Source of the DNA: Ginglymostoma cirratum
Taxonomy: Eukaryota
Assembly (NCBI GenBank): GCA_024137785.1
Contig: JAHRHZ010000042.1
Coordinates: 23,284,682 to 23,348,681 of the forward strand
Reading direction: 5' to 3'
DNA length: 64,000 nucleotides
Below are positions 1 to 64,000 of the stretch, piece by piece. Positions within the stretch are counted from its first letter, which is position 1. Each line of letters begins with the position of its first letter. Under the pieces are notes generated by a model. The model was not told where the DNA came from, did no database searches, and saw only the letters and a list, made by a program, of their open reading frames with translations. The translations under genes and the position numbers were made by a program.

Positions 1-269
1 ACAGAAAATTAATTTTCAAATACAATCTGCCTTTAGAATAGCACATTGAATAATAGAATATATCCAAAGATATTTAAGCATAAAATAAGAAAAAAAATGC
101 AGCATTTGTCTTGTGCTTTCATGAATCCTTTATGAAGGTTTTGTAAGCAGTTCTGACCTCCTTACCACAAAGTGGGCCATTCAGTCTTTGGTTAGAATGG
201 ATCAATATTGTATGATGTTTGGAAGAATGAGTGGTGATCCATTAAAACATATAAAACTCTTCAACGCTT

Positions 270-1560
270 CCCTCCCAAGAGGTGCCTGCCACGTTAGCCC
301 CTGAACCCCACCTTCCTCTATCTAAGACAAGCTGGGTTAGACAGTCTCAATGACTTTATGCTCATCCCTGGAGTGAAAATGCAATTTTGACTGGCTCTTG
401 TTCGTAACCTCTTGCTGTAGCTGGGAATCCACGAAGGGCCACAAATGCCAGTAACAGTCAATCCAGTGGTGTCCGCTGATGCGGTTCGATGCATTGGACA
501 TGACTGATGTGTACCTTGGGTTTTCTTTCCTTTCTTGGTGGTCCTTGCAAGTGGGCTTGTTGCTTTGGATGGTGGCGGATGTTGCTGGTGTTAGCCCGGG
601 GTTGGTGTCTTGTGTCTCTGGGTACTTTCGGTCACCTCCAGACATTGAGTGGAGGTTGGTGGTTAGTTGATGGTGTTCAGTGGTTGTGAGGGCTGTTCTC
701 GGTGTCAGGGGTGTTCACAGAGTCCTTGCTGGGGACTTTTCTCTGGGTCAGCAAGTCTGACTGATCCCCTTTCCCTTCCTCACAGGGTTGGCTGAAGAAC
801 TCCTTCGCAAGCGGGGCCTACCTCCTGCTCTGACTCTCGATCTCCCCTTGTGGAGCCCACCTCAGAGCACACATCTGGTTGGAATTGGGGTGCATTGCTG
901 GTATCGCAGTGCCTACTGTTCACAGTCCACCCTGCTGGGATTGGGGCCCCCAGTTGTACCTATCTGCAACCCCCTTATCTTCCAACAAATCTGGTTTCAG
1001 CTGCCAAGCTATTGTTTCTCCTCTCAGGGCTGAATGAGCTTCCCAATCACTGGAGTAGGTGTGAATGGCCTTTCGATGAAGCTGAATGGTTTCAATGGTT
1101 TGGAATGTCCAGTATTTCCCTAGGATGGGTATATGTTAAGTTTTGAAATGTGTGTAAGGTTCGGTATTTCTGTGCTGGAGCACTGGTTGGAAATTGAATG
1201 GCTTTGTACCTCTGTAGGCTCCAAAGGGTCTGAAGTTGTTGAAGTTGCTTGTTTCCTGCAGTCAGGCTTCCATTGTTTTAAACTGGGGCATGAATGGGGG
1301 TCTTCCTTTAGTTTCTACATGTTAAACCCTGCTCCAGACATCTGCTCTGGGCTGTATATTACCCAATCTGTCCCAACCAGCCTTTTCCTGGTTAAATTGC
1401 AACTGATGATTTCTTGAGTCCAAATGTTCAGTGAATTTGAAACCAATGTAATTTCCACAAAATTCTGTCTTCAGATGGTTTTAATCCAGGGTATGTCCAT
1501 AAACTGATGGGGATTTTTGCCCTACCTCACACTTCATTCCATCACTTTCCCTTTAAGGTC
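270..1560 (-). mobile_element. Unresolved decayed coding-like remnant, possibly retroelement-derived
   Basis: Higher GC than the flanks, with broken S/T/P-rich reading frames on the minus strand. No diagnostic motif recognised. Confidence 0.2.
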
Positions 1561-1927
1561 ATGTCTACCTGAGTTCTATTAATGCTTTGATGCAAACTAC
1601 GAAATACTGTCAAAACAATTCCACGCAAATGCCTGTTTCAATGAGAATTTCAACGTAAAAGACATAACAACAACTCTTAAGGACTGGACTTAGCACAGGG
1701 GAGAGATAGGTCTAATCCATTCTGACTCTTATATGCAGATTATATTTTCAGAGCCTGAATGGTCAGGAGGTTTGTTTTATCCAAAATCAGAGGTTGACTA
1801 GCTTACTGTAACACAATTGAAATGATACGTACATATTGCCACAACTTCCCACTCACGTTCACTATCACAGGTCAATCTGTGCAGGATCTATCATCCAGTT
1901 TAGTTTTTGTGAACTGTTCATCTAATT

Positions 1928-2590
1928 AAAAAGGCAAATGGAATTTTGCCTGCCATTGCTAGTGGGATCGGGTTTGAAAACAGGGAAGCTATGCTGCAAC
2001 TGTGTAGGGTCCTGGTGAGGCCACACCTGGAGTACTGTGTGCAGTTTTGGTCTCCTTACTTGAGAAGAGATATACTAGCACTGGAGGGGGTGCAGAGGAG
2101 ATTCACTCGGTTGATTCCAGAGTTGAGAGAGTTGGATTATGAGGAGAGACTGAGCAGACCGGGATTACACTCATTGGAATTCAGGAGAATGAAACATTAT
2201 TGAAACATATAAGATTATGAAGGGAATAGATAAGGTGGAGGCAGGGAGGTTGTTTCCGCTAGCAGGTGAAACTGGGACTAGAGGGCATCGCCTCAAAATA
2301 ATGGGAAGCAGATGTAGGACAGAGGTCAGGAGAAACTTCTTCACCCGAAGGGTTGTGACTCTGTGGAATTCCCTGCCCAGTGAAGCGGTTGAAGCTACCT
2401 CCTTGAATGTTTTTAAGGCAAGCCTAGATAAATTTTTGAACAGTGAAGGAATTAAGGGTTATGGTGAGTGGGTGGGTAAGTGGAGCTGAGTCTCAAAAAT
2501 ATCAGCCATGATCTTATTAAATGGCGGGGCAGGCTCGAGGGGCCAGATGGCTTACTCCTGCTCCTAGTTCTTATGTTTTTATGTTCTTAT
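1928..2590 (+). mobile_element. CR1 LINE, 5'-truncated (ORF2 C-terminus and 3' UTR)
   Basis: LVRPHLEYCVQFWSP...LEGVQRRFTRLIP and FFTRRVVTLWNSLP motifs; 3' tail of TTCTTATG-type repeats. Confidence 0.95.
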
Positions 2591-2663
2591 CTCTAGTTTC
2601 TCTTTGGATTTTGTGGTGTAAACATCTACATTGCCTTAATGAGTAAACGTGAGTATGTGTGAG

Positions 2664-2960
2664 TCATAGAGTCATATATTGTAAACACAGATATAGACCC
2701 TTCAGTCCAACTTATCCATGCTGACCAGATATCCCAAATTAATCTAGTCCCACTTGCCAGCATTTGGCCCACATCCCTGTAAACCTTTTCTATTCATGTA
2801 CCCACCCAGATGCCTTTTAAATGTTATAATTGTACCCTCCTACACAACCTCCTCTGGCAGTTAGTTGCATACACGTTCCACCCTCTGCATGAAAAGGTTG
2901 TCCCTCAGATCCCTTTTAAATCTTTTCCCTCTCACCTTAAACCTATCCTCTTTAATGAGT
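2664..2960 (-). mobile_element. CR1 LINE 3' fragment
   Basis: Reverse complement of a CR1 3' end (CATAGAGTCATA tail), similar to 50775-51100. Confidence 0.8.
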
Positions 2961-3689
2961 AAGAATTCTGAATTTCTTAGGACTTTTACCCCAAGCAACT
3001 TTTATTCCTACCTGTCTCTAGCAGGCGCTCTGTTTTTTTCAAATTATTACCTTTATGTCTGTGAGTGCTTGTTTGAAGTTGAAATTTTTTCACACTTTCT
3101 CTTGGTGTTAGTAGGTCAAAAAAATCCTCTTCATTTTACTCAAGAAAATACTGGTGATTGGCTTTTTTCATTTTCCAGGGAATAATGTTTAAGTTATAGC
3201 CTGAGAGCAACATTCTAAAAATAAATAAGAACATTTTGTTACAATTGAATAAGGGGATTCAAAACAGGGGAACAAAATTGTCCCACCTCATCTGGTTAAG
3301 AGAGGCTATGTGCCATATACTGAGCTACGTTTTGTATAACAGGAATCTTACCATAAATGCTACAATGAATATTGACAGAGATGTGAAAGATATTGAACAT
3401 GACTACCTTAATTCTTTGAACTTGAGGACATCATGCACAAGTATTATTAACAAAAAAAAATTATGTTGATGTTTAGGTCGTGGGAACTTTGCACCCAAGT
3501 TGTTGTCATTGTCTGACAATTCAATTAGATTGCAAAACATATCCTTTTACTCTTGATAAGTCACTCTAATATTCAGATCTGAGAATTAATAGGGGTAATA
3601 GGGGAACACTCAAAGTTCAAATTAAACACCATCATCTTTACTTGGTGTGAACAATACAATCAATTCATTACAGTAGTCTTTCAACTCTT

Positions 3690-4050
3690 CGAGATATTAA
3701 GAGGAGAAGATAGGGTAGATAAATATGAACCATTTCTATTGTTGAGGATTTAGGCACTAGGGGGAATAGTTTGAGAATTAGACCAAGGTTGTTCAGAAAA
3801 GATGCTAAGAAGCACTACACACAAATGGTGGTAGATGTTTCGTACTCACTTCTGCAAATGACAGTGGATACCTGTTAATTTGTCCATTTTAAATTTGAGG
3901 TAGATAATTTTTTTTGTTCAGCAAAGGTATTAAGGGATATGGGCCAAGGGCAGGCACATGCCACAGACCAGCCATGATCTCACAGAACGGTGGAACAAAC
4001 ATGAGGCGTTGAATGGCCTGCTCCTATTCCTACGTTCCTATGTTCCTAAC
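3690..4050 (+). mobile_element. Degenerate CR1 3' fragment
   Basis: Similar to 2220-2590 (taagggatatggg...cagccatgatct...tggcct..ctcct..ttcctatgttcct). Confidence 0.75.
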
Positions 4051-4877
4051 ATATGCGTTTCAATACAACTATTAACAATACATCCACTATCAATATACTC
4101 ATTAGCAATACACCATTCATCAAAAACACTTTTCAACAAATTATACCTGCAATCTCCCAGAGAGCAGTCAAACTCCCTCCTCAAATTACCTGTTAGTGAC
4201 TGACCAAGCTACTTCACTTGTGCAGTAAATCAAGTAGGCAATGATTTTTATTCATCTTGTCACCCACAAGTTGAGCAGGATATTAAATTGATAAGCATCT
4301 ATTGTGCCAATCGAATACACTTGAAGTTACAAGTATCCAATGAGGCATCCAGTTCCTTGTTCAGACAATGGTATTGGAATCTCCTTGACAATGATAACTT
4401 GTTTCAATTCCTTTGGTAATTTCGGCACTTCTTGTTGATGTTGCAGATGCCTTCAGGATCTTTATCAGTAAATATAACAGCTGCACTCTTTTTTTGTTCA
4501 AAAATACTTTTCGTAACCAAGCTACAATTAAATAATCCAAATCACAACAGTTGCTGTCTTCTTTCAAACTGTTGGTTCGGGAATTAAAGACAATGTTAAT
4601 CTGGTAAACCATAAACTCTAAACATACCTCCTGGCTGTTCCGCATTTGAGAAAGAGTCCAATTCTGATATCATGCAATATAATTAATTTGTGCAACTGTC
4701 TTGCAGCATTCAAAGCACTTAGAGTAGCTAACAGGCATTTAAAGTCTAAACTATCTGTGTATGGGAATTCAAAGACAGAAAATTGGCATGAAAGCAAAAG
4801 GTAGTTTTGATTCTGACTCATTTTACAACATGTTGTGCTTTTTGATAAACATTTCCCAACCTGGGAAACATACTGAC

Positions 4878-4922
4878 CAGAGCCTCCACTATTTTTAATT
4901 GGTAGTAGATTGTGATGATTTC
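4878..4922 (-). pseudogene. Possible 45-nt cytoplasmic mini-exon of IgSF copy A
   Basis: ttttcaacccAG|...|GTCAGT, phase 1-1, open frame (G)NHHNLLPIKNSGGS. No homolog in the window confirms it. Confidence 0.25.
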
Positions 4923-5408
4923 CTGGGTTGAAAAATTATGCAAATCTCAATTGCAAATTTTAATTAACGATACAATTATGTCATTCAAAAATATTGTTTG
5001 CTTTTTACATTATTTCATTTTATTCTCCTTTGACTGGAATTGCTTCCACATCTTTTTCCAAATATAATGGATGAATCTGAAGCCTATTAAGTTTTAGATA
5101 AAGAAGTTGTACAGTCTAATTTCAAATATTCATGTAGTCCTCCTTTTTCTGCTGTTGTAATATTTATTGTGGAGCAGTTTCATAAAAACAGAAGAACTAA
5201 ATAGTCACTATTCCCCTATCTAATTGTACATAACTACACCGTCATGTCTTTAATGATACAATTTAATAAAAATCTGCACAAGAACAAGAAAGAACTCAAG
5301 CTCAATAAAGCAATTTGTCGTCCGAGGTTGAAGTTATATTCTTTTACCATTATAGATTTCAATGAAAACATTCATAATTTAATGCTTCTTGGAGATTGAA
5401 ACTTCACT

Positions 5409-5516
5409 CATCTCTTGTTATTCAGCAATTAATGAAGCAGCTCAGTGTGTTTAGAATCAAAATGAATGCAGCAACAACCATGGATCACCCAATAAAAATT
5501 CACAACCATGTGTCAC
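5409..5516 (-). pseudogene. Copy A transmembrane exon
   Basis: tttctttcAG acceptor; reads (G)DTWL*IFIG*SMVVAAFILILNTLSCFINC*ITRD with 3 TGA stops. Clear nucleotide homolog at 27469-27576. 3' end uncertain because the donor is non-canonical. Confidence 0.8.
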
Positions 5517-6271
5517 CTGAAAGAAACTTGCGAAATTTGGATGTGGCTTTTTTAAAATAAGTACCTTTGGTCGGATCAAATGGTAAAGATTCTTTCGAAG
5601 TTATTTCATAGTCGGCAAAAATACAACCATCATGACCCATTTCATAACTTTTAAGAGGAGTGGAGCATTTAATTTTCTTCCCTTGGTCCTTTTAAATTTC
5701 TGGAGATAATGGCTCAACGTGAACTGAAAAAGTAACAGCATTTGAACAAGACACAGTATTATTAATGTACAAGTTGGCCGACCGAATCGATCATACATAA
5801 CATTCCATATCAACTGCAAATATCCACAGACTGAAGACCCCATTCCCTTGTTATCTTTAGAAAAGTTGAAACTCATCCTTCACCTCCCACCATCTTCATG
5901 AGGATGCTCCAACTGCACGTTAAGTATCAAGTTACTTTCTGACAGAGACGGTCTTTTGTAATTGACATCATAATTGCACTCTGTTCACCAGGTCAACAAT
6001 TAGAAAAAGACACTCAATCTATCTTGTGCATGACATTGACAATTAAGTGTGGATTCGTTTTCCTTCAGATGGTCAATTAATGTTGAAGATGTTAAACGTC
6101 AAGTTTTAAACAGTAAATCATTTTCTTCCCCTCATTGCTTAAGAAGAGACTCCTTTTCCTTATAAATATTCTAGAAAATCTAACAGACATTTCACTGAAA
6201 CCTACTCACAATTAATTCTGCTGTTACAGTTTTTGAGAGCTTTACACATTCATGGGAACACATAGACATAC

Positions 6272-6592
6272 CTTTTTGAACAGCTATCAAACAAACACTT
6301 GCATTTTTCCAATCATAACTATTGTTTGCCAGACACCAATAGATACCTGCATCTTCAGATTGGAAATTAATTTTACTTAATTTTAAGATGCTTAATCCAA
6401 CTGCTATTTGTACCATCTCAGTGCAGTTTTCCCTGTCCTTCAGCCAGATCACAGAGGTGACAGGGTCACTATATGCAGAGCATCTCAATTCCAGGAATGA
6501 ATTTGTGTGGACAGTGATGGAGCTACTGTTCCCTGGATGGTAAATGGCACTGCTGTTTGACCAGTACATTATTGTGAGAAACTGGGGACCAT
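6272..6592 (-). pseudogene. Copy A I/C2-set Ig exon (open frame)
   Basis: acttttAG|AT...AAAG|GTATGT, 321 nt, phase 1-1. YGPQ...LELRCSAYSDPVTSVIWLK...EDAGIYWCLANNSY. Confidence 0.9.
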
Positions 6593-7208
6593 CTAAAAGT
6601 AAAACAGAATAAAAGATTTTGGGTGACAGAGTTGGGACTATGATTATGTTTAGAATGATTGTAAACAAAATTAATTGCACAGAAAATAAGCAATTAAAAT
6701 TAACTACATTTATATGAATATAGTATCGGCAGATTACTGCAGGATGATATTCTATACATCAATACAATTGCTTATACACAAAACTTGACTAAATTGTCAA
6801 AGTGCGTAATCTTGCATATGAGTAAGTTTGAAAAGCCTGGAAGAAGTTACTCAAATACTAATTGTAAGGTAAGGACAAGCTTTGACATTAAAAGCTTAAA
6901 GTTTGTGTTAGTAAGAAAAGGTTTTTGCAATGTTGCACAATGTGGAGGTACTTCCAGAGATTGAGTTAGACCAGGAAACAACATAACAGAGTTTAATTCC
7001 AAATGGAATCTATGTACAAAAGAGAGTGTCTACAAAATGTCATATCTTCAGTTTAAAAGAAAACTGAATGATGCTTTTAGAATTACATTGGATGCACTGG
7101 TGCAGTAAATTCCAGAGAGACCTAAACCAACCACTGGTGAAGATGTGATTGATTTCTTTATCAATGATTTTTGCTGCTTTGATAAAAGTTAGTCAGCAGA
7201 CTGGATAA

Positions 7209-7306
7209 CTGAGATAACAAGGTGTAGGGCTGGATGAACACAGCAGGCCAAGCAGCATCAGAGGAGCAGGAAGGCTGACGTTTCGGGCCTAGACCCTTCT
7301 TCAGAA
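7209..7306. mobile_element. Short Penelope-derived non-autonomous element with hammerhead core
   Basis: Flanked by the direct repeat ACTGGATAACT. Minus strand 7275-7304 reads CTGAAGA-AGGGTCTAGGCCC-GAAA-CGTC. Confidence 0.8.
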
Positions 7307-7724
7307 ACTGGATAACTAATTGCTTCTACTCAAATGGAGCAAAGTCACTTGAAAAATGCACTTCAACGAGCGGGAGTAACTATGTTGAACAGAGAGGGCA
7401 ACTCCAGCAATGTAGCCCATTCTCAATATTGTTAGCAATTTTAGTCCGGATTACAGGGAGAGCATTTTTCTTAGCTATTGATGTTATCCATTTCTGAAAA
7501 TAGCAATATTGTTGAGGAGAATGCTCACACAACATCGAGTTTGATCTTTGTATTCAAGTTCAGTCTGGATTAGAATTCATTTCTTGGTGTGAAGTTCAAA
7601 ATCCCAATTTTCTTGTGAGGAGGTGAAAGTGCTGCTCTTTCAAATGGAACTTCCACAAACATTAACCTCAAACCAAAGAGGAATTGCAATTGAAAATAAT
7701 AATAGCATTGGGGTTAATACTCGC

Positions 7725-8020
7725 ACATAGCTTGTTGTCTGATCTTATTTGTTACTGGTTGTTTGAAAGTCATATAATTTATCTGACACAAACAGTCAGT
7801 TCCATGTTCTGTCACTTGGGGAATGATCTCAAATTCATTGGTAACAATAGGCTTACCATTAACCATTCCTTTCAAAGTTGGTACACTGATATTTGTGGTT
7901 ATGTTTGTTCCATTACGGGTAACACAGATGTTCTCAGACTGCAACCCTTGGACAGACCAGGTCAGGACAGACTTTTGTCCAGCAATCAAACCACCATCCA
8001 CATTGGAAATTTCAAGGATC
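7725..8020 (-). pseudogene. Copy A C1-type Ig exon (degenerate)
   Basis: LIAGQKSVLTWSVQGLQSENI...EIIPQVTEHGTDCLCQI aligns to the C1 exons of copies B and C. First Cys is now Trp, the core Trp is lost, and the donor reads GCGAGT. 5' boundary uncertain. Confidence 0.8.
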
Positions 8021-8919
8021 CTGATAAAGCGGGAAATCATCATTAATGTAATTGTGAACTTTTAAAATATACAAACCATTGAACACAATGGCAAAATACT
8101 AGAGATTTTTAGTGCTAGTATTCTGAAAGTGTACTCCGTTTCATGTCACAACAACACCTCAGACTGGTTCATGAATTGTGTGCTTGTACAACTCCTTCAG
8201 CCCCCTTTAACTTTTCAAGTTGCACAATTCAAAAATAAATTGCATCATGGCTTTAGTCTTAACTATGATCAGATGTTAGTTTATGACACAACTGTTGCTG
8301 AAAATTCATTAAATCACCAGAAGGTGAGTGTTGTTGTATAAAATACAGATACAAAGATGAAAAATAGTTAGATGTAACAGACGTTTCTAAACATGAAAGT
8401 GAAAGATGATAAGTCTGGTAATGCTTTCACGCTGTTACTTGCTTGACAATTCTTAGGTTGAAAGCTGGATGCCAGAAATCAGCAGCTGCTCTGAAAAAGT
8501 TGGAGATTTTTTCCAGAGGGGTAACTGAGTGGAACAGATTCTGGGAAGGAAGTAGTGAGGTCTCCCTTGTTTTATTTTGTCATGCCACTGCACTGTATTG
8601 ATTCACACCTTTAACTTCTTTCCCTTGCTTTATCTCATTGTTGTGTAATCTGTCCCTGATAGTATCTCTCAGAATTCTTCTCGAAGTTTTGTGATAAGGG
8701 AATTTCGCAGCCTGTTTTATGGCAACCAAAGCAAAATGGCAGCTTTGTGAATTTTGAAAAAAAGTATTGTTCCATGACAAACAGAAACTGGTTAATTAAA
8801 CTGGAATTTCTTGTGTTGTCCTTCCAGTCTGCTGTTCTGAAAAGCTTACAATTCCCACTATTTGGTAGGATTCATTGATCTAAATAATTCTGACACAAGA
8901 CATCAGTCTGTCTGCTTTG

Positions 8920-9137
8920 TGTGGAGCTAGAGGAACACAGCAGGCCAGGAAGCTTCAGAGGAGCAGTAAAGTTGTCGTTTCAGGTCGAGACCCTTCTTCA
9001 CTCATTTCTGAAGAAGGTTCCCAACCTGAAACAACAACTTTCCTGCGCCTCTGATGCTGCCTCGCCTGCTGTGTTCGTCCAGCTCCGCACTGTGTTGTCT
9101 CTGACTCCAGCATCTGCAGTTCTTGCCATCTCTCGTT
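8920..9137. mobile_element. Penelope-derived inverted-repeat short element
   Basis: Fold-back of the gaacacagcaggcc...gaggagc unit; TSD TGTCTGCTTTG. Confidence 0.8.
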
Positions 9138-10439
9138 TTGTCTGCTTTGCCTGGCCACAGTGAATCAACAAGAGCAATCATGGGATTTTAGAAGACACCT
9201 TGTGAAATGGTAAGTCCATTTTAAGAAGATAACTTAGCCTTCTTTACAAAATATATAATTTAATTACACAGCTGTGATGATCATACTGTACATTAATTTA
9301 CATATGAATTAATAGCTTTCTCAAAATTTGAAGGAACTTTTCTCCACATGTTACCAAGCATGTCCTGCCCACAAAAATCAAGACAAATCTACAATGGTCA
9401 ATTAATGCACTATCAATCCTCTCTCAGGCATCAGTAACGTGGTGGACAGTGCCGTTGATGGTCTGTCAATGGAAATACAAACAGCAATAAACTTGCTCCA
9501 ATCCTCATACTGAGTAATAATTTTATTAAAAAAAACATATTTCCACTTTATTCATGGAAGGAGTTGCCAGTGAAAATTGCACTTTTAAGAATATTTTACA
9601 ATAACCAACCACTAAGATGAACATAGATTAAATATGACTTAACAGACAACTAGAACTCCACGATGCAGGGAACGTAATTCTCCTTTATCTATCTATAACA
9701 ACTGAAATACTGTGATCAGGTGACCCATGACAGTCAGGATTGTTACAGAAATATTGATTTTGTTTCTGAGCACAGATAAAAACTCAAACATTGAAATCGA
9801 ATTTAAACCTAGCCAGATTCTGCAATTTTCAAACTGTTGAGAACTTTTTTCAAAAATCCTGAGTGTAGTTTGGAGACTGTTACTTAGAGATTGAAGACTT
9901 GTACTGAAGAGTCCTGCAAAAACAGTGATATAGTTTAACACAATAGTAGACACTGATAAATTTCGTTTTTCCTTGATAATGTGTTCCATAAAGTTGCATT
10001 GGGCCTTCTCTCTGACTCTTGTCCTCTCTGTATATCTCAATGTGTAATTTGTGAGTTAAAAAGATTTATGGCAAACTGGTCAAGGTTAGTCATGGTACAT
10101 TTACTCACCTTTCATTTTACATCAACAATACATCAATGAAACATTTTTACATGATGCCAGTCACCAAACAAACAGATGGCTTTGTTTATGAAATAACAAG
10201 TTCCTCCTGGCTTTTCAGCAGTCTCCCTTCTCTTTTTCCTACCATGATAAATCCTTTTGTCTTCTTTGCTGAAGCTTGACACAATCCAGGACAAAGCAGC
10301 CCATTTGATCAATACAACATCCGCCACCTTAAAATTTCCTTTCCTTCTCCAACTATTATCATTTATTCATTCACAGGATGATTCTTAATTGCCAGGTTTA
10401 TAATTTCATTGTTTGTCTGTTCCTACACTTCTATTTCCA

Positions 10440-12130
10440 TAGAAACAATGAAGGTAGGAGCAGCGGTAAGCCATGTGACTCCTCAAGCCTGCATCCCCAT
10501 TCAATGTGATTGTGGGTGATTGCTAAGGTTTGCTATCCTTCCTCATATCCCTTTAGCCACAAAAGCTATTTCAACCTCTGAAATAGTTGCACAGAGACCA
10601 GTATCCCATCACAAAGTCACCCGTTATTTACTTGTACACAGTACACTGGGTGTGGCCAGCCAGCTCGGAGTCAGTCACTTGAACTGAGGAGATTCTAATC
10701 TCCTGATTACATTGGTCAGCCAGGGCTTTCTTGATTGGCTGAGGTTAACAACCCCAATTAAAGACCTCGTAGTTAATGACGTCAACCTGGTTCCAATTAT
10801 TACAACATTCATCTTGAAAACAGTGCTTTGATCTCAACCACTTGCTGTAGCAGTGAATCCTACACGCTCACTAGTCCATAAGTGAAGATATTTCTCCTTT
10901 ACTGAGCCCTTAGAGGTTTATGTCTTATCTTTAAGCAATGACCCCTGGTTCTGGACTGCCCCAAACAATAGGAACATCATTACCGCATCTAACCTGTCTT
11001 GGCCTGTTAGAGTTTTATAGGTATCAATGAGATCCTCCTCATTCTTCTAAATTCCAGTGAGTACAATCCTATCCAACTCAATCTATCGACATATGTCAGT
11101 CTTGTCATCCCAGGTATCACTTTGCTGTCTTCCATCTATTGCAAGAACATCCTTCGTCAGGTAACAAAACTGCACACATTATTTTAGGTGCAGCCTGGAC
11201 AATGCCCTGTTATATTTTTAGCAAGGCTTCCTTTTCCCTGTACTTGAATCCTCATGCTATGAATGTCAACATAGGTTTACCTTCTTTACTACCTGCTGCA
11301 CCTGTGCACTTAATTTCAAAAGGCAATGCATAAGGATACCCAAGTCTCATTACACGATCCCCTCTCTCAATTTACAGCCATTCAAATAATAATCTGCCTT
11401 CCTTTTTATTGCTACCAAATTAGATAACTTCACTTATATCCATATTATACTGCGTTTGCCATGCATTTGTCCACTCATTCACCTTGTCCAAATCACACTG
11501 CAACATCTCTGCAACTTCATCACAGCTCACTCTTCCACCCAGTTTTGTGCCATTTGGAAATTTTGAGACATTACGTTTCGTTCCGTCATCTAAATAATTA
11601 ACATATATTGTGATTAGCTGGGATCCCTGCGGTATCCACCAATCACTGTCTGCCATTCAGAAAACGATCCATTTATTCCTAGACTTTGTTTCCTGTCAGC
11701 TAAAAATGTTTATGTTCATCTCAATTCATTACCTCCAATCCCATGCACTTTATTTCTATGCATTAATCTCTTATGTGGAACTTTGTCGAAAGCCTTATGA
11801 AAGTTCAAAAAAAAACTACACCCACTGGCTCCCCTCAATCAACACTATCCGCACAACCTCAAGGAATTCCAGTAGATTTGTCAAGCATAATTTCCCTTTT
11901 TAAGTCCATTCAGACTGGGTCTGATCCCATATCCCTTATTAAATAGTGGATAGCATTAACTACATCCTATCACTAGGAACTGTTCCAGTATCTAAGAAAC
12001 TTTGAAGATGACCACCGATGCATTCACTATTTCTTGGGCTAAATTTTTAAGTATTCTGGGATGGAGATTCTCAGGCTGTAGGGATGTATAGGCTTTGAAT
12101 CCCATCAATTTCCACAACACCACTTCTCTA
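10440..12130 (-). mobile_element. Degenerate CR1 LINE (RT and 3' end), interrupted by a solo LTR
   Basis: IPQGS..ITIYVNYLD..SKFPNGTKLGG...LQCDLD..EW RT remnant (11420-11656 minus); CR1 3' UTR near 10440-10560. Confidence 0.85.
10579..10804 (-). mobile_element. Solo LTR (probably Gypsy-type)
   Basis: TGTA...TTCA termini on the minus strand, CCAAT-like and AATAA signals; second copy at ~47830-48050. Confidence 0.65.
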
Positions 12131-15100
12131 CTAATACAGATTTGCTTCCCGAAAGTCCAAGAAGACATCTGTTTTTGTACGTGCGTGATTTATCTTCAGT
12201 ACTTTTTCTAATACAGTACAATGGGGAGGACTGTGTATTATGCCAGTCCAAATGTTTTGACAGAGAATAAAATTACCTTCACTTGTCCCTGAAACACAGT
12301 TTTGACTCTGTAAATGAAACATTTCCAAATTGAGGCACAACTTCTGGAGTTTTGCGCAAGCTTTGTGAGTAAATTGAAAATAAAGTAGTGGCAGGTAGCC
12401 TACCTTTGTGAGTTGTAGTAATCACCATGGTTCCCTGCCAGTCGTATTAATTTGAAATTATTGCAAATTATGGACAGGAAGCTAGTGCTCAACAACTGCT
12501 TATCTAAGGTCTCAGGGTGTAGTTTGCAGCCATTGTTAATTTTATGATTATTATGGGTAGACTCACTTTTTTAGCACTTCTCTAAGAACGTAAGATTTAT
12601 TCTGGTGTTGGCACAACATTGAGTTGAAAAAACAATTCCTCATTCGTCATCTCAAATTAATTTTAACATTCAATTAGATCACAGTTGATCTGTATTTTAA
12701 CTCCATCTACCTGCAGTTTGTTCATGTGCATAGGGGAATCACTGTGGTGATTCAGAGGCAGTGTGAGCAGGATGGACTAACCACACTTATAATTTAAGTT
12801 TAGATATCTCTGTTGCTGACTGAGGCATGAACCAGAGAATAGAACCATCTGTCTATTCAAGAAGAATGGGGTGGACGTCCATGAGATTCTCTTGCTTGTC
12901 CATCATAACTTCAGCTCAGGAGCTGTGCAGTGTAGAAGAGAATGACATAAAATCTTCTTCTGCCTCTTTTCCAGTTTTTCCCTGTTTCTTCCATTTATTT
13001 TTTGTTAGGATGGATTTTTTGTATTCACCCATGCTCAAAAAGCAATAAGTTAGCTTTGACAAGAATCACAGAATCGTTTTGGAGAAGCATCTTCCAAGGA
13101 TATTGAATAAAGAATTTGCTAACCAAAGTGCCTGCTCATAAATGGAGTCCTTATGGTTTTTTTGTTCTTGCATACCTCCTTGCTCAGTCAATTACAAAAT
13201 TGTTTTCTGTATCTGAATGAAAATCATCTGTGTAAACTGCAAACAAAAGTGACTTGACACTCAACTCTGGGACATTTACTAGAATTAGAAACTCTCATTT
13301 TAACATACATTATGTCCCAGGACCGCAAGTGAAAGATGACCACAGCTGTTGCAACAAGTTGTCCTGTGGAGGGAGTGTTCTTCCACAATGGCAGCCTTGT
13401 GGCTGCAGTTTCTTTTTTTATTTTTAAGTTGTTATAAAGTCTCTAGAAGCTATCCTAATCTCGTATTGGTTTATAGCTCAATAATTATGTCAGGTATCAC
13501 GAACCGATGCAACATAGACAAGTATACAAGAGTGTGCCTGACTTCAGAGTTCTGAATCCAAACAAATGTTCAGACAGTGGTGCGTGAGACTTTGTTCTTC
13601 TCCCAATGTATCTCACATGCCACAACATTGAATCAACATTTGGCACTGAGACACATAGGTATGAGGACAGGTCATCAATAACTGTATCACAGTGACCTGT
13701 GTTAAATGTGTTTAAGAAGAGGAGGATGAAGAGGTGGAGATAATTCGGAAGGAATTTCCAGGCCTTAGATCCAGATAATTGAAAACTCAACCTCCAATGG
13801 TAGGGCAATCAACACTGGATAAATAAGTGTTTATAATCGAAAGATCCCACAGTGTTAATGGACTTTGAAGAATTTGAAATAAAGAATATTCTGTGTGAAT
13901 TCAAGGCATTGGGAGCCAGTATTAGTCAACGGGTTTGTGGCTGAAGGGAATTTGTTGTAAATTAGGATATCACTGTTAAGTTGCTTTTAAGTGTTACTGA
14001 TGTGGACAATGCAACCAATAAGATAACATTGTCACTTAGAGTGTCAACGAATAACCAACAGAAAATGACATTTAATGCAAACAGTACATGAGAAGGTACA
14101 ATCCCTCAAAAGACATAATTGTTCCAAGCAATTAGCGAAATTCTTGAACGACAATGAATGCAATCAACAAACGTATCCTGAGTTCTGAGATTTTCACCTG
14201 CATATGTCACTGAATAAATATCTGCACTTCTTTTTTATTATTCCTTACTGAATCAATCTTTCTGTATCGAGAACAGGAGTATACAACTCTGTAAATTTGT
14301 TGTTATATTCCAGGTGATGCTTTCAGACTAAAGTTGTACCCTTTACATGAAAATTTGCAGTATTTGTTTTTTTAAGTCACTGATTGATAATTCCTTACAA
14401 TTTACCACAACATTTGCTAATTTTGTTGTGGTTTGTTGATTGTATGATTTTATTCTGGGTAAAGGGTTGGAACCAAAACACTACTATTTTCTCCCAAAGA
14501 TGTTGCCGAAGCTGCTGTTTATTTCCCATATTTGCTGTCTTTTTAAAATGTATTGCAGGGATGATTTCAGGTAATTAGCTGTATAGCGAAATAATTATAT
14601 ATATTGAGGTTTAAATAGAACCACGTGAGATTCGAAGATAAAGTTTTGAAGAGTGTTGTTAGCAAGTAGATAAGAAAAGCAAGTATATAACTATTATCAT
14701 TTAGAAAAATGAAAGGAGTTATAATTGAACCAATATCAGACTAACTAATACCTTTTGCTATGGATGATATGCAAAATTAATTTCATGATGGCCAATATCT
14801 TCCCATTGACTCTGCAGTGACAAGTTATCCCAGACCAGGTTCAGAGATAAACGCAAATACTAAATTGCTTTTATGTTTTTCTAGGTAGCAATGCTTTAAA
14901 TAAACTAGTTTGATATTGAGTGTGCTTGCTAATGATGAACTTCTCCATAAACAATTTGTTGCAAATGAAATTCTGAAGAAGGGTCACCCAATTCGAAACG
15001 TTAACTCTAATTTCTCTCCACATATGCTGCACAACCTGCTGAGCTTTTGCAGCAATGTTTGGTTTTGCTGTTGGTGCAAATGTTGCTGTATCCATAATGA

Positions 15101-15173
15101 ATGCTCCTCAGTACCATCATTCTTTAAAACATCAATGTCTTTCTACGTATTAGTTGAAATATAAATGCTTTAC

Positions 15174-15518
15174 CAGAAAGCTGTATCCTTGTTCCTTGCC
15201 CTCTTCTCTCCAATAGAGGGCAGACACTCAGTAGTCTTGCCACACAGATATTATAATTAGAATGATGAAAGGAAACATTTTCTATCTCCAGTGATGTGAC
15301 GCAGTGTCTGAAACCACCCAGAGTAACATCAGGAATACAAGTCAGCTTCTTCATTTCATAGGAGGTATAAATCATCCGTGGTGATTCCTAGTACCAGGAT
15401 ATACACACTCAGTCAGTGTCTGTTCCATTATAAATCCATGCACAGTTTATTGAGACTGACTCTCCTCTCAAGACACTGAGCAGACGCGGTTAAGTCACTT
15501 CTCCAACGAACTGGTGAC
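15174..15518 (-). pseudogene. Copy A VJ-type V-set exon with 3 in-frame stops
   Basis: ctgtcAG|GT...TCTG|GTAAAG, 345 nt. (G)HQFVGEVT*PRLLSVLRGESVSINCAW...TD*VCISWY*ESPR...LTCIPDVTLGGFRHCVTSLEIENVS...ICVARLLSVCPLLERRGQGTRIQLS. Confidence 0.9.
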
Positions 15519-16178
15519 CTGACAGAATACAGTTCATCATTTTCAGCTGGGTTCAGTTCTTCCAGAAGAAATCGGAAACTTTGAAAACACAACTCAGAAA
15601 AGGCTAAACTTGAAATATTTTTCCTGTTGGATTTAATGTACAAAGAACAATTAAATATAGCAGTCTTTTCTCAGATTTAATTCTAAATTTTGCAATAATT
15701 TGTTTCTTGGTTTTCTGCAATAGTATGTTTCTCCCACCATCCTGAATTTTTGTGTTAATATGAAACCATACTGATCAGGACATCACAATCAGAGTCTATT
15801 GGGAGATCCTTGTTTCCCGTTCTCTGAAGTTGTTGGTGTCAATTTGAACCATGTGCAAAAAGAGAATCACTTTTATCGAAGATCTAAAACAAAATTGTAA
15901 ATATTCTGAATCCTGTCAGTGTTAATAGAGTTCACAATCGATATAAAGTCTGTAGTGGAATGTAACTTTTCCACAGGAGGCTTAATCCAAACACCGTGAT
16001 GTGGGCCTTTGAACAGTGATCTCAATCAAATTATCCAAAGGACATGGTGATACCTCTCTTGCTCTCCCTGTAGTTCCACACTATGTAGAAAAGCTGAAAT
16101 ATTATAAAAGGAGGGAATTGAATACATACAATGCCAGTACCAAGTGAATGTACCAGTGTTCTGAGCAGAGCATCTCAC

Positions 16179-16227
16179 CTGGAACTGCTGTTTGCAAAGT
16201 GAAAAGCAGCTTCAGCAGTAGCTGCAT
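16179..16227 (-). pseudogene. Copy A leader (signal peptide) exon
   Basis: ATG...MQLLLKLLFTLQTAVP(G)|GTGAGA, 49 nt, phase 1, 660 bp upstream of the V exon. Confidence 0.8.
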
Positions 16228-16609
16228 CTTTCAGTGTTTTCGAATGTTCTGAAACTGTTTTCGGCTTCAGACATGAAGCAGGAAGAATGTTGTCTTTTGT
16301 GCGTTTGAGAGGTAATCTGCCTAGGGAATAATTTATATTTCAGCCTGAAACTGACAAAAGCTGCAAAATACCGTATATTTTAGTTGCTGCAAGGACTGAA
16401 GTTACGTGGGACTTTCTCTTCATGGGTTCTGTTAAAACTGATATGGTGACAAATACATTTGGAGAACATGAAGGGTCTGGGTTAAAAGGAACTACATTTT
16501 ATTGTGCTGCAGAGGAGTTGTGCTGGCTGTAAATGCTGCTGGGAATGACTTCAATTCCACTTTTATCGCTCCAATTTGAATTGTGTGTGTATTTTATTTT
16601 TAATTTTTT

Positions 16610-16958
16610 TAATGCATTCACTTGATGAGAGCGTCGCTGGCTAGGCAATATTTATTGCCCATCCCTAACTGCACTCTGGGCAATTAAGAGTCAACCACAT
16701 TGCTGTGGGTCTGGAACCATATGTAGGCCAGATCAGGTAAGGTTGGCAGTTTCCTTCCCTAAAGGACATTAGTGAACCAGATGGGTTTTTTCAACAAGCG
16801 ACAATGGATTCATGGTCATCATTTGACCCTTAATTCCAGATATTTATTGAATTCAAATTCCACCATCTGCCACGGCAGGATTCGAACCCACGTCCCCAGA
16901 ACATTATTTGAGTCTCTAGATTAACAGTCCAGTGATAATACCAGTAGGTCAGTGCCTA
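16610..16958 (-). mobile_element. tRNA-derived SINE with LINE-like tail
   Basis: B-box (GGTTCGAATCC on minus). Body shared with 37615-37960 and 30880-31065. Confidence 0.8.
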
Positions 16959-17002
16959 GTGTATGCGTGTATGCGTGTGTGAGACAGAGAGAGAGAGAGA
17001 GA
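16959..17002. repeat. (GT)-like/(GA)n microsatellite
   Basis: gtatgcgtgtatgcgtgtgt followed by gagagagaga. Confidence 0.8.
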
Positions 17003-17039
17003 CAAGATCTAGAAACATGTTTTATAGCGAAGCAAATTT

Positions 17040-18650
17040 ATTGTCTTTGACAACAACAATATGATTGTCCACCTTAGAAATTGTGAGTCAATGGTCACGT
17101 GTTCTGTGGGTCCTTTTGTAACTGATGAGCCTGATCCTGGATTCACATCTCCTCCAGTAAACTCGGCAGGTGTTTCCAAGAGGCGGAATTGGTCCTTGGC
17201 CTTGAGATCATTGGGATTCCTTTCTCTGGTTTTACCTCATCTTGCCAACAGGTGTTCTCAACAAACTGTGTTCCTTCATGTAGGAGCATCTTCTAAGTTA
17301 GTTTCTTCTGAACAGGGTGTCCCATATAATGACATCTATCTTGCATTTCTTGAGGAAAACCTTCAGGGCGTCTTCGAAACACTCCCTTTGTCCTTCTCTT
17401 GTTCAAGCACCTTTCTTCAGCTGGGAAAAGAAGATTTGCTTTGACAGTCGGACATCAAGCGTCCTAAGCACATAGTTGGCCCAGTGGAGTTGGTTTCAGA
17501 TGACTATGGCCTTGATGCTGGTGCTATTACCTGCTTCAAAGATGCTGATGTTAGATCCTCTGTCCTCGCAACTGATGTGGAGGATCCAACCCAAACAATG
17601 TTGATGGTAGTTCTGAATGAATTGAGTTGGTGACTTTTGTTAGTCTGAGTTTTGGAGCCATGTTAAAGAATTGAAAGGATGACTGTCTTATCTGTAGGGA
17701 GCTTTGTATCGGAATTAGATGTCACTGTCATTGATGGCTCTCATTCTTAGGTGTCCAAAGTTGGTGCTTGTGGACTGTGTGGGAAGGTGAATCTCCTCAT
17801 TGATGTCAGCCTTAGATAAGAGGTATTTCCCAGATAAGGAAAATGGTCAATATTTAGAACAATTTCTCTGTTGTTTTTAATGAAGGAATAAACCAGGACT
17901 TGCCCTGGGATGGTTTGACAAAGGACTTGACTCTTTTTGAGTTTGAGGCTTACATCATTTCTTCAGTGTGATTCCGCAAAGATATTAAGTGAGAATTGGA
18001 GATTCTGTTCCAAGAGAGCAGCGATGATGTCCTCTGCGTACTGAAGTTCTATAGGCAATGTTGGTGTCATGTTCTTCTTGGATTTCAACTAGTTTACGTT
18101 GAAAATAGACAATGTCCACATCACTAGCAACCTTGTTCTTGACAATGTGAAGAATGGTGTTAATGAAGATGGAAAAATGGTGACGGTAAGGACACATCCC
18201 TGTTTGTCTTCTGTATTGACCTCACAGGATTGTGTCATATTACCATCGCTAAGTGTCATCACTGATGTCTTGTCAGGAAGGAGGAGGACATTGATGAATA
18301 TCATTGGACTGCTGGCTTTGACAGAGTCTTTCATTGTACTTCCCAATTGACTGAGTCAAAAGCCTTGGTCAGATCCATAAAGGTCACGTAGAGTGGTCGG
18401 TGTTGTTCCTTGTTTCTCTTGGAATTGACGCGTGTCCATAGTTCCACAGCTTGGTCAGAAGCCACACTACCTTTCCAGAAGGATTTCCTCAGAGAGTGAG
18501 AGAAGGTGTCTAGCAATGATTTGGATGATGATCTTCCCAATGATGGAAAATAGGGAAAGTTTTCAATATTTTGCATAGTCCATTTTGTCTCCTTTCTTGA
18601 AGATGGTGGAGGCAGCTTCCCTGAGATTGGCAAGATGATGAATTACTATT
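17040..18650 (-). mobile_element. RTE-clade LINE, degenerate RT and C-terminus
   Basis: LYVTFMDLTKAFDSVN and DKQGCVL RT motifs on the minus strand, with frameshifts. Confidence 0.8.
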
Positions 18651-19197
18651 CTTCTCATGAATGTAGGTTTTTTTTTACCTATAAACGTCTTTACAAAAAA
18701 AACCTGCTTGAACTGTATCAGTTAAATTGCTCAGTATAATTCTCTTTTTTCTCTTACATGCCTTCCTCTAGCCCCAACATCTTCCGAAGCCAATGATTAA
18801 GATTATATTGAACCTGCAAAGACTCAGACCAGGTTGTGTACAGCTACACAATGAAGTTACACTTATTGGACCCTTTGTACACTCATTGGACTCTCGGTAA
18901 AAACTTTGATGTTTGTTTAGGCCCCTCACTATCAGGTGGTTCATTTTCAAATTTATCAGGTAGGAGCATCAGTTTTCTCATAACATTGAGAACAGCCCAA
19001 ATTTCTCACTATAATTCAAAAGTGTGGCTTCTCACCTGCTTCTTGTTAGGCTGTTAGAGATGCCTTTCAGCTGTGATTTTCAAATATTTGCTTTTAGTGC
19101 ACTTGGAGTCAGATTGTGAGCTAACTTTTTACTTTGTCACATTGAGATCAATGCACATCTGAAACTGTATCACTGGCAAAATTTCAATATTACTGCA

Positions 19198-20609
19198 TAA
19201 ATAAAAACCAAAAGCACTGTGAATGCAGTTCTCGTCCAGAATTGGAAAAGATCATCAATGTTGCTTCCAATTTCCACCCTGCTCTCACTTTCACCTCGTC
19301 TATCTCTGACTCCTCTTTTCCCTTCTTCGACATCTCTGCTTCCATTTCTGGGGAACCGGCCACTAATAGCCACTATAAACCCACTGACTCCCACAGCTAC
19401 CTGAACTATACATCCTCACACCCTGCTTCCTGTAAAGATTCCATCCCATTCTCTCAGTTCCTCCATCTCTGTCGTACATATTCAGATGAGGCCAACTTCG
19501 ACGAGGGATCCTCCGAAATGTCTACCCGCTTCCTCAACCGAGGATTCCCCAGCACCATTGTCGACAGGGCCCTCAACCAGGTCCGACCCATCTCCCACAC
19601 TTCCACCCTCACCCCTTCTCTTCCCTCCCGCAACAGCGATAGGGTTTCCCATGTCCTTATCTTCTATCCCACCAGCATACACGACCAGAAGATTATCAGA
19701 TGCCATTTCTGTCACCTCCAGCGAGGTGCCACCATCAGACACATATTCCCCTCCCCTCCCTTGTCCACATTCTGCAGGGACTGTTCCCTCCAGGATACCC
19801 TGGTCCATAATTCATTCAACCCCAGCACCCCGCCACAGACCAGCGGCATCTTCCCCTGTAACCGGCCAAGGTGCAACACCTGCCCATTTACCTCCACCCT
19901 CCCCACTATCCAAGGTCCCAAATATACCTTCCGGGTGAACCAATACTTCACCTGAACTTCCCACAATCTAGTCTACTGCATTTGCTGCTCACAATGTGGT
20001 CTCCTCTGTACTGGGGAAACGAAGCATTGACTGGGTGACTGCTTTGCAGAACATCTACGTTCTGCTCGCAAAAAAGACCCTGAGCTACCTGCTGCCCGAC
20101 ACTTAAACATTGTTCCCTGGTCAACATCTCTGTCTTTGGCTTGCTGCAGTATTCCATTGAAGATGAACGCAAGCTGGAAGAACAACACTTCATTTTCCAC
20201 TTGGAGACCCTGCACCCCTCAGGGCTCAATATTGAGTTCAATAATTTTAGGGCCTAAACTCTCCCATGTTCTAGTCCCCTATCTCACACACCAGGTCTTG
20301 TTACCACATAGCCTGCCATTACACACGACCTGGTGTTAGTCACTAACAGTCCCCATTAACAACTATTCACCATCCCAGACAGATTGTTAACAACTCCTTT
20401 GTCTGTCCAACTGTTCTTCTCTCACTTTGGGCTCTATCCTATTGTTTACTCCCTACCCCACCCACCTCCCTATTTTCTGCATATAAACTGACGTTTTCCC
20501 AGCCATAATCAGTTCTGAGGAAGGGTCACCAGACCCGAAATGTTAACTCTGATTTTTTCTTCACATTTGCTGCCAGACCTGCTGAGCTTTTCCTGCAGCT
20601 TCAGTTTTG
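19198..20609 (+). mobile_element. Penelope-like element (RT thumb, GIY-YIG endonuclease, pseudo-LTR), 5'-truncated
   Basis: FHPALTFT...HYKPTDSHSYL..SSHP..CKDSIPFSQ, then NLVYCICCSQCGL..GETK. 16-bp TSD TTTCAATATTACTGCA at 19182-19197 and 20610-20625. Hammerhead-like core at 20515-20544. Confidence 0.92.
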
Positions 20610-20832
20610 TTTCAATATTACTGCAGCTTAACAATATGACTGTAGGCACTTTCCCTATGTGGGCTATCAGATCTCCGCCTGCATAACTGCAATATCATAA
20701 AATTAAGTTTCTGATAAGGTGATGGAGCTAAATTGTGAAGTTCTGTTTCAGTTTAAATGCATCATTAACTAGATCTGTATTTCACTAACATTTTATAAAT
20801 GAAACAGCTAGATGAAAATGACCAAATAATCC

Positions 20833-20935
20833 ATTCTGAGGAAGGTCACTGGACCCAAAACGTTAACTCTGATTTCTCTTCACACATGCTTCCAGACCTG
20901 CTGAACTTTTCCAGCAAGTTTTGTTTTTGTTTCAA
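20833..20935 (+). mobile_element. Penelope pseudo-LTR fragment
   Basis: Near copy of 20513-20610. Confidence 0.8.
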
Positions 20936-21000
20936 ATAATATGCTTTGTTTGTGATGATGATTGAAGAACAAACATTTGTCAGGTCACCGTGGATATATC

Positions 21001-21263
21001 GGGATAACAAAGTGCGGGGCTGGATGAACACAGCAGGACAAGCAGCATCATAGGAGCAGGAAAGCTTGACGTTTCGGGCCTAGACCCTTCATCAGATGAT
21101 TGATAATTTGATAATTCATCAGATGAAGGATCTAGGCCCGAAACATCAAGCTTTCCTGCTCCTGTGATGCTGCTTGACCTGCTGTGTTCATCCAGCCCCA
21201 CACCTCGTTATCTCAGATTCTCCAGCATCTGCAGTACCTTTATCTCTGATACAATTTTAACTC
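21001..21263. mobile_element. Penelope-derived fold-back element
   Basis: ~95-bp inverted repeats; 15-bp TSD CACCGTGGATATATC at 20986-21000 and 21264-21278. Confidence 0.9.
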
Positions 21264-24200
21264 CACCGTGGATATATCCCCTGCTCTTCTTCAAAATAGT
21301 GAGCAGAACTTTTATATCCATGGAACCGGCTATATAGAATCTCAATTTAACATCTTATTTTATGAATTAACTGGGAAGTATGCATCAATAATCAATCCCT
21401 CCTAGTCTACAGGTGTCACCAAAGTGTAAATAGCCAATTTAAAAAGCTAAGATGGTCACTTTGCTGGATTTACTACTATTCGTGACAAAAGCAGTTCACA
21501 CCATTAACATGAAAATAAAGCTATTTATTGTAAACCAGCTTATTCCTCAACAAATTAAACAATATAATTTCTAATCTACCACTATGAGTCTTAAACTGCA
21601 CCATTTAAAACACCAAATGCACACATATTCATCTCTACATAATGTAGCCAAAAGCAGATGGTTTGACACAAATATTATGGAAACCTGATGGCAGAAGAAT
21701 CAGGATTCTAAATATCAAAAGTCCAGAGAATAATGTGAACAGTTATTTCTCACAATTCCTTTGAAGTTTGGAATGATAATGTGCTGTGGCCTGGAGAGTG
21801 ATCACCATTCTTCGATTTGATAATTATCAGTTGGAGCCAGGACATTTCTCACAATAGAATTCTTTCTTTTACACTTCCTGGTTTTGTTATCTTTTCACTC
21901 ACATGGATAAAGGAAGAGGGATGTTTTCAATTTGCCAGGCTTGGATGTCTCTGGCTGTACTCAACTGCAGTTTGACTAATCCGAGGGCTGTCAGCAAAGC
22001 ATTTGTCCTGAACTCAAAATCTCCTGAAGGCACACTGGCCCAATAATGTAACAATCCTACTGCTCCAAAAGCAACATTATCTCCTAAGCTAAAAATATTC
22101 ACCACTTGATTTTTCAAGTTACAAAATTCTCTCGTTATCTTAGCTAGGTAGCAATGTCTGATTTCCATTCCAATTTATAGTCTAAAAAGGAGGAGTAAGT
22201 ATTTCCTCATTCTCATGCGAAAGACTAGAACTCTAACAGAGCAACATTCATTGCACTGAGGCATCAGATGCTTGAATTGGTACATGAATCTAGAGGCAAA
22301 AGTGTGCCCAGCTGAGCTGATATGCTGCATCCAGGTGTGAAATATCAGATCCCACAATTCCATTCATTCATCCTCAATAGGTATAGATTTGTAAATTTAA
22401 TATAATATAGATATTTTAGCCCCAGACAGAAAATTGAATGTTGAACACATTTATTTATATACATTCTACATTATTCTGAAAGTTCCACTGTGTGTTTTGA
22501 TGGAAAAGGTTTACCATATACCACTGAAAATTATCTCTCCCATCGACTAAAATAGCTTTAGATTCATTCAAATGTTTGTGTCTGATCAGCCATGACTTAA
22601 TGAATGATGGAGCAGACATGAAGTGCTGAATGGTTTTGTCCTGTTCATTTTCCAAGAAGCCTTCATGCCAGCTGATAACATTTTGGTTGATCACAATAGA
22701 GCCACTATAGACACAAGGCTTGTGACTGACCAAAACGGAAAATGCTCTTTTAGAAAGGCACCAATCACATTGAGAGACTTAGTCAACAAACTGCACATGA
22801 AGCCAAAACATTGGAAGGAGTGCAAAACATTCCAAAGAACCTATCTACTTAACCCTTAATGAATCATATTTGACAGAGTCAAATTGAAATAATCTGCCAT
22901 CTCAGAATCCATTGAATCAGAATGGAAGCAAACCATCCTTGATCCAGAGAAACTACCTCAAAAGAGTTGAAATCAATAGTCTGTTTCATTCTTTAAAATA
23001 CCGGCTATGAACCACCAAAAGGAAGTTGCCACTGATAATTACTAGAAAAATATTAAAGCTGCAGAAGATTACTGGAGGTGTTTCTGCTGCAGAAGTAACA
23101 TTGTTTTGTGCACTGAAATCAGAAATAAGTTGTTAACTTCCCATTCTACAGTGTTCAGCTCTGTACCAATACCTTTAATAATGAATTACCCCACTTACCT
23201 TAAGCAGGAATAAGGAAAATGCTGCAGATACTATAAACACAAAAAAATGCTGGAAAATTCCACAAAATCAGGCAACATTGTGGCGAGAACCAGAGCTAAT
23301 GATCAAGAGCATTAGATTCTGTTCTGACGAAGAATTATTGACTTGAAATTTTGGTCGGAGTTTTGTTGAGTAACTGGGAGTCTCTCTAACTTGCTAGCAA
23401 GCTTGTTATTCAGTAAGATCTTAGCTGATCTGCCCCAGGTTTCAACTCCTCATTCATGCCAGTTCCTCATATTGTTATATTACATTATTCTCATAAGTAT
23501 TTCAAAAATCTATCTACATTCTTTTTAAGTATTTTCAGTGATCTAGCCTCCACAACTCTCTGTGGAAGAGAATTCAATCATTTACTACCCTCACAGCAAT
23601 AAAATTTCTTTGTCTCAATTTCCTTATTCTGTATCTTTTTCCCATGGTTTAAGACTCCCCTACAAGTGAAACCAACTTTTCAACATTTACTTCTGCTTCT
23701 CTTTTTTATGTTTCTGTTCTGCAGGATAAATATGATCATTAAAAATAAGGCAGGCAGTTACAAAAGTACATGGAATTTTGTAAATAGTGGCATAGAGAAA
23801 CAAAAACAACAAAATTACAAACCTTTAGAAAACACTAGTTCAGCCTCAAGTAAAGTATGTTTTATGTTCTCATGTAATGTTTCGGATAGTTTAAACTAAA
23901 GTGTAGGGGAATGGGAACTTTTTCAGGGAGACAGAAGAGAGGGATGTCAATCCACTGGGCTGCTTCTGTTCTGTTTATGTCAAGCTTGGTGAATGATCTT
24001 GGAGTTGAACTCAAGCAGAGAATACAAAGTAGCCTATTTCATTCCTGGCTTTTTGCTTGTAGATGAGGGATTGACTTTGGGGAGACGTAAAGTATGTCAC
24101 TCATTGCAGAATTCGTGGATTTTGACCAGTTCATGTGAACGCAGTACTTATATTGCTGATCCAGTTTCTGGTCAATAGTAACCCATAGCATGATAACGAG

Positions 24201-24681
24201 TGAAATCAGTGATGGTTAAATGTCATGGGGTGATAGTTAGAGTCTCTTTTGTTAGATTGTTGATCGGTAGGAGAATCAAAGGTTACAGGGAAAGGGTGGG
24301 AAGTGGCTGTGAGGAATGTCAGATCAGCCATGATCTTATTGAATGACTGATCAGGCTTGAGGGGCCGAATGGCCTATTCCTGCTCCTCTTCGGTCTAATA
24401 GATGCTGGAGGTCTGAATCCAAAACAGAAACTGCTGGAGAAATAAGTATATTTGTCAGTATTTATGGAGAGTAAACAAAGTTGGTGTTTGGTGTCTCATG
24501 ACTTTTCTTTAGAGAAGAAAGCCCGAAGAATTTGCCTCACCCTTTGGAGGGTTAGTGCAGACTCAATGGGCCAAATGGCATCTTTCTGCACTATAGGAAT
24601 TTTGTGATTCTGAACCAGTACAGCCCAGTGTTGTACAAAGCAAAACAAAGGAGTCCTCACTCTCACCATCCCAGAATCTGA

Positions 24682-24808
24682 ACTAAAGAAGGGTCTGGAC
24701 CTGAAACGTCAGCTTTCCTGCTCCTCTGATGTTGCATGGCCTGCTGTGTTCATCCAGCTCTACACCTTCTTATCTCAGATTCTCCAGCATTGACAGTTCC
24801 TACTATCT
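24682..24808 (+). mobile_element. Penelope-derived short element just upstream of the copy B C1 exon
   Basis: TSD CAGAATCTGA at 24672-24681 and 24809-24818. Confidence 0.85.
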
Positions 24809-24827
24809 CAGAATCTGATCTGCTCAG

Positions 24828-25129
24828 TTCAACGAGGGGACCTGGTATTTCCATTGTGGATGGTGCTTTGGTTACTGGATGTAAGTCTATGCTGACCTGC
24901 CCTGACCAGGGAGTGTACTCTGAGAATATCTCCTTTAATTGGATCTATGTTTGAGCAAACATCATCAGAAACATCACTTCCCCATCCTTTACTGTTAATG
25001 GCAAATCAGTTGCCAACAGCAAACTTGAGATTATCCCTCAAGTAACCCACCATAGCACTGTCTGTGCATTTCAAAAAAAAAGTGACTTTCAAACAACTAA
25101 CAATATGTGAGATCAAACGACATGCTATG
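24828..25129 (+). pseudogene. Copy B C1-type exon
   Basis: GISIVDGALVTGCKSMLTCPDQGVYSENISFNWIYV*...SKLEIIPQVTHHST. One stop plus a frameshift in the poly-A run. Confidence 0.85.
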
Positions 25130-26137
25130 TGTCACAATTGTCCTCCACACTATTGCTGTTTTCAGGAATGGCTAACAGAAAATGATCCGAGTGAGATAAA
25201 CGATTTCTGTTTTTCTGTGGTTTATGACTGTGTAAACTTTCTTTAATTAGTGGCACAAGAAAGTTAAGACCTCACACTAAAACATGAACTCATAGTCCAG
25301 ACTGAACTTGCGCATAATGCTGAGAATGATCTACATTGCTGGGGATGCCCTCCAGGTTTAAACACGATTCCGTCTGCTGGTTCAGGAGCATTTTGAAAAT
25401 GACTTGGCTCCATTTGAGAATAAGTTACGAGTTATCCAGTGTGCTGATTAATTGATAAAGAAATTAACCATTTGTTCACCTAATGATTAATTTGAATTAT
25501 CCCTGGTAGCTGAATTCACTACATTAGTTCAAACAATGGTAATTTCCGAAGGCATAATTCATTATTCATTTAAGTTGAAGATATGACATTTTGAAAACAC
25601 TTCCTTTCACATGTATATTTTGCCTGGAATCAAGCTCATCATAATGTCCCCTGATCTAACTCAATCTCTGGAAACACCTTCAAATTGTGCAACATTGCAG
25701 GCTTTTTCTTCTTCTTCACATGATCTTTGAGCCTTTAAAACCAAAGTTGGGCTTTCCCTGACAACTAGCATCTGAGGAATTTTTGGAGGCTTTTCAAAGT
25801 GCTTTACATACTAGACTAGGGATTTTGACCATTCAAATAAGAGCAAAATATTGCAGATGATCGAAATCTAATATAAAGGCAGAAAGTGCTGAAGACACAC
25901 AGCAGATGTGGCAGAATCTGTGGAGAGAGAGACAGAGTTAATGTTTCAAGTCTAGTATAACTACTCTTCAGAACTGAGGGGACCATTCAATCAGATTTTG
26001 CAAATCGAAAGTGTTGATACATAATATATATTCCTGATGTTAATTTGCCAATGTTAAATCCATATAACTGCAGTAAACTCTGATTTTTCATGTGCAAATA
26101 ACATTGCACAAATTCTTTTATTCCATTTTTCTTTTAG

Positions 26138-26415
26138 ATGGTCCATAGTTTCTCACAATAATGTACAGGTTTTATGGCAGCAAAATTTACCTTCCAGTGA
26201 CCGAGAGAATTGAGATGCTCTGTATAGTAACCCTGCCTCTGCTGTGATCTGGCTGAAGGATGGGCAAAACTGTACTGAGATGGTACAAATGGCAGCTGGA
26301 TTAAATGGTTCCAAAGAAAAGGTAAGACAGTTCCACTCTGAAGATGCAGGAGTCCACTGGTGTATGGCAAACCATAGCTATGGTTGGAGAAACACAGTGA
26401 TACAAGTTGAAAAAG
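26138..26415 (+). pseudogene. Copy B I/C2-set exon
   Basis: cttttAG|ATGGTCCATAG (stop), an internal deletion, then VIWLKDGQNCTEMVQMAAGL...EDAGVHWCMANHSYGW...AAAG|GTAAGT. Confidence 0.9.
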
Positions 26416-27468
26416 GTAAGTACAAATTTTAAAACTTTATGAACTTAATGTATAAATTATTAAGGTGACAGTCTATTACCTGGAAAGCAAAAGCCCTCTC
26501 TCCAGCAATTTACTTTGAAAAAGTGTACTACAATTCTAGATGTAATAGGAAAGACTACATCCTAAAACACTAACAACATATCTCTAATTCAAAACATGTT
26601 CATAAAGAGTCATAAACTTGTGATTAGATATTGATTAGATGTGTTTGTACAGATTTCAGTCTTAAAATTGTCTTTAAAACTGGTGAATTTGAGAACAACT
26701 ATCAATGCAATGTATGTTTAAAATACTCTGGAATAAACACAAGTAATCCCTTCTTAATCAGGAACAGGATGAAAAATGATTAAGAATTTAACATTGGACA
26801 TATAAAATCTCCAACAATAATTGACTACAAGAAGGAAAAGAACCCACACTTAAATGTCAATGACTTGTACAAGATAATTCGATTCACAGTTTTTAATAGT
26901 TGGTATTCACAGTGCAATTATGATGTTAATTACAAGAGTAAATTCTGTCACCAATTCAAATGACATTTAATGTATAAATGGGGCAACATCATGAAAATTG
27001 TGGGAAACAAAGGACACATTTCAACTTTTGTAAAGATATCAGGGCAATATTGCAAAAGGGTCATTAATTTTTGGAAATTCACAGTTGAGGGGGAATGTTT
27101 TCTTCAATCTAACCAGTTGGCCAATTTGCATATTAATAACAGAGTGTCTTGTTCGGAAGCTGTTATTTTAGACTGTACTTTGAGGCAATCTTCAGACAAA
27201 TTACAAAGGACACAGGAAGAAAATTAAATTTTTCTCTCATGTTGAGGCTCCAGTAAGTTTTGTTCCTACCCACAATGCAATAAATTAGATTGATCTTTAG
27301 TAGGTCTAAATTATCCAAAGCTTCTTCATTTAAGAATTCTACAGATATTTTCTAATCGACATGTTCAGAAATGACATTGTACACCTCTGGAGTAGGTGAG
27401 ACTTGAACCTAGGTCTCCAACCCCAAATGTAGGGACACTACCACTGATCTTTCACAAATTTCTTTCAA

Positions 27469-27576
27469 GTAACACTTGGTTCTGGACTTTCATTGTGTGA
27501 ACTATTACAGTTGCCGCATTCTTTTGGATTCTAACCACATTGAGCTGATCAGTTCAATGCTGAATAATGGGTAATG
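27469..27576 (+). pseudogene. Copy B transmembrane exon
   Basis: Acceptor mutated to tttctttcAA. (G)NTWFWTFIV*TITVAAFFWILTTLS*SVQC*IMG, colinear with the copy A TM exon. Confidence 0.8.
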
Positions 27577-27679
27577 ATGTAGAGCTTCAATCTCCAAGAA
27601 AGTTTAAGTTATTAATGTTTTCCTTTAAATTAGACATGGTAAAATAATTCAGCTTGAACACCTAATGTAATAATTCTAC

Positions 27680-28270
27680 CTTTAGAATGCAAGAGCAGGA
27701 TGTACTGCTGAGGCTGTATAAGGCTCTGGTCAGACCTCTTTTGGAATATTGTGAACAGTTTTAGACCCTACATCTAAGGATGGATGTGCTGGCTTTGGTT
27801 CACAAGAATGATCTTGGCCCGGGTAATGAAGGGTTTGTCATATGAGGAGCAGTTGAGGACTCTGGGTCTGTACTCAATGGAGTTTAGAAGGATAAAGGAG
27901 ATCTCATTGAGACTTTCATACACTGAGAGGCCTGATAAAGTGGATGTGGTGAAGATAATTCCACTAGTAGGTGAGCTTAGGACCCAGGGCACAGCCTCAG
28001 AGTAAAGGGATGAGCCTTCATAACTGAGCTGAGGAGGAACCTTTTCAGCCAGAGGGTGGTGAATCAGAGGAACGCATTACCACAGAAGGCTTTGGTAGTT
28101 ATGTCATTGAGTGGCTTTGAGGCAGAGACAAATAGGTTGTTGGTTAGTAAGAGCATCAAAGGTTATGTGGAGAAAGCAGGAGAATGGGGTATCAGCCGTA
28201 AACAAGTGGTGGATCAGACTCGATAGGCCGAATGACCTGATGACTCTCCCATGTCTTATGGTCTTGTGGT
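27680..28270 (+). mobile_element. CR1 LINE 3' portion
   Basis: LYKALVRP.LEYC and GLSYEEQLRTLGLYSMEFRR motifs; GGTCTTAT-type tail. Confidence 0.9.
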
Positions 28271-29461
28271 CTCACACTAAAATCTATGGGTCTAGAAATT
28301 TCTAACAGACATTAAAGCACAATGATTCATCCTGATAATTCTTTAAATCCTAAAGTAAACACAACCGATGAGGCTGCCAAAGTAGCCCCCACAAACTGTT
28401 TTAAAAGAAATCACCATGGCTGCAGAAATACTTGCAACTGAATTATCTACTTCAGAGACATAGAAAATCCATATGACAGCAGGAAACTCTCACCCTGATA
28501 GAAAATCCAAGCATCAAACTTAAGATAAATATTAAAAATATGTAAAACTCAGATAATTTACATTTCTTTAAGTTAACATCTGATTAGATTTTATTATTTA
28601 ACATGACAATGGGGAAAATAATTCAAACTATGGAATGGTCATGGTTATTTGAGGCCATAGTTTGTAATGTTCACTGTTGCAAAAAGAATGATCTGGCAAT
28701 TAAAAGTAATTTGTTTACAGATGGGTGGTTGTCCTAAATTAGTTGATGCCTGATGAATGTAGTCTGCCCTAGCAAGCTCTCAAACACAAAGGATTACATG
28801 CTGCCCTCAAAGAGAAAAACAGTAACTTACTCCATCCACTCTGCATGTGGGAGTAGCTATTTTGTCTCATTATTGGTGTTTCATTCGGATCAAAGATGGC
28901 AATGTCCCAAAATTATGTCCTTGGGAGTGATTTGCAGGCTTTACCTGGATGACAGAATGATGTTCTTCAATCTCCACGTTCCCTTTTGAGGTGCTGTCCC
29001 CATATTCCTGACGATCTTTCAGCTTCCCACCCCCTTTCTATTCATACACCAAGTCCCTTTGTACACCGCTAATGTCTCCAAATTACCACCTGAGCTAGGC
29101 ATTTGTAAATCATACAGTGTCCTCATGCAGCCAGCATGGTGATTGGCATTTCTAACTCTCCACCTCACCACCTCCAGTTCCTCATCACCTTCTTGCTCTC
29201 TGTGACCCCATCCCTCTGTCTGAATTGTCCTCTTTCACCATCATCATTCCATCAGTGACATGGTCCAAGGAACCACAATCCCAGACTTGAGCTTTCCACT
29301 GTTCCCAGGACTCCACAAACTGCTTCCTGAAAAGCTGCCTGACCATTAATGCCCAAACCCACAGGACTGACTGTGGCCCAGTCCCCACACTGACTTAGGA
29401 GGACAGGCCTGATAGAGCATTTTCCAGCTTCCGGTTGATGTCTCCACCACAACCTGTATGA

Positions 29462-29619
29462 GAGATAGTAGGAACTGCAGATGCTGGAAAATCTGAGATA
29501 ACAAGGTGTCGAGCAGGATAAACATTTCTGGAAAACATTTCTGATGAAGGGCGTAGGCCCGAATCGTCAGCCTTCCTGCTCCTCTGAAGCTGTTTGGCTT
29601 GCTGTGTTCATCCAGCTCT
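29462..29619. mobile_element. Penelope-derived fold-back element
   Basis: TSD ACAACCTGTATGA; core CTGATGA-AGGGCGTAGGCCC-GAAT. Confidence 0.8.
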
Positions 29620-30879
29620 ACAACCTGTATGATGTTTCTGAGATCCCTGAACTGGTTACACTTGACCTGCAGGACTGACCATGACCCAATCTTTGCACAA
29701 CAAGGAAACAAACCCTAGAATCGATATGGGCCAATCTCCTGAGCCTGGCCAACCCCTTGGACTGGAAACAGGTGAGTCCCTTAATGGACTAATTTAGTTT
29801 TGGAACATGGTTTGCCTGGACTGGTTGGACTGAAGAGTCTGTTTCTGTGCTGTATGACTCTATGATTCTATGACGGTTGCACCAGACACTTAGCGAACAT
29901 GGACCTCCTCAACCCCACTCAGTACTGGTACCATTTGTCTTTAAGTCTTGCCCATTGCGTTGAAGCACATGCAGTGTTTTTGCCACATAAGCTGCTGGCA
30001 TATTCTGTAGGTATGATATTGCCATACACAATATAAGACCATAAGACATAGGAGCAGAAATTAGGCCATTCGGCCCATCAAGTCTGCTCCGCCATTCAAT
30101 CATGGCTGATGATGCCCAACCATTTAACTTTTCTGAGCCGTTAGGAGCTGCCTATGTCACTGTCTGTGTTAAAAATTAATGCGCAACACAGATGCTGCCA
30201 GCCTGTAAATTACCACTGAAGAGCCTATACACTACAAAAATATTCATGCTAGAAAACCTGGTAACCCCGAAGGAAGCAAAATGATTGAGCACCAAGAACT
30301 TGAGCTGAGGGCAATAAGATGCATTGAGCGCATGGGCATAAGATATATGTGCATGTCCCAGCATGCAAAGAGACCTGGCAGAAACATATTTATAAGTACC
30401 GCTGAGCTCTAACATTGTGCTCAAGAGAGGAAGGGGTGAATGAGTTAGTCTAAAAGTAGCCGTGATGATGTGCTGAGGTTGATGGTTTGGTGATGTCTAC
30501 TTCCGTGGATGAAAGTGGGAGAGAACATTCTCCATTGAGCAAGCTAGGATATTGTGGAGAAGACAGTGTTGTCTGAAGGACTGGAGGTTAAAGCAGTGAG
30601 CTGCTGCCGCTCTGACTTTCATGTCAGGAATTGCCACTATCTAGTTTCTTTGGCAAGGAGAAGAAAATTGGGAGCTGTATAAAAATAAGAAGAGTTTAGC
30701 AGGTAATGAAATACAAATACAGGGAAACAAGGTAATCACTGTTCATTAACAACATTCGGAACTCACTGGTTATATCTTAAGGCAAAAATCAAAAATTTTT
30801 TTTTTGACGTTGAGATTTGATTTCTTCATTTTTGTGTTATTTTCCCAACTTTCTCTCCACCGTCTTCACAATATATATC

Positions 30880-31065
30880 TGCATCCATTAGTTTCATTAA
30901 TGTCCTTTAGGGAAAGAAATCTGCCATCCTTACCTGATCGGGTTGACACATGGCTTCAGACCCACGAGAAAACGATTCTCCATAATGGCCTAGACAACTT
31001 CTCGGTTGTTGGTGATGACCAATAAATTCTTGCCAGAGACAACCACATCCTGTGAATGAATTTTA
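30880..31065 (+). mobile_element. SINE 3' fragment
   Basis: aaatctgccatccttacctg... shared with 37800-37960. Confidence 0.65.
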
Positions 31066-31321
31066 AAGCACCATTATGATTTGGTTGTCCTTTTGTTTGC
31101 TATCTGATCTCAGTGTGGAAGTTTAAACAGATCAGTTGAGCTGGTGACAGAATCATTCATATGCCAAACCCATCTTGACTTGTAATTATGTAAAAACACA
31201 GTTAATAGCATAAACTGGGCACCAGATGGCAATAAACAGAAATCTAAACAAGCCATTAATTATTGAAACATGCAAATTCACATCGCTGCGTCCAATACAA
31301 ACCAATGATATACAGCAAATT

Positions 31322-31895
31322 GAGGAGGGTTCTTGTGGGGTAAAGGTAGTGACTGTACCTCTGGACCAGGAGACCAAAGTTCTAGTCCCACCTGATCCAG
31401 AAGTCTGTAATAACATCTCTATAGTTGGTTTAAGAAAATCTCTGAGAGGTGGCTTCTTGTGGCACAGTGGTATTGTCTGTATCTCTGAGCTGGGAGACCA
31501 TGGTTCAAGTCGCACTTGCTGCAGAGGAGTGTATTAACATTACTGAACTGGTTCATTAGAAAACATCGATAGCAAATTGGGGAGGGACCTTGGGATGAAG
31601 TGATAGCATCTCTACCTCTGGGCCAGGAGGCCCAGGTTCTCTTGATCCAGAAATGTGTCATAACATCCTTGAACAGGTTAGTTAGAAAACATCTACAGCA
31701 AATTCTGTTAAAGCCCCTACCTGCCCCAGAGATGAGTAATAACACCTCTGAACAGGTTAATTCAAATTTCAGGGACAAATTGGGAGGACCTTGCAGTGTA
31801 GTGGGAGTGTCTCTACTTCTGAGTCAGGAGGCCAGGCATTCAAGTCCCACCTGCTCCAGACATGTAATGACCTCAATAGGTTGGTTAGAAAATAT
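31322..31895 (+). repeat. Tandem array of ~120-135-bp tRNA-derived units (4 full, 1 partial)
   Basis: Units carry A-box-like (TGGCACAGTGG/TGTAGTGG) and B-box-like (GGTTCAAGTC) sequences, variably degenerate, then ccaga..tgt..taacatc..tgaac.ggtt..ttagaaaa. Monomer at ~27350-27446 (minus). Confidence 0.8.
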
Positions 31896-32029
31896 TGTGT
31901 CCCTGATTAACTTGGCAATGTACCAATATTCTGCCTCTGCTTTAGTATGTTGGAATATAAATAAAAGCTTATATTCCAATAACATTTATGGGTGTGATTA
32001 ACAATGTAGTAATGATTAGATAATCTGCT

Positions 32030-32160
32030 TCTTGTGATATTGATTGAGGGGTTGATACTGAGATCCCCTGCTCTGTTTCGAATTGGTGCCCTGGAACATT
32101 TAGCATTCACATGCAGAAGGCAGATAGGGCCTCGAGGTAATATTTCATCCCGTTGTCAGA
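32030..32160 (-). mobile_element. Old SINE remnant (DeuSINE-like)
   Basis: cccctgctct..ttcgaa..gtgcc..gga...cagatagggcctcg...atttcatcc; weaker copy at 21275-21360. Confidence 0.45.
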
Positions 32161-32724
32161 GGTGTGGGACAAAGAGCAAGAACTAATTTCCACACCCATC
32201 CACCTGCACACATTTGCCAGGAACATATTTCCTCGTCCGCCCCTTTACCAGAATATCAGGACTATTGAAACATGTAAATCAGGTTTACAAAAATTCCCAG
32301 ATTTTTGAAGCCGCTTAACTGCTATCTGTTCAAACAACCAGATGTTGTGCAACAACTTCCAGGAACTATCTATATCTCATATGTGGAAACTGACGAAATG
32401 TAAGTTTCAGCCAAGTGAAAATTTGTCACTCAGATTGGATGGAGAAGTGAAAGATGGTTACTACATTGTTAATCACATGCATAAATGTGGGTGGAATATA
32501 GATGTTTTTCACATGATGCAGTTCCTATGAGGAGAATGTCTCTTGTAGGATGAAAAGAAGCTAATATTGAGCAATATAATTGTAGTTACTGTCTTGTGCA
32601 GTTGGTGGCAGCACAGGCACATTTTGAGGTTGCTGGCGTGATAGTTATTATATCATGTGACTGATTTTTATAGCATTTATTGTATTTGCCAAGCCTGATG
32701 ACATGTAATCAGTCAGCAGACCTT

Positions 32725-33290
32725 CTGACAAATAAACAGAAAATGCTGGAAAGTCTCTGCAGATGTGGTCATGTCTGTGGAGAGAAAGCAGAGTTAATGT
32801 TTCTGATCCAGTGGGCCCTTCTTCAGAACTGATAGTAGCTAGGAAAAGATTAGTATATACATTGAAGATGGGATGGGGGTAGTGGGAGATGATTAAACAA
32901 TAGGTGGAGATGGAGCTCAGAGAGAGAGAAGAACAATTGGGTAGACAAAGGAATGGATAAAGGTCAGCCTGGGAGAATGAATAGCTGCTAATGGGGACCA
33001 ATAGTTCTGACAATATGGTAACAGTCCATGTGATGACAAGGGCTTTGTGTGTGGGGTTGGGGGTAAAGACATGGGTGAAGATGAACAGGCTCTAACCTTA
33101 TTGAACTCAATATTGAGGCCTGAATGCTGCACCGTTCCCAAGCTGAAACTGAGAGCTGTTCCTCCATCTTGCACTGAGCTTCACTGGAGAACTGCAGCAA
33201 GTCTGAGACAGAGATCTTGGCCAGGGAACAGGGTGGTAAGTTCAAGCGGCAGGCAACAGGAAGCTCAGGATCATTTTGGCACAAAGAATG
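32725..33290 (-). mobile_element. Penelope-like element 3' portion
   Basis: DPELPVAC..N...CS..ISV..LLQ and GLNIEF endonuclease C-terminus plus pseudo-LTR; reverse of 20070-20610. Confidence 0.85.
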
Positions 33291-34402
33291 TTTCTGCCAA
33301 CCTTCTGGCATTTGTTTATGGCCAACTTGAGTATATTGCATTTCAAAGTATTAACAATGTGTTTAATGACAGCGTCCCCATTATCATACAGCTGGCCTAG
33401 TAACAAGGCTAACTATTCCATACAGTCTCTCTGGCCAATTGTTACCTGATGGGACACCTGACAGGATAATTAGTATGGTGATACAGTGGCTGAGCTGTTT
33501 CCTACAGGATATTTTAAATCTTCTCATCATTCAGTTTATGGTTTTAAAGAAGGTGGTAAGGTTGCTGAATCTGGAGGTATTATCACCTGCCTCCAGTGAT
33601 ATGCCCTACCTAGTCAAAATGTCTTTTCTTCCTGTAAGATTTTGCAAGTATTGCTAACATATAGGATTCTCCATTGTTTTGAAGTAACATTTTAGGATTT
33701 AGCCTTATCCCCCTTTTTTAAAAACCAACTGTCCAGTTTGAATTTGTGATTGAAGTCAGTCACTGTTAAAACTGTTTAGGCCCAGAATTGATAGCCTCTT
33801 CTGTGCTGGATGAATCTATAACAGGCAAGTTGTGTTTATGAAAAGCTGCTCTTTCTGATAAACAAAGTTATTAGTTTGTCTGGCTCAAAGGAGGCACGTT
33901 CATTTTAATTACACTCGTTTTAAATACACCCATTTCAAATACACTCTGTAAACTTCAAAGCCTTTCTGTCAGATTTAAAGGAATAAATAAAGGTTTCGAA
34001 CACTACTGTGTGAACTCAAAGCAGCTTCTTTAAATATGAGTTAAACAAGAACCAATGTGTTTTTGAATTAGATTTAGATTATCTAATGCCTCGATCTATT
34101 AACCATATCTTTACAATAAAGCACATGTAATTAAGAATGACATCTGTTCCTTAGTGTTCTTGGGGATTCGTCAATATATTTATGTGAATTGCCTGCAACA
34201 GTTCCCATCATTGATAAGAGCATATAACATTATTTATACAGCTGTAACCTGTATCTAAATGCGTAACATTTGTTATCAATGGAATGAAAACTCTGGGCCC
34301 AAAAGAAATAAGGGATGGATATTTATTTCCATCTATGTGACTCAAGCCACAATGATAAGGTGACATTATTGATCCTCATCCTAACCCAAGGTCAGAAATC
34401 AC

Positions 34403-34995
34403 ATGACACACACATACACACACACATACACACACATACTCTCTCCCCCCTCACTCACTCTCTCACACACACACACACGAATTTATATTTGCAGATACGT
34501 TTTATTTTGTTCAAAAAGCACACAATTTATAGATAGTCAGTCAATGTGGCGTTTTATAAATTTCTACTTTAGAAATAAACCAGTCTGACTCCAGACTAAA
34601 ACACAAACAGATTCTAAACAAGGTCTCATACCTAACATACATTGTCTGACCTAAAATGTCACCTCTACTTTATGCTGATAAAACCTTTAGTTGTCTCAGG
34701 ACCGTGACTTGAGAGGAATTTGGGGATTTGCATATACAAATTAATCAATTAAAACCTTCTAACTGATTAAAGATTTAACAACATCTTAAGTTTGTTTAGT
34801 ACATCCTCAACAATGTGTGAACCTTTGATCTTTTACTTATAAACTCTGTGTCTGATACTGCCTCACTCACGAACACCTGAAGAAGGACTGAGGCTCCGAA
34901 AGCTTGTGTTTTCAAATAAAGCTGTTGGACTCTAACCTGGTGTCATGTGATCTCTGACCTTGTCCACCCCAGTCCTACACCGGCACCACCACATC
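34403..34995 (+). mobile_element. Non-autonomous Penelope-type element preceded by an (AC)n tract
   Basis: (AC)n at 34405-34478; core CTGAAGA-AGGACTGAGGCTCC-GAAA-GCTT at 34877-34905, followed by AATAAA. Confidence 0.7.
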
Positions 34996-35204
34996 ATCCT
35001 TACCCAATGAATAATGTTCATTTGGACTATTTCCCAATATGGAATCGGAAATAGTCAGAATTAAGAATAAAAGTTGAAAACTCAAAGGGATGAACTTTGT
35101 TTTTTTTTAGCCAGGTCCAAGCTGTATCATGGTTTTTGGAGGGTGTTTGTCACGAGTCCTGGCAAGTCTTTTTTTTGTATGCGACCAAATTCATTTTATT
35201 AGCT

Positions 35205-35350
35205 AACAAGGCGTGGAGTTGGAGGAACACAGCAGGCCAGGGTCTGGAACCTTATTTAGAAAATGCTCCTCTGATGCTGCCCAGCCTGCTGTGTTCCTCC
35301 AGCTCCACGCCTTGTTCCCTCAGACTCCAGCATCGGCAGTTCTTACTATC
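35205..35350. mobile_element. Penelope-derived fold-back element
   Basis: TSD TCATTTTATTAGCTA. Confidence 0.8.
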
Positions 35351-35609
35351 TCATTTTATTAGCTACCCAGCCCACCCCACTCCACCCCAAAGGTAACTCT
35401 CACATTCAATTTCAACTCCATCTTGCCACACACCATTCCCAGTATTTTCTTTTTCACTAAGTGAGTTTTTTTAAAATACAGTCATGGGATGTGGGCATCA
35501 TTGGCTGGATCAACATTTATTGCCCATTCCTAGTTGACCTGTGGATGTTTGTGGTGAGCTACCTTCTTGAATTGCTGTAGTTCCACATGTGGTAGGTAAA
35601 TTCACAATT

Positions 35610-38250
35610 CTATTATGCCTTTTGACCCAGCAACAGTCTGCCAGAGACCAGTCAGCCCCAGGCAGGAGAGGACCCTGTGGTATTGGCAGTCAGGGAGTTC
35701 ACCTCAATGCGCAGGGAGGAATAGAAGCAGCAGACAAGCACGTGGAGCACGATGGCCCTTTTTGCCCCAAAAGCTGCAGCGAATCATACCACAGACAAGA
35801 TGGCAGCTGTCATAGATAGCCAGGCTCAACGCCCTCAGACACTGCTGGAGATGTGCCCATCTGTACTCCATCATCCCGGACGTTGGTCCTCAGGACCGAA
35901 GGCACGGCGACAGGAGTGTGTAGATGGTTGTAAAATCTTGACTGCAGTGCAGGTGTCCCCTCCTCACAAAGAAATAGTACCTTGCCAGGAGACACTCATC
36001 CAGAGCCACTGGGCACTTTCCACGCAGGGCCACTGCAGAGGTGGCCAGGCCTTCCACCTCAACTCTGCCTGCCCCCATCTGATCATTAGAAGTTCAAGCC
36101 AAGGAGGTTCAACTTCCTTCTGGCAAGATAACCCTCAGCCTGTGTGGGCTGAGTAGACAGAAGCACCCCAGAGATGCCCCACCAACGTCCAGTGCCCTTG
36201 AACAAGCTGCCTCTACTCCCTCCACAAAACCAGGGAGTACAATAAGATAATTAGGAGAGAGAGAAAGAAGGTGAGATGACCATTCCTAGTCTGGTCATAC
36301 ATTGCCACTCCTTGAAGCCAGGGTGCTCCTGATTGTTGACAACCTTCCCTCCCATGTTACACATTTCCCAGCCATGCTTCACCATATGCCCTCCCATTTT
36401 TAAATTCTGCTGTCCTTGTTCTGCATCCTTACCCAGAGTCTGAATGCCCCAGCATCAGAGAGTAACACACCAGCACTCTGTCCCTTGACAACGGCCATAT
36501 TTGTGCCCCCACTTTGGTGGACTGACCCAAGGACCAACATGACCAGACAGCCCCAGGCAAGATGTGCTTAAACTCATGGCTGGTAGTTGTACATTTCTTA
36601 AACCACATTGGCAAGAACCACTGGACTGGGCACGATGGAACCAAAAGATTGACTGAGACACATTCCTTGCACTGCAGAAGCACTGACCCCGTAAGCAATA
36701 AAACCCCAACCCGAACCCTGACCATGACCAATCCCTGGTCTGATGTTGGAGACAGTCCTGACAATGTCGGAATCATCTGTCTGATGGCAATCTCCATAGG
36801 CTTCTTTGAGGATTATTTCCTGAGGATTTGGATATATGGATGCCTGCATACTGCAGACTCAGTGTGTTTACTGCATAAGTTTCTGGCACACCTTGCAGGC
36901 ATGAGATTGGTACAGCAAGATGCCACACAGCCCCTTGGGCTGTGACCTGCTGCCCAGCAAGCGATGTTGCCTAAGAAAAAACTGAAGGAACTGTGGATGC
37001 TGTAAATCAGAAACTAAAATAGAGGTTGCCCAAAAAACTCAGCAGATATGGCAGCATCTGTGGGGAGAAATCAGAGTTAACATTTCAGGTTGAGTGATCC
37101 TTCCTCAGAATTGATGTTAGCCAGCTAGCTCTGAAATGGTAACTCTGATTTCTCTCCACAGATGCTGCCACACCTGCTGAGCTTTTCCAGCAATCTCTAT
37201 TTTTGTTAAGAGCAGTTGCCTGCTATGTGACTTTGTTAATTGACATGACAAAGCAAGGCAGTGATGCTTTAAGCATGAGTTAGACGCTAGGTGAGTAACT
37301 GTTAAGAGAACAAGTACAAAGCCTTGACTTGCAGCATGGCCCAGTCTGTGAAATGGGTATCTGCGCTTTTGTACAAAGTATCCTCACTGCAGTCTTTCAA
37401 CGCTATTTGCCAGTGCTACCTGCAATGCAAGTCTGTGTCTACAGACCACCCTGCCAGTGTATTGAAAAGGTGCCAGAATGGTCAAGAAGGATTGTTAAAT
37501 GCTGCATGCCAATGTCTGTGGAAGAGGGATGTGTTCTAGTGCTAGTGCCCCAGAATCATTCCTGTGCTGCGGTTTGCTCACAAACAACATGGAGAGCATT
37601 TGGAGCAAGCGATGGGGGAGGCCAAGGCCTAGTAGTATTATTGTGAAACTATTAATCCAGAACCTCAGCTAATGTTCTGGGGACACAGATTTGTATCCCA
37701 CCATCGCAGATCGTGGAATTTAAAATCAACAAAAAAATCTGGATTTGAGAAATTACTGATGACTGTGAAACCATTGCTGATTATTGGGAAAAGTCCCTCT
37801 GGTTCAAGAATGTCCTTCAGAGAAGGAAATCTGCCATTCTCACCTGGTCAGGCCGACATATGACTCCAGACCCACAGCAATGATTCTCAACTGCCTTCAG
37901 GGCAATTGGGGATAGGCAATAAATGCTGGCCTAGCCCATAGCCTGTGAATGAATTTTTAAAAAAGCAGATTTCTTTGTTGAGTTTTCCAGATGTCAAACT
38001 TGTTTGGTGAGTTTGGCAAGATGGCAGATTGAACATTCATAAGGAAAGTGGGCTGTTGACGAGGTCTTTAACAAACAATGACAACTCACTATTGCCTAGA
38101 GAGAAACTTGCCCTGCAGCTTGTAAAAACTGTAGAAGATGGCGTGGGTTACTCCCAATGTTGAGTTAGGCCTCGCCTCACTCGTTGCCTGATTCTGCTAC
38201 ACATCTCTCATGATGCCGCTTCACTCAGACACCAGTAAGATTCTGCCCAG
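35610..38250. mobile_element. Unresolved GC-rich decayed transposon (possibly PIF/Harbinger or Tx1-like) with nested insertions
   Basis: GC-rich broken frames with no decisive motif. Nested Penelope unit at 36973-37214 and SINE at 37615-37960. Confidence 0.3.
37615..37960 (+). mobile_element. tRNA-derived SINE
   Basis: Same family as 16610-16958. Confidence 0.8.
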
Positions 38251-38842
38251 AATCTTCCTCAGCACAGTTCCACTCTTGCTTCTGTGCTGTCATTCTTCTG
38301 TGACTTAGAAGAGGGAGCAGACAAAAGTCGCATTTACATTTGGCTCCCAAACCTGCAACCTGTCGGTAATTAATAAAGTTATGATGGATGAACCATTATT
38401 TAACATGGAGACAGGTCCCCTGGCCAGATCAGCAATGATAGGTAGGTTCTGGGCTTTGGGGATGTAGAGGCTTACCATATCCAAATAAGCACCTGGCCAC
38501 ATATAAGATGAGTAACCATGGGATTTCCTCAACAAGAAGGTACACTTCCAGCCAACTTTTAAAGTTAAAAGCAGCACAGAAAGCTGCCAAGCCACCACAG
38601 CAGGTGTAGAATGAAGTCCCAACATAATTATTCTTTTGCTTATGCACTCACTCAGACAGGTAGGTAGGTGCTGTGGGCCTCACAGGTGTGCTGGTATCTT
38701 GGCCTTCAGCTGGGCCCTCACTCCAAGCAATGTGCTGCATACTCACTCTTCACTGCATCAGGAAACTGAAAGACAACTATAAATGTCCAGTTGGCCTCCT
38801 TAACTCCTTCTCAGCAAGGCTCTCAATTGCCTGCCCATCTTA

Positions 38843-39140
38843 TGGGTGGCATGATGGCTCAGTACTTAGCTTTGCTGCCTCACAGCACCAGGAACCAGTG
38901 TTGATTCCATCCTTGGGTGACTGTTTGTGTGGAGTTCGCACATTATCCCTGTCTCCTCCCACAGTCCAAAGATGTGCAGGATAAACAGACTGACCATGTT
39001 AAATTGTCCTGTAGTGTCCAGAGATATGTAGGCTAGATGAGATAGCCATGGTAAATGCAGGGTTACAGGGATCGGGTGGGTCAGTGAAGACTCAATAGAT
39101 TGAATGTCCTCTTTCTGTACTGTAGGGATTCTGTGATTCT
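38843..39140 (+). mobile_element. HE1-type V-SINE (degenerate)
   Basis: ggtggcatgatggctcagt..ttagc..tgctgcctcacagcaccagg...gactgtttgtgtggagtt..caca, with a CR1-like tail. Confidence 0.8.
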
Positions 39141-39329
39141 AATTGACCTTTACAGGCCACAAATCTTTGCAGAGCAAAATGGCTATTGTGTGGGATGAAG
39201 TCAGCAATATAGCACATCAGCTTGCATTGTAATTTTCAGGCCTCACCTGCCTTTCTTCCCCCCATCAGTGGAGCCAAAACATTCAGCCTGTTGTGTCTGT
39301 TAGATTGAAATGGAGCTTTATAACATGGG

Positions 39330-39572
39330 CTGGGTTGTCCTAAAAGGTAAGGTAGTACCAGTATCGGTAATCCCAAAGCACCATAGGGCTTCTCTCTCGT
39401 TACAGAGAAACAGCTAGTGGTGAGTTTAACCTGACGGTCAGCATGCCCCAGGTGAGGATTGAGGTTGAGAGGGCAGGACCTTCGTACTGATCTTAATTGG
39501 TCCAGAAATCGAACCCACACGTTCGGTATCACGCTGTATTGCAAACCAGCGATACTGCCAACTGAGCTAACT
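39330..39572 (-). mobile_element. tRNA-derived SINE
   Basis: Minus strand begins tagctcagttggc...gtgggttcgatttc (A and B boxes). Confidence 0.6.
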
Positions 39573-40382
39573 GGTGGAACTCTTGTGAAGAACCCTGCCA
39601 CAGGGGGAGAATGATAGCTATTTTAAGAAACATAGCTGTATGTGTGTGATGACTTCACTGTTGTGAGATTGTACAGCTCAACTGTCATCTCCTTCAGCCA
39701 TAATAGGCCACACTGATGGCTTTGCAGTTTTTTTGAGTGTCTCACAGCTGGCCATTTGAGTCTCTTTTCCATCAAAACCAGGTTTCTGCATCTGTGGATT
39801 AAACACAAACATTAGCAGTTCTGTTGTAGTAAGCTGTACAAAATCTGTTACATTCCCTTTTATTTAACTCCAACCGATTGCAGTTTCAAGAAGAGCAGAC
39901 GAATAAATCCAGCAAGGGCAGATAAAATGGAAACACTTGCTTAGTAAGGCCTGATACCGACCACAAAAACATCTCAAAGTGGGTTTGAACTCAAACTTTA
40001 AACACGAGAGAAATTGAATTGATCGGCAGCATGAGTGACTATCACATCAATTTTTATGGAAAGGAGCTTATTGTCATGAGCATTAGCTAAAAGCAATGTG
40101 GAAAAACTTTCCCAAATATCACTGCTTTCTCTTGTTTTTAAAAATCCAGCATAGCATCCATGTCTCTCTGACAATATTGTTGGCCATGCTTATCCGCAGG
40201 GGGATTTGGATAGCTTGGGCTCACAAGTGATTTAACAGCATTCTTACTAATGATCATCTCTAACAATAGAAAGCACAACCATATCACTCTGAACTCAAAT
40301 ACAATTCATCTCAAAGCCCCTTAGCAGCAACACCTTGGGGATCACAACTGACTAAAAAACTTAATTGATGGATGTGTACCAT

Positions 40383-40690
40383 CATAGAAATCTCTACAGT
40401 GTGGAAGCAGGCCCTTTGGCCCAGCAAGGCCACACCAACCCTCAGAGCATCCCACCCCAACCCATGCCCCTATAACCCACCTAATCTACACAGCCCTGAA
40501 CACTATGGGTAATTTTGCATGGCTAATCCACCTAACCTACACATCTTTGGACTGTGGGAGGAAACCGAGCACCCGGAAGAAACCCATGCAGACACAGGGA
40601 GAATGTGCAAACTCCACACAGACAGTCACCCAAGGGTGGAATCGAACGCAGGTCCCTGGAGCTGTGAGGCAGCAGTGCTAACCACTGAGT
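40383..40690 (-). mobile_element. HE1-type V-SINE (well preserved)
   Basis: catggctaatccacctaacc...gtgggaggaaaccgagcacccgga...aaactccacacagacagtc...cagtgctaaccactgag, which I recognise as the shark HE1/V-SINE body. Confidence 0.9.
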
Positions 40691-40773
40691 CACTGAGTGA
40701 ACATCAGCAGAGACCCTATGCCAACTAACATGGTTCTGTCTTGGATGTAATTAACAGTAAACTCCAGTCATTG

Positions 40774-42448
<1,675 letters not shown>

Positions 42449-42723
42449 ATTCACAATCCAGTGAGATTGCTCTTAAATGATGCTGGTTCCAATATCCTGA
42501 TGTAATCCTTCCTTTAAACACACGCCCTCAGTCTCCTAACATGCAAATGCAAGATGGTCTTGCCATGTCTATTGCAAAAATTGTTTCCCAGACAGAACAC
42601 CAACTGCCTACGTTCTATGTTCAAAGACCGATAAAAGTCAGGTCTTGGTGAACTGAATGCCTTTGGGATCTTAATACGATTCCCTTGCTGAGTTCCCTTG
42701 TCTGCAAAATTGGAATTTCTCAC

Positions 42724-43170
42724 CACAGACACTGCAGCATCCGTGTTTCGCTAACACTCTCCGCTTTGATTTATTTCGGGGTTTCCACAAACCGCACTTG
42801 CCCCCAACAAAAATGGCGGCCCTGACCCGGGGCCTATCACTGCCCCAGGACCCTGAGCCAGGGCCTGTCACCGCCCAAATGCCCTGAGCCAGGGCCTGTA
42901 AATGCCCGGTGGCTGTGAGCTGGGGCCTGTCATGCCCTGGGGGCCTGAGCCGGGGCCTGTCACGCCTGGGACCCCTAACCTGGGGCCTGTCACCGCCTGA
43001 GGGTCCTGAACCAGGGCCTGTCACCGCCCAGGGTCCCTCAGCTGGGGCCTGTCATCGCCCGGGGGCCCTGAGCCGGCGCCTATCATCACCCGGTGGCCGT
43101 GAGCTGGGGCCTGTCACTGCCCGGGGGCCCGCGGCCATTTCCCGCAAACGCAGGACCGGAAATTCCTAAC
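42724..43170 (-). promoter_or_regulatory. CpG-rich promoter and non-coding first exon of the ZNF gene
   Basis: Donor GTCTGTG|GTGAGA at ~42723 and acceptor tgtttaaAG at ~42512. YY1-type AAAATGGCGGC at 42810-42820; ETS-type ACCGGAAAT at 43155-43163. The only CpG-dense region in the window. Confidence 0.7.
42830..43137. repeat. GC-rich minisatellite, ~10 copies of 30-31 bp
   Basis: Consensus approximately GGGCCTGTCACCGCCCRGGGGCCCTGAGCYR. Confidence 0.92.
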
Positions 43171-43529
43171 TGGGGCCCAAAGGCCTACAACTGGGTGCTG
43201 ATGAAATCTCTCATTCCACACTGCCTCCGTCTGTCCTCTCCAAACATGCTTCATTCAGTACCAGTATCATAATAACACAAGTAAAACAGAGCCTAAAATG
43301 AGCTTGGATGAGTTGCTCGTTGTAACAAGATCAATGTTGTGAACATACTTGAGCCATGCAGAAAAAGCTGAATGCACACCCATGTGGATTGACAGCTATA
43401 TCCTTTAATAATACAAAGGCTACCCTATAGATTCAGGTCCTAGTTTTATTGGATCAGCCCTTCAAGCCTGTTCCACATTCAATACAATCATGGCTGATCA
43501 TCATCACCATTATCTTCATTACAGTTATA

Positions 43530-44270
43530 AACTTTGAATCTGCAATGGTTGTGTAGCTGGAAAAATGGAAGCAGTGATTATCATTTGAAGTCATTGAACT
43601 CAGTGTTGAGTCTGGAAAGATGTAAAGTGGCAAATAAAACAATAAGATGCGTTCCTCAAATCTTTATTTAATTTCATTAGAATAAAATGGAAAACCGGAG
43701 ATGGGGAACTCAGAGTGGGGCTGGGAGAATAGGTAACGTGATAAATGACTTGAAGATTGGGGTCATGCTTGCAAACTGAACAGGAATGTTCTACACAGCA
43801 ATTACTCAAGTTACATTGGCCTCTCCATTGTATGTGACAACACATTGCGAGAGATAGTTACAGTACATTCAACTGAAAGAAGTACAATGCCGCATCAGAT
43901 GAATGGAGTTTTTGCAGCCCTGAAAAGGGTGAAAGGAGAAGGAGGGAAAAGATAAGGGATGACAGATCCTGTGCTTTCATGGGAGGGGTTCTTGGGAAGA
44001 GGAGGAGGTGATCGATGCACTAAAGAGTGAACTAGGTGTCACAGAACAAAAAGATCATCTGAATACTAAAAGGGGAGCGCAGGAGAAAATATGGTTGGTG
44101 CTGTTCATCTTCGAAGGGGATGAAAGGAGAGTGATCCACTGAATACTGGTGGAGTGGAAGATAAAGACAAGGAGAATGCAGAGGGAGGAGAAAAGCTGAG
44201 GGTAGAACTATCAACCACAATGGAAGAAAGTCCTTCCAAGGAAAAAGAAAGATCGTATGTTATTTGCAAA
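43530..44270 (-). mobile_element. Old Penelope-like remnant
   Basis: Reverse similarity to 19600-20240 (cattgaactcagtgttgagtctggaa..tgtaaagtg). Confidence 0.55.
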
Positions 44271-44714
44271 GCTTTCCAACACCTGGGATTCCTCTTGACT
44301 CATTTTTGGATCTGCTGTAGACCGATTGATGAATGTTGATTTCCATTATTAGTTATTGCTTCATTGTTACTGTATCACACGACAAGCAGGAAGTTCGAGG
44401 GCAAGCAAACTGGACTCTTCAGAATTTTCCTTCTGGAAGCCTTTAAAAGAGGGCAACTTATTTGGTAGTAATAACAAGCTGTTGGCTGAAGAACACTTGG
44501 TCTGAGTTCTAATTTGTGATAATAAGCAAGTACAAAATAAATATGGCTTTTTAAAAGCTTTCATGTAAATAAATTATTGACTGATTATTTACTGTTACTT
44601 TTACTCAGTGGACAATTCAGTTGGTCCACAAACAGTGGTTTCTGTGTGAAAAGATTTTTCTTGAATATTTCCACCAGACTACGCAATACAAACCATCGGT
44701 AGCCGAATGAAACA

Positions 44715-44800
44715 CGTTTCCTTCCTCCCTTCACCTAACCTGGTTGATCATAGTCAACAGACCTTGCATTTCTGGCACTTCTGAAGTGAGGAAGAGGGCA
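44715..44800 (+). promoter_or_regulatory. Putative proximal promoter of IgSF copy C with ETS/PU.1-like sites
   Basis: TTTCCTTCCTC (44717-44727) and GAAGTGAGGAAG (44783-44794), 100-180 bp upstream of the ATG. No TATA box seen. Confidence 0.35.
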
Positions 44801-44896
44801 TTCACTGCTGATGTAGGTTAATGCATTCACAAATGGTGTTTAACTAAGATTTTTTGAAGATAGAAATCAATTTGAACGTATTTAAGAGAACGTGGA

Positions 44897-44954
44897 ATGG
44901 CAAACATGTTACTGCAGCTGATCGTGTTCTTTCTGGCATGGACTGGTGTGGAAG
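44897..44954 (+). CDS. Copy C leader exon
   Basis: MANMLLQLIVFFLAWTGVE(G)|GTTAGT, 58 nt, phase 1, signal-peptide-like. Linkage to the V exon 13.1 kb away is inferred. Confidence 0.72.
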
Positions 44955-47900
44955 GTTAGTATGTGCTGTATTCCAATCTCTGCGACACAGTTCGGATTTA
45001 AACTGATCACAAATATTTGTTGATGCTGAATAAAAACTACGATTACTGCTGGATCGTGTGAAAAATTTACAAATATAGTTAATATATCATTGACATTTCT
45101 ATGTAAGTTCCAAAAAAGTTCACATTTATATAGAATGAATGAGTGGAAATTTTGAACAATAAGTTTCAGATTTGTCTGACATTTACAAGTTGAAGATATT
45201 GCTGGAAATGTCTTGTGGATTGAAGTTCAGAGGGAGGTTCTGACATTAAAATCCATAATGTTGAAAAGTAATGTGATTTGCTGCCATGCGGAATCCTTAG
45301 GGTACAAGTGGATATCAGTTTATAACATGACTCTAACATCATGTTATAACAATAATTTAGTTAGCCAACTTAGGTTATAACAACAAAATTTACACGCTAC
45401 AAATTAAACTCAACTTTGTAGGAGTGCAGTGGTTGAATAATGAACAAATGAAGGAGACTATAATCATCCAACTGTGACTTGCAAATTTAAAACAAATTGC
45501 CTTCTATTCGGTGTGATTCCACAATAAGGCAGGACTTAGTGACTATGCTGGTCATTGCACAAAATATAAATTTAAGATTATCATGAGAGATTTTAACACG
45601 TCTTGTGTACACTCATTAGAATTGACATGCATTCATGCACAGTCTGCTCTTCTCTGCAATAAAAGGAGCTCTATAGATCATATACTATGAAATTCACTCC
45701 AAATTTTAGGCCACAATATCAACGTAGAGGCACATTACAAGTTGGGGTGATGTGTCCCATTAAAAACTGAAATAAAAAAGATTAATAATATAAAGCAAAG
45801 AACTGGAGCTGGAGATTTGAAACAAAAACAGAAATTGCTGGAGAAACTCAGAAGGTCTGGCAGCATCTGTGGGGAGAACACAGAGTTAATATTTCAAGTC
45901 CGGTGATTCACTGGACTTAAAACTTAACTGTACTTTCTTTCCAACAGCGCTGCCACAGCTGCTGAGTTTGTCTAATAATTTCAGCTTTTGAATATAGAGA
46001 GACTTATGGGACAAAAGGAGAGTGTTCAATGCATGCTGTAGAAGAGCTTCCAGCCTAATCCACATTCGGTTCTTTGTCTATAGTTCTGTCGGCTATGATA
46101 TCTCAAGGTTTGATATCTAACATTTTTCCCTTTACCTGAATTTGTTTTGCCTTAACAATATTGTCAGGCAGTCAGTTCCTGACTGCCATCACTGACTTGG
46201 TGAAGAAAAAAATCCTCAGTTTCCCTCTACTGATTCTATCAAATATTATAAAACTATGGCACCTGGTTTTTGACACCTCTGCTAATAGAAATAGGCCATT
46301 TCCAACCATTCTATCTAGCTCCCCCATTATTTTATACAAATAAATTAAACCTCCATTCAGCGTCCTCATTTTAAAGAAAGAAATCTTGATATCACATGGA
46401 AAATCCAGATACAGGCTTTATGCATTTGACAATGTCTGCAGATCGTCAAATACTTTTTAGCCTGACTTAGATATACTCTTGACTGACAAGGAACAAAGAG
46501 GGTATATGAGGTATTCAGAAAAGTAGATTTAAAGCTGCAATCATCAGGCATGACCTTATGAAATAGTTGAGAGAGCCCCATGGGACAAATTTCATTTTGT
46601 TTTACATGCACGGAACACGTGCCCGTTCATGATTGCTAGTGAAAGTTGTGTTGGAAAACTGTCTTGTTGAAACATTGCCGTCTTGGGATGTAGGTATGCA
46701 TGCAGTTTTCTACTTTTATTCTTCTACACGGTGAAAGTCGGGTGTTTGCAATGTGCTCTTAAAGGGATTGTGCACTCATGGATGATGTACATTACTACCA
46801 TTGTGCTTAGTGGTGAAGGAAATGACTGCTGAAGCTGGTGGAAGAGGTGCCAATCAAGCAGGCTGCTTTTCTTGGTTGGTAGTGACCTTCTTGATGCACC
46901 CATCCAAGCAAATGGAGCGTATAGCATCAAATTCCTGATTTGTACCTTGTAGTTGATAGACATTGTGGAGACAGGGGTGAATTATTTGTCACAGAATTTC
47001 TAGTCTCTAACCTGCTCTTGTAGCCACGGTATTTATAGAGCTGGTCCAGTTCACCTTCTGGTCAACAATAATCCTCGGTGGGTAAATTCAGTGATAGTCA
47101 TGTCAAATGGAGATGGTCAGATTTTTTTCTTGTTGGAGGTGGTCATTTCACTGCACCTATTCAGTGCAAATGGTATTTGCCACTTATAAGTCCAAGCCTG
47201 GATGTTGCCCAGATCTTGTTATGGATATAAAAACTGAAAGAACTGCGGATGCTGTAAATCAGGACCAAAAACAAAGTTGCTGGAAAAGCTCAGCAGGTCT
47301 GGTAGCATCTGTGAAGGGAAAAACAGAGTTAATGTTTTGGGTCCGGTGACCCTTGTTATGGACATACGCCGTTTCAGTGTCTGAGGAGTAATGAATAGTG
47401 CTAAACATTGTGCAATCATGAGTGTCTGTCTCCACATCTGCTCTTATGAAGAAAGGTCGGTCAGCGATAAAGCATACAAAGATGATCGGGTCTCGGGTAT
47501 TACCCTGAGTTGCTCCTGAAGTCCTGATACTGAGATGATTGATGTCCAACAAGCACAAAGTCATTAAATCCATTTTCTGTGTTTGAAGCTGTCAGCTGCA
47601 GAGTTAGTTAGCTGAATATTTTAACAAAGTAACATTCAACCATAAGATGTTCCAGTGTTACTTACATTTGGTACTGCCTAACAATAAGGCAAAATGCTCA
47701 GGGGAGTGTTTAGGTAGGTCACTCAAGATAGTTCAAGTGTCGGTGAGTTGCATCTCAAAGTCAGTCAGTTTTTGGATTTAGCTGTCAGAGAAGATGGCAG
47801 TGGACTGAAAATGTTTTCACAGGGATCTAGTGATTGGAATGATGTCAGCCAGGTGGACCTCATGGAATATGAGTTCCCTGATTGGGGTTGTTAATCTGGT

Positions 47901-50900
47901 CCAATCAGGGAGTCCTGGCTGACAGATATAAACAAGAGTATAAGGGCTTCTGGTCCGTCTAGGAGCTGACTCCATGCTAGCTAGGTCAGTGTCATGTACT
48001 ATCCATTGTAAATAAAGGGTGACCGAATGACAGGATACTGGCCTTCATAAAGAGTATGTAGCTAGATCTACAAGAATAAAAAATTGAGATCTATTGTGGA
48101 GATGATAAGTTCTAGTGGGATTCGGTGATCCACAGTGTCACTAAGTGGGTTGCTGAGAAATCAGTGAGAACTATCTTGCCCCCATTAATTATTTGATATG
48201 TTCTGTGAGATATTCAGTTACAGCATATCTGATGATCAATGTCAATCTAATGTTAATTCTCCAACGTAAGTTACATGTAAACAGCAAGTCGATTTACTTT
48301 TCTAACCTATGGTAACATTTATTTTCTAACATGATGGAATTTTGTGTCTTTATTCTCTTAAAAATATTTGGTTACTGGTCCCTAACCAAATCATAACTGA
48401 TCCCCAGTTTGGGTCCTCACAGCATTATTCAGTAGACCCTAAGTCTAAACATGAACAAAAGAGCTGATTTCCAGAAGTGCGATGAGAGTAACTGCCCCTC
48501 ATATCAAGGCCACATTTGATTAAGTCAAGGAGATCTAACAAACTTAGAGTCAATGGGAGTCAAGGGAAAACTCTCCACTAGTTGTAGTCATACCTGGCAC
48601 ATAGGAAGGTGGTTGTGAGTTTTTGGATTCAAAATTGGCAAGTAATATCCACCCGTCACAAATGCTAGGTAAAGACCATCTTCAACAAGTCAGAATCTGA
48701 TCGTCATCCCTTGACATTCAATAGAATTACCATCATTGAAACCCTCATTATTCACAGCCTGGCTGTTACAATTGTCCAGAAACTAAACCGAACTCGACTA
48801 GCCATGTAAACACAATGACTAAAAGAAGAGGTCAAAGTCCAGGAAGCCTGCAGTGAGTAACTTATTTTCTGACTCCCCAGTACTTGCCCACCATCGATAA
48901 GGCACAAGTCAGAATGAGTTCTACTCCAACAACACTCAAGAATCTTGACACTATCCTGGACAAAGCAACGAACATGATTGGCACTACATCCACAAATAAC
49001 CACCCCTTCACCACTGACACTCATGTAACAATGTGTACCATCTACAGGATGCACTGCAGAAACCCACCAACACCTTCAAAACCAAAACCACTTCCATTCA
49101 GAGGCAGCAGATACAAGGGAGCACCATCAACGTAAGATCCACTCACCATCCTGATTTGGAAGTATAGCATTTCTCCTTCATTATTGATGGTTCAAAATCC
49201 TGGAACTCCTCCCCTAAGGCATTGTGGGTCTACCTTTTGCACATGGACTACTGCAGTTCAAGAAGGCCACTCACCACAACCTTCTCAAGGACAGCAAGGA
49301 ATGGGCAATAAATGCTGAACCAGCCAGCGACATCCACATTCCATGTATGTGTTTTTTAAAAATGAGCATTCTCACCTAGGAACATAGCATAAATTTGGTG
49401 GTCTTGTCTACTGTATTCGTATCAATGTAATGCTTCCTTTCCGGTCATAGCAACCATCTTCCTTTGTGCTAGGTGTATCGTTCATCACTGGAGGGTTAGA
49501 CACCCTGGTTCCATTGATTCCAATTTTGCTTGGATTCCTTGATGCCACACTCAGTTAAAGTAGTCTTGATATTAATGGCAGCCATGCTGCTGTCACCTCT
49601 GAATTTTAATTCCATGCTTGGACCAAGGTTACAATGTGGTCAGTGGCTGAATGACCCTGATGGAACTTAAACTAAGCATCAATCAGCAGGTTACTGTGAA
49701 GCAATTGTCACTTGTCAGCACTGTCCATGATACTTTTTAACACTTTTTCCACAGGGCAAGAATGTCCAGCAAGGCTAAACATTACAATTTCCTTCAATCG
49801 GGGAACAGATACCTTAACATCGGCCTTATAATGCCACATTGATTAGCACCAGTGTGTTGACAATAAAATGCAGCCAGCCCCCCCCAGATATGAGAAGGAT
49901 GATAGTGAAAGCATCATGGAAAAGGGGAATCCACGGAAGGCATTTTCACATCTTGCCCATCACCTTCCTCCAGTCAGCACCTGACATTTATATCTTTATT
50001 CCTTTATTTTTCTGGTTTATTCCTATGATTTTGTATTTTTCTAATTTATTCCTAAGAATCTGTACTTAAGAATCTATACTAGGTATTTTTGTACTAAGAT
50101 GGCGCTGCAAGTGGCGATTTGTAAATTTTCACTGGACCAATGTGAGTACATATGACAATACAGCAAATCTGAATCCTAATTCTAATTCTAACATGCTGCC
50201 TTGTATCCTGATGGCCACGTCTGCCCCATAGAAGAGTAGTTGATGCAGTTTTTAGCAAGACTATCACAGGTTCCAAAACTAAGACAGGAGCACCTTGACA
50301 ATCTGTAGTTAATCTGAGCAGCCTGTCTGTTGAAACCACAAGTTTGTATCATGTAACAACAGTGGCAAAAAGAACAGAAAAGCCTGCAGTTGGTCAATGG
50401 TCTGTACTTGGATATTAAGTAAGCGTTTGTTCTTACAATTCAATAAATATTATTATTTTGTGAGGTGTTTTCTCCTGCAAATTCCTAGCTGTTGTGTATC
50501 AAGTCACCTTTCAACTTCTTCAGAATTAATTGGAAGTCTTGAATTGATAGGGATTAAGAGGGAGATAAACAAGGGATGTTTTGTTGTATGTAGGATAGTG
50601 TTATCTTAGTATCATGGGTGGAGATATAAATCTACTTAACTGAGAGTACTGAAGGGTTCCTCGAGATCTGGATTGGCACCTGGAGCTAAAACTCAGCAAA
50701 TTCATGGCATTCTCAGTCACAAAGCCGATAGGCATTCACTGCAGTGCTTTTGGCCTTCTTTGACTGGGTTGCTGATAGAGTCGTAAAGTCATTCAGCATG
50801 GAAGCAGACTCTTCAATCCAACCAGTCCATGCCGAGCACAATCCCAAACTAAACTAGTCCCACCTGCCTGCTCCTGGCCCATGTCCCTCCAAACCTTTCC

Positions 50901-53900
50901 TATTCATGTACTTATCCAAATGTCTTTTAAACATTGCAATTCTACCTGCATCCATCACTTCCTCAGGAATGTCATTCCACACGTGAACCATCCTCTGTGT
51001 AAAAAAAAGTTGCTTCTTATGTCTTTTTGAAATCTTTCTCCTCTCACCTTAAAAATATGCTTCCTAGTCTCGAAATCCTCCATCCTAGGGAAAAGATAAT
51101 TACCAATAACTCTATCTATATCTCTCATTATTTTATAAACTTCTCTTAGGTCGCCTCTCAACCTTCTCTGCTTCAGTGAAAAATGTCCCAGCCTATCCAG
51201 CCTTTCTTTATAAATTAAACCTTCCATACCTGGCAACATTCTGTTAAGTCTCTACTGAACTCTCTCTAGATTGATAATATTCTTCCCTATAACTGGGTGA
51301 CCAGAACTGGATACAATATTCCAGAAGAGGCCTCACCAATGTCCCATACAACATCATCATGACTTCTCAACTCCTACACTCAAAGGACTGAGCAATGAGC
51401 AAATGCCTTTTTAACCATCCTGTCTATGTATGATGCAAACTTCAAAGAATTATGTACCAGAAAGCCTAGGTCCCTCTGTTGTACAACACTACCCAAGGCC
51501 TTACCATTAATTGTACAAGCCCTACCCTTGTTGTGCCAAAATACAATACCTCGCATTTATTCAGATTGAACTCCATCTGCTGTATTTCAGCCTATTGACC
51601 CATTTGGTCAAGATCCTTTTGTAATCTTAGAAAAGCTTCTTCACTTCTACTATGCAACCGATGTTGGTGTCATCTGCAAATTTACTGACCCTGCCTCCTA
51701 TATTCTCATTTAGATCATTTATATAAATGACACAAAAGAAGACCCAGAACCGATCCAAGTGGAACACCGCTGCTCACAGGACTCCAATCCAAAGAGCAAC
51801 CCTCCACTACTACTCTCTGCCTCCGGTCATTAAGCCAATTACGTGTGCTATTGGCAAGCTCACCCTGAATCCCATATGACCTAACTTTACTAATTAGTCT
51901 ACCATGCAGAACCTTGTCAAAGTCTTTGCTAAAATCCAAATAAACAACGTCTACTGCTCTGCCATCATCAATCGTTTTGATAACTTCCTCAAAAAACTCA
52001 GTCGAGTTTGTGAGACATGATTTTCCTTGCACAAAACCATGCTGAATATCCCTAATCAACTTTTGCCTCTATAAATATCCATAAATCCTAGCTTTTAATA
52101 ATCACCTCCAACAATTTACCCACAACCGAAGTCAGACTCACAGGTCAATAGTTCCTCAATTTCTCCTTACAACCTTTCTTAAACAAAGATACAACATTAG
52201 CCACCCTCCAGTCATCAGGCACCTCACACATAGTAATAGATGATGCAAATATTTCTGCAAGAGGTCTTGTAATTTCCTCCCTTACTTCCCACAACATTCC
52301 AGGATACATTAGATCAGCTCCCAGAGATTTATCCACCTTTATATTCTCTAAGACCTCCTAAACTTCCTTTTCTATTATGTGAACTGTTTTTCAAACATCA
52401 AAATTTATTTCTCTGCATTCTTGAGGCTCCATTTCTTTCCCCACAATAAAAAAACTGATGCAAAATATTCATTTAATATCTCTCCCATCTCCTGGGGTTC
52501 AACACAAAGACAACCTCTTTGATCTTTAAGAAGCTCTACGTCCTCTCTATTTACCTTCTTGCAGTTAATCTATTTGTAGAGTCTCTTTGGATTATCCTTA
52601 AATTTATATGTTAATGCTATTCATATCCCGCCTTTGCCTTCCTGATTTCTCTCTTAAGAATGCTCCTACACTCTTTATATTGATTAAGAGATTCACTTGA
52701 ACCAAAGTTGTTTGATTCTAAAATTAGATTCTCTTTTATTCACGACTAGAACCTCAATATCTTTATTCATCCATTGTTCCTTTATCTTACCAGCCTTACC
52801 CTTCACTGTAACAGGAACAAAATGCACCTGAGCTCTCGTTATCACCCTCTTGAACACCTCCCACTTGTCAGATGTCCTTTTATCTGTGAACAGTCTACTC
52901 CCATCACCTTTTCAAAGTTCATGTCTCATACCATTAAAATTTGCCTTACTCCAATTAAAATGTTTAACTTTTATAGAGGGCTTATCCTTTTCCATAACCA
53001 TTTCCTAAAACCTGCTCCTAGCTCCAAAAACATCAAAGAATGCCACAGAATAAAAGCATTGTGGAAGGTTCCTGAGAACTGATGCCACTGCTAGAGAAAT
53101 AATTTCTAGCATCTGCCAAAGAATTGGGGAAATGGAAGGTTTTGAGGGTTACAAATACTCCTTGTTGATCTGGCAATATCAGGGTTGCTACATATACATA
53201 TAGTCAATGATACCTATGGAAAGCCTAAGAGTTATAAACCCAAGCACTCACTCCAACTGACCAGCATCATTAGAGGTGAAGTTCACAACCTTTGCAAACA
53301 ACCCACGAAGTACTTGTGGATTACTGGCTGGCAGGCCATAGACAGAGGTATCCAGGACCATGATAACTGTAGCAGTGACCAGTAAGATGTGACTACTTGG
53401 TCCAGCAGAAACGTTTCCCCTTCTGCAGTTATCCAAGACCACCTGACATGAGCACCTAACTCCCAACAGACCCTGCTGTTTTGAGCTGTCAAGAAAACTC
53501 AGCCTCTGCCTTTGTTGTGGCTGATGCTTCTTGTGAACTGTAACCTTCTCCTGGTCTCTCTGCTGTCAAACAGATACAGTCTCTCAACAGCAGGCAGCCT
53601 GTGGGCCGAGATCTGAAATTACCAGAGGTGCCATTCTGATGTGATTCAGAAAAATTCCAAAAAGTAGAAAGAAAACTCCCAGCAGGAATACTGTGAATGA
53701 ACACTCCCCGGCTAATTGGTAAGAGAACATTTGTGAATGCTGAATGTTTAGCACAGGATGTCTATGAGTTATATTCAGCAAACCCACCCTCAATTCCTGT
53801 TGCATTCTCACTTGCTTTCAATGATGAATTTCTGGAAACAAAAATACTCATGTATCACTAAGTTTCACAGCGAGTTGAAATTGTAAAACTATTGAGTTAA

Positions 53901-56900
53901 GTATTAAATGTTAATAAGTAACCTTGAACTCCCACATGGGTTATGTGTAAGCAATCCAATGTGTTTAAGTTAAATGTGGATGTTGACAGTTTGGACCTGG
54001 CTTACGCATGCATTGTTTCTGGTTTATAGCTTCACCTGTACCCAAAACCACCTGCTCTTCCAGGTTTCAAAAAAAATGTCCTGTGTATTCATGCTGTCCT
54101 TTTTTTTTGTGTTTTTTTATTCCATTCTGTCAACATGATTTTCTTGGAAATATAGGTGTGTGAGATCAGGTCTCACGTAATATTTAGCAGATGAGACACT
54201 TTAATCCCACTGGGCATCCTACCTGTGGATATGGAGGCTGTGGGGGTGTGGGTGTGGCTAAGCAACTTTATAGTGTTCAAACATTGTCTGACCTAAAACG
54301 TAACCCGTTCTTTACAATGTTAAAACCTTTAGTTCTCTCAGGGCAGTGACTTGAAATGAATTCAGGGATTTATATGTCCACCAATTAAGAAGTTGCTCGA
54401 AAAGTTTAGCAGGTCTGGCAGCATCTGTGAAGAAAAAAATCAGAGTTAATGTTTCGGGGCCGGTGACTGAGGAAGTGTGTCGGGGTGTACATCGTCATGT
54501 TACCATACATCACGAACTTATCTGAACTGACCACAAAACTCCTACAGCCACTGGGCATGAGAGTGGCACACAAACCTACATCAACCCTATGTCAACTGCT
54601 AATAAGAACTAAAGACCCTTTACCCACTACGGACAGAGCCAATGTAATATAAAAGGTTCCATGCAAGGACTGCGACAAAATTACATTGGACTGACAGGAA
54701 GAAAACTGGCTATGGGAACACATGAACACCAACTAGCAACAAAAAGACATGACCAATACTCATTCGTCTCCATTCACAGGGATAAAGAGAACTACCAGTT
54801 CGATCGGGACAACGTTAGGATCCTAGGACAAGCCAAACAGAGACAAGCATGGGAATTTCTAGAGGTCTGATTCTCCACCAAGGCAATCAATAAACACATA
54901 GAATTAGACCTTATATACACACCACTGCAAAGAAAAACTGGAAATGAGGTAATATACTCCAAAGGACCCCAGAGTTTAAAAAACAGGTGGGAAAACACAA
55001 CAACACTTCATCGGAGGCTACACTGATGATGTTACCCAGCAGGGTAATGGAACGTCTGCAAACTAACAAACCAGCTCGGTGAGAGATCCAACCACAGCAT
55101 CCAAAACCCGAGCTATAAATCTACTCAAAAACATTCTGTGGTCAATCCTTTACATATCACTCACTAAGTTCATTGGTGGTCTTAAGCATGGACATACTGG
55201 CTAACATCCTCAAAACATGAACACAAAGATGTTTCCAAACTTCCCATGAGTCTGCAGTAGTACCGGCAGTGTGCAGGCACAGCTATAAGGAAAGCAAATG
55301 GAATTTTGGCATTTATTGCTTAAGCAATAGAGTGTGAAAGGAGCAAACTGTTGGTACAACTGCACAAGGCATTAGTGAGACTGCACTTGAAGTAATGTTA
55401 CAATCTTAGTCCCCTTAATTGAAGAGGGATGCAGTTGATGTGGGGATGGAGGCAGTTCAAAGGAGGTACACTAGATTGACTCCAGAGATGAGAAGAGAGA
55501 TTAAGTAGTTTAGACATATTGTCTCCAGAATTTAGAAGAATGAGAGGCGATCTAATAGACATATATAAGATGCTAAAGGGGTATGACAAAGTAGATGTAG
55601 CAAGTCTGTTTCCTGATGGAGAACTTTAGAATGAAATCACAGTTTTAGGATAAGGGGTGGCTGATGTAGCACAGAGATGAGAAGAGATTACTTCTCTCAA
55701 AGGGTCATGAATCTGTGGAATTCCCAGTTTGTGGTTGATGTAGAGACATTCAGTCAATTTAAAGAGGAGATTGATAGATATTTGATTATTAATGGGCTGA
55801 AGGGTTATGGAAAGCGGGCAGGAAAGTAAAGGCCAAGATGAAATCAGCTGCGATCGTATTAAATGAAGGAAAGGTTCAAGGTACTGAATTGCCTGTTCCT
55901 GCTCCCAAGTTCTTAAATTCTTGAGTTTCAGTTAAGGAGCTGAGAATCTTTAAAATAGTCTTTGCACCTGGCTAGAGTTGTCCTCCAACTCAGGTAAGCT
56001 CCAAAAGGACAATAATTACTGACTGCGGCTGATTCATTTCTTCCTTCAATTTGTTGGGGAATTAGATTCTTGACTTTATGTAACACCCTAACATCTCTTC
56101 TCTTTTAACATAAAAGTAGTAACGTAAGTGTATATTAACACTGAAATAGGAGTAGGCCATTCAGCCTTTTGAAACTCTATGTTAGCATATTCAGTCATAG
56201 CTGAACCTCAGCTTTACTCCACGTTTTTGCCTTTTCTCCTCATAATTTGATATCTTTATCTAACCAAAGTCTAAAAATAGGGATCAACAATACCTCAATC
56301 TATCATCAGCGTTAACATTTAAACAAACTTTTGCAACATCACAATTTATGATTAACATCTGTGGCAATTTACCACTCCAAATATTATATTTAAAATGTTG
56401 CAACGTACAACTTAAACCTTTAGAAGGGTTATAAGGCTCAGCTTAAAGAAAATATGGAAGTAGATCACTCAGCTAATGCAGAATCAGTAAGGTAACAATA
56501 TATATACTTTGGTCTTGAAATTTTAAAAGATCTGCTGCTCTAATTGTGCATAAACTTCAGAGATCAATGTAAGTATTTGAGAAAATCGACATGTATTCCT
56601 TTCTCTTTGGAATTCCAACAGTGTCCAATCAGAGATAAAGCAGGAAACTTGGACAACACTTGGAATTGTATGGAAATTGTGGGTCTTTATGTGCCTAAAA
56701 CTCAAACGTAATTACTTAATAAAGTTCATATCTTATGAAATAATTGTTGGTTTCATAAAAAAAGACACTATTTTGAAATCACACTGTGTGACATTGTTTT
56801 TTTTAGCATTCTAATTCTGTAAAAGCAATTATTTGAAACTCCCTGGTTACTTTATGTATGCATATATGTATGTTTCTATTTTATCTATTTAATTAAATTG

Positions 56901-59900
56901 TTCATTTCTCACTGTTAAAGTTTATGTGATCATAGTTTCCATTGCATTTGAGATGGTTAGATATAAACTCAAGTGTCTATTGTTAACGTTTTATCATTTT
57001 TAGTATCTCCCTCTTGCAGTGGTCAGTTTCTTAGATATTTTAAAATATCGTGTAGGGCAATGTGGTTGAGTTTTAATGGCCACTAAAACGCCAGTGCATG
57101 CACTCAGTTGAGTCAAGCTGCTACGTAAAAATGGCACTGTGGGTGTATTTACACTCCATGGATTGCAGATGTTCAAAAAGGCAGCAATTTTTTTCGAGAT
57201 AGACAGTAATACTGACCTTTTATATTATGTTCAAATTTTTTAAAAAAAGTCAGTGTCTCAAATGCCAGGTTCTCGGGCTTACTGATTTCATTCTTAGGTG
57301 TTGGATTGGTCAGTAGATTGACTTTAAAGACAGACTATCTGGGACAAATTGCACATGGACCTTGTTTCTATTTGGAAACTCCAGGTGTATTCCCCGCATT
57401 CTGGATAACCTCATGTGCAGGAATTGCCGCCAGTTGTTTGAGCTCAAGCCACAATCGACATGTGATAAGTGACTGGAGTCACTGCAATGCAGTTGAGAAT
57501 CAAAGACTGAGTACTTGACGGATGTGGTGACCTCCGAAGACAATGCATGGTAACAAAATGAGGGGATGGGAAAGGCACAGGCAGTATAGAAATTCACCAT
57601 GGCAATAGACTTACAAACTAGATTATTGTTTTGGGTAAGTGCAGACAGTCAGGTCTCCTTGAAGAAATGCAGCAATAATCAAAAACCAACCAGATAGAAA
57701 ATTGCTAGAACACCAGAAAAATCAGAAGGATTTGAAATGCAACAGTCATGTGTGGGTCAATAATTAGGACCACAGCAACCGCAAGTGTGGCTCCCAGATA
57801 TTGCCTGTCTACTGTCAGGCAAATGGTAAATGCTGTAACTTCCTTCATTATTGGGTCACTACATTCTTTACAGCAAAAAGGTAAACATGTTCAGCATGCA
57901 CTGGTTAGACCGAAGGGTATGTTTCTGTGCTCTACGACTCTATGACTGTATGTCAATTATAACCATAGATAAACAGATAATAAAAATTATCCATTATTTG
58001 TCGGTCAGTCTGATTGGGTCTAAGATTACTGATAATTGGTATATTTTGTTCCATTAGGTAATCCAGTGGTTGGGGAGGTGTCTCAGCCAAGTCTGGTCAA
58101 CATCCTGAGAGGAAAGCCAGCCACATTAAACTGCACATTTAATTACATTGCAAATGACAGTAATTGGATCTACATATTCTGGTACAAGACCTCACAGGGG
58201 ATTACTGAGAGAATAACCAGAGAATATTCAGAGAATAATCTGACCTGCATCCCTGACATTGCTCCACACACTTTTAGCCACTGTGCTGCAACTCTGACGA
58301 TCAAAAATGTTTCTTTTAGAATGTCTGATTCAAATTATACATGTGTGGTGAAGGTACCAACTATCTACCCACCAATTGAGGAAAAAGGACCAGGAACACA
58401 ATTGCATGTTGATGGTAAAGTGCATATTCTATTATAAATGTTTGCATATATGGTATTACTACTTTTTTTAAAAAGCATCAGAAATTTAAAATTAATGTAA
58501 TATCATGTCCTTTGATTTCATTAATGACTTGCTGAAACAATGAACAGGATTTTGCATTTTAGTATCCCAGTGTTGAGGTCAAATTGAGGTTCCAACCCTT
58601 CACTCTATCAGTGCGGTCACATTGTCATGATTTTTGGCCAGACATTGTGCATCCTGCCAAATTAAAGCTGGTGGGATAGGCCCGCAAAGCTGGAAAGTCA
58701 ACAAGACTTTCTCCAACAGTCCACTGTTGCAGGTGAAGGAGAGAGACGGTGCCTCCATCTTTAGATATTTTCCGCGCACTTTTGAAACATGAGAAGTAAA
58801 ATATAGTTCTGACTGTCAGGCCACCACTGTGAAAGGGGGACCCACAATACAGGGTGACCTGCAGCCATGGCTGTGATTGAGTAGGCCGGGAGAACCTGTA
58901 GCCTATTACACCAGCCACCATGTCTGCCACCTGGAAATCACCTTCAGGAAGTTGGATTGCTCTGGAAATTCCAGTTAGCCATTGAAAATTGGCCTCAAAT
59001 GACTTTCCATTTACTTGAATTGGCTATGAGTCACTTGTGGCCTGATGGTCGGATGATATTGGTAAACTGGCATGCATTGGTGTGGAAACATGTAGTCACT
59101 CACTGCCTCCAGACTTCTCACCCAATTGGACAGAAAACTGAGTCTCATGTAAGTGCAATTACATGCAAGATAATTAGTTAAAGAAGTAAGATTGAATTGA
59201 TTAATTGAGAATCCTCACTGGGAGACTGCAAAATTTGCTTTTGGATATTGTGTAATAACTTAGCTGCAATAGCTCAAATTAGGCTTCTTATTTTCAAATA
59301 TGTATCATGCTGGCATACTATAATTCAATATTTTCCATTCTAATTCATACTTTTTTTATCTCACTCATGTATAATATTACAACTTAACTTAAGATCTTGC
59401 AAAAAAATCCATTTCTTAGATGATTCATTCCTTGTACATGCAGTCTCTTACATAAGGTGTTTTCCACAAGTCCCACACAATTTCTGGAACCTATTGGCAT
59501 CTTTAAACAACAATGTAATCATAACCCATCATAACAATATAAAAAGAATATATACTGCAGATTTATTATGTTAACAGTGGTCCATGACATAGGAAGAGGT
59601 GAGTTCCACTTTGAAATGCAATTGAACGGTTTGGGCTTAAAGATGTAACATTCTGAAGTTCCCATTGAAAACAATGTTAGGCTTCATGTAGACGAACATA
59701 TTTTAGACAAAATCTTAAGGATGAAAGACAATTTGTCAAAAAATAGAAAACAACTTTTATATGACTGGCACTCAATGGATTAGGCAATCTTCCAAGACTG
59801 AAATAAAAACTATAAGCTTTGTGTAACCTCTACATGATTCATTTATTGAAATGAAGTTGCCAAGTGTGTAGAACCTGCTTGACATTAGCTTGTTATTGTA

Positions 59901-62900
59901 TTCTTTAGAATTTGCATTCAGCTTGATTTAGTTCACATTTTATGTTCCAGTTCCCCCATCTCCTCCAGCAATTTCTGTTACCCAGGAAATTTTAGTAGCA
60001 GAAAAGGCATCTTCATTGTACTGCCTTGCTGGGGGGTTTTATCCTCAGAATATCTCCATTAAATGGCTGCCAGCCATCCTGGACAATTCTCAATCTTCAA
60101 CAGCGGATGCTGAAACGAGATATATGACTCAAGAGTCCACTTTCAGGAACATTGATGGCACATTTAACACTACTAGTCAATTGACATTTGTTCCCACTTC
60201 ACAAGACCATGGATTAATCTATACTTGTCACATCCATCATTCAACAAGTGAAAAGCAAATGACAAAGCAGATAAGGCTAAATGTGAACTGTAAGTATGTT
60301 GCCTTAATGTATTTTTCTGATGGACTGATGCTTTTAGCCTTTAATTTGTGGCATACTCCTAATGTAAGCCTGAAGGGGCCTAAATGCTGATTGTTTTCCT
60401 GAAGCTTTGCAAGATGATAATGCAATATTAGCCTTGAGTGTACATATGATGACAGGCTGAGTTGGAATGTCCAAGATAACACATTGTTCTTTCAACTTTT
60501 CTATATGGAGTAAAAAATCCATCTCAGATGGTTGGGATGAAGACATTCTGGGCGTAATTGTCTTACATTAATAGGGAATCCCAATGAACCTGGCCTGTAA
60601 ATGGAGTTTTGTTTTTAGCTTATCATTTCACAGTGCAGAAAGAGTTCAACTTTGAATCTGGACATGCATGGCTAGATTTTGGAAATGCCATTTGGTAACT
60701 GGAGTTGCAAAGTCCTTGAAGTAAACTAACTGGACAAACACTGGGCTGCTTTGTAGGAGTAAATTGAAGAGTTCCTTTGAAAACTTGCACAGCTCATATG
60801 GGCCAAATATGTGCCCCAAAATTCTGTAACATTGTAAAATTTGTTCATCGAAGTGATAAATCTGATCTATGCTTACTCCTTCCTAAAGTTAATGGTTTCA
60901 ATACCAATGGATCTATTTTTAAATTGAGGAAAATAATGCTAAAAAGAGAAACAAGGAGACAGTTTTTTCACTATCAAACTTATTAGATAGGTTTCTGAAA
61001 ATATGTAGATTGAGGGAAATATTGAGACGATGAGATTTATCTCCTTAAAATGGTCTTAGGGCTTTGCCCTATTTACAAAACATCTTGTCAAAGACAGACC
61101 AATTTTCTGGGAGAGAATGATGGAACGTAGTTTTACATTGAAAACTTTGCATGCTTTTTATCACAACACCATTCACTGGAGCGATGACGATGATTCTTGT
61201 CAAGAAGGAAGGAAGTAGAAATTCAACAGCTAGTTAACCTTTCGTTCTCTCTTGTACATTTTCAATACTGATTTGAATGTGATCTGGCGAGTGGTTGTCT
61301 GCTTGTCTTTTGCTGAAGAATGAATATGAATAAGATTCCACTTAACAAGCAATTCTTGCACAAGTACTTTGCTTTTAAAGCGTTCCTTGGCCTAATATTT
61401 TACAATACAGAAAGTACACATTTGAGTCCTTTTAATTCCAGTCAGTTTTACTTATTCTATGTCCAGGTTGAATCTACTTCTATGACTAATTATTTCCCGT
61501 TTCCATTGTTCTGATTCAGATGGTCCAAAACTTGTCATATATTACAGGACTTCTGGCACAGATACGTTCCATCAACTGAACCAAGACCGCATCCACGTTA
61601 AGCATCAGACATTTCTTGAACTAAACTGTACAGCGGACAGTAACCCAGCAGCCACAATAATTTGGAGAAAGAAATCCCAGGAAAAAAGCTTGCAATTGAC
61701 AGCTGGAGTAAACGTTTCAATGCTGAAGATTGCAAATATTGAATATTCAGACAGGGGAACGTATCTTTGTGGAGCACAGAATGATTATGGCTTTAAAGAA
61801 CTGCCTGTAAATATATACCTAAAATCTGATTTGAGAAGTAAGTCTCTGCATGAATTCTTGATTCAGAACAAACTGAGATATAAGTAATTAATTATAAACA
61901 GAAATCATTAATTCATTTTTTCCAAAGCCTATTCATTTGCCAAACCGAGATAATGTGATCCTGTAGAATATGGCCCTATAGATAAAATAGGCCAGTGGTC
62001 AATAAGGCCATAAGCAAAACAAGAAAGACAATAGGTAAATGCATAAATTCTTCAATGTTCAATCTTCAATTCTTCAACATATCTATGGGTTTGCCTTCCA
62101 TTCTTAAAGGGTACTGGAAATCTCATCTTTATTCACTTGAATCATCTAACTCTAACCAGTCTGAGGAATATCAATATATGTGTGACCATGCTCCCATCAA
62201 AGAGTCTGTATGCTGTTGAAAAGCTAACCACAAAGAGGAACACCACTTAAGGTCCTAACGTGCAAGTCTATCTATGGAAGCTGGAGGCCCAGGCCAGTTG
62301 GAAAACCAGGCAAATGACATTCAACTTCATGAGAGAATAGGGTAGTGGAGGAGAGGAGCAGAGAAAGAATGGGGCAAAGGAGGGTTAGAAGGGGGAGAGG
62401 AAGGGGAGGGTATTGAGGAGGATGAAGAAGAGGAGGAAGAGGAGGAAGTGGAGGGGTGCGGAGAGGAGGGGAGAGGAGGAGGAGAGGAGAAGGCAGAGGA
62501 AACAGGGAGATGAAGGGGAGGGAGAGGATTCCAAGCAGCAAAGGAAGTTGGAGATTATGGAGGGAGGGATGGGGGAGAGAACAGGAAGGGGTGGAGAAAG
62601 TCAAGGGACGAAGTTAGAGAGGATGAGATGGGGGAGTATGGAGAGAAGGGTGGGAGAAGGAGAAGGGAAAAGGAGGGCTGAGGGTTGGGATGTAGAGAGA
62701 TGAAGGCTACTGAAGGGGTGACCCCCTTTAAGGGTTTCTTGTGCCCATCTGAGGCACATGTCAAAAACCCTTAAACCTTACATACCCTTTTCACCAAGAC
62801 TTGAAAACTTGATGAAACCTCACACTTACTGGAGACACTGGTCCCATTGTCATCCACTCCCTATCGGAATCACTGCAGTGGCCACTGCTGAGCCTGGCAC

Positions 62901-63942
62901 TGCAGGTTGGCTCAGCTGCTGTCATTATCCAATCAGCTGACATCTCTAGAAGTGGAATGTCCTCCCGAATCGGAGCAGCATTCTAATCTGAAGTGAATCC
63001 ATGTTACTCCCTGTTTTAAACAGCACAGAGCAGCAAGCATTTTTGTTGGTGGGCTTGCTCACAACTTTCTCATCAGTGCAGGGGTGTGAGACCTGTTAAA
63101 CTCATCATTTCCTCTGTATTGTTAGAATCAGGCCCATCCAGGCCAAGCAATGACCAAGCCATAAAGCTGGCTTTTAATGTACCTGACCAGCTTCGAATGG
63201 AGTGGTCTTCTAAAGCAATCCATTTTCACTCCAAGTCCCTATGCCCTCTCCAGACCCCTGTCTCTCTTCCACACGTGCCTTCCAAGTGCCCCATAAAATC
63301 CATCCCTTTACATTTTATGGTGTCAACGCTCTGTAAGCTGCTTGTGTCAATCCCTGAAATATCAGTATAAGTAATCCCAGCCGATCACAGTGCATCTTCT
63401 TTCATCATTCTCAAGAGTGTCCTCAAAAACAGAACTTAAATACAAGTTAACATACAAATGTTAAAATACTGGCAAAATAAGGGCAACCGCATATCTCAAT
63501 GCCCAGACTGCGCACTGGAAACATTTGAAAACCACTTTTTGCTCAAAGTAAACAGATGTGTTTGAAACTTTTCCGTCTATTTGAGGTTAAAATAGTATCA
63601 TATTGCTGCTGAGGTTTTTGAGGCTGCCTGAAGCCTTGTAATAAAAATTGAACTGAGATATCATATAAACAACTGAGGGAATTTATTTATCATTGTGAGC
63701 CATGGAATTTAAAACAAAAATGTTTATTTGTTTGAAGCTTCACCTTGTATATTGTCGATTTTATTCCAGTAAATCTGGAACATAATTTAGCTCATATTTA
63801 TCACCAGTCGTTTATGCTGTCTATATGAAACTCAAACTGCTTTTCTTTTCCTTCATAGGTAGTTTTCCAGTTCGATCTGTAACATTTCTAGTCTTTCTCG
63901 TCTCTGTCATTTCATTACTGATCTGGGGCAGTGAATGGAAAG
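44897..63942 (+). CDS. Intact IgSF type I membrane receptor, copy C: L-VJ-C1-I(C2)-TM(Arg). Exons 44897-44954, 58058-58414, 59951-60289, 61520-61837, 63859-63942; may continue beyond the window
   Basis: All five exons are open, with GT/AG boundaries and phase-1 junctions. They join into 385 codons with canonical Cys/Trp in all three Ig domains. Confidence 0.88.
45790..45990. mobile_element. Penelope-derived fold-back element
   Basis: aaacagaaattgctgg...cagcatctgtgg unit and its partial inverse. Confidence 0.7.
46020..46370 (-). mobile_element. Degenerate CR1 3' fragment
   Basis: LYKIM..LDR...LF.LAEVSKTRCH...FFTKSVM motif. Confidence 0.7.
46730..47550 (-). mobile_element. L2/CR1-group LINE remnant with nested Penelope unit (47226-47351)
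   Basis: YKVQIRNLMLYAPFAWMGA motif; nested unit has TSD CTTGTTATGGA. Confidence 0.7.
47830..48050 (+). mobile_element. Solo LTR, same family as 10579-10804
   Basis: ccaggtggacctcat...ctgattggggttgttaa..ccaatcaggga..cctggctgacaGATATAAA...gtaAATAAAgggtgac. Confidence 0.65.
48520..49360 (+). mobile_element. L2/CR1-group LINE remnant with 3' tail
   Basis: TIDKAQVR...PTTLKNLDTILDKA motif; tail gggcaataaatgctg shared with local SINEs. Confidence 0.75.
50775..53000 (-). mobile_element. CR1 LINE, ~2.2 kb including the RT domain
   Basis: VPDDWRVANV..LFKKG, QHGFVQGKSCLTN, VDVVYLDFSKDFDKV.H, SGVPLGSVLG, RRLRGDL.EVYKIM. Confidence 0.95.
54390..55132 (+). mobile_element. Penelope-like element (GIY-YIG endonuclease end and pseudo-LTR), second family
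   Basis: NVI.KVPCKDC..YIGLTGRKLA..HEHQLATKR. Hammerhead-like CTGATGA-TGTTACCCAGCAGGGTAAT-GGAA-CGTC at 55023-55057. Confidence 0.85.
55270..55922 (+). mobile_element. Degenerate CR1 3' portion
   Basis: aaagcaaatggaattttggc...gaatttagaagaatgagaggcgatcta; homologous to 1928-2590. Confidence 0.85.
58058..58414 (+). CDS. Copy C VJ-type V-set Ig exon
   Basis: ccattAG|GT...GATG|GTAAAG, 357 nt. VSQP..ATLNC...IFWYK...ATLTIKNV...YTC...GPGTQLHV, with a J-like G-strand in the same exon. Confidence 0.93.
59951..60289 (+). CDS. Copy C C1-set Ig exon
   Basis: ttccAG|TT...AACT|GTAAGT, 339 nt. LYCLAGGFYPQNISIKW...NIDGTFNTTSQL...YTCHIHH. Confidence 0.93.
61520..61837 (+). CDS. Copy C I/C2-set Ig exon
   Basis: gattcAG|AT...AGAA|GTAAGT, 318 nt. 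YGP...LELNCTADSNPAATIIW...LKIANIEYSDRGTYLCGAQNDYG. Confidence 0.93.
62335..62702. repeat. Purine-rich (GA) low-complexity tract in copy C intron 4
   Basis: ~370 bp made almost entirely of G and A on the plus strand. Confidence 0.9.
63859..63942 (+). CDS. Copy C transmembrane exon
   Basis: Strong polypyrimidine tract ttttcttttccttcatAG; (S)SFPVRSVTFLVFLVSVISLLIWGSEWK(G)|GTAAAT. Without splicing it reads GKFTKS*, stopping at 63960-63962. Confidence 0.8.
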
Positions 63943-64000
63943 GTAAATTTACCAAAAGTTGACGTCCAGCACAAATGTGAGCTGACAATTGTAAAAGATA

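What the first reader, a model, noticed from the sequence alone, without database searches (positions are those of the whole stretch)
5409..63942. Candidate undescribed shark family of non-rearranging, antigen-receptor-like VJ-C1-I receptors undergoing birth and death
Seen: three paralogs share one exon plan (leader / V with in-exon J-like GxGTxLxV / C1-set / I-set / TM). One is intact and two are dead. Established: C1-set domains are largely restricted to Ig, TCR, MHC, beta2m, tapasin, SIRP and B7H6-type proteins. Germline-joined VJ domains typify NKp30, CD28/CTLA-4, TMIGD2, SIRP and NITR. SIRP is VJ-C1-C1, NKp30 and CD28 have a single V, and NITR is V(J)-I. Nectins/CADMs share a V-C-C plan but lack the J-type G-strand and a charged TM. 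Inference: VJ-C1-I with a TM Arg fits none of these. It may be a cartilaginous-fish innate receptor family resembling the pre-RAG V(J)-C1 precursor of antigen receptors.
Basis: partly seen in the sequence, partly recalled or inferred. Interest (0 to 1): 0.9.

Follow-up and report, generated by a model that had tools for sequence, protein, structure and literature searches.

The report
Shark VJ-C1-I paired receptor cluster
The window holds one probably working gene and two dead copies of a little-studied three-domain immune-type receptor family. The family runs from sharks and rays to sturgeons and gars and sits in public databases under misleading automatic names such as "Siglec" or "MAG-like".

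Summary
The Ig exons are real. Copy C (+, 57.6-63.9 kb) has open V(J), C1-set, I-set and Arg-containing TM exons. All four are phase 1-1 with AG/GT sites. Its leader is weak and its tail exons lie beyond the window.

Copy A (-) has all five exons but is dead: stops, a lost Cys and Trp, and a frameshift. Copy B (+) is a 5'-truncated dead duplicate of A, without leader or V.

The family is not shark-only. The same plan, V(J)-C1-I-TM(Arg), occurs in rays, paddlefish, sturgeon, bowfin and gar. RefSeq calls these proteins Siglec-8/10/11/12/13/14, MAG-like, sialoadhesin-like, SIRP-alpha-like or syg-2-like.

There are three lineages:
- an ancient Arg-TM lineage, which includes copy C;
- an inhibitory lineage with ITSM/ITIM tails (TIYAVV, VSYADI, SEYSVV);
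- tail-less Arg-TM partners of the inhibitory lineage, which include copies A and B.

It therefore looks like a paired inhibitory/activating receptor family. In V-C1 sequence it is closest to SIRP, UrIg2 and Ig light chains. In three-domain shape it is closest to Siglec, nectin and CADM. It fails the defining tests of each.

No paper describing it was found. RNA support is one contig.

The parts
57599..57647 (+). Copy C candidate leader exon (MAIDLQTRLLFWVSAD + 1 nt). It is homologous in position and in the LLF core to the copy A leader. The weak donor ACA|GTCAGG is the only one in phase with the V exon.
   Evidence: The Pristiophorus model P0001 begins MSTS|G at the equivalent place.
58058..58414 (+). 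Copy C V(J) exon, 357 nt. It has the canonical Cys/Trp/YxC, an extra Cys pair (LTC...SHC), an IYPP FG loop and an in-exon GPGTQLHV.
59951..60289 (+). Copy C C1-set exon, 339 nt (GFYPQNISIKW, DGTF, YTCHIHH).
61520..61837 (+). Copy C I-set exon, 318 nt.
   Evidence: An X1 contig ends its match at the exon boundary.
63859..63942 (+). Copy C transmembrane exon, 84 nt (SFPVRSVTFLVFLVSVISLLIWGSEWK), with a conserved Arg. The tail exons lie beyond the window.
16179..16227 (-). Copy A leader exon (MQLLLKLLFTLQTAVP+G), intact, donor G|GTGAGA.
15174..15518 (-). Copy A V(J) exon with three in-frame stops.
7725..8020 (-). Copy A C1 exon, 296 nt (out of frame). The B-strand Cys is now Trp, the C-strand Trp is deleted, and the donor is GC.
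6272..6592 (-). Copy A I-set exon, 321 nt, still open with AG/GT.
5422..5516 (-). Copy A TM exon, matching the tail-less Arg-TM type of P0072/P0073. It has two premature TGA, one on the Arg codon at 5485-5487. The final TGA is the natural stop.
24837..25164 (+). Copy B C1 exon remnant, with a stop and a frameshift before the F strand ends. There is no leader or V upstream.
26109..26414 (+). Copy B I-set exon remnant. The first half is frameshifted with stops; the second half is readable.
27468..27563 (+). Copy B TM exon remnant. It has a TGA on the Arg codon, as in copy A, plus a further stop.

Best explanation
The window carries part of a cluster of a distinct, ancient jawed-vertebrate family of type I membrane receptors. 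Their ectodomain is V(J)-C1-I: an antigen-receptor-like V domain with a germline-joined J-type G strand, a true C1-set domain, and a membrane-proximal I-set domain.

The family works as a paired-receptor system. An inhibitory lineage carries a cytoplasmic ITSM/ITIM triplet ([T/I]xYAxV, VSYADI, SEYSxV), which I infer recruits SHP-1/2-type phosphatases. Two Arg-in-TM lineages have short or no tails, and I infer that they signal through an ITAM adaptor of the FcR-gamma/DAP12/CD3-zeta type.

Copy C is the elasmobranch member of the oldest Arg-TM lineage, which also has orthologues in paddlefish, sturgeon, bowfin and gar. It is probably functional. Copies A and B are pseudogenes of the younger, tail-less Arg-TM partner of the inhibitory lineage. 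B is a 5'-truncated inverted duplicate of A, made when the gene was already dead or dying.

Shown here: domain types, exon structure, family membership, distribution, tail motifs, the conserved Arg, and the pseudogene lesions. Inferred: adaptor coupling, phosphatase recruitment, leukocyte expression and the ligand.
For: - Exons and phases.
- Domain calls: (V-set, C1-set 1.4e-12, I-set).
- The V exon aligns end to end with Ig kappa V-J, including fGPGTKLEI.
- The C1 exon's best solved relatives are UrIg2, Ig CH, IgNAR C, B7-H6 and SIRP. Its model (pLDDT 82.5) matches MHC-II beta2, IgNAR C, beta2m and UrIg2.
- Family members: a phmmer search with the V exon over 1.84 billion proteins gave only elasmobranch and paddlefish relatives at E below 1e-4. 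A profile search added 14 more elasmobranch species. A search with P0092 added sturgeon, bowfin and gar.
- The TM Arg aligns across sharks, a ray and four bony fishes.
- The ITIM/ITSM motifs are conserved in 16 inhibitory members.
- The TM of copies A and B matches the tail-less Arg-TM proteins P0072/P0073, with TGA on the Arg codon.
- Domain trees place copy C in the Arg-TM clade (97-98 SH-aLRT). They place copy A's C1 with the orectolobiform inhibitory genes (99).
- Exons of A and B are no better conserved than their introns (67-76% against 70-74%). Copy C has short end branches in the C1 and I trees (0.075-0.08, against 0.32-0.43 for copy A).
- The nearest outside family by full-length search is SIRP-alpha/beta: 28% identity over V+C1, with GFYPQNISIKW against GFFPQNISLKW and GPGTRLHV against GPGTRLFV.
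Against: - No direct evidence of expression in leukocytes. Two raw RNA-seq runs gave no exon reads. Only one contig of a run guessed to be RNA ends at the I-exon boundary in the way a spliced transcript would.
- Copy C's leader is weak, and RefSeq models of its closest orthologues lack a signal peptide.
- The elasmobranch Arg-TM tails end in a conserved [S/T]-x-[L/F] sequence and have juxtamembrane cysteines. That is more typical of adhesion molecules than of DAP12-type partners.
- Whole-ectodomain fold and language-model neighbours are MAG/CD22/nectin/CADM, not SIRP.
- No inhibitory member lies in this window.
Confidence: 0.68

Rival explanations
1. The family is a true (co-)orthologue of SIRP. 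Cartilaginous and basal ray-finned fish would have SIRPs in which the third C1 domain was replaced by, or preceded by, an I-set domain.
For: SIRP-alpha/beta are the best non-family hits of the full-length search. The V+C1 alignment runs over 238 residues and includes the J motif and GF(Y/F)PQNIS(I/L)KW. RefSeq names the paddlefish and sturgeon members 'SIRP-alpha-like'. Both families pair ITIM tails with basic-TM partners and use YADI/L- and SEY-type motifs.
Against: The third domain is I-set, not C1. The V domain carries an extra Cys pair that the SIRPs compared lack. Identity is only 28%. The V-C1 profile scores UrIg2 and Ig light chains as high as SIRP. SIRPs fall outside the family on long branches in all three domain trees.
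Confidence: 0.15
2. The genes are divergent Siglecs (MAG, sialoadhesin or CD33-related), as the RefSeq names say, and bind sialic acid.
For: Automatic names. The profile aligns D2-D3 with MAG and Siglec-8. The three-domain model's best Foldseek hits are MAG Ig1-3 and CD22 d1-3. The distal SEYSxV motif resembles the Siglec ITIM-like motif.
Against: The V domain has the ordinary B-F disulfide (LNC...YTC), not the Siglec B-E arrangement. The F strand has no Arg at the sialic-acid-binding position, and the domain has a J-type G strand. There is no Ig_CD22 Pfam hit, whereas a trout Siglec-like protein has one. D2 is C1-set. The V part of the three-domain model has low confidence.
Confidence: 0.05
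3. The Arg-TM lineage that includes copy C is a nectin/CADM/CRTAM-like adhesion molecule rather than an ITAM-coupled immunoreceptor.
For: The V - C1-like - I/C2 three-domain plan matches nectin/Necl. Pfam C2-set_2 is the second-best call for D2. Nectin-4 and nectin-1 D2 are among the best geometric matches (TM-score 0.68-0.71). Necl-4, nectin-1/3 and CADM1/3 are structural neighbours. The C-terminus is a conserved [S/T]-x-[L/F] in elasmobranchs.
Against: No nectin or CADM appears in any sequence search. The family has a J-type G strand and a conserved TM Arg. It includes an ITIM/ITSM lineage. The bony-fish tails lack the C-terminal motif.
Confidence: 0.1
4. Copy C is itself no longer a working gene (leaderless or silent), so the window holds three relics.
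For: The leader is weak and the only in-frame donor is poor. The strong donors (TGG|GTAAGT, CAG|GT) are out of phase. RefSeq models in Hemiscyllium and Chiloscyllium start at internal Met codons. There were no exon reads in two RNA-seq runs.
Against: Four exons (1098 nt) are open with perfect phases and splice sites. Identity to Hemiscylliidae is 82-88% in C1 and 75-83% in the I domain, with short end branches, unlike copy A. The lineage is conserved from sharks to gar. One contig is consistent with I-to-TM splicing. The same phase-1 leader junction is used in the Pristiophorus model.
Confidence: 0.2

Closest known systems
SIRP family (SIRP-alpha/beta/gamma)
   Same: A germline-joined V(J) domain followed by a C1-set domain. 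ITIM-bearing inhibitory members are paired with short-tailed members that have a basic TM residue. SIRP is the best non-family sequence hit.
   Different: The third domain is I-set, not C1. The V domain has an extra Cys pair, plus a YPP FG loop in elasmobranchs. The TM residue is Arg rather than Lys. Orthology and CD47 binding are untested.
Siglecs / MAG (the RefSeq names)
   Same: A V domain followed by C-type and I/C2-type domains. D2-D3 align with MAG and Siglec-8. The tails carry proximal and distal ITIM-like motifs.
   Different: The V domain has an ordinary B-F disulfide and no F-strand Arg. It has a J-type G strand and D2 is C1-set.
Nectin / Necl (CADM) / PVR family
   Same: A three-domain V - C1-like - C2/I ectodomain with a similar overall predicted shape.
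   Different: There is no sequence-level hit. This family has a J motif, a charged TM and an ITIM/ITSM lineage, and lacks an afadin- or FERM-binding type of tail.
UrIg / UrIg2 (shark non-rearranging antigen-receptor-like genes; PMC12227049)
   Same: A single-exon VJ domain followed by C1. UrIg2 is the top solved-structure hit of the C1 exon and aligns over V+C1 with the family profile.
   Different: UrIg and UrIg2 have three or more C1 domains and no I-set domain. They are reported as homodimeric and antibody-like, and as MHC- or AgRC-linked. Here there is one C1 plus an I-set domain, and the family has paired signalling forms.
PRARP (chicken non-rearranging IgSF genes; Fu et al. 2019, cited in PMC10751288)
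   Same: A non-rearranging VJ gene discussed as a remnant of the antigen-receptor precursor.
   Different: It could not be compared here because no sequence or full text was available. From memory only, PRARPs have two domains.
CD28/CTLA-4 family (PMC11599192)
   Same: The FG loop has a YPP/PxP motif followed by GxG. CTLA-4 and PD-1 clusters are among the nearest language-model neighbours of the V exon.
   Different: By the paper's definition, CD28-family members have a single V domain. YPP is absent from the bony-fish orthologues. There is no stalk-Cys or YxxM-type tail.

Membership tests
SIRP | N-terminal V-set domain with a germline-joined J-like G strand | tested here: met
   GPGTQLHV lies inside the V exon. 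It aligns with VL-J and with SIRP GPGTRLFV.
SIRP | Second domain C1-set | tested here: met
   Pfam C1-set 1.4e-12. PDB hits. Fold neighbours are MHC-II beta2, IgNAR C and beta2m.
SIRP | Third domain C1-set | tested here: not met
   Pfam I-set/Ig_3. The best solved relatives are titin, DSCAM and contactin I-set domains.
SIRP | Orthology (synteny with the SIRP locus) and CD47 binding | not testable with these tools
Siglec | V-set domain with a B-E intrasheet disulfide and an F-strand Arg for sialic acid | tested here: not met
   The V alignment shows a canonical B-strand Cys and F-strand Y-x-C, and no Arg at that place. There is no Ig_CD22 hit, unlike trout P0079.
Siglec | C2-set domains after the V domain | tested here: not met
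   D2 scores higher as C1-set than as C2-set_2 and has the GFYP...W / DGTF / C.V.H hallmarks. D3 is I-set.
Nectin/Necl/PVR | V - C1-like - C2 ectodomain | tested here: met
   The architecture and predicted fold are similar.
Nectin/Necl/PVR | Sequence relationship to nectin/Necl V and C domains; uncharged TM | tested here: not met
   No nectin or CADM appears. The TM Arg is conserved.
UrIg/UrIg2 | VJ exon followed by three or more C1 domains | tested here: not met
   There is one C1 and then an I-set domain. The UrIg description is from PMC12227049.
CD28/CTLA-4 family | Single extracellular V domain | tested here: not met
   There are three Ig domains. The definition is from PMC11599192.
Rearranging antigen receptors (Ig/TCR) | V and J split by recombination signal sequences | tested here: not met
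   V and J are contiguous in one exon. There is no heptamer-spacer-nonamer in the window.
Paired inhibitory/activating IgSF receptors (functional class) | Closely related ectodomains joined either to ITIM tails or to a charged-TM short tail | tested here: met
   The inhibitory clade against P0072/P0073, which share lineage-specific ectodomains with it. Arg is conserved in the TM. Only the Arg-TM forms occur in this window.

The most novel reading that the evidence does not exclude
The family is an unrecognised crown-gnathostome lineage of V(J)-C1 receptors. It would be sister to SIRP, or branch near the Ig/TCR-UrIg V-C1 module, and survive only in elasmobranchs and non-teleost ray-finned fishes. 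That would make it a further relic of the non-rearranging V(J)-C1 precursor of antigen receptors, here fitted with an I-set stalk and paired signalling forms.
Probability: 0.15. Interest if true: 0.8.

Novelty: new variant of a known kind. Interest (0 to 1): 0.55.

Why it matters
Non-rearranging V(J)-C1 genes (SIRP, UrIg/UrIg2, PRARP, NKp30-type VJ) are the main material for reconstructing how antigen receptors arose. This work defines another such family with a new architecture, V(J)-C1-I.

The family predates the split of cartilaginous and bony fishes, so it is at least as old as crown gnathostomes. It has inhibitory and Arg-TM forms. It was not detected in teleosts or tetrapods with the searches that could be run.

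The result also corrects a systematic mis-annotation. About 20 species carry these genes as "Siglec-8/10/11/12/13/14", "MAG-like", "sialoadhesin-like", "SIRP-alpha-like", "syg-2-like" or "HMCN2". Those names would mislead any survey of Siglec or SIRP evolution in fishes.

The window itself is a modest example of receptor-cluster turnover: one retained gene, plus a dead gene that was duplicated after, or around the time of, its inactivation.

Tried and rejected
- Rfam scan of the window: nothing.
- RSS search: none. The single heptamers are at the chance level.
- RNA. Raw RNA runs X5 and X6 gave no reads on any exon. Their only signal was a repeat at 57.89-57.95 kb. There were no joints. The TM exon lay outside the 6,000 letters laid, so the probable I-to-TM splice in an X1 contig could not be confirmed.
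That also rules out dN/dS.
- Three-domain AlphaFold model of orthologue P0001. The V domain had pLDDT of only about 40-65, so no conclusion was drawn from the V part of the fold search.
- Latimeria H3A3C8 (P0076) looked like a sarcopterygian member (E 2e-32). It is V-C1-C1 without a J motif or I-set domain and falls outside the family in the trees. Rejected as a member.
- The reptile pIgR-like and titin-like proteins and the cyprinid hit from the V search are unrelated multi-V proteins.
- I first read copies A and B as members of the inhibitory clade whose tail exons had been lost. Their TM exon matches the tail-less Arg-TM proteins P0072/P0073, and the last TGA is the natural stop.
- A spliced copy C protein was deliberately not built or searched. 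Exons were searched one at a time by reference, and full-length work used the orthologous database proteins.
- The Dornburg & Yoder 2022 review and the PRARP paper are not in the library.
Full report
**1. What is in the window**

A six-frame and HMM survey finds three sets of Ig-superfamily exons and nothing else of the kind.

Copy C lies on the + strand. Its exons are:
- V: 58058-58414
- C1: 59951-60289
- I: 61520-61837
- TM: 63859-63942

Each exon is open, a multiple of three in length, bounded by AG and GT, and in phase 1 at both ends. Pfam calls them V-set (1.8e-7), C1-set (1.4e-12, ahead of CD80-like C2-set_2 at 3.7e-8) and I-set/Ig_3 (about 1e-10).

The V exon ends with GPGTQLHV. It aligns end to end with Ig kappa V-J regions, including fGPGTKLEI. 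There is no heptamer-spacer-nonamer in the window, so the V domain is germline-joined. The TM exon encodes SFPVRSVTFLVFLVSVISLLIWGSEWK.

Two caveats apply to calling copy C "intact":
- The leader is weak. The only leader homologous to those of the family starts at ATG 57599. Its strong donors are out of phase with the V exon. Only the weak donor ACA|GTCAGG at 57647 keeps the frame, and it gives a short signal-like peptide, MAIDLQTRLLFWVSA|DS.
- The gene runs off the window. Orthologues have about 40 more residues after the TM exon.

I did not build or search a spliced copy C protein. Exons were searched one at a time, and full-length analyses used database orthologues.

**2. Copies A and B**

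Copy A is on the - strand and has all five parts.
- Leader 16179-16227 is intact and reads MQLLLKLLFTLQTAVP+G.
- V 15174-15518 has three in-frame stops.
- C1 7725-8020 is 296 nt, so it is out of frame. The B-strand Cys is replaced by Trp, the C-strand Trp is deleted, and the donor is GC.
- I 6272-6592 is still open.
- TM 5422-5516 has two premature TGA.

Copy B is on the + strand. It is colinear with A, introns included, from about 600 bp upstream of A's C1 exon (B 24611, about 230 bp upstream of B's own C1 exon) through the TM exon, at roughly 70% DNA identity. No leader or V exon was found for B by protein, HMM or DNA comparison. Its C1, I and TM exons carry stops and frameshifts.

Exons of A and B are no better conserved than their introns (67-76% against 70-74%). 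Both carry TGA on the same TM codon. Both have a C1 exon that starts one base out of phase with a phase-1 V donor; that last reading is tentative. The simplest reading is that an already dead or dying gene was duplicated in inverted orientation. A parallel CGA-to-TGA change at a CpG site cannot be excluded.

**3. The family**

A phmmer search with the copy C V exon over 1.84 billion representative proteins returned 52 hits. Only a handful are true relatives:
- six full or partial elasmobranch proteins (E 2e-38 to 2e-20);
- two truncated models of the copy C orthologue (97% and 71% identity);
- two paddlefish proteins.

A profile search added inhibitory-type members from 14 more sharks and rays. 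A search with the paddlefish protein added beluga sturgeon, Chinese sturgeon, bowfin and spotted gar.

The sources name these proteins as follows:
- sialic acid-binding Ig-like lectin 8, 10, 11, 12, 13 or 14
- myelin-associated glycoprotein-like
- sialoadhesin-like
- synaptogenesis protein syg-2-like
- tyrosine-protein phosphatase non-receptor type substrate 1-like
- HMCN2

So the genes are annotated, but not under a meaningful name.

Alignment and domain trees give three lineages.
- (1) An Arg-TM lineage: copy C; Pristiophorus, Hemiscyllium, Chiloscyllium and Scyliorhinus; the stingray Hemitrygon; and the four bony fishes. It has a classical C1 domain (GFYPQNISIKW, DGTF, C.V.H), a conserved Arg near the outer end of the TM, and a short tail.
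- (2) An inhibitory lineage with an uncharged TM and a long tail. The tail carries [T/I]xYAxV, V[S/P]YADI and SEYSxV, conserved in 16 proteins.
- (3) Tail-less Arg-TM proteins (Heptranchias P0072, Pristiophorus P0073). Their ectodomains group with the inhibitory genes of their own lineage (97 SH-aLRT for the Heptranchias pair).

The TM exons of copies A and B match lineage 3 residue for residue. The TGA at 5485-5487 sits on its Arg codon, and the last TGA is the natural stop. The ectodomain exons of copy A group with the orectolobiform inhibitory genes (99 for C1). That is the usual picture for paired receptors that exchange or recently shared ectodomain exons.

**4. What it is most like**

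By sequence, the V-C1 module is antigen-receptor-like.
- The V exon's best solved relatives are Ig light-chain and TCR-alpha V domains.
- The C1 exon's best are UrIg2, Ig CH3, IgA, IgNAR C, B7-H6 and SIRP-alpha/gamma.
- The family profile aligns over V+C1 with UrIg2 (75 bits), Ig light chains (60-68 bits) and SIRP (65-68 bits).

In the full-length search the best non-family hits are pig SIRP-alpha and pangolin SIRP-beta1. Identity is 28% over 238 residues of V+C1, with near-identical GF(Y/F)PQNIS(I/L)KW and GPGTRL.V motifs.

A model of the copy C C1 exon (pLDDT 82.5) has seven strands, including a D-E hairpin. It matches MHC class II beta2, IgNAR C, beta2-microglobulin, IgM C-mu-4 and UrIg2. 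It also matches the C1-like D2 of SYG-1 and nectins.

The third domain is a plain I-set domain of the titin, DSCAM and contactin kind. Profile stretches over D2-D3 align with MAG and Siglec-8.

At the level of the whole ectodomain the nearest shapes are MAG Ig1-3, CD22 d1-3, Necl-4 and nectin-1 or nectin-3. The language-model neighbours are Siglec-like, nectin-3 and CADM clusters. However, the V part of that model has low confidence.

The V domain also has family-specific marks. An extra Cys pair is conserved from sharks to gar. Elasmobranchs have an (I/V)(Y/F)PP FG loop before the GxG; it recalls the CD28 family but is absent from the bony-fish members.

**5. Membership**

The family fails a defining feature of every named family considered.
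- SIRP: the third domain is not C1.
- Siglec: the V domain has the ordinary B-F disulfide, no F-strand Arg and a J strand, and D2 is C1.
- Nectin/CADM: no sequence relationship, and the TM is charged.
- UrIg: only one C1.
- CD28 family: not a single V domain (definition in PMC11599192).
- Rearranging receptors: no RSS.

It does meet the operational definition of a paired inhibitory/activating IgSF receptor family. I therefore file it as a new variant of a known kind. It works like SIRP, but membership in SIRP is not shown.

**6. Mechanism, and what is inferred**

Shown here: architecture, motifs, the conserved Arg, the lineages and the pseudogene lesions.

Inferred from established knowledge of ITIM/ITSM receptors and of Arg/Lys-TM receptors:
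- the inhibitory lineage recruits SH2 phosphatases or SAP-type adaptors after tyrosine phosphorylation;
- the Arg-TM lineages need an acidic-TM ITAM adaptor for surface expression and signalling;
- the shared V domain, especially its conserved FG loop, binds a common or related ligand.

Some facts do not fit neatly. The elasmobranch Arg-TM tails have juxtamembrane cysteines and end in [S/T]-x-[L/F], which suggests additional scaffolding. No inhibitory gene lies in this window.

**7. Expression**

The runs found for this DNA gave little.
- Two raw poly(A)/other RNA runs of the same species label had no reads on any exon.
- One contig of a run guessed to be RNA matches 61682-61840 without a difference, then continues for 99 letters that do not lie on the stretch I laid. 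The I exon ends at 61837, and the TM exon begins with the same three letters as the intron. This is exactly what an I-to-TM spliced transcript would give.
- The TM exon was outside the 6,000 letters laid, and the same run also holds intronic contigs.

I count this as weak support only.

**8. Literature**

Searches for UrIg, SIRP, Siglec, non-rearranging VJ genes and innate receptors of sharks, gar and bowfin found no description of a V(J)-C1-I family. The recent UrIg2 paper (PMC12227049), the cartilaginous-fish MHC paper (PMC10751288) and the CD28-family survey (PMC11599192) do not mention it. The library lacks most subscription journals, so this is absence in what could be searched, not proof of novelty.

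**9. Limits**

- Teleosts, tetrapods, chimaeras and lobe-finned fishes were covered only by the protein searches above. Gar and bowfin were missed by the V-exon search and appeared only with a closer query, so more distant members may exist.
- The scan's own notes record many other V(J)-C1 clusters in this genome. I did not use them as evidence.

**10. Verdict**

Three corrections apply: the family is older and wider than sharks, it is already present in annotation under wrong names, and it is a paired-receptor family. Interest is moderate, and novelty is a new variant of a known kind.

Noticed in passing
window 57887-57952: A short repeat in the leader-V intron of copy C is the only part of the laid stretch covered by RNA reads. 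Depth is about 130 in X1, there are many variants, and the flanks are unlike the window. It is probably an abundant transcribed interspersed element.
   Followed up: no
window 7196-7307, 8919-9134, 21003-21235, 24683-24809, 29477-29628, 35201-35352: A family of roughly 100-200 bp repeats, in both orientations and often as adjacent inverted pairs, at 72-91% identity. They are MITE- or SINE-like and are scattered through the introns of copies A and B and the spacer between genes.
   Followed up: partly
window 18334-18633 (-), 51718-52059 (-); also 1946-2489 (+), 41072-41455 (+), 50955-51239 (-), 55519-55829 (+): Decayed retrotransposon pieces. Two ORFs hit Pfam RVT_1 (6.8e-8 and 1.1e-3). The others share a recurring C-terminal ORF motif (LEFRRMRGDLIE...FFTQRVV.LWNSLP) but have no Pfam hit.
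   Followed up: partly
window 62272-62760: A purine-rich low-complexity tract (GGA/GAA-type) in the I-to-TM intron of copy C gives long spurious ORFs on both strands. Read laying reported that reads seem cut there.
   Followed up: no
window 41635-42225 (-): A 196-aa ORF with several C..C/H..H-like spacings suggests a decayed C2H2 zinc-finger array. It has no Pfam hit at E up to 0.01.
   Followed up: partly
P0062 (Hemiscyllium ocellatum, 610 aa) and P0002 (Heterodontus francisci isoform X5, 418 aa): Architecture varies within the inhibitory lineage. The Hemiscyllium model has two tandem V(J) domains (V-V-C1-I). One Heterodontus isoform skips the I-set domain (V-C1-TM-tail).
   Followed up: no
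P0095 (Acipenser sinensis, 336 aa): This gene model appears to fuse two neighbouring family members (C1-I of one paralogue followed by C1 of another). That implies tandem paralogues in sturgeon as well.
   Followed up: no
They therefore lie on the same chromosome-scale record, which is consistent with one cluster.
   Followed up: no
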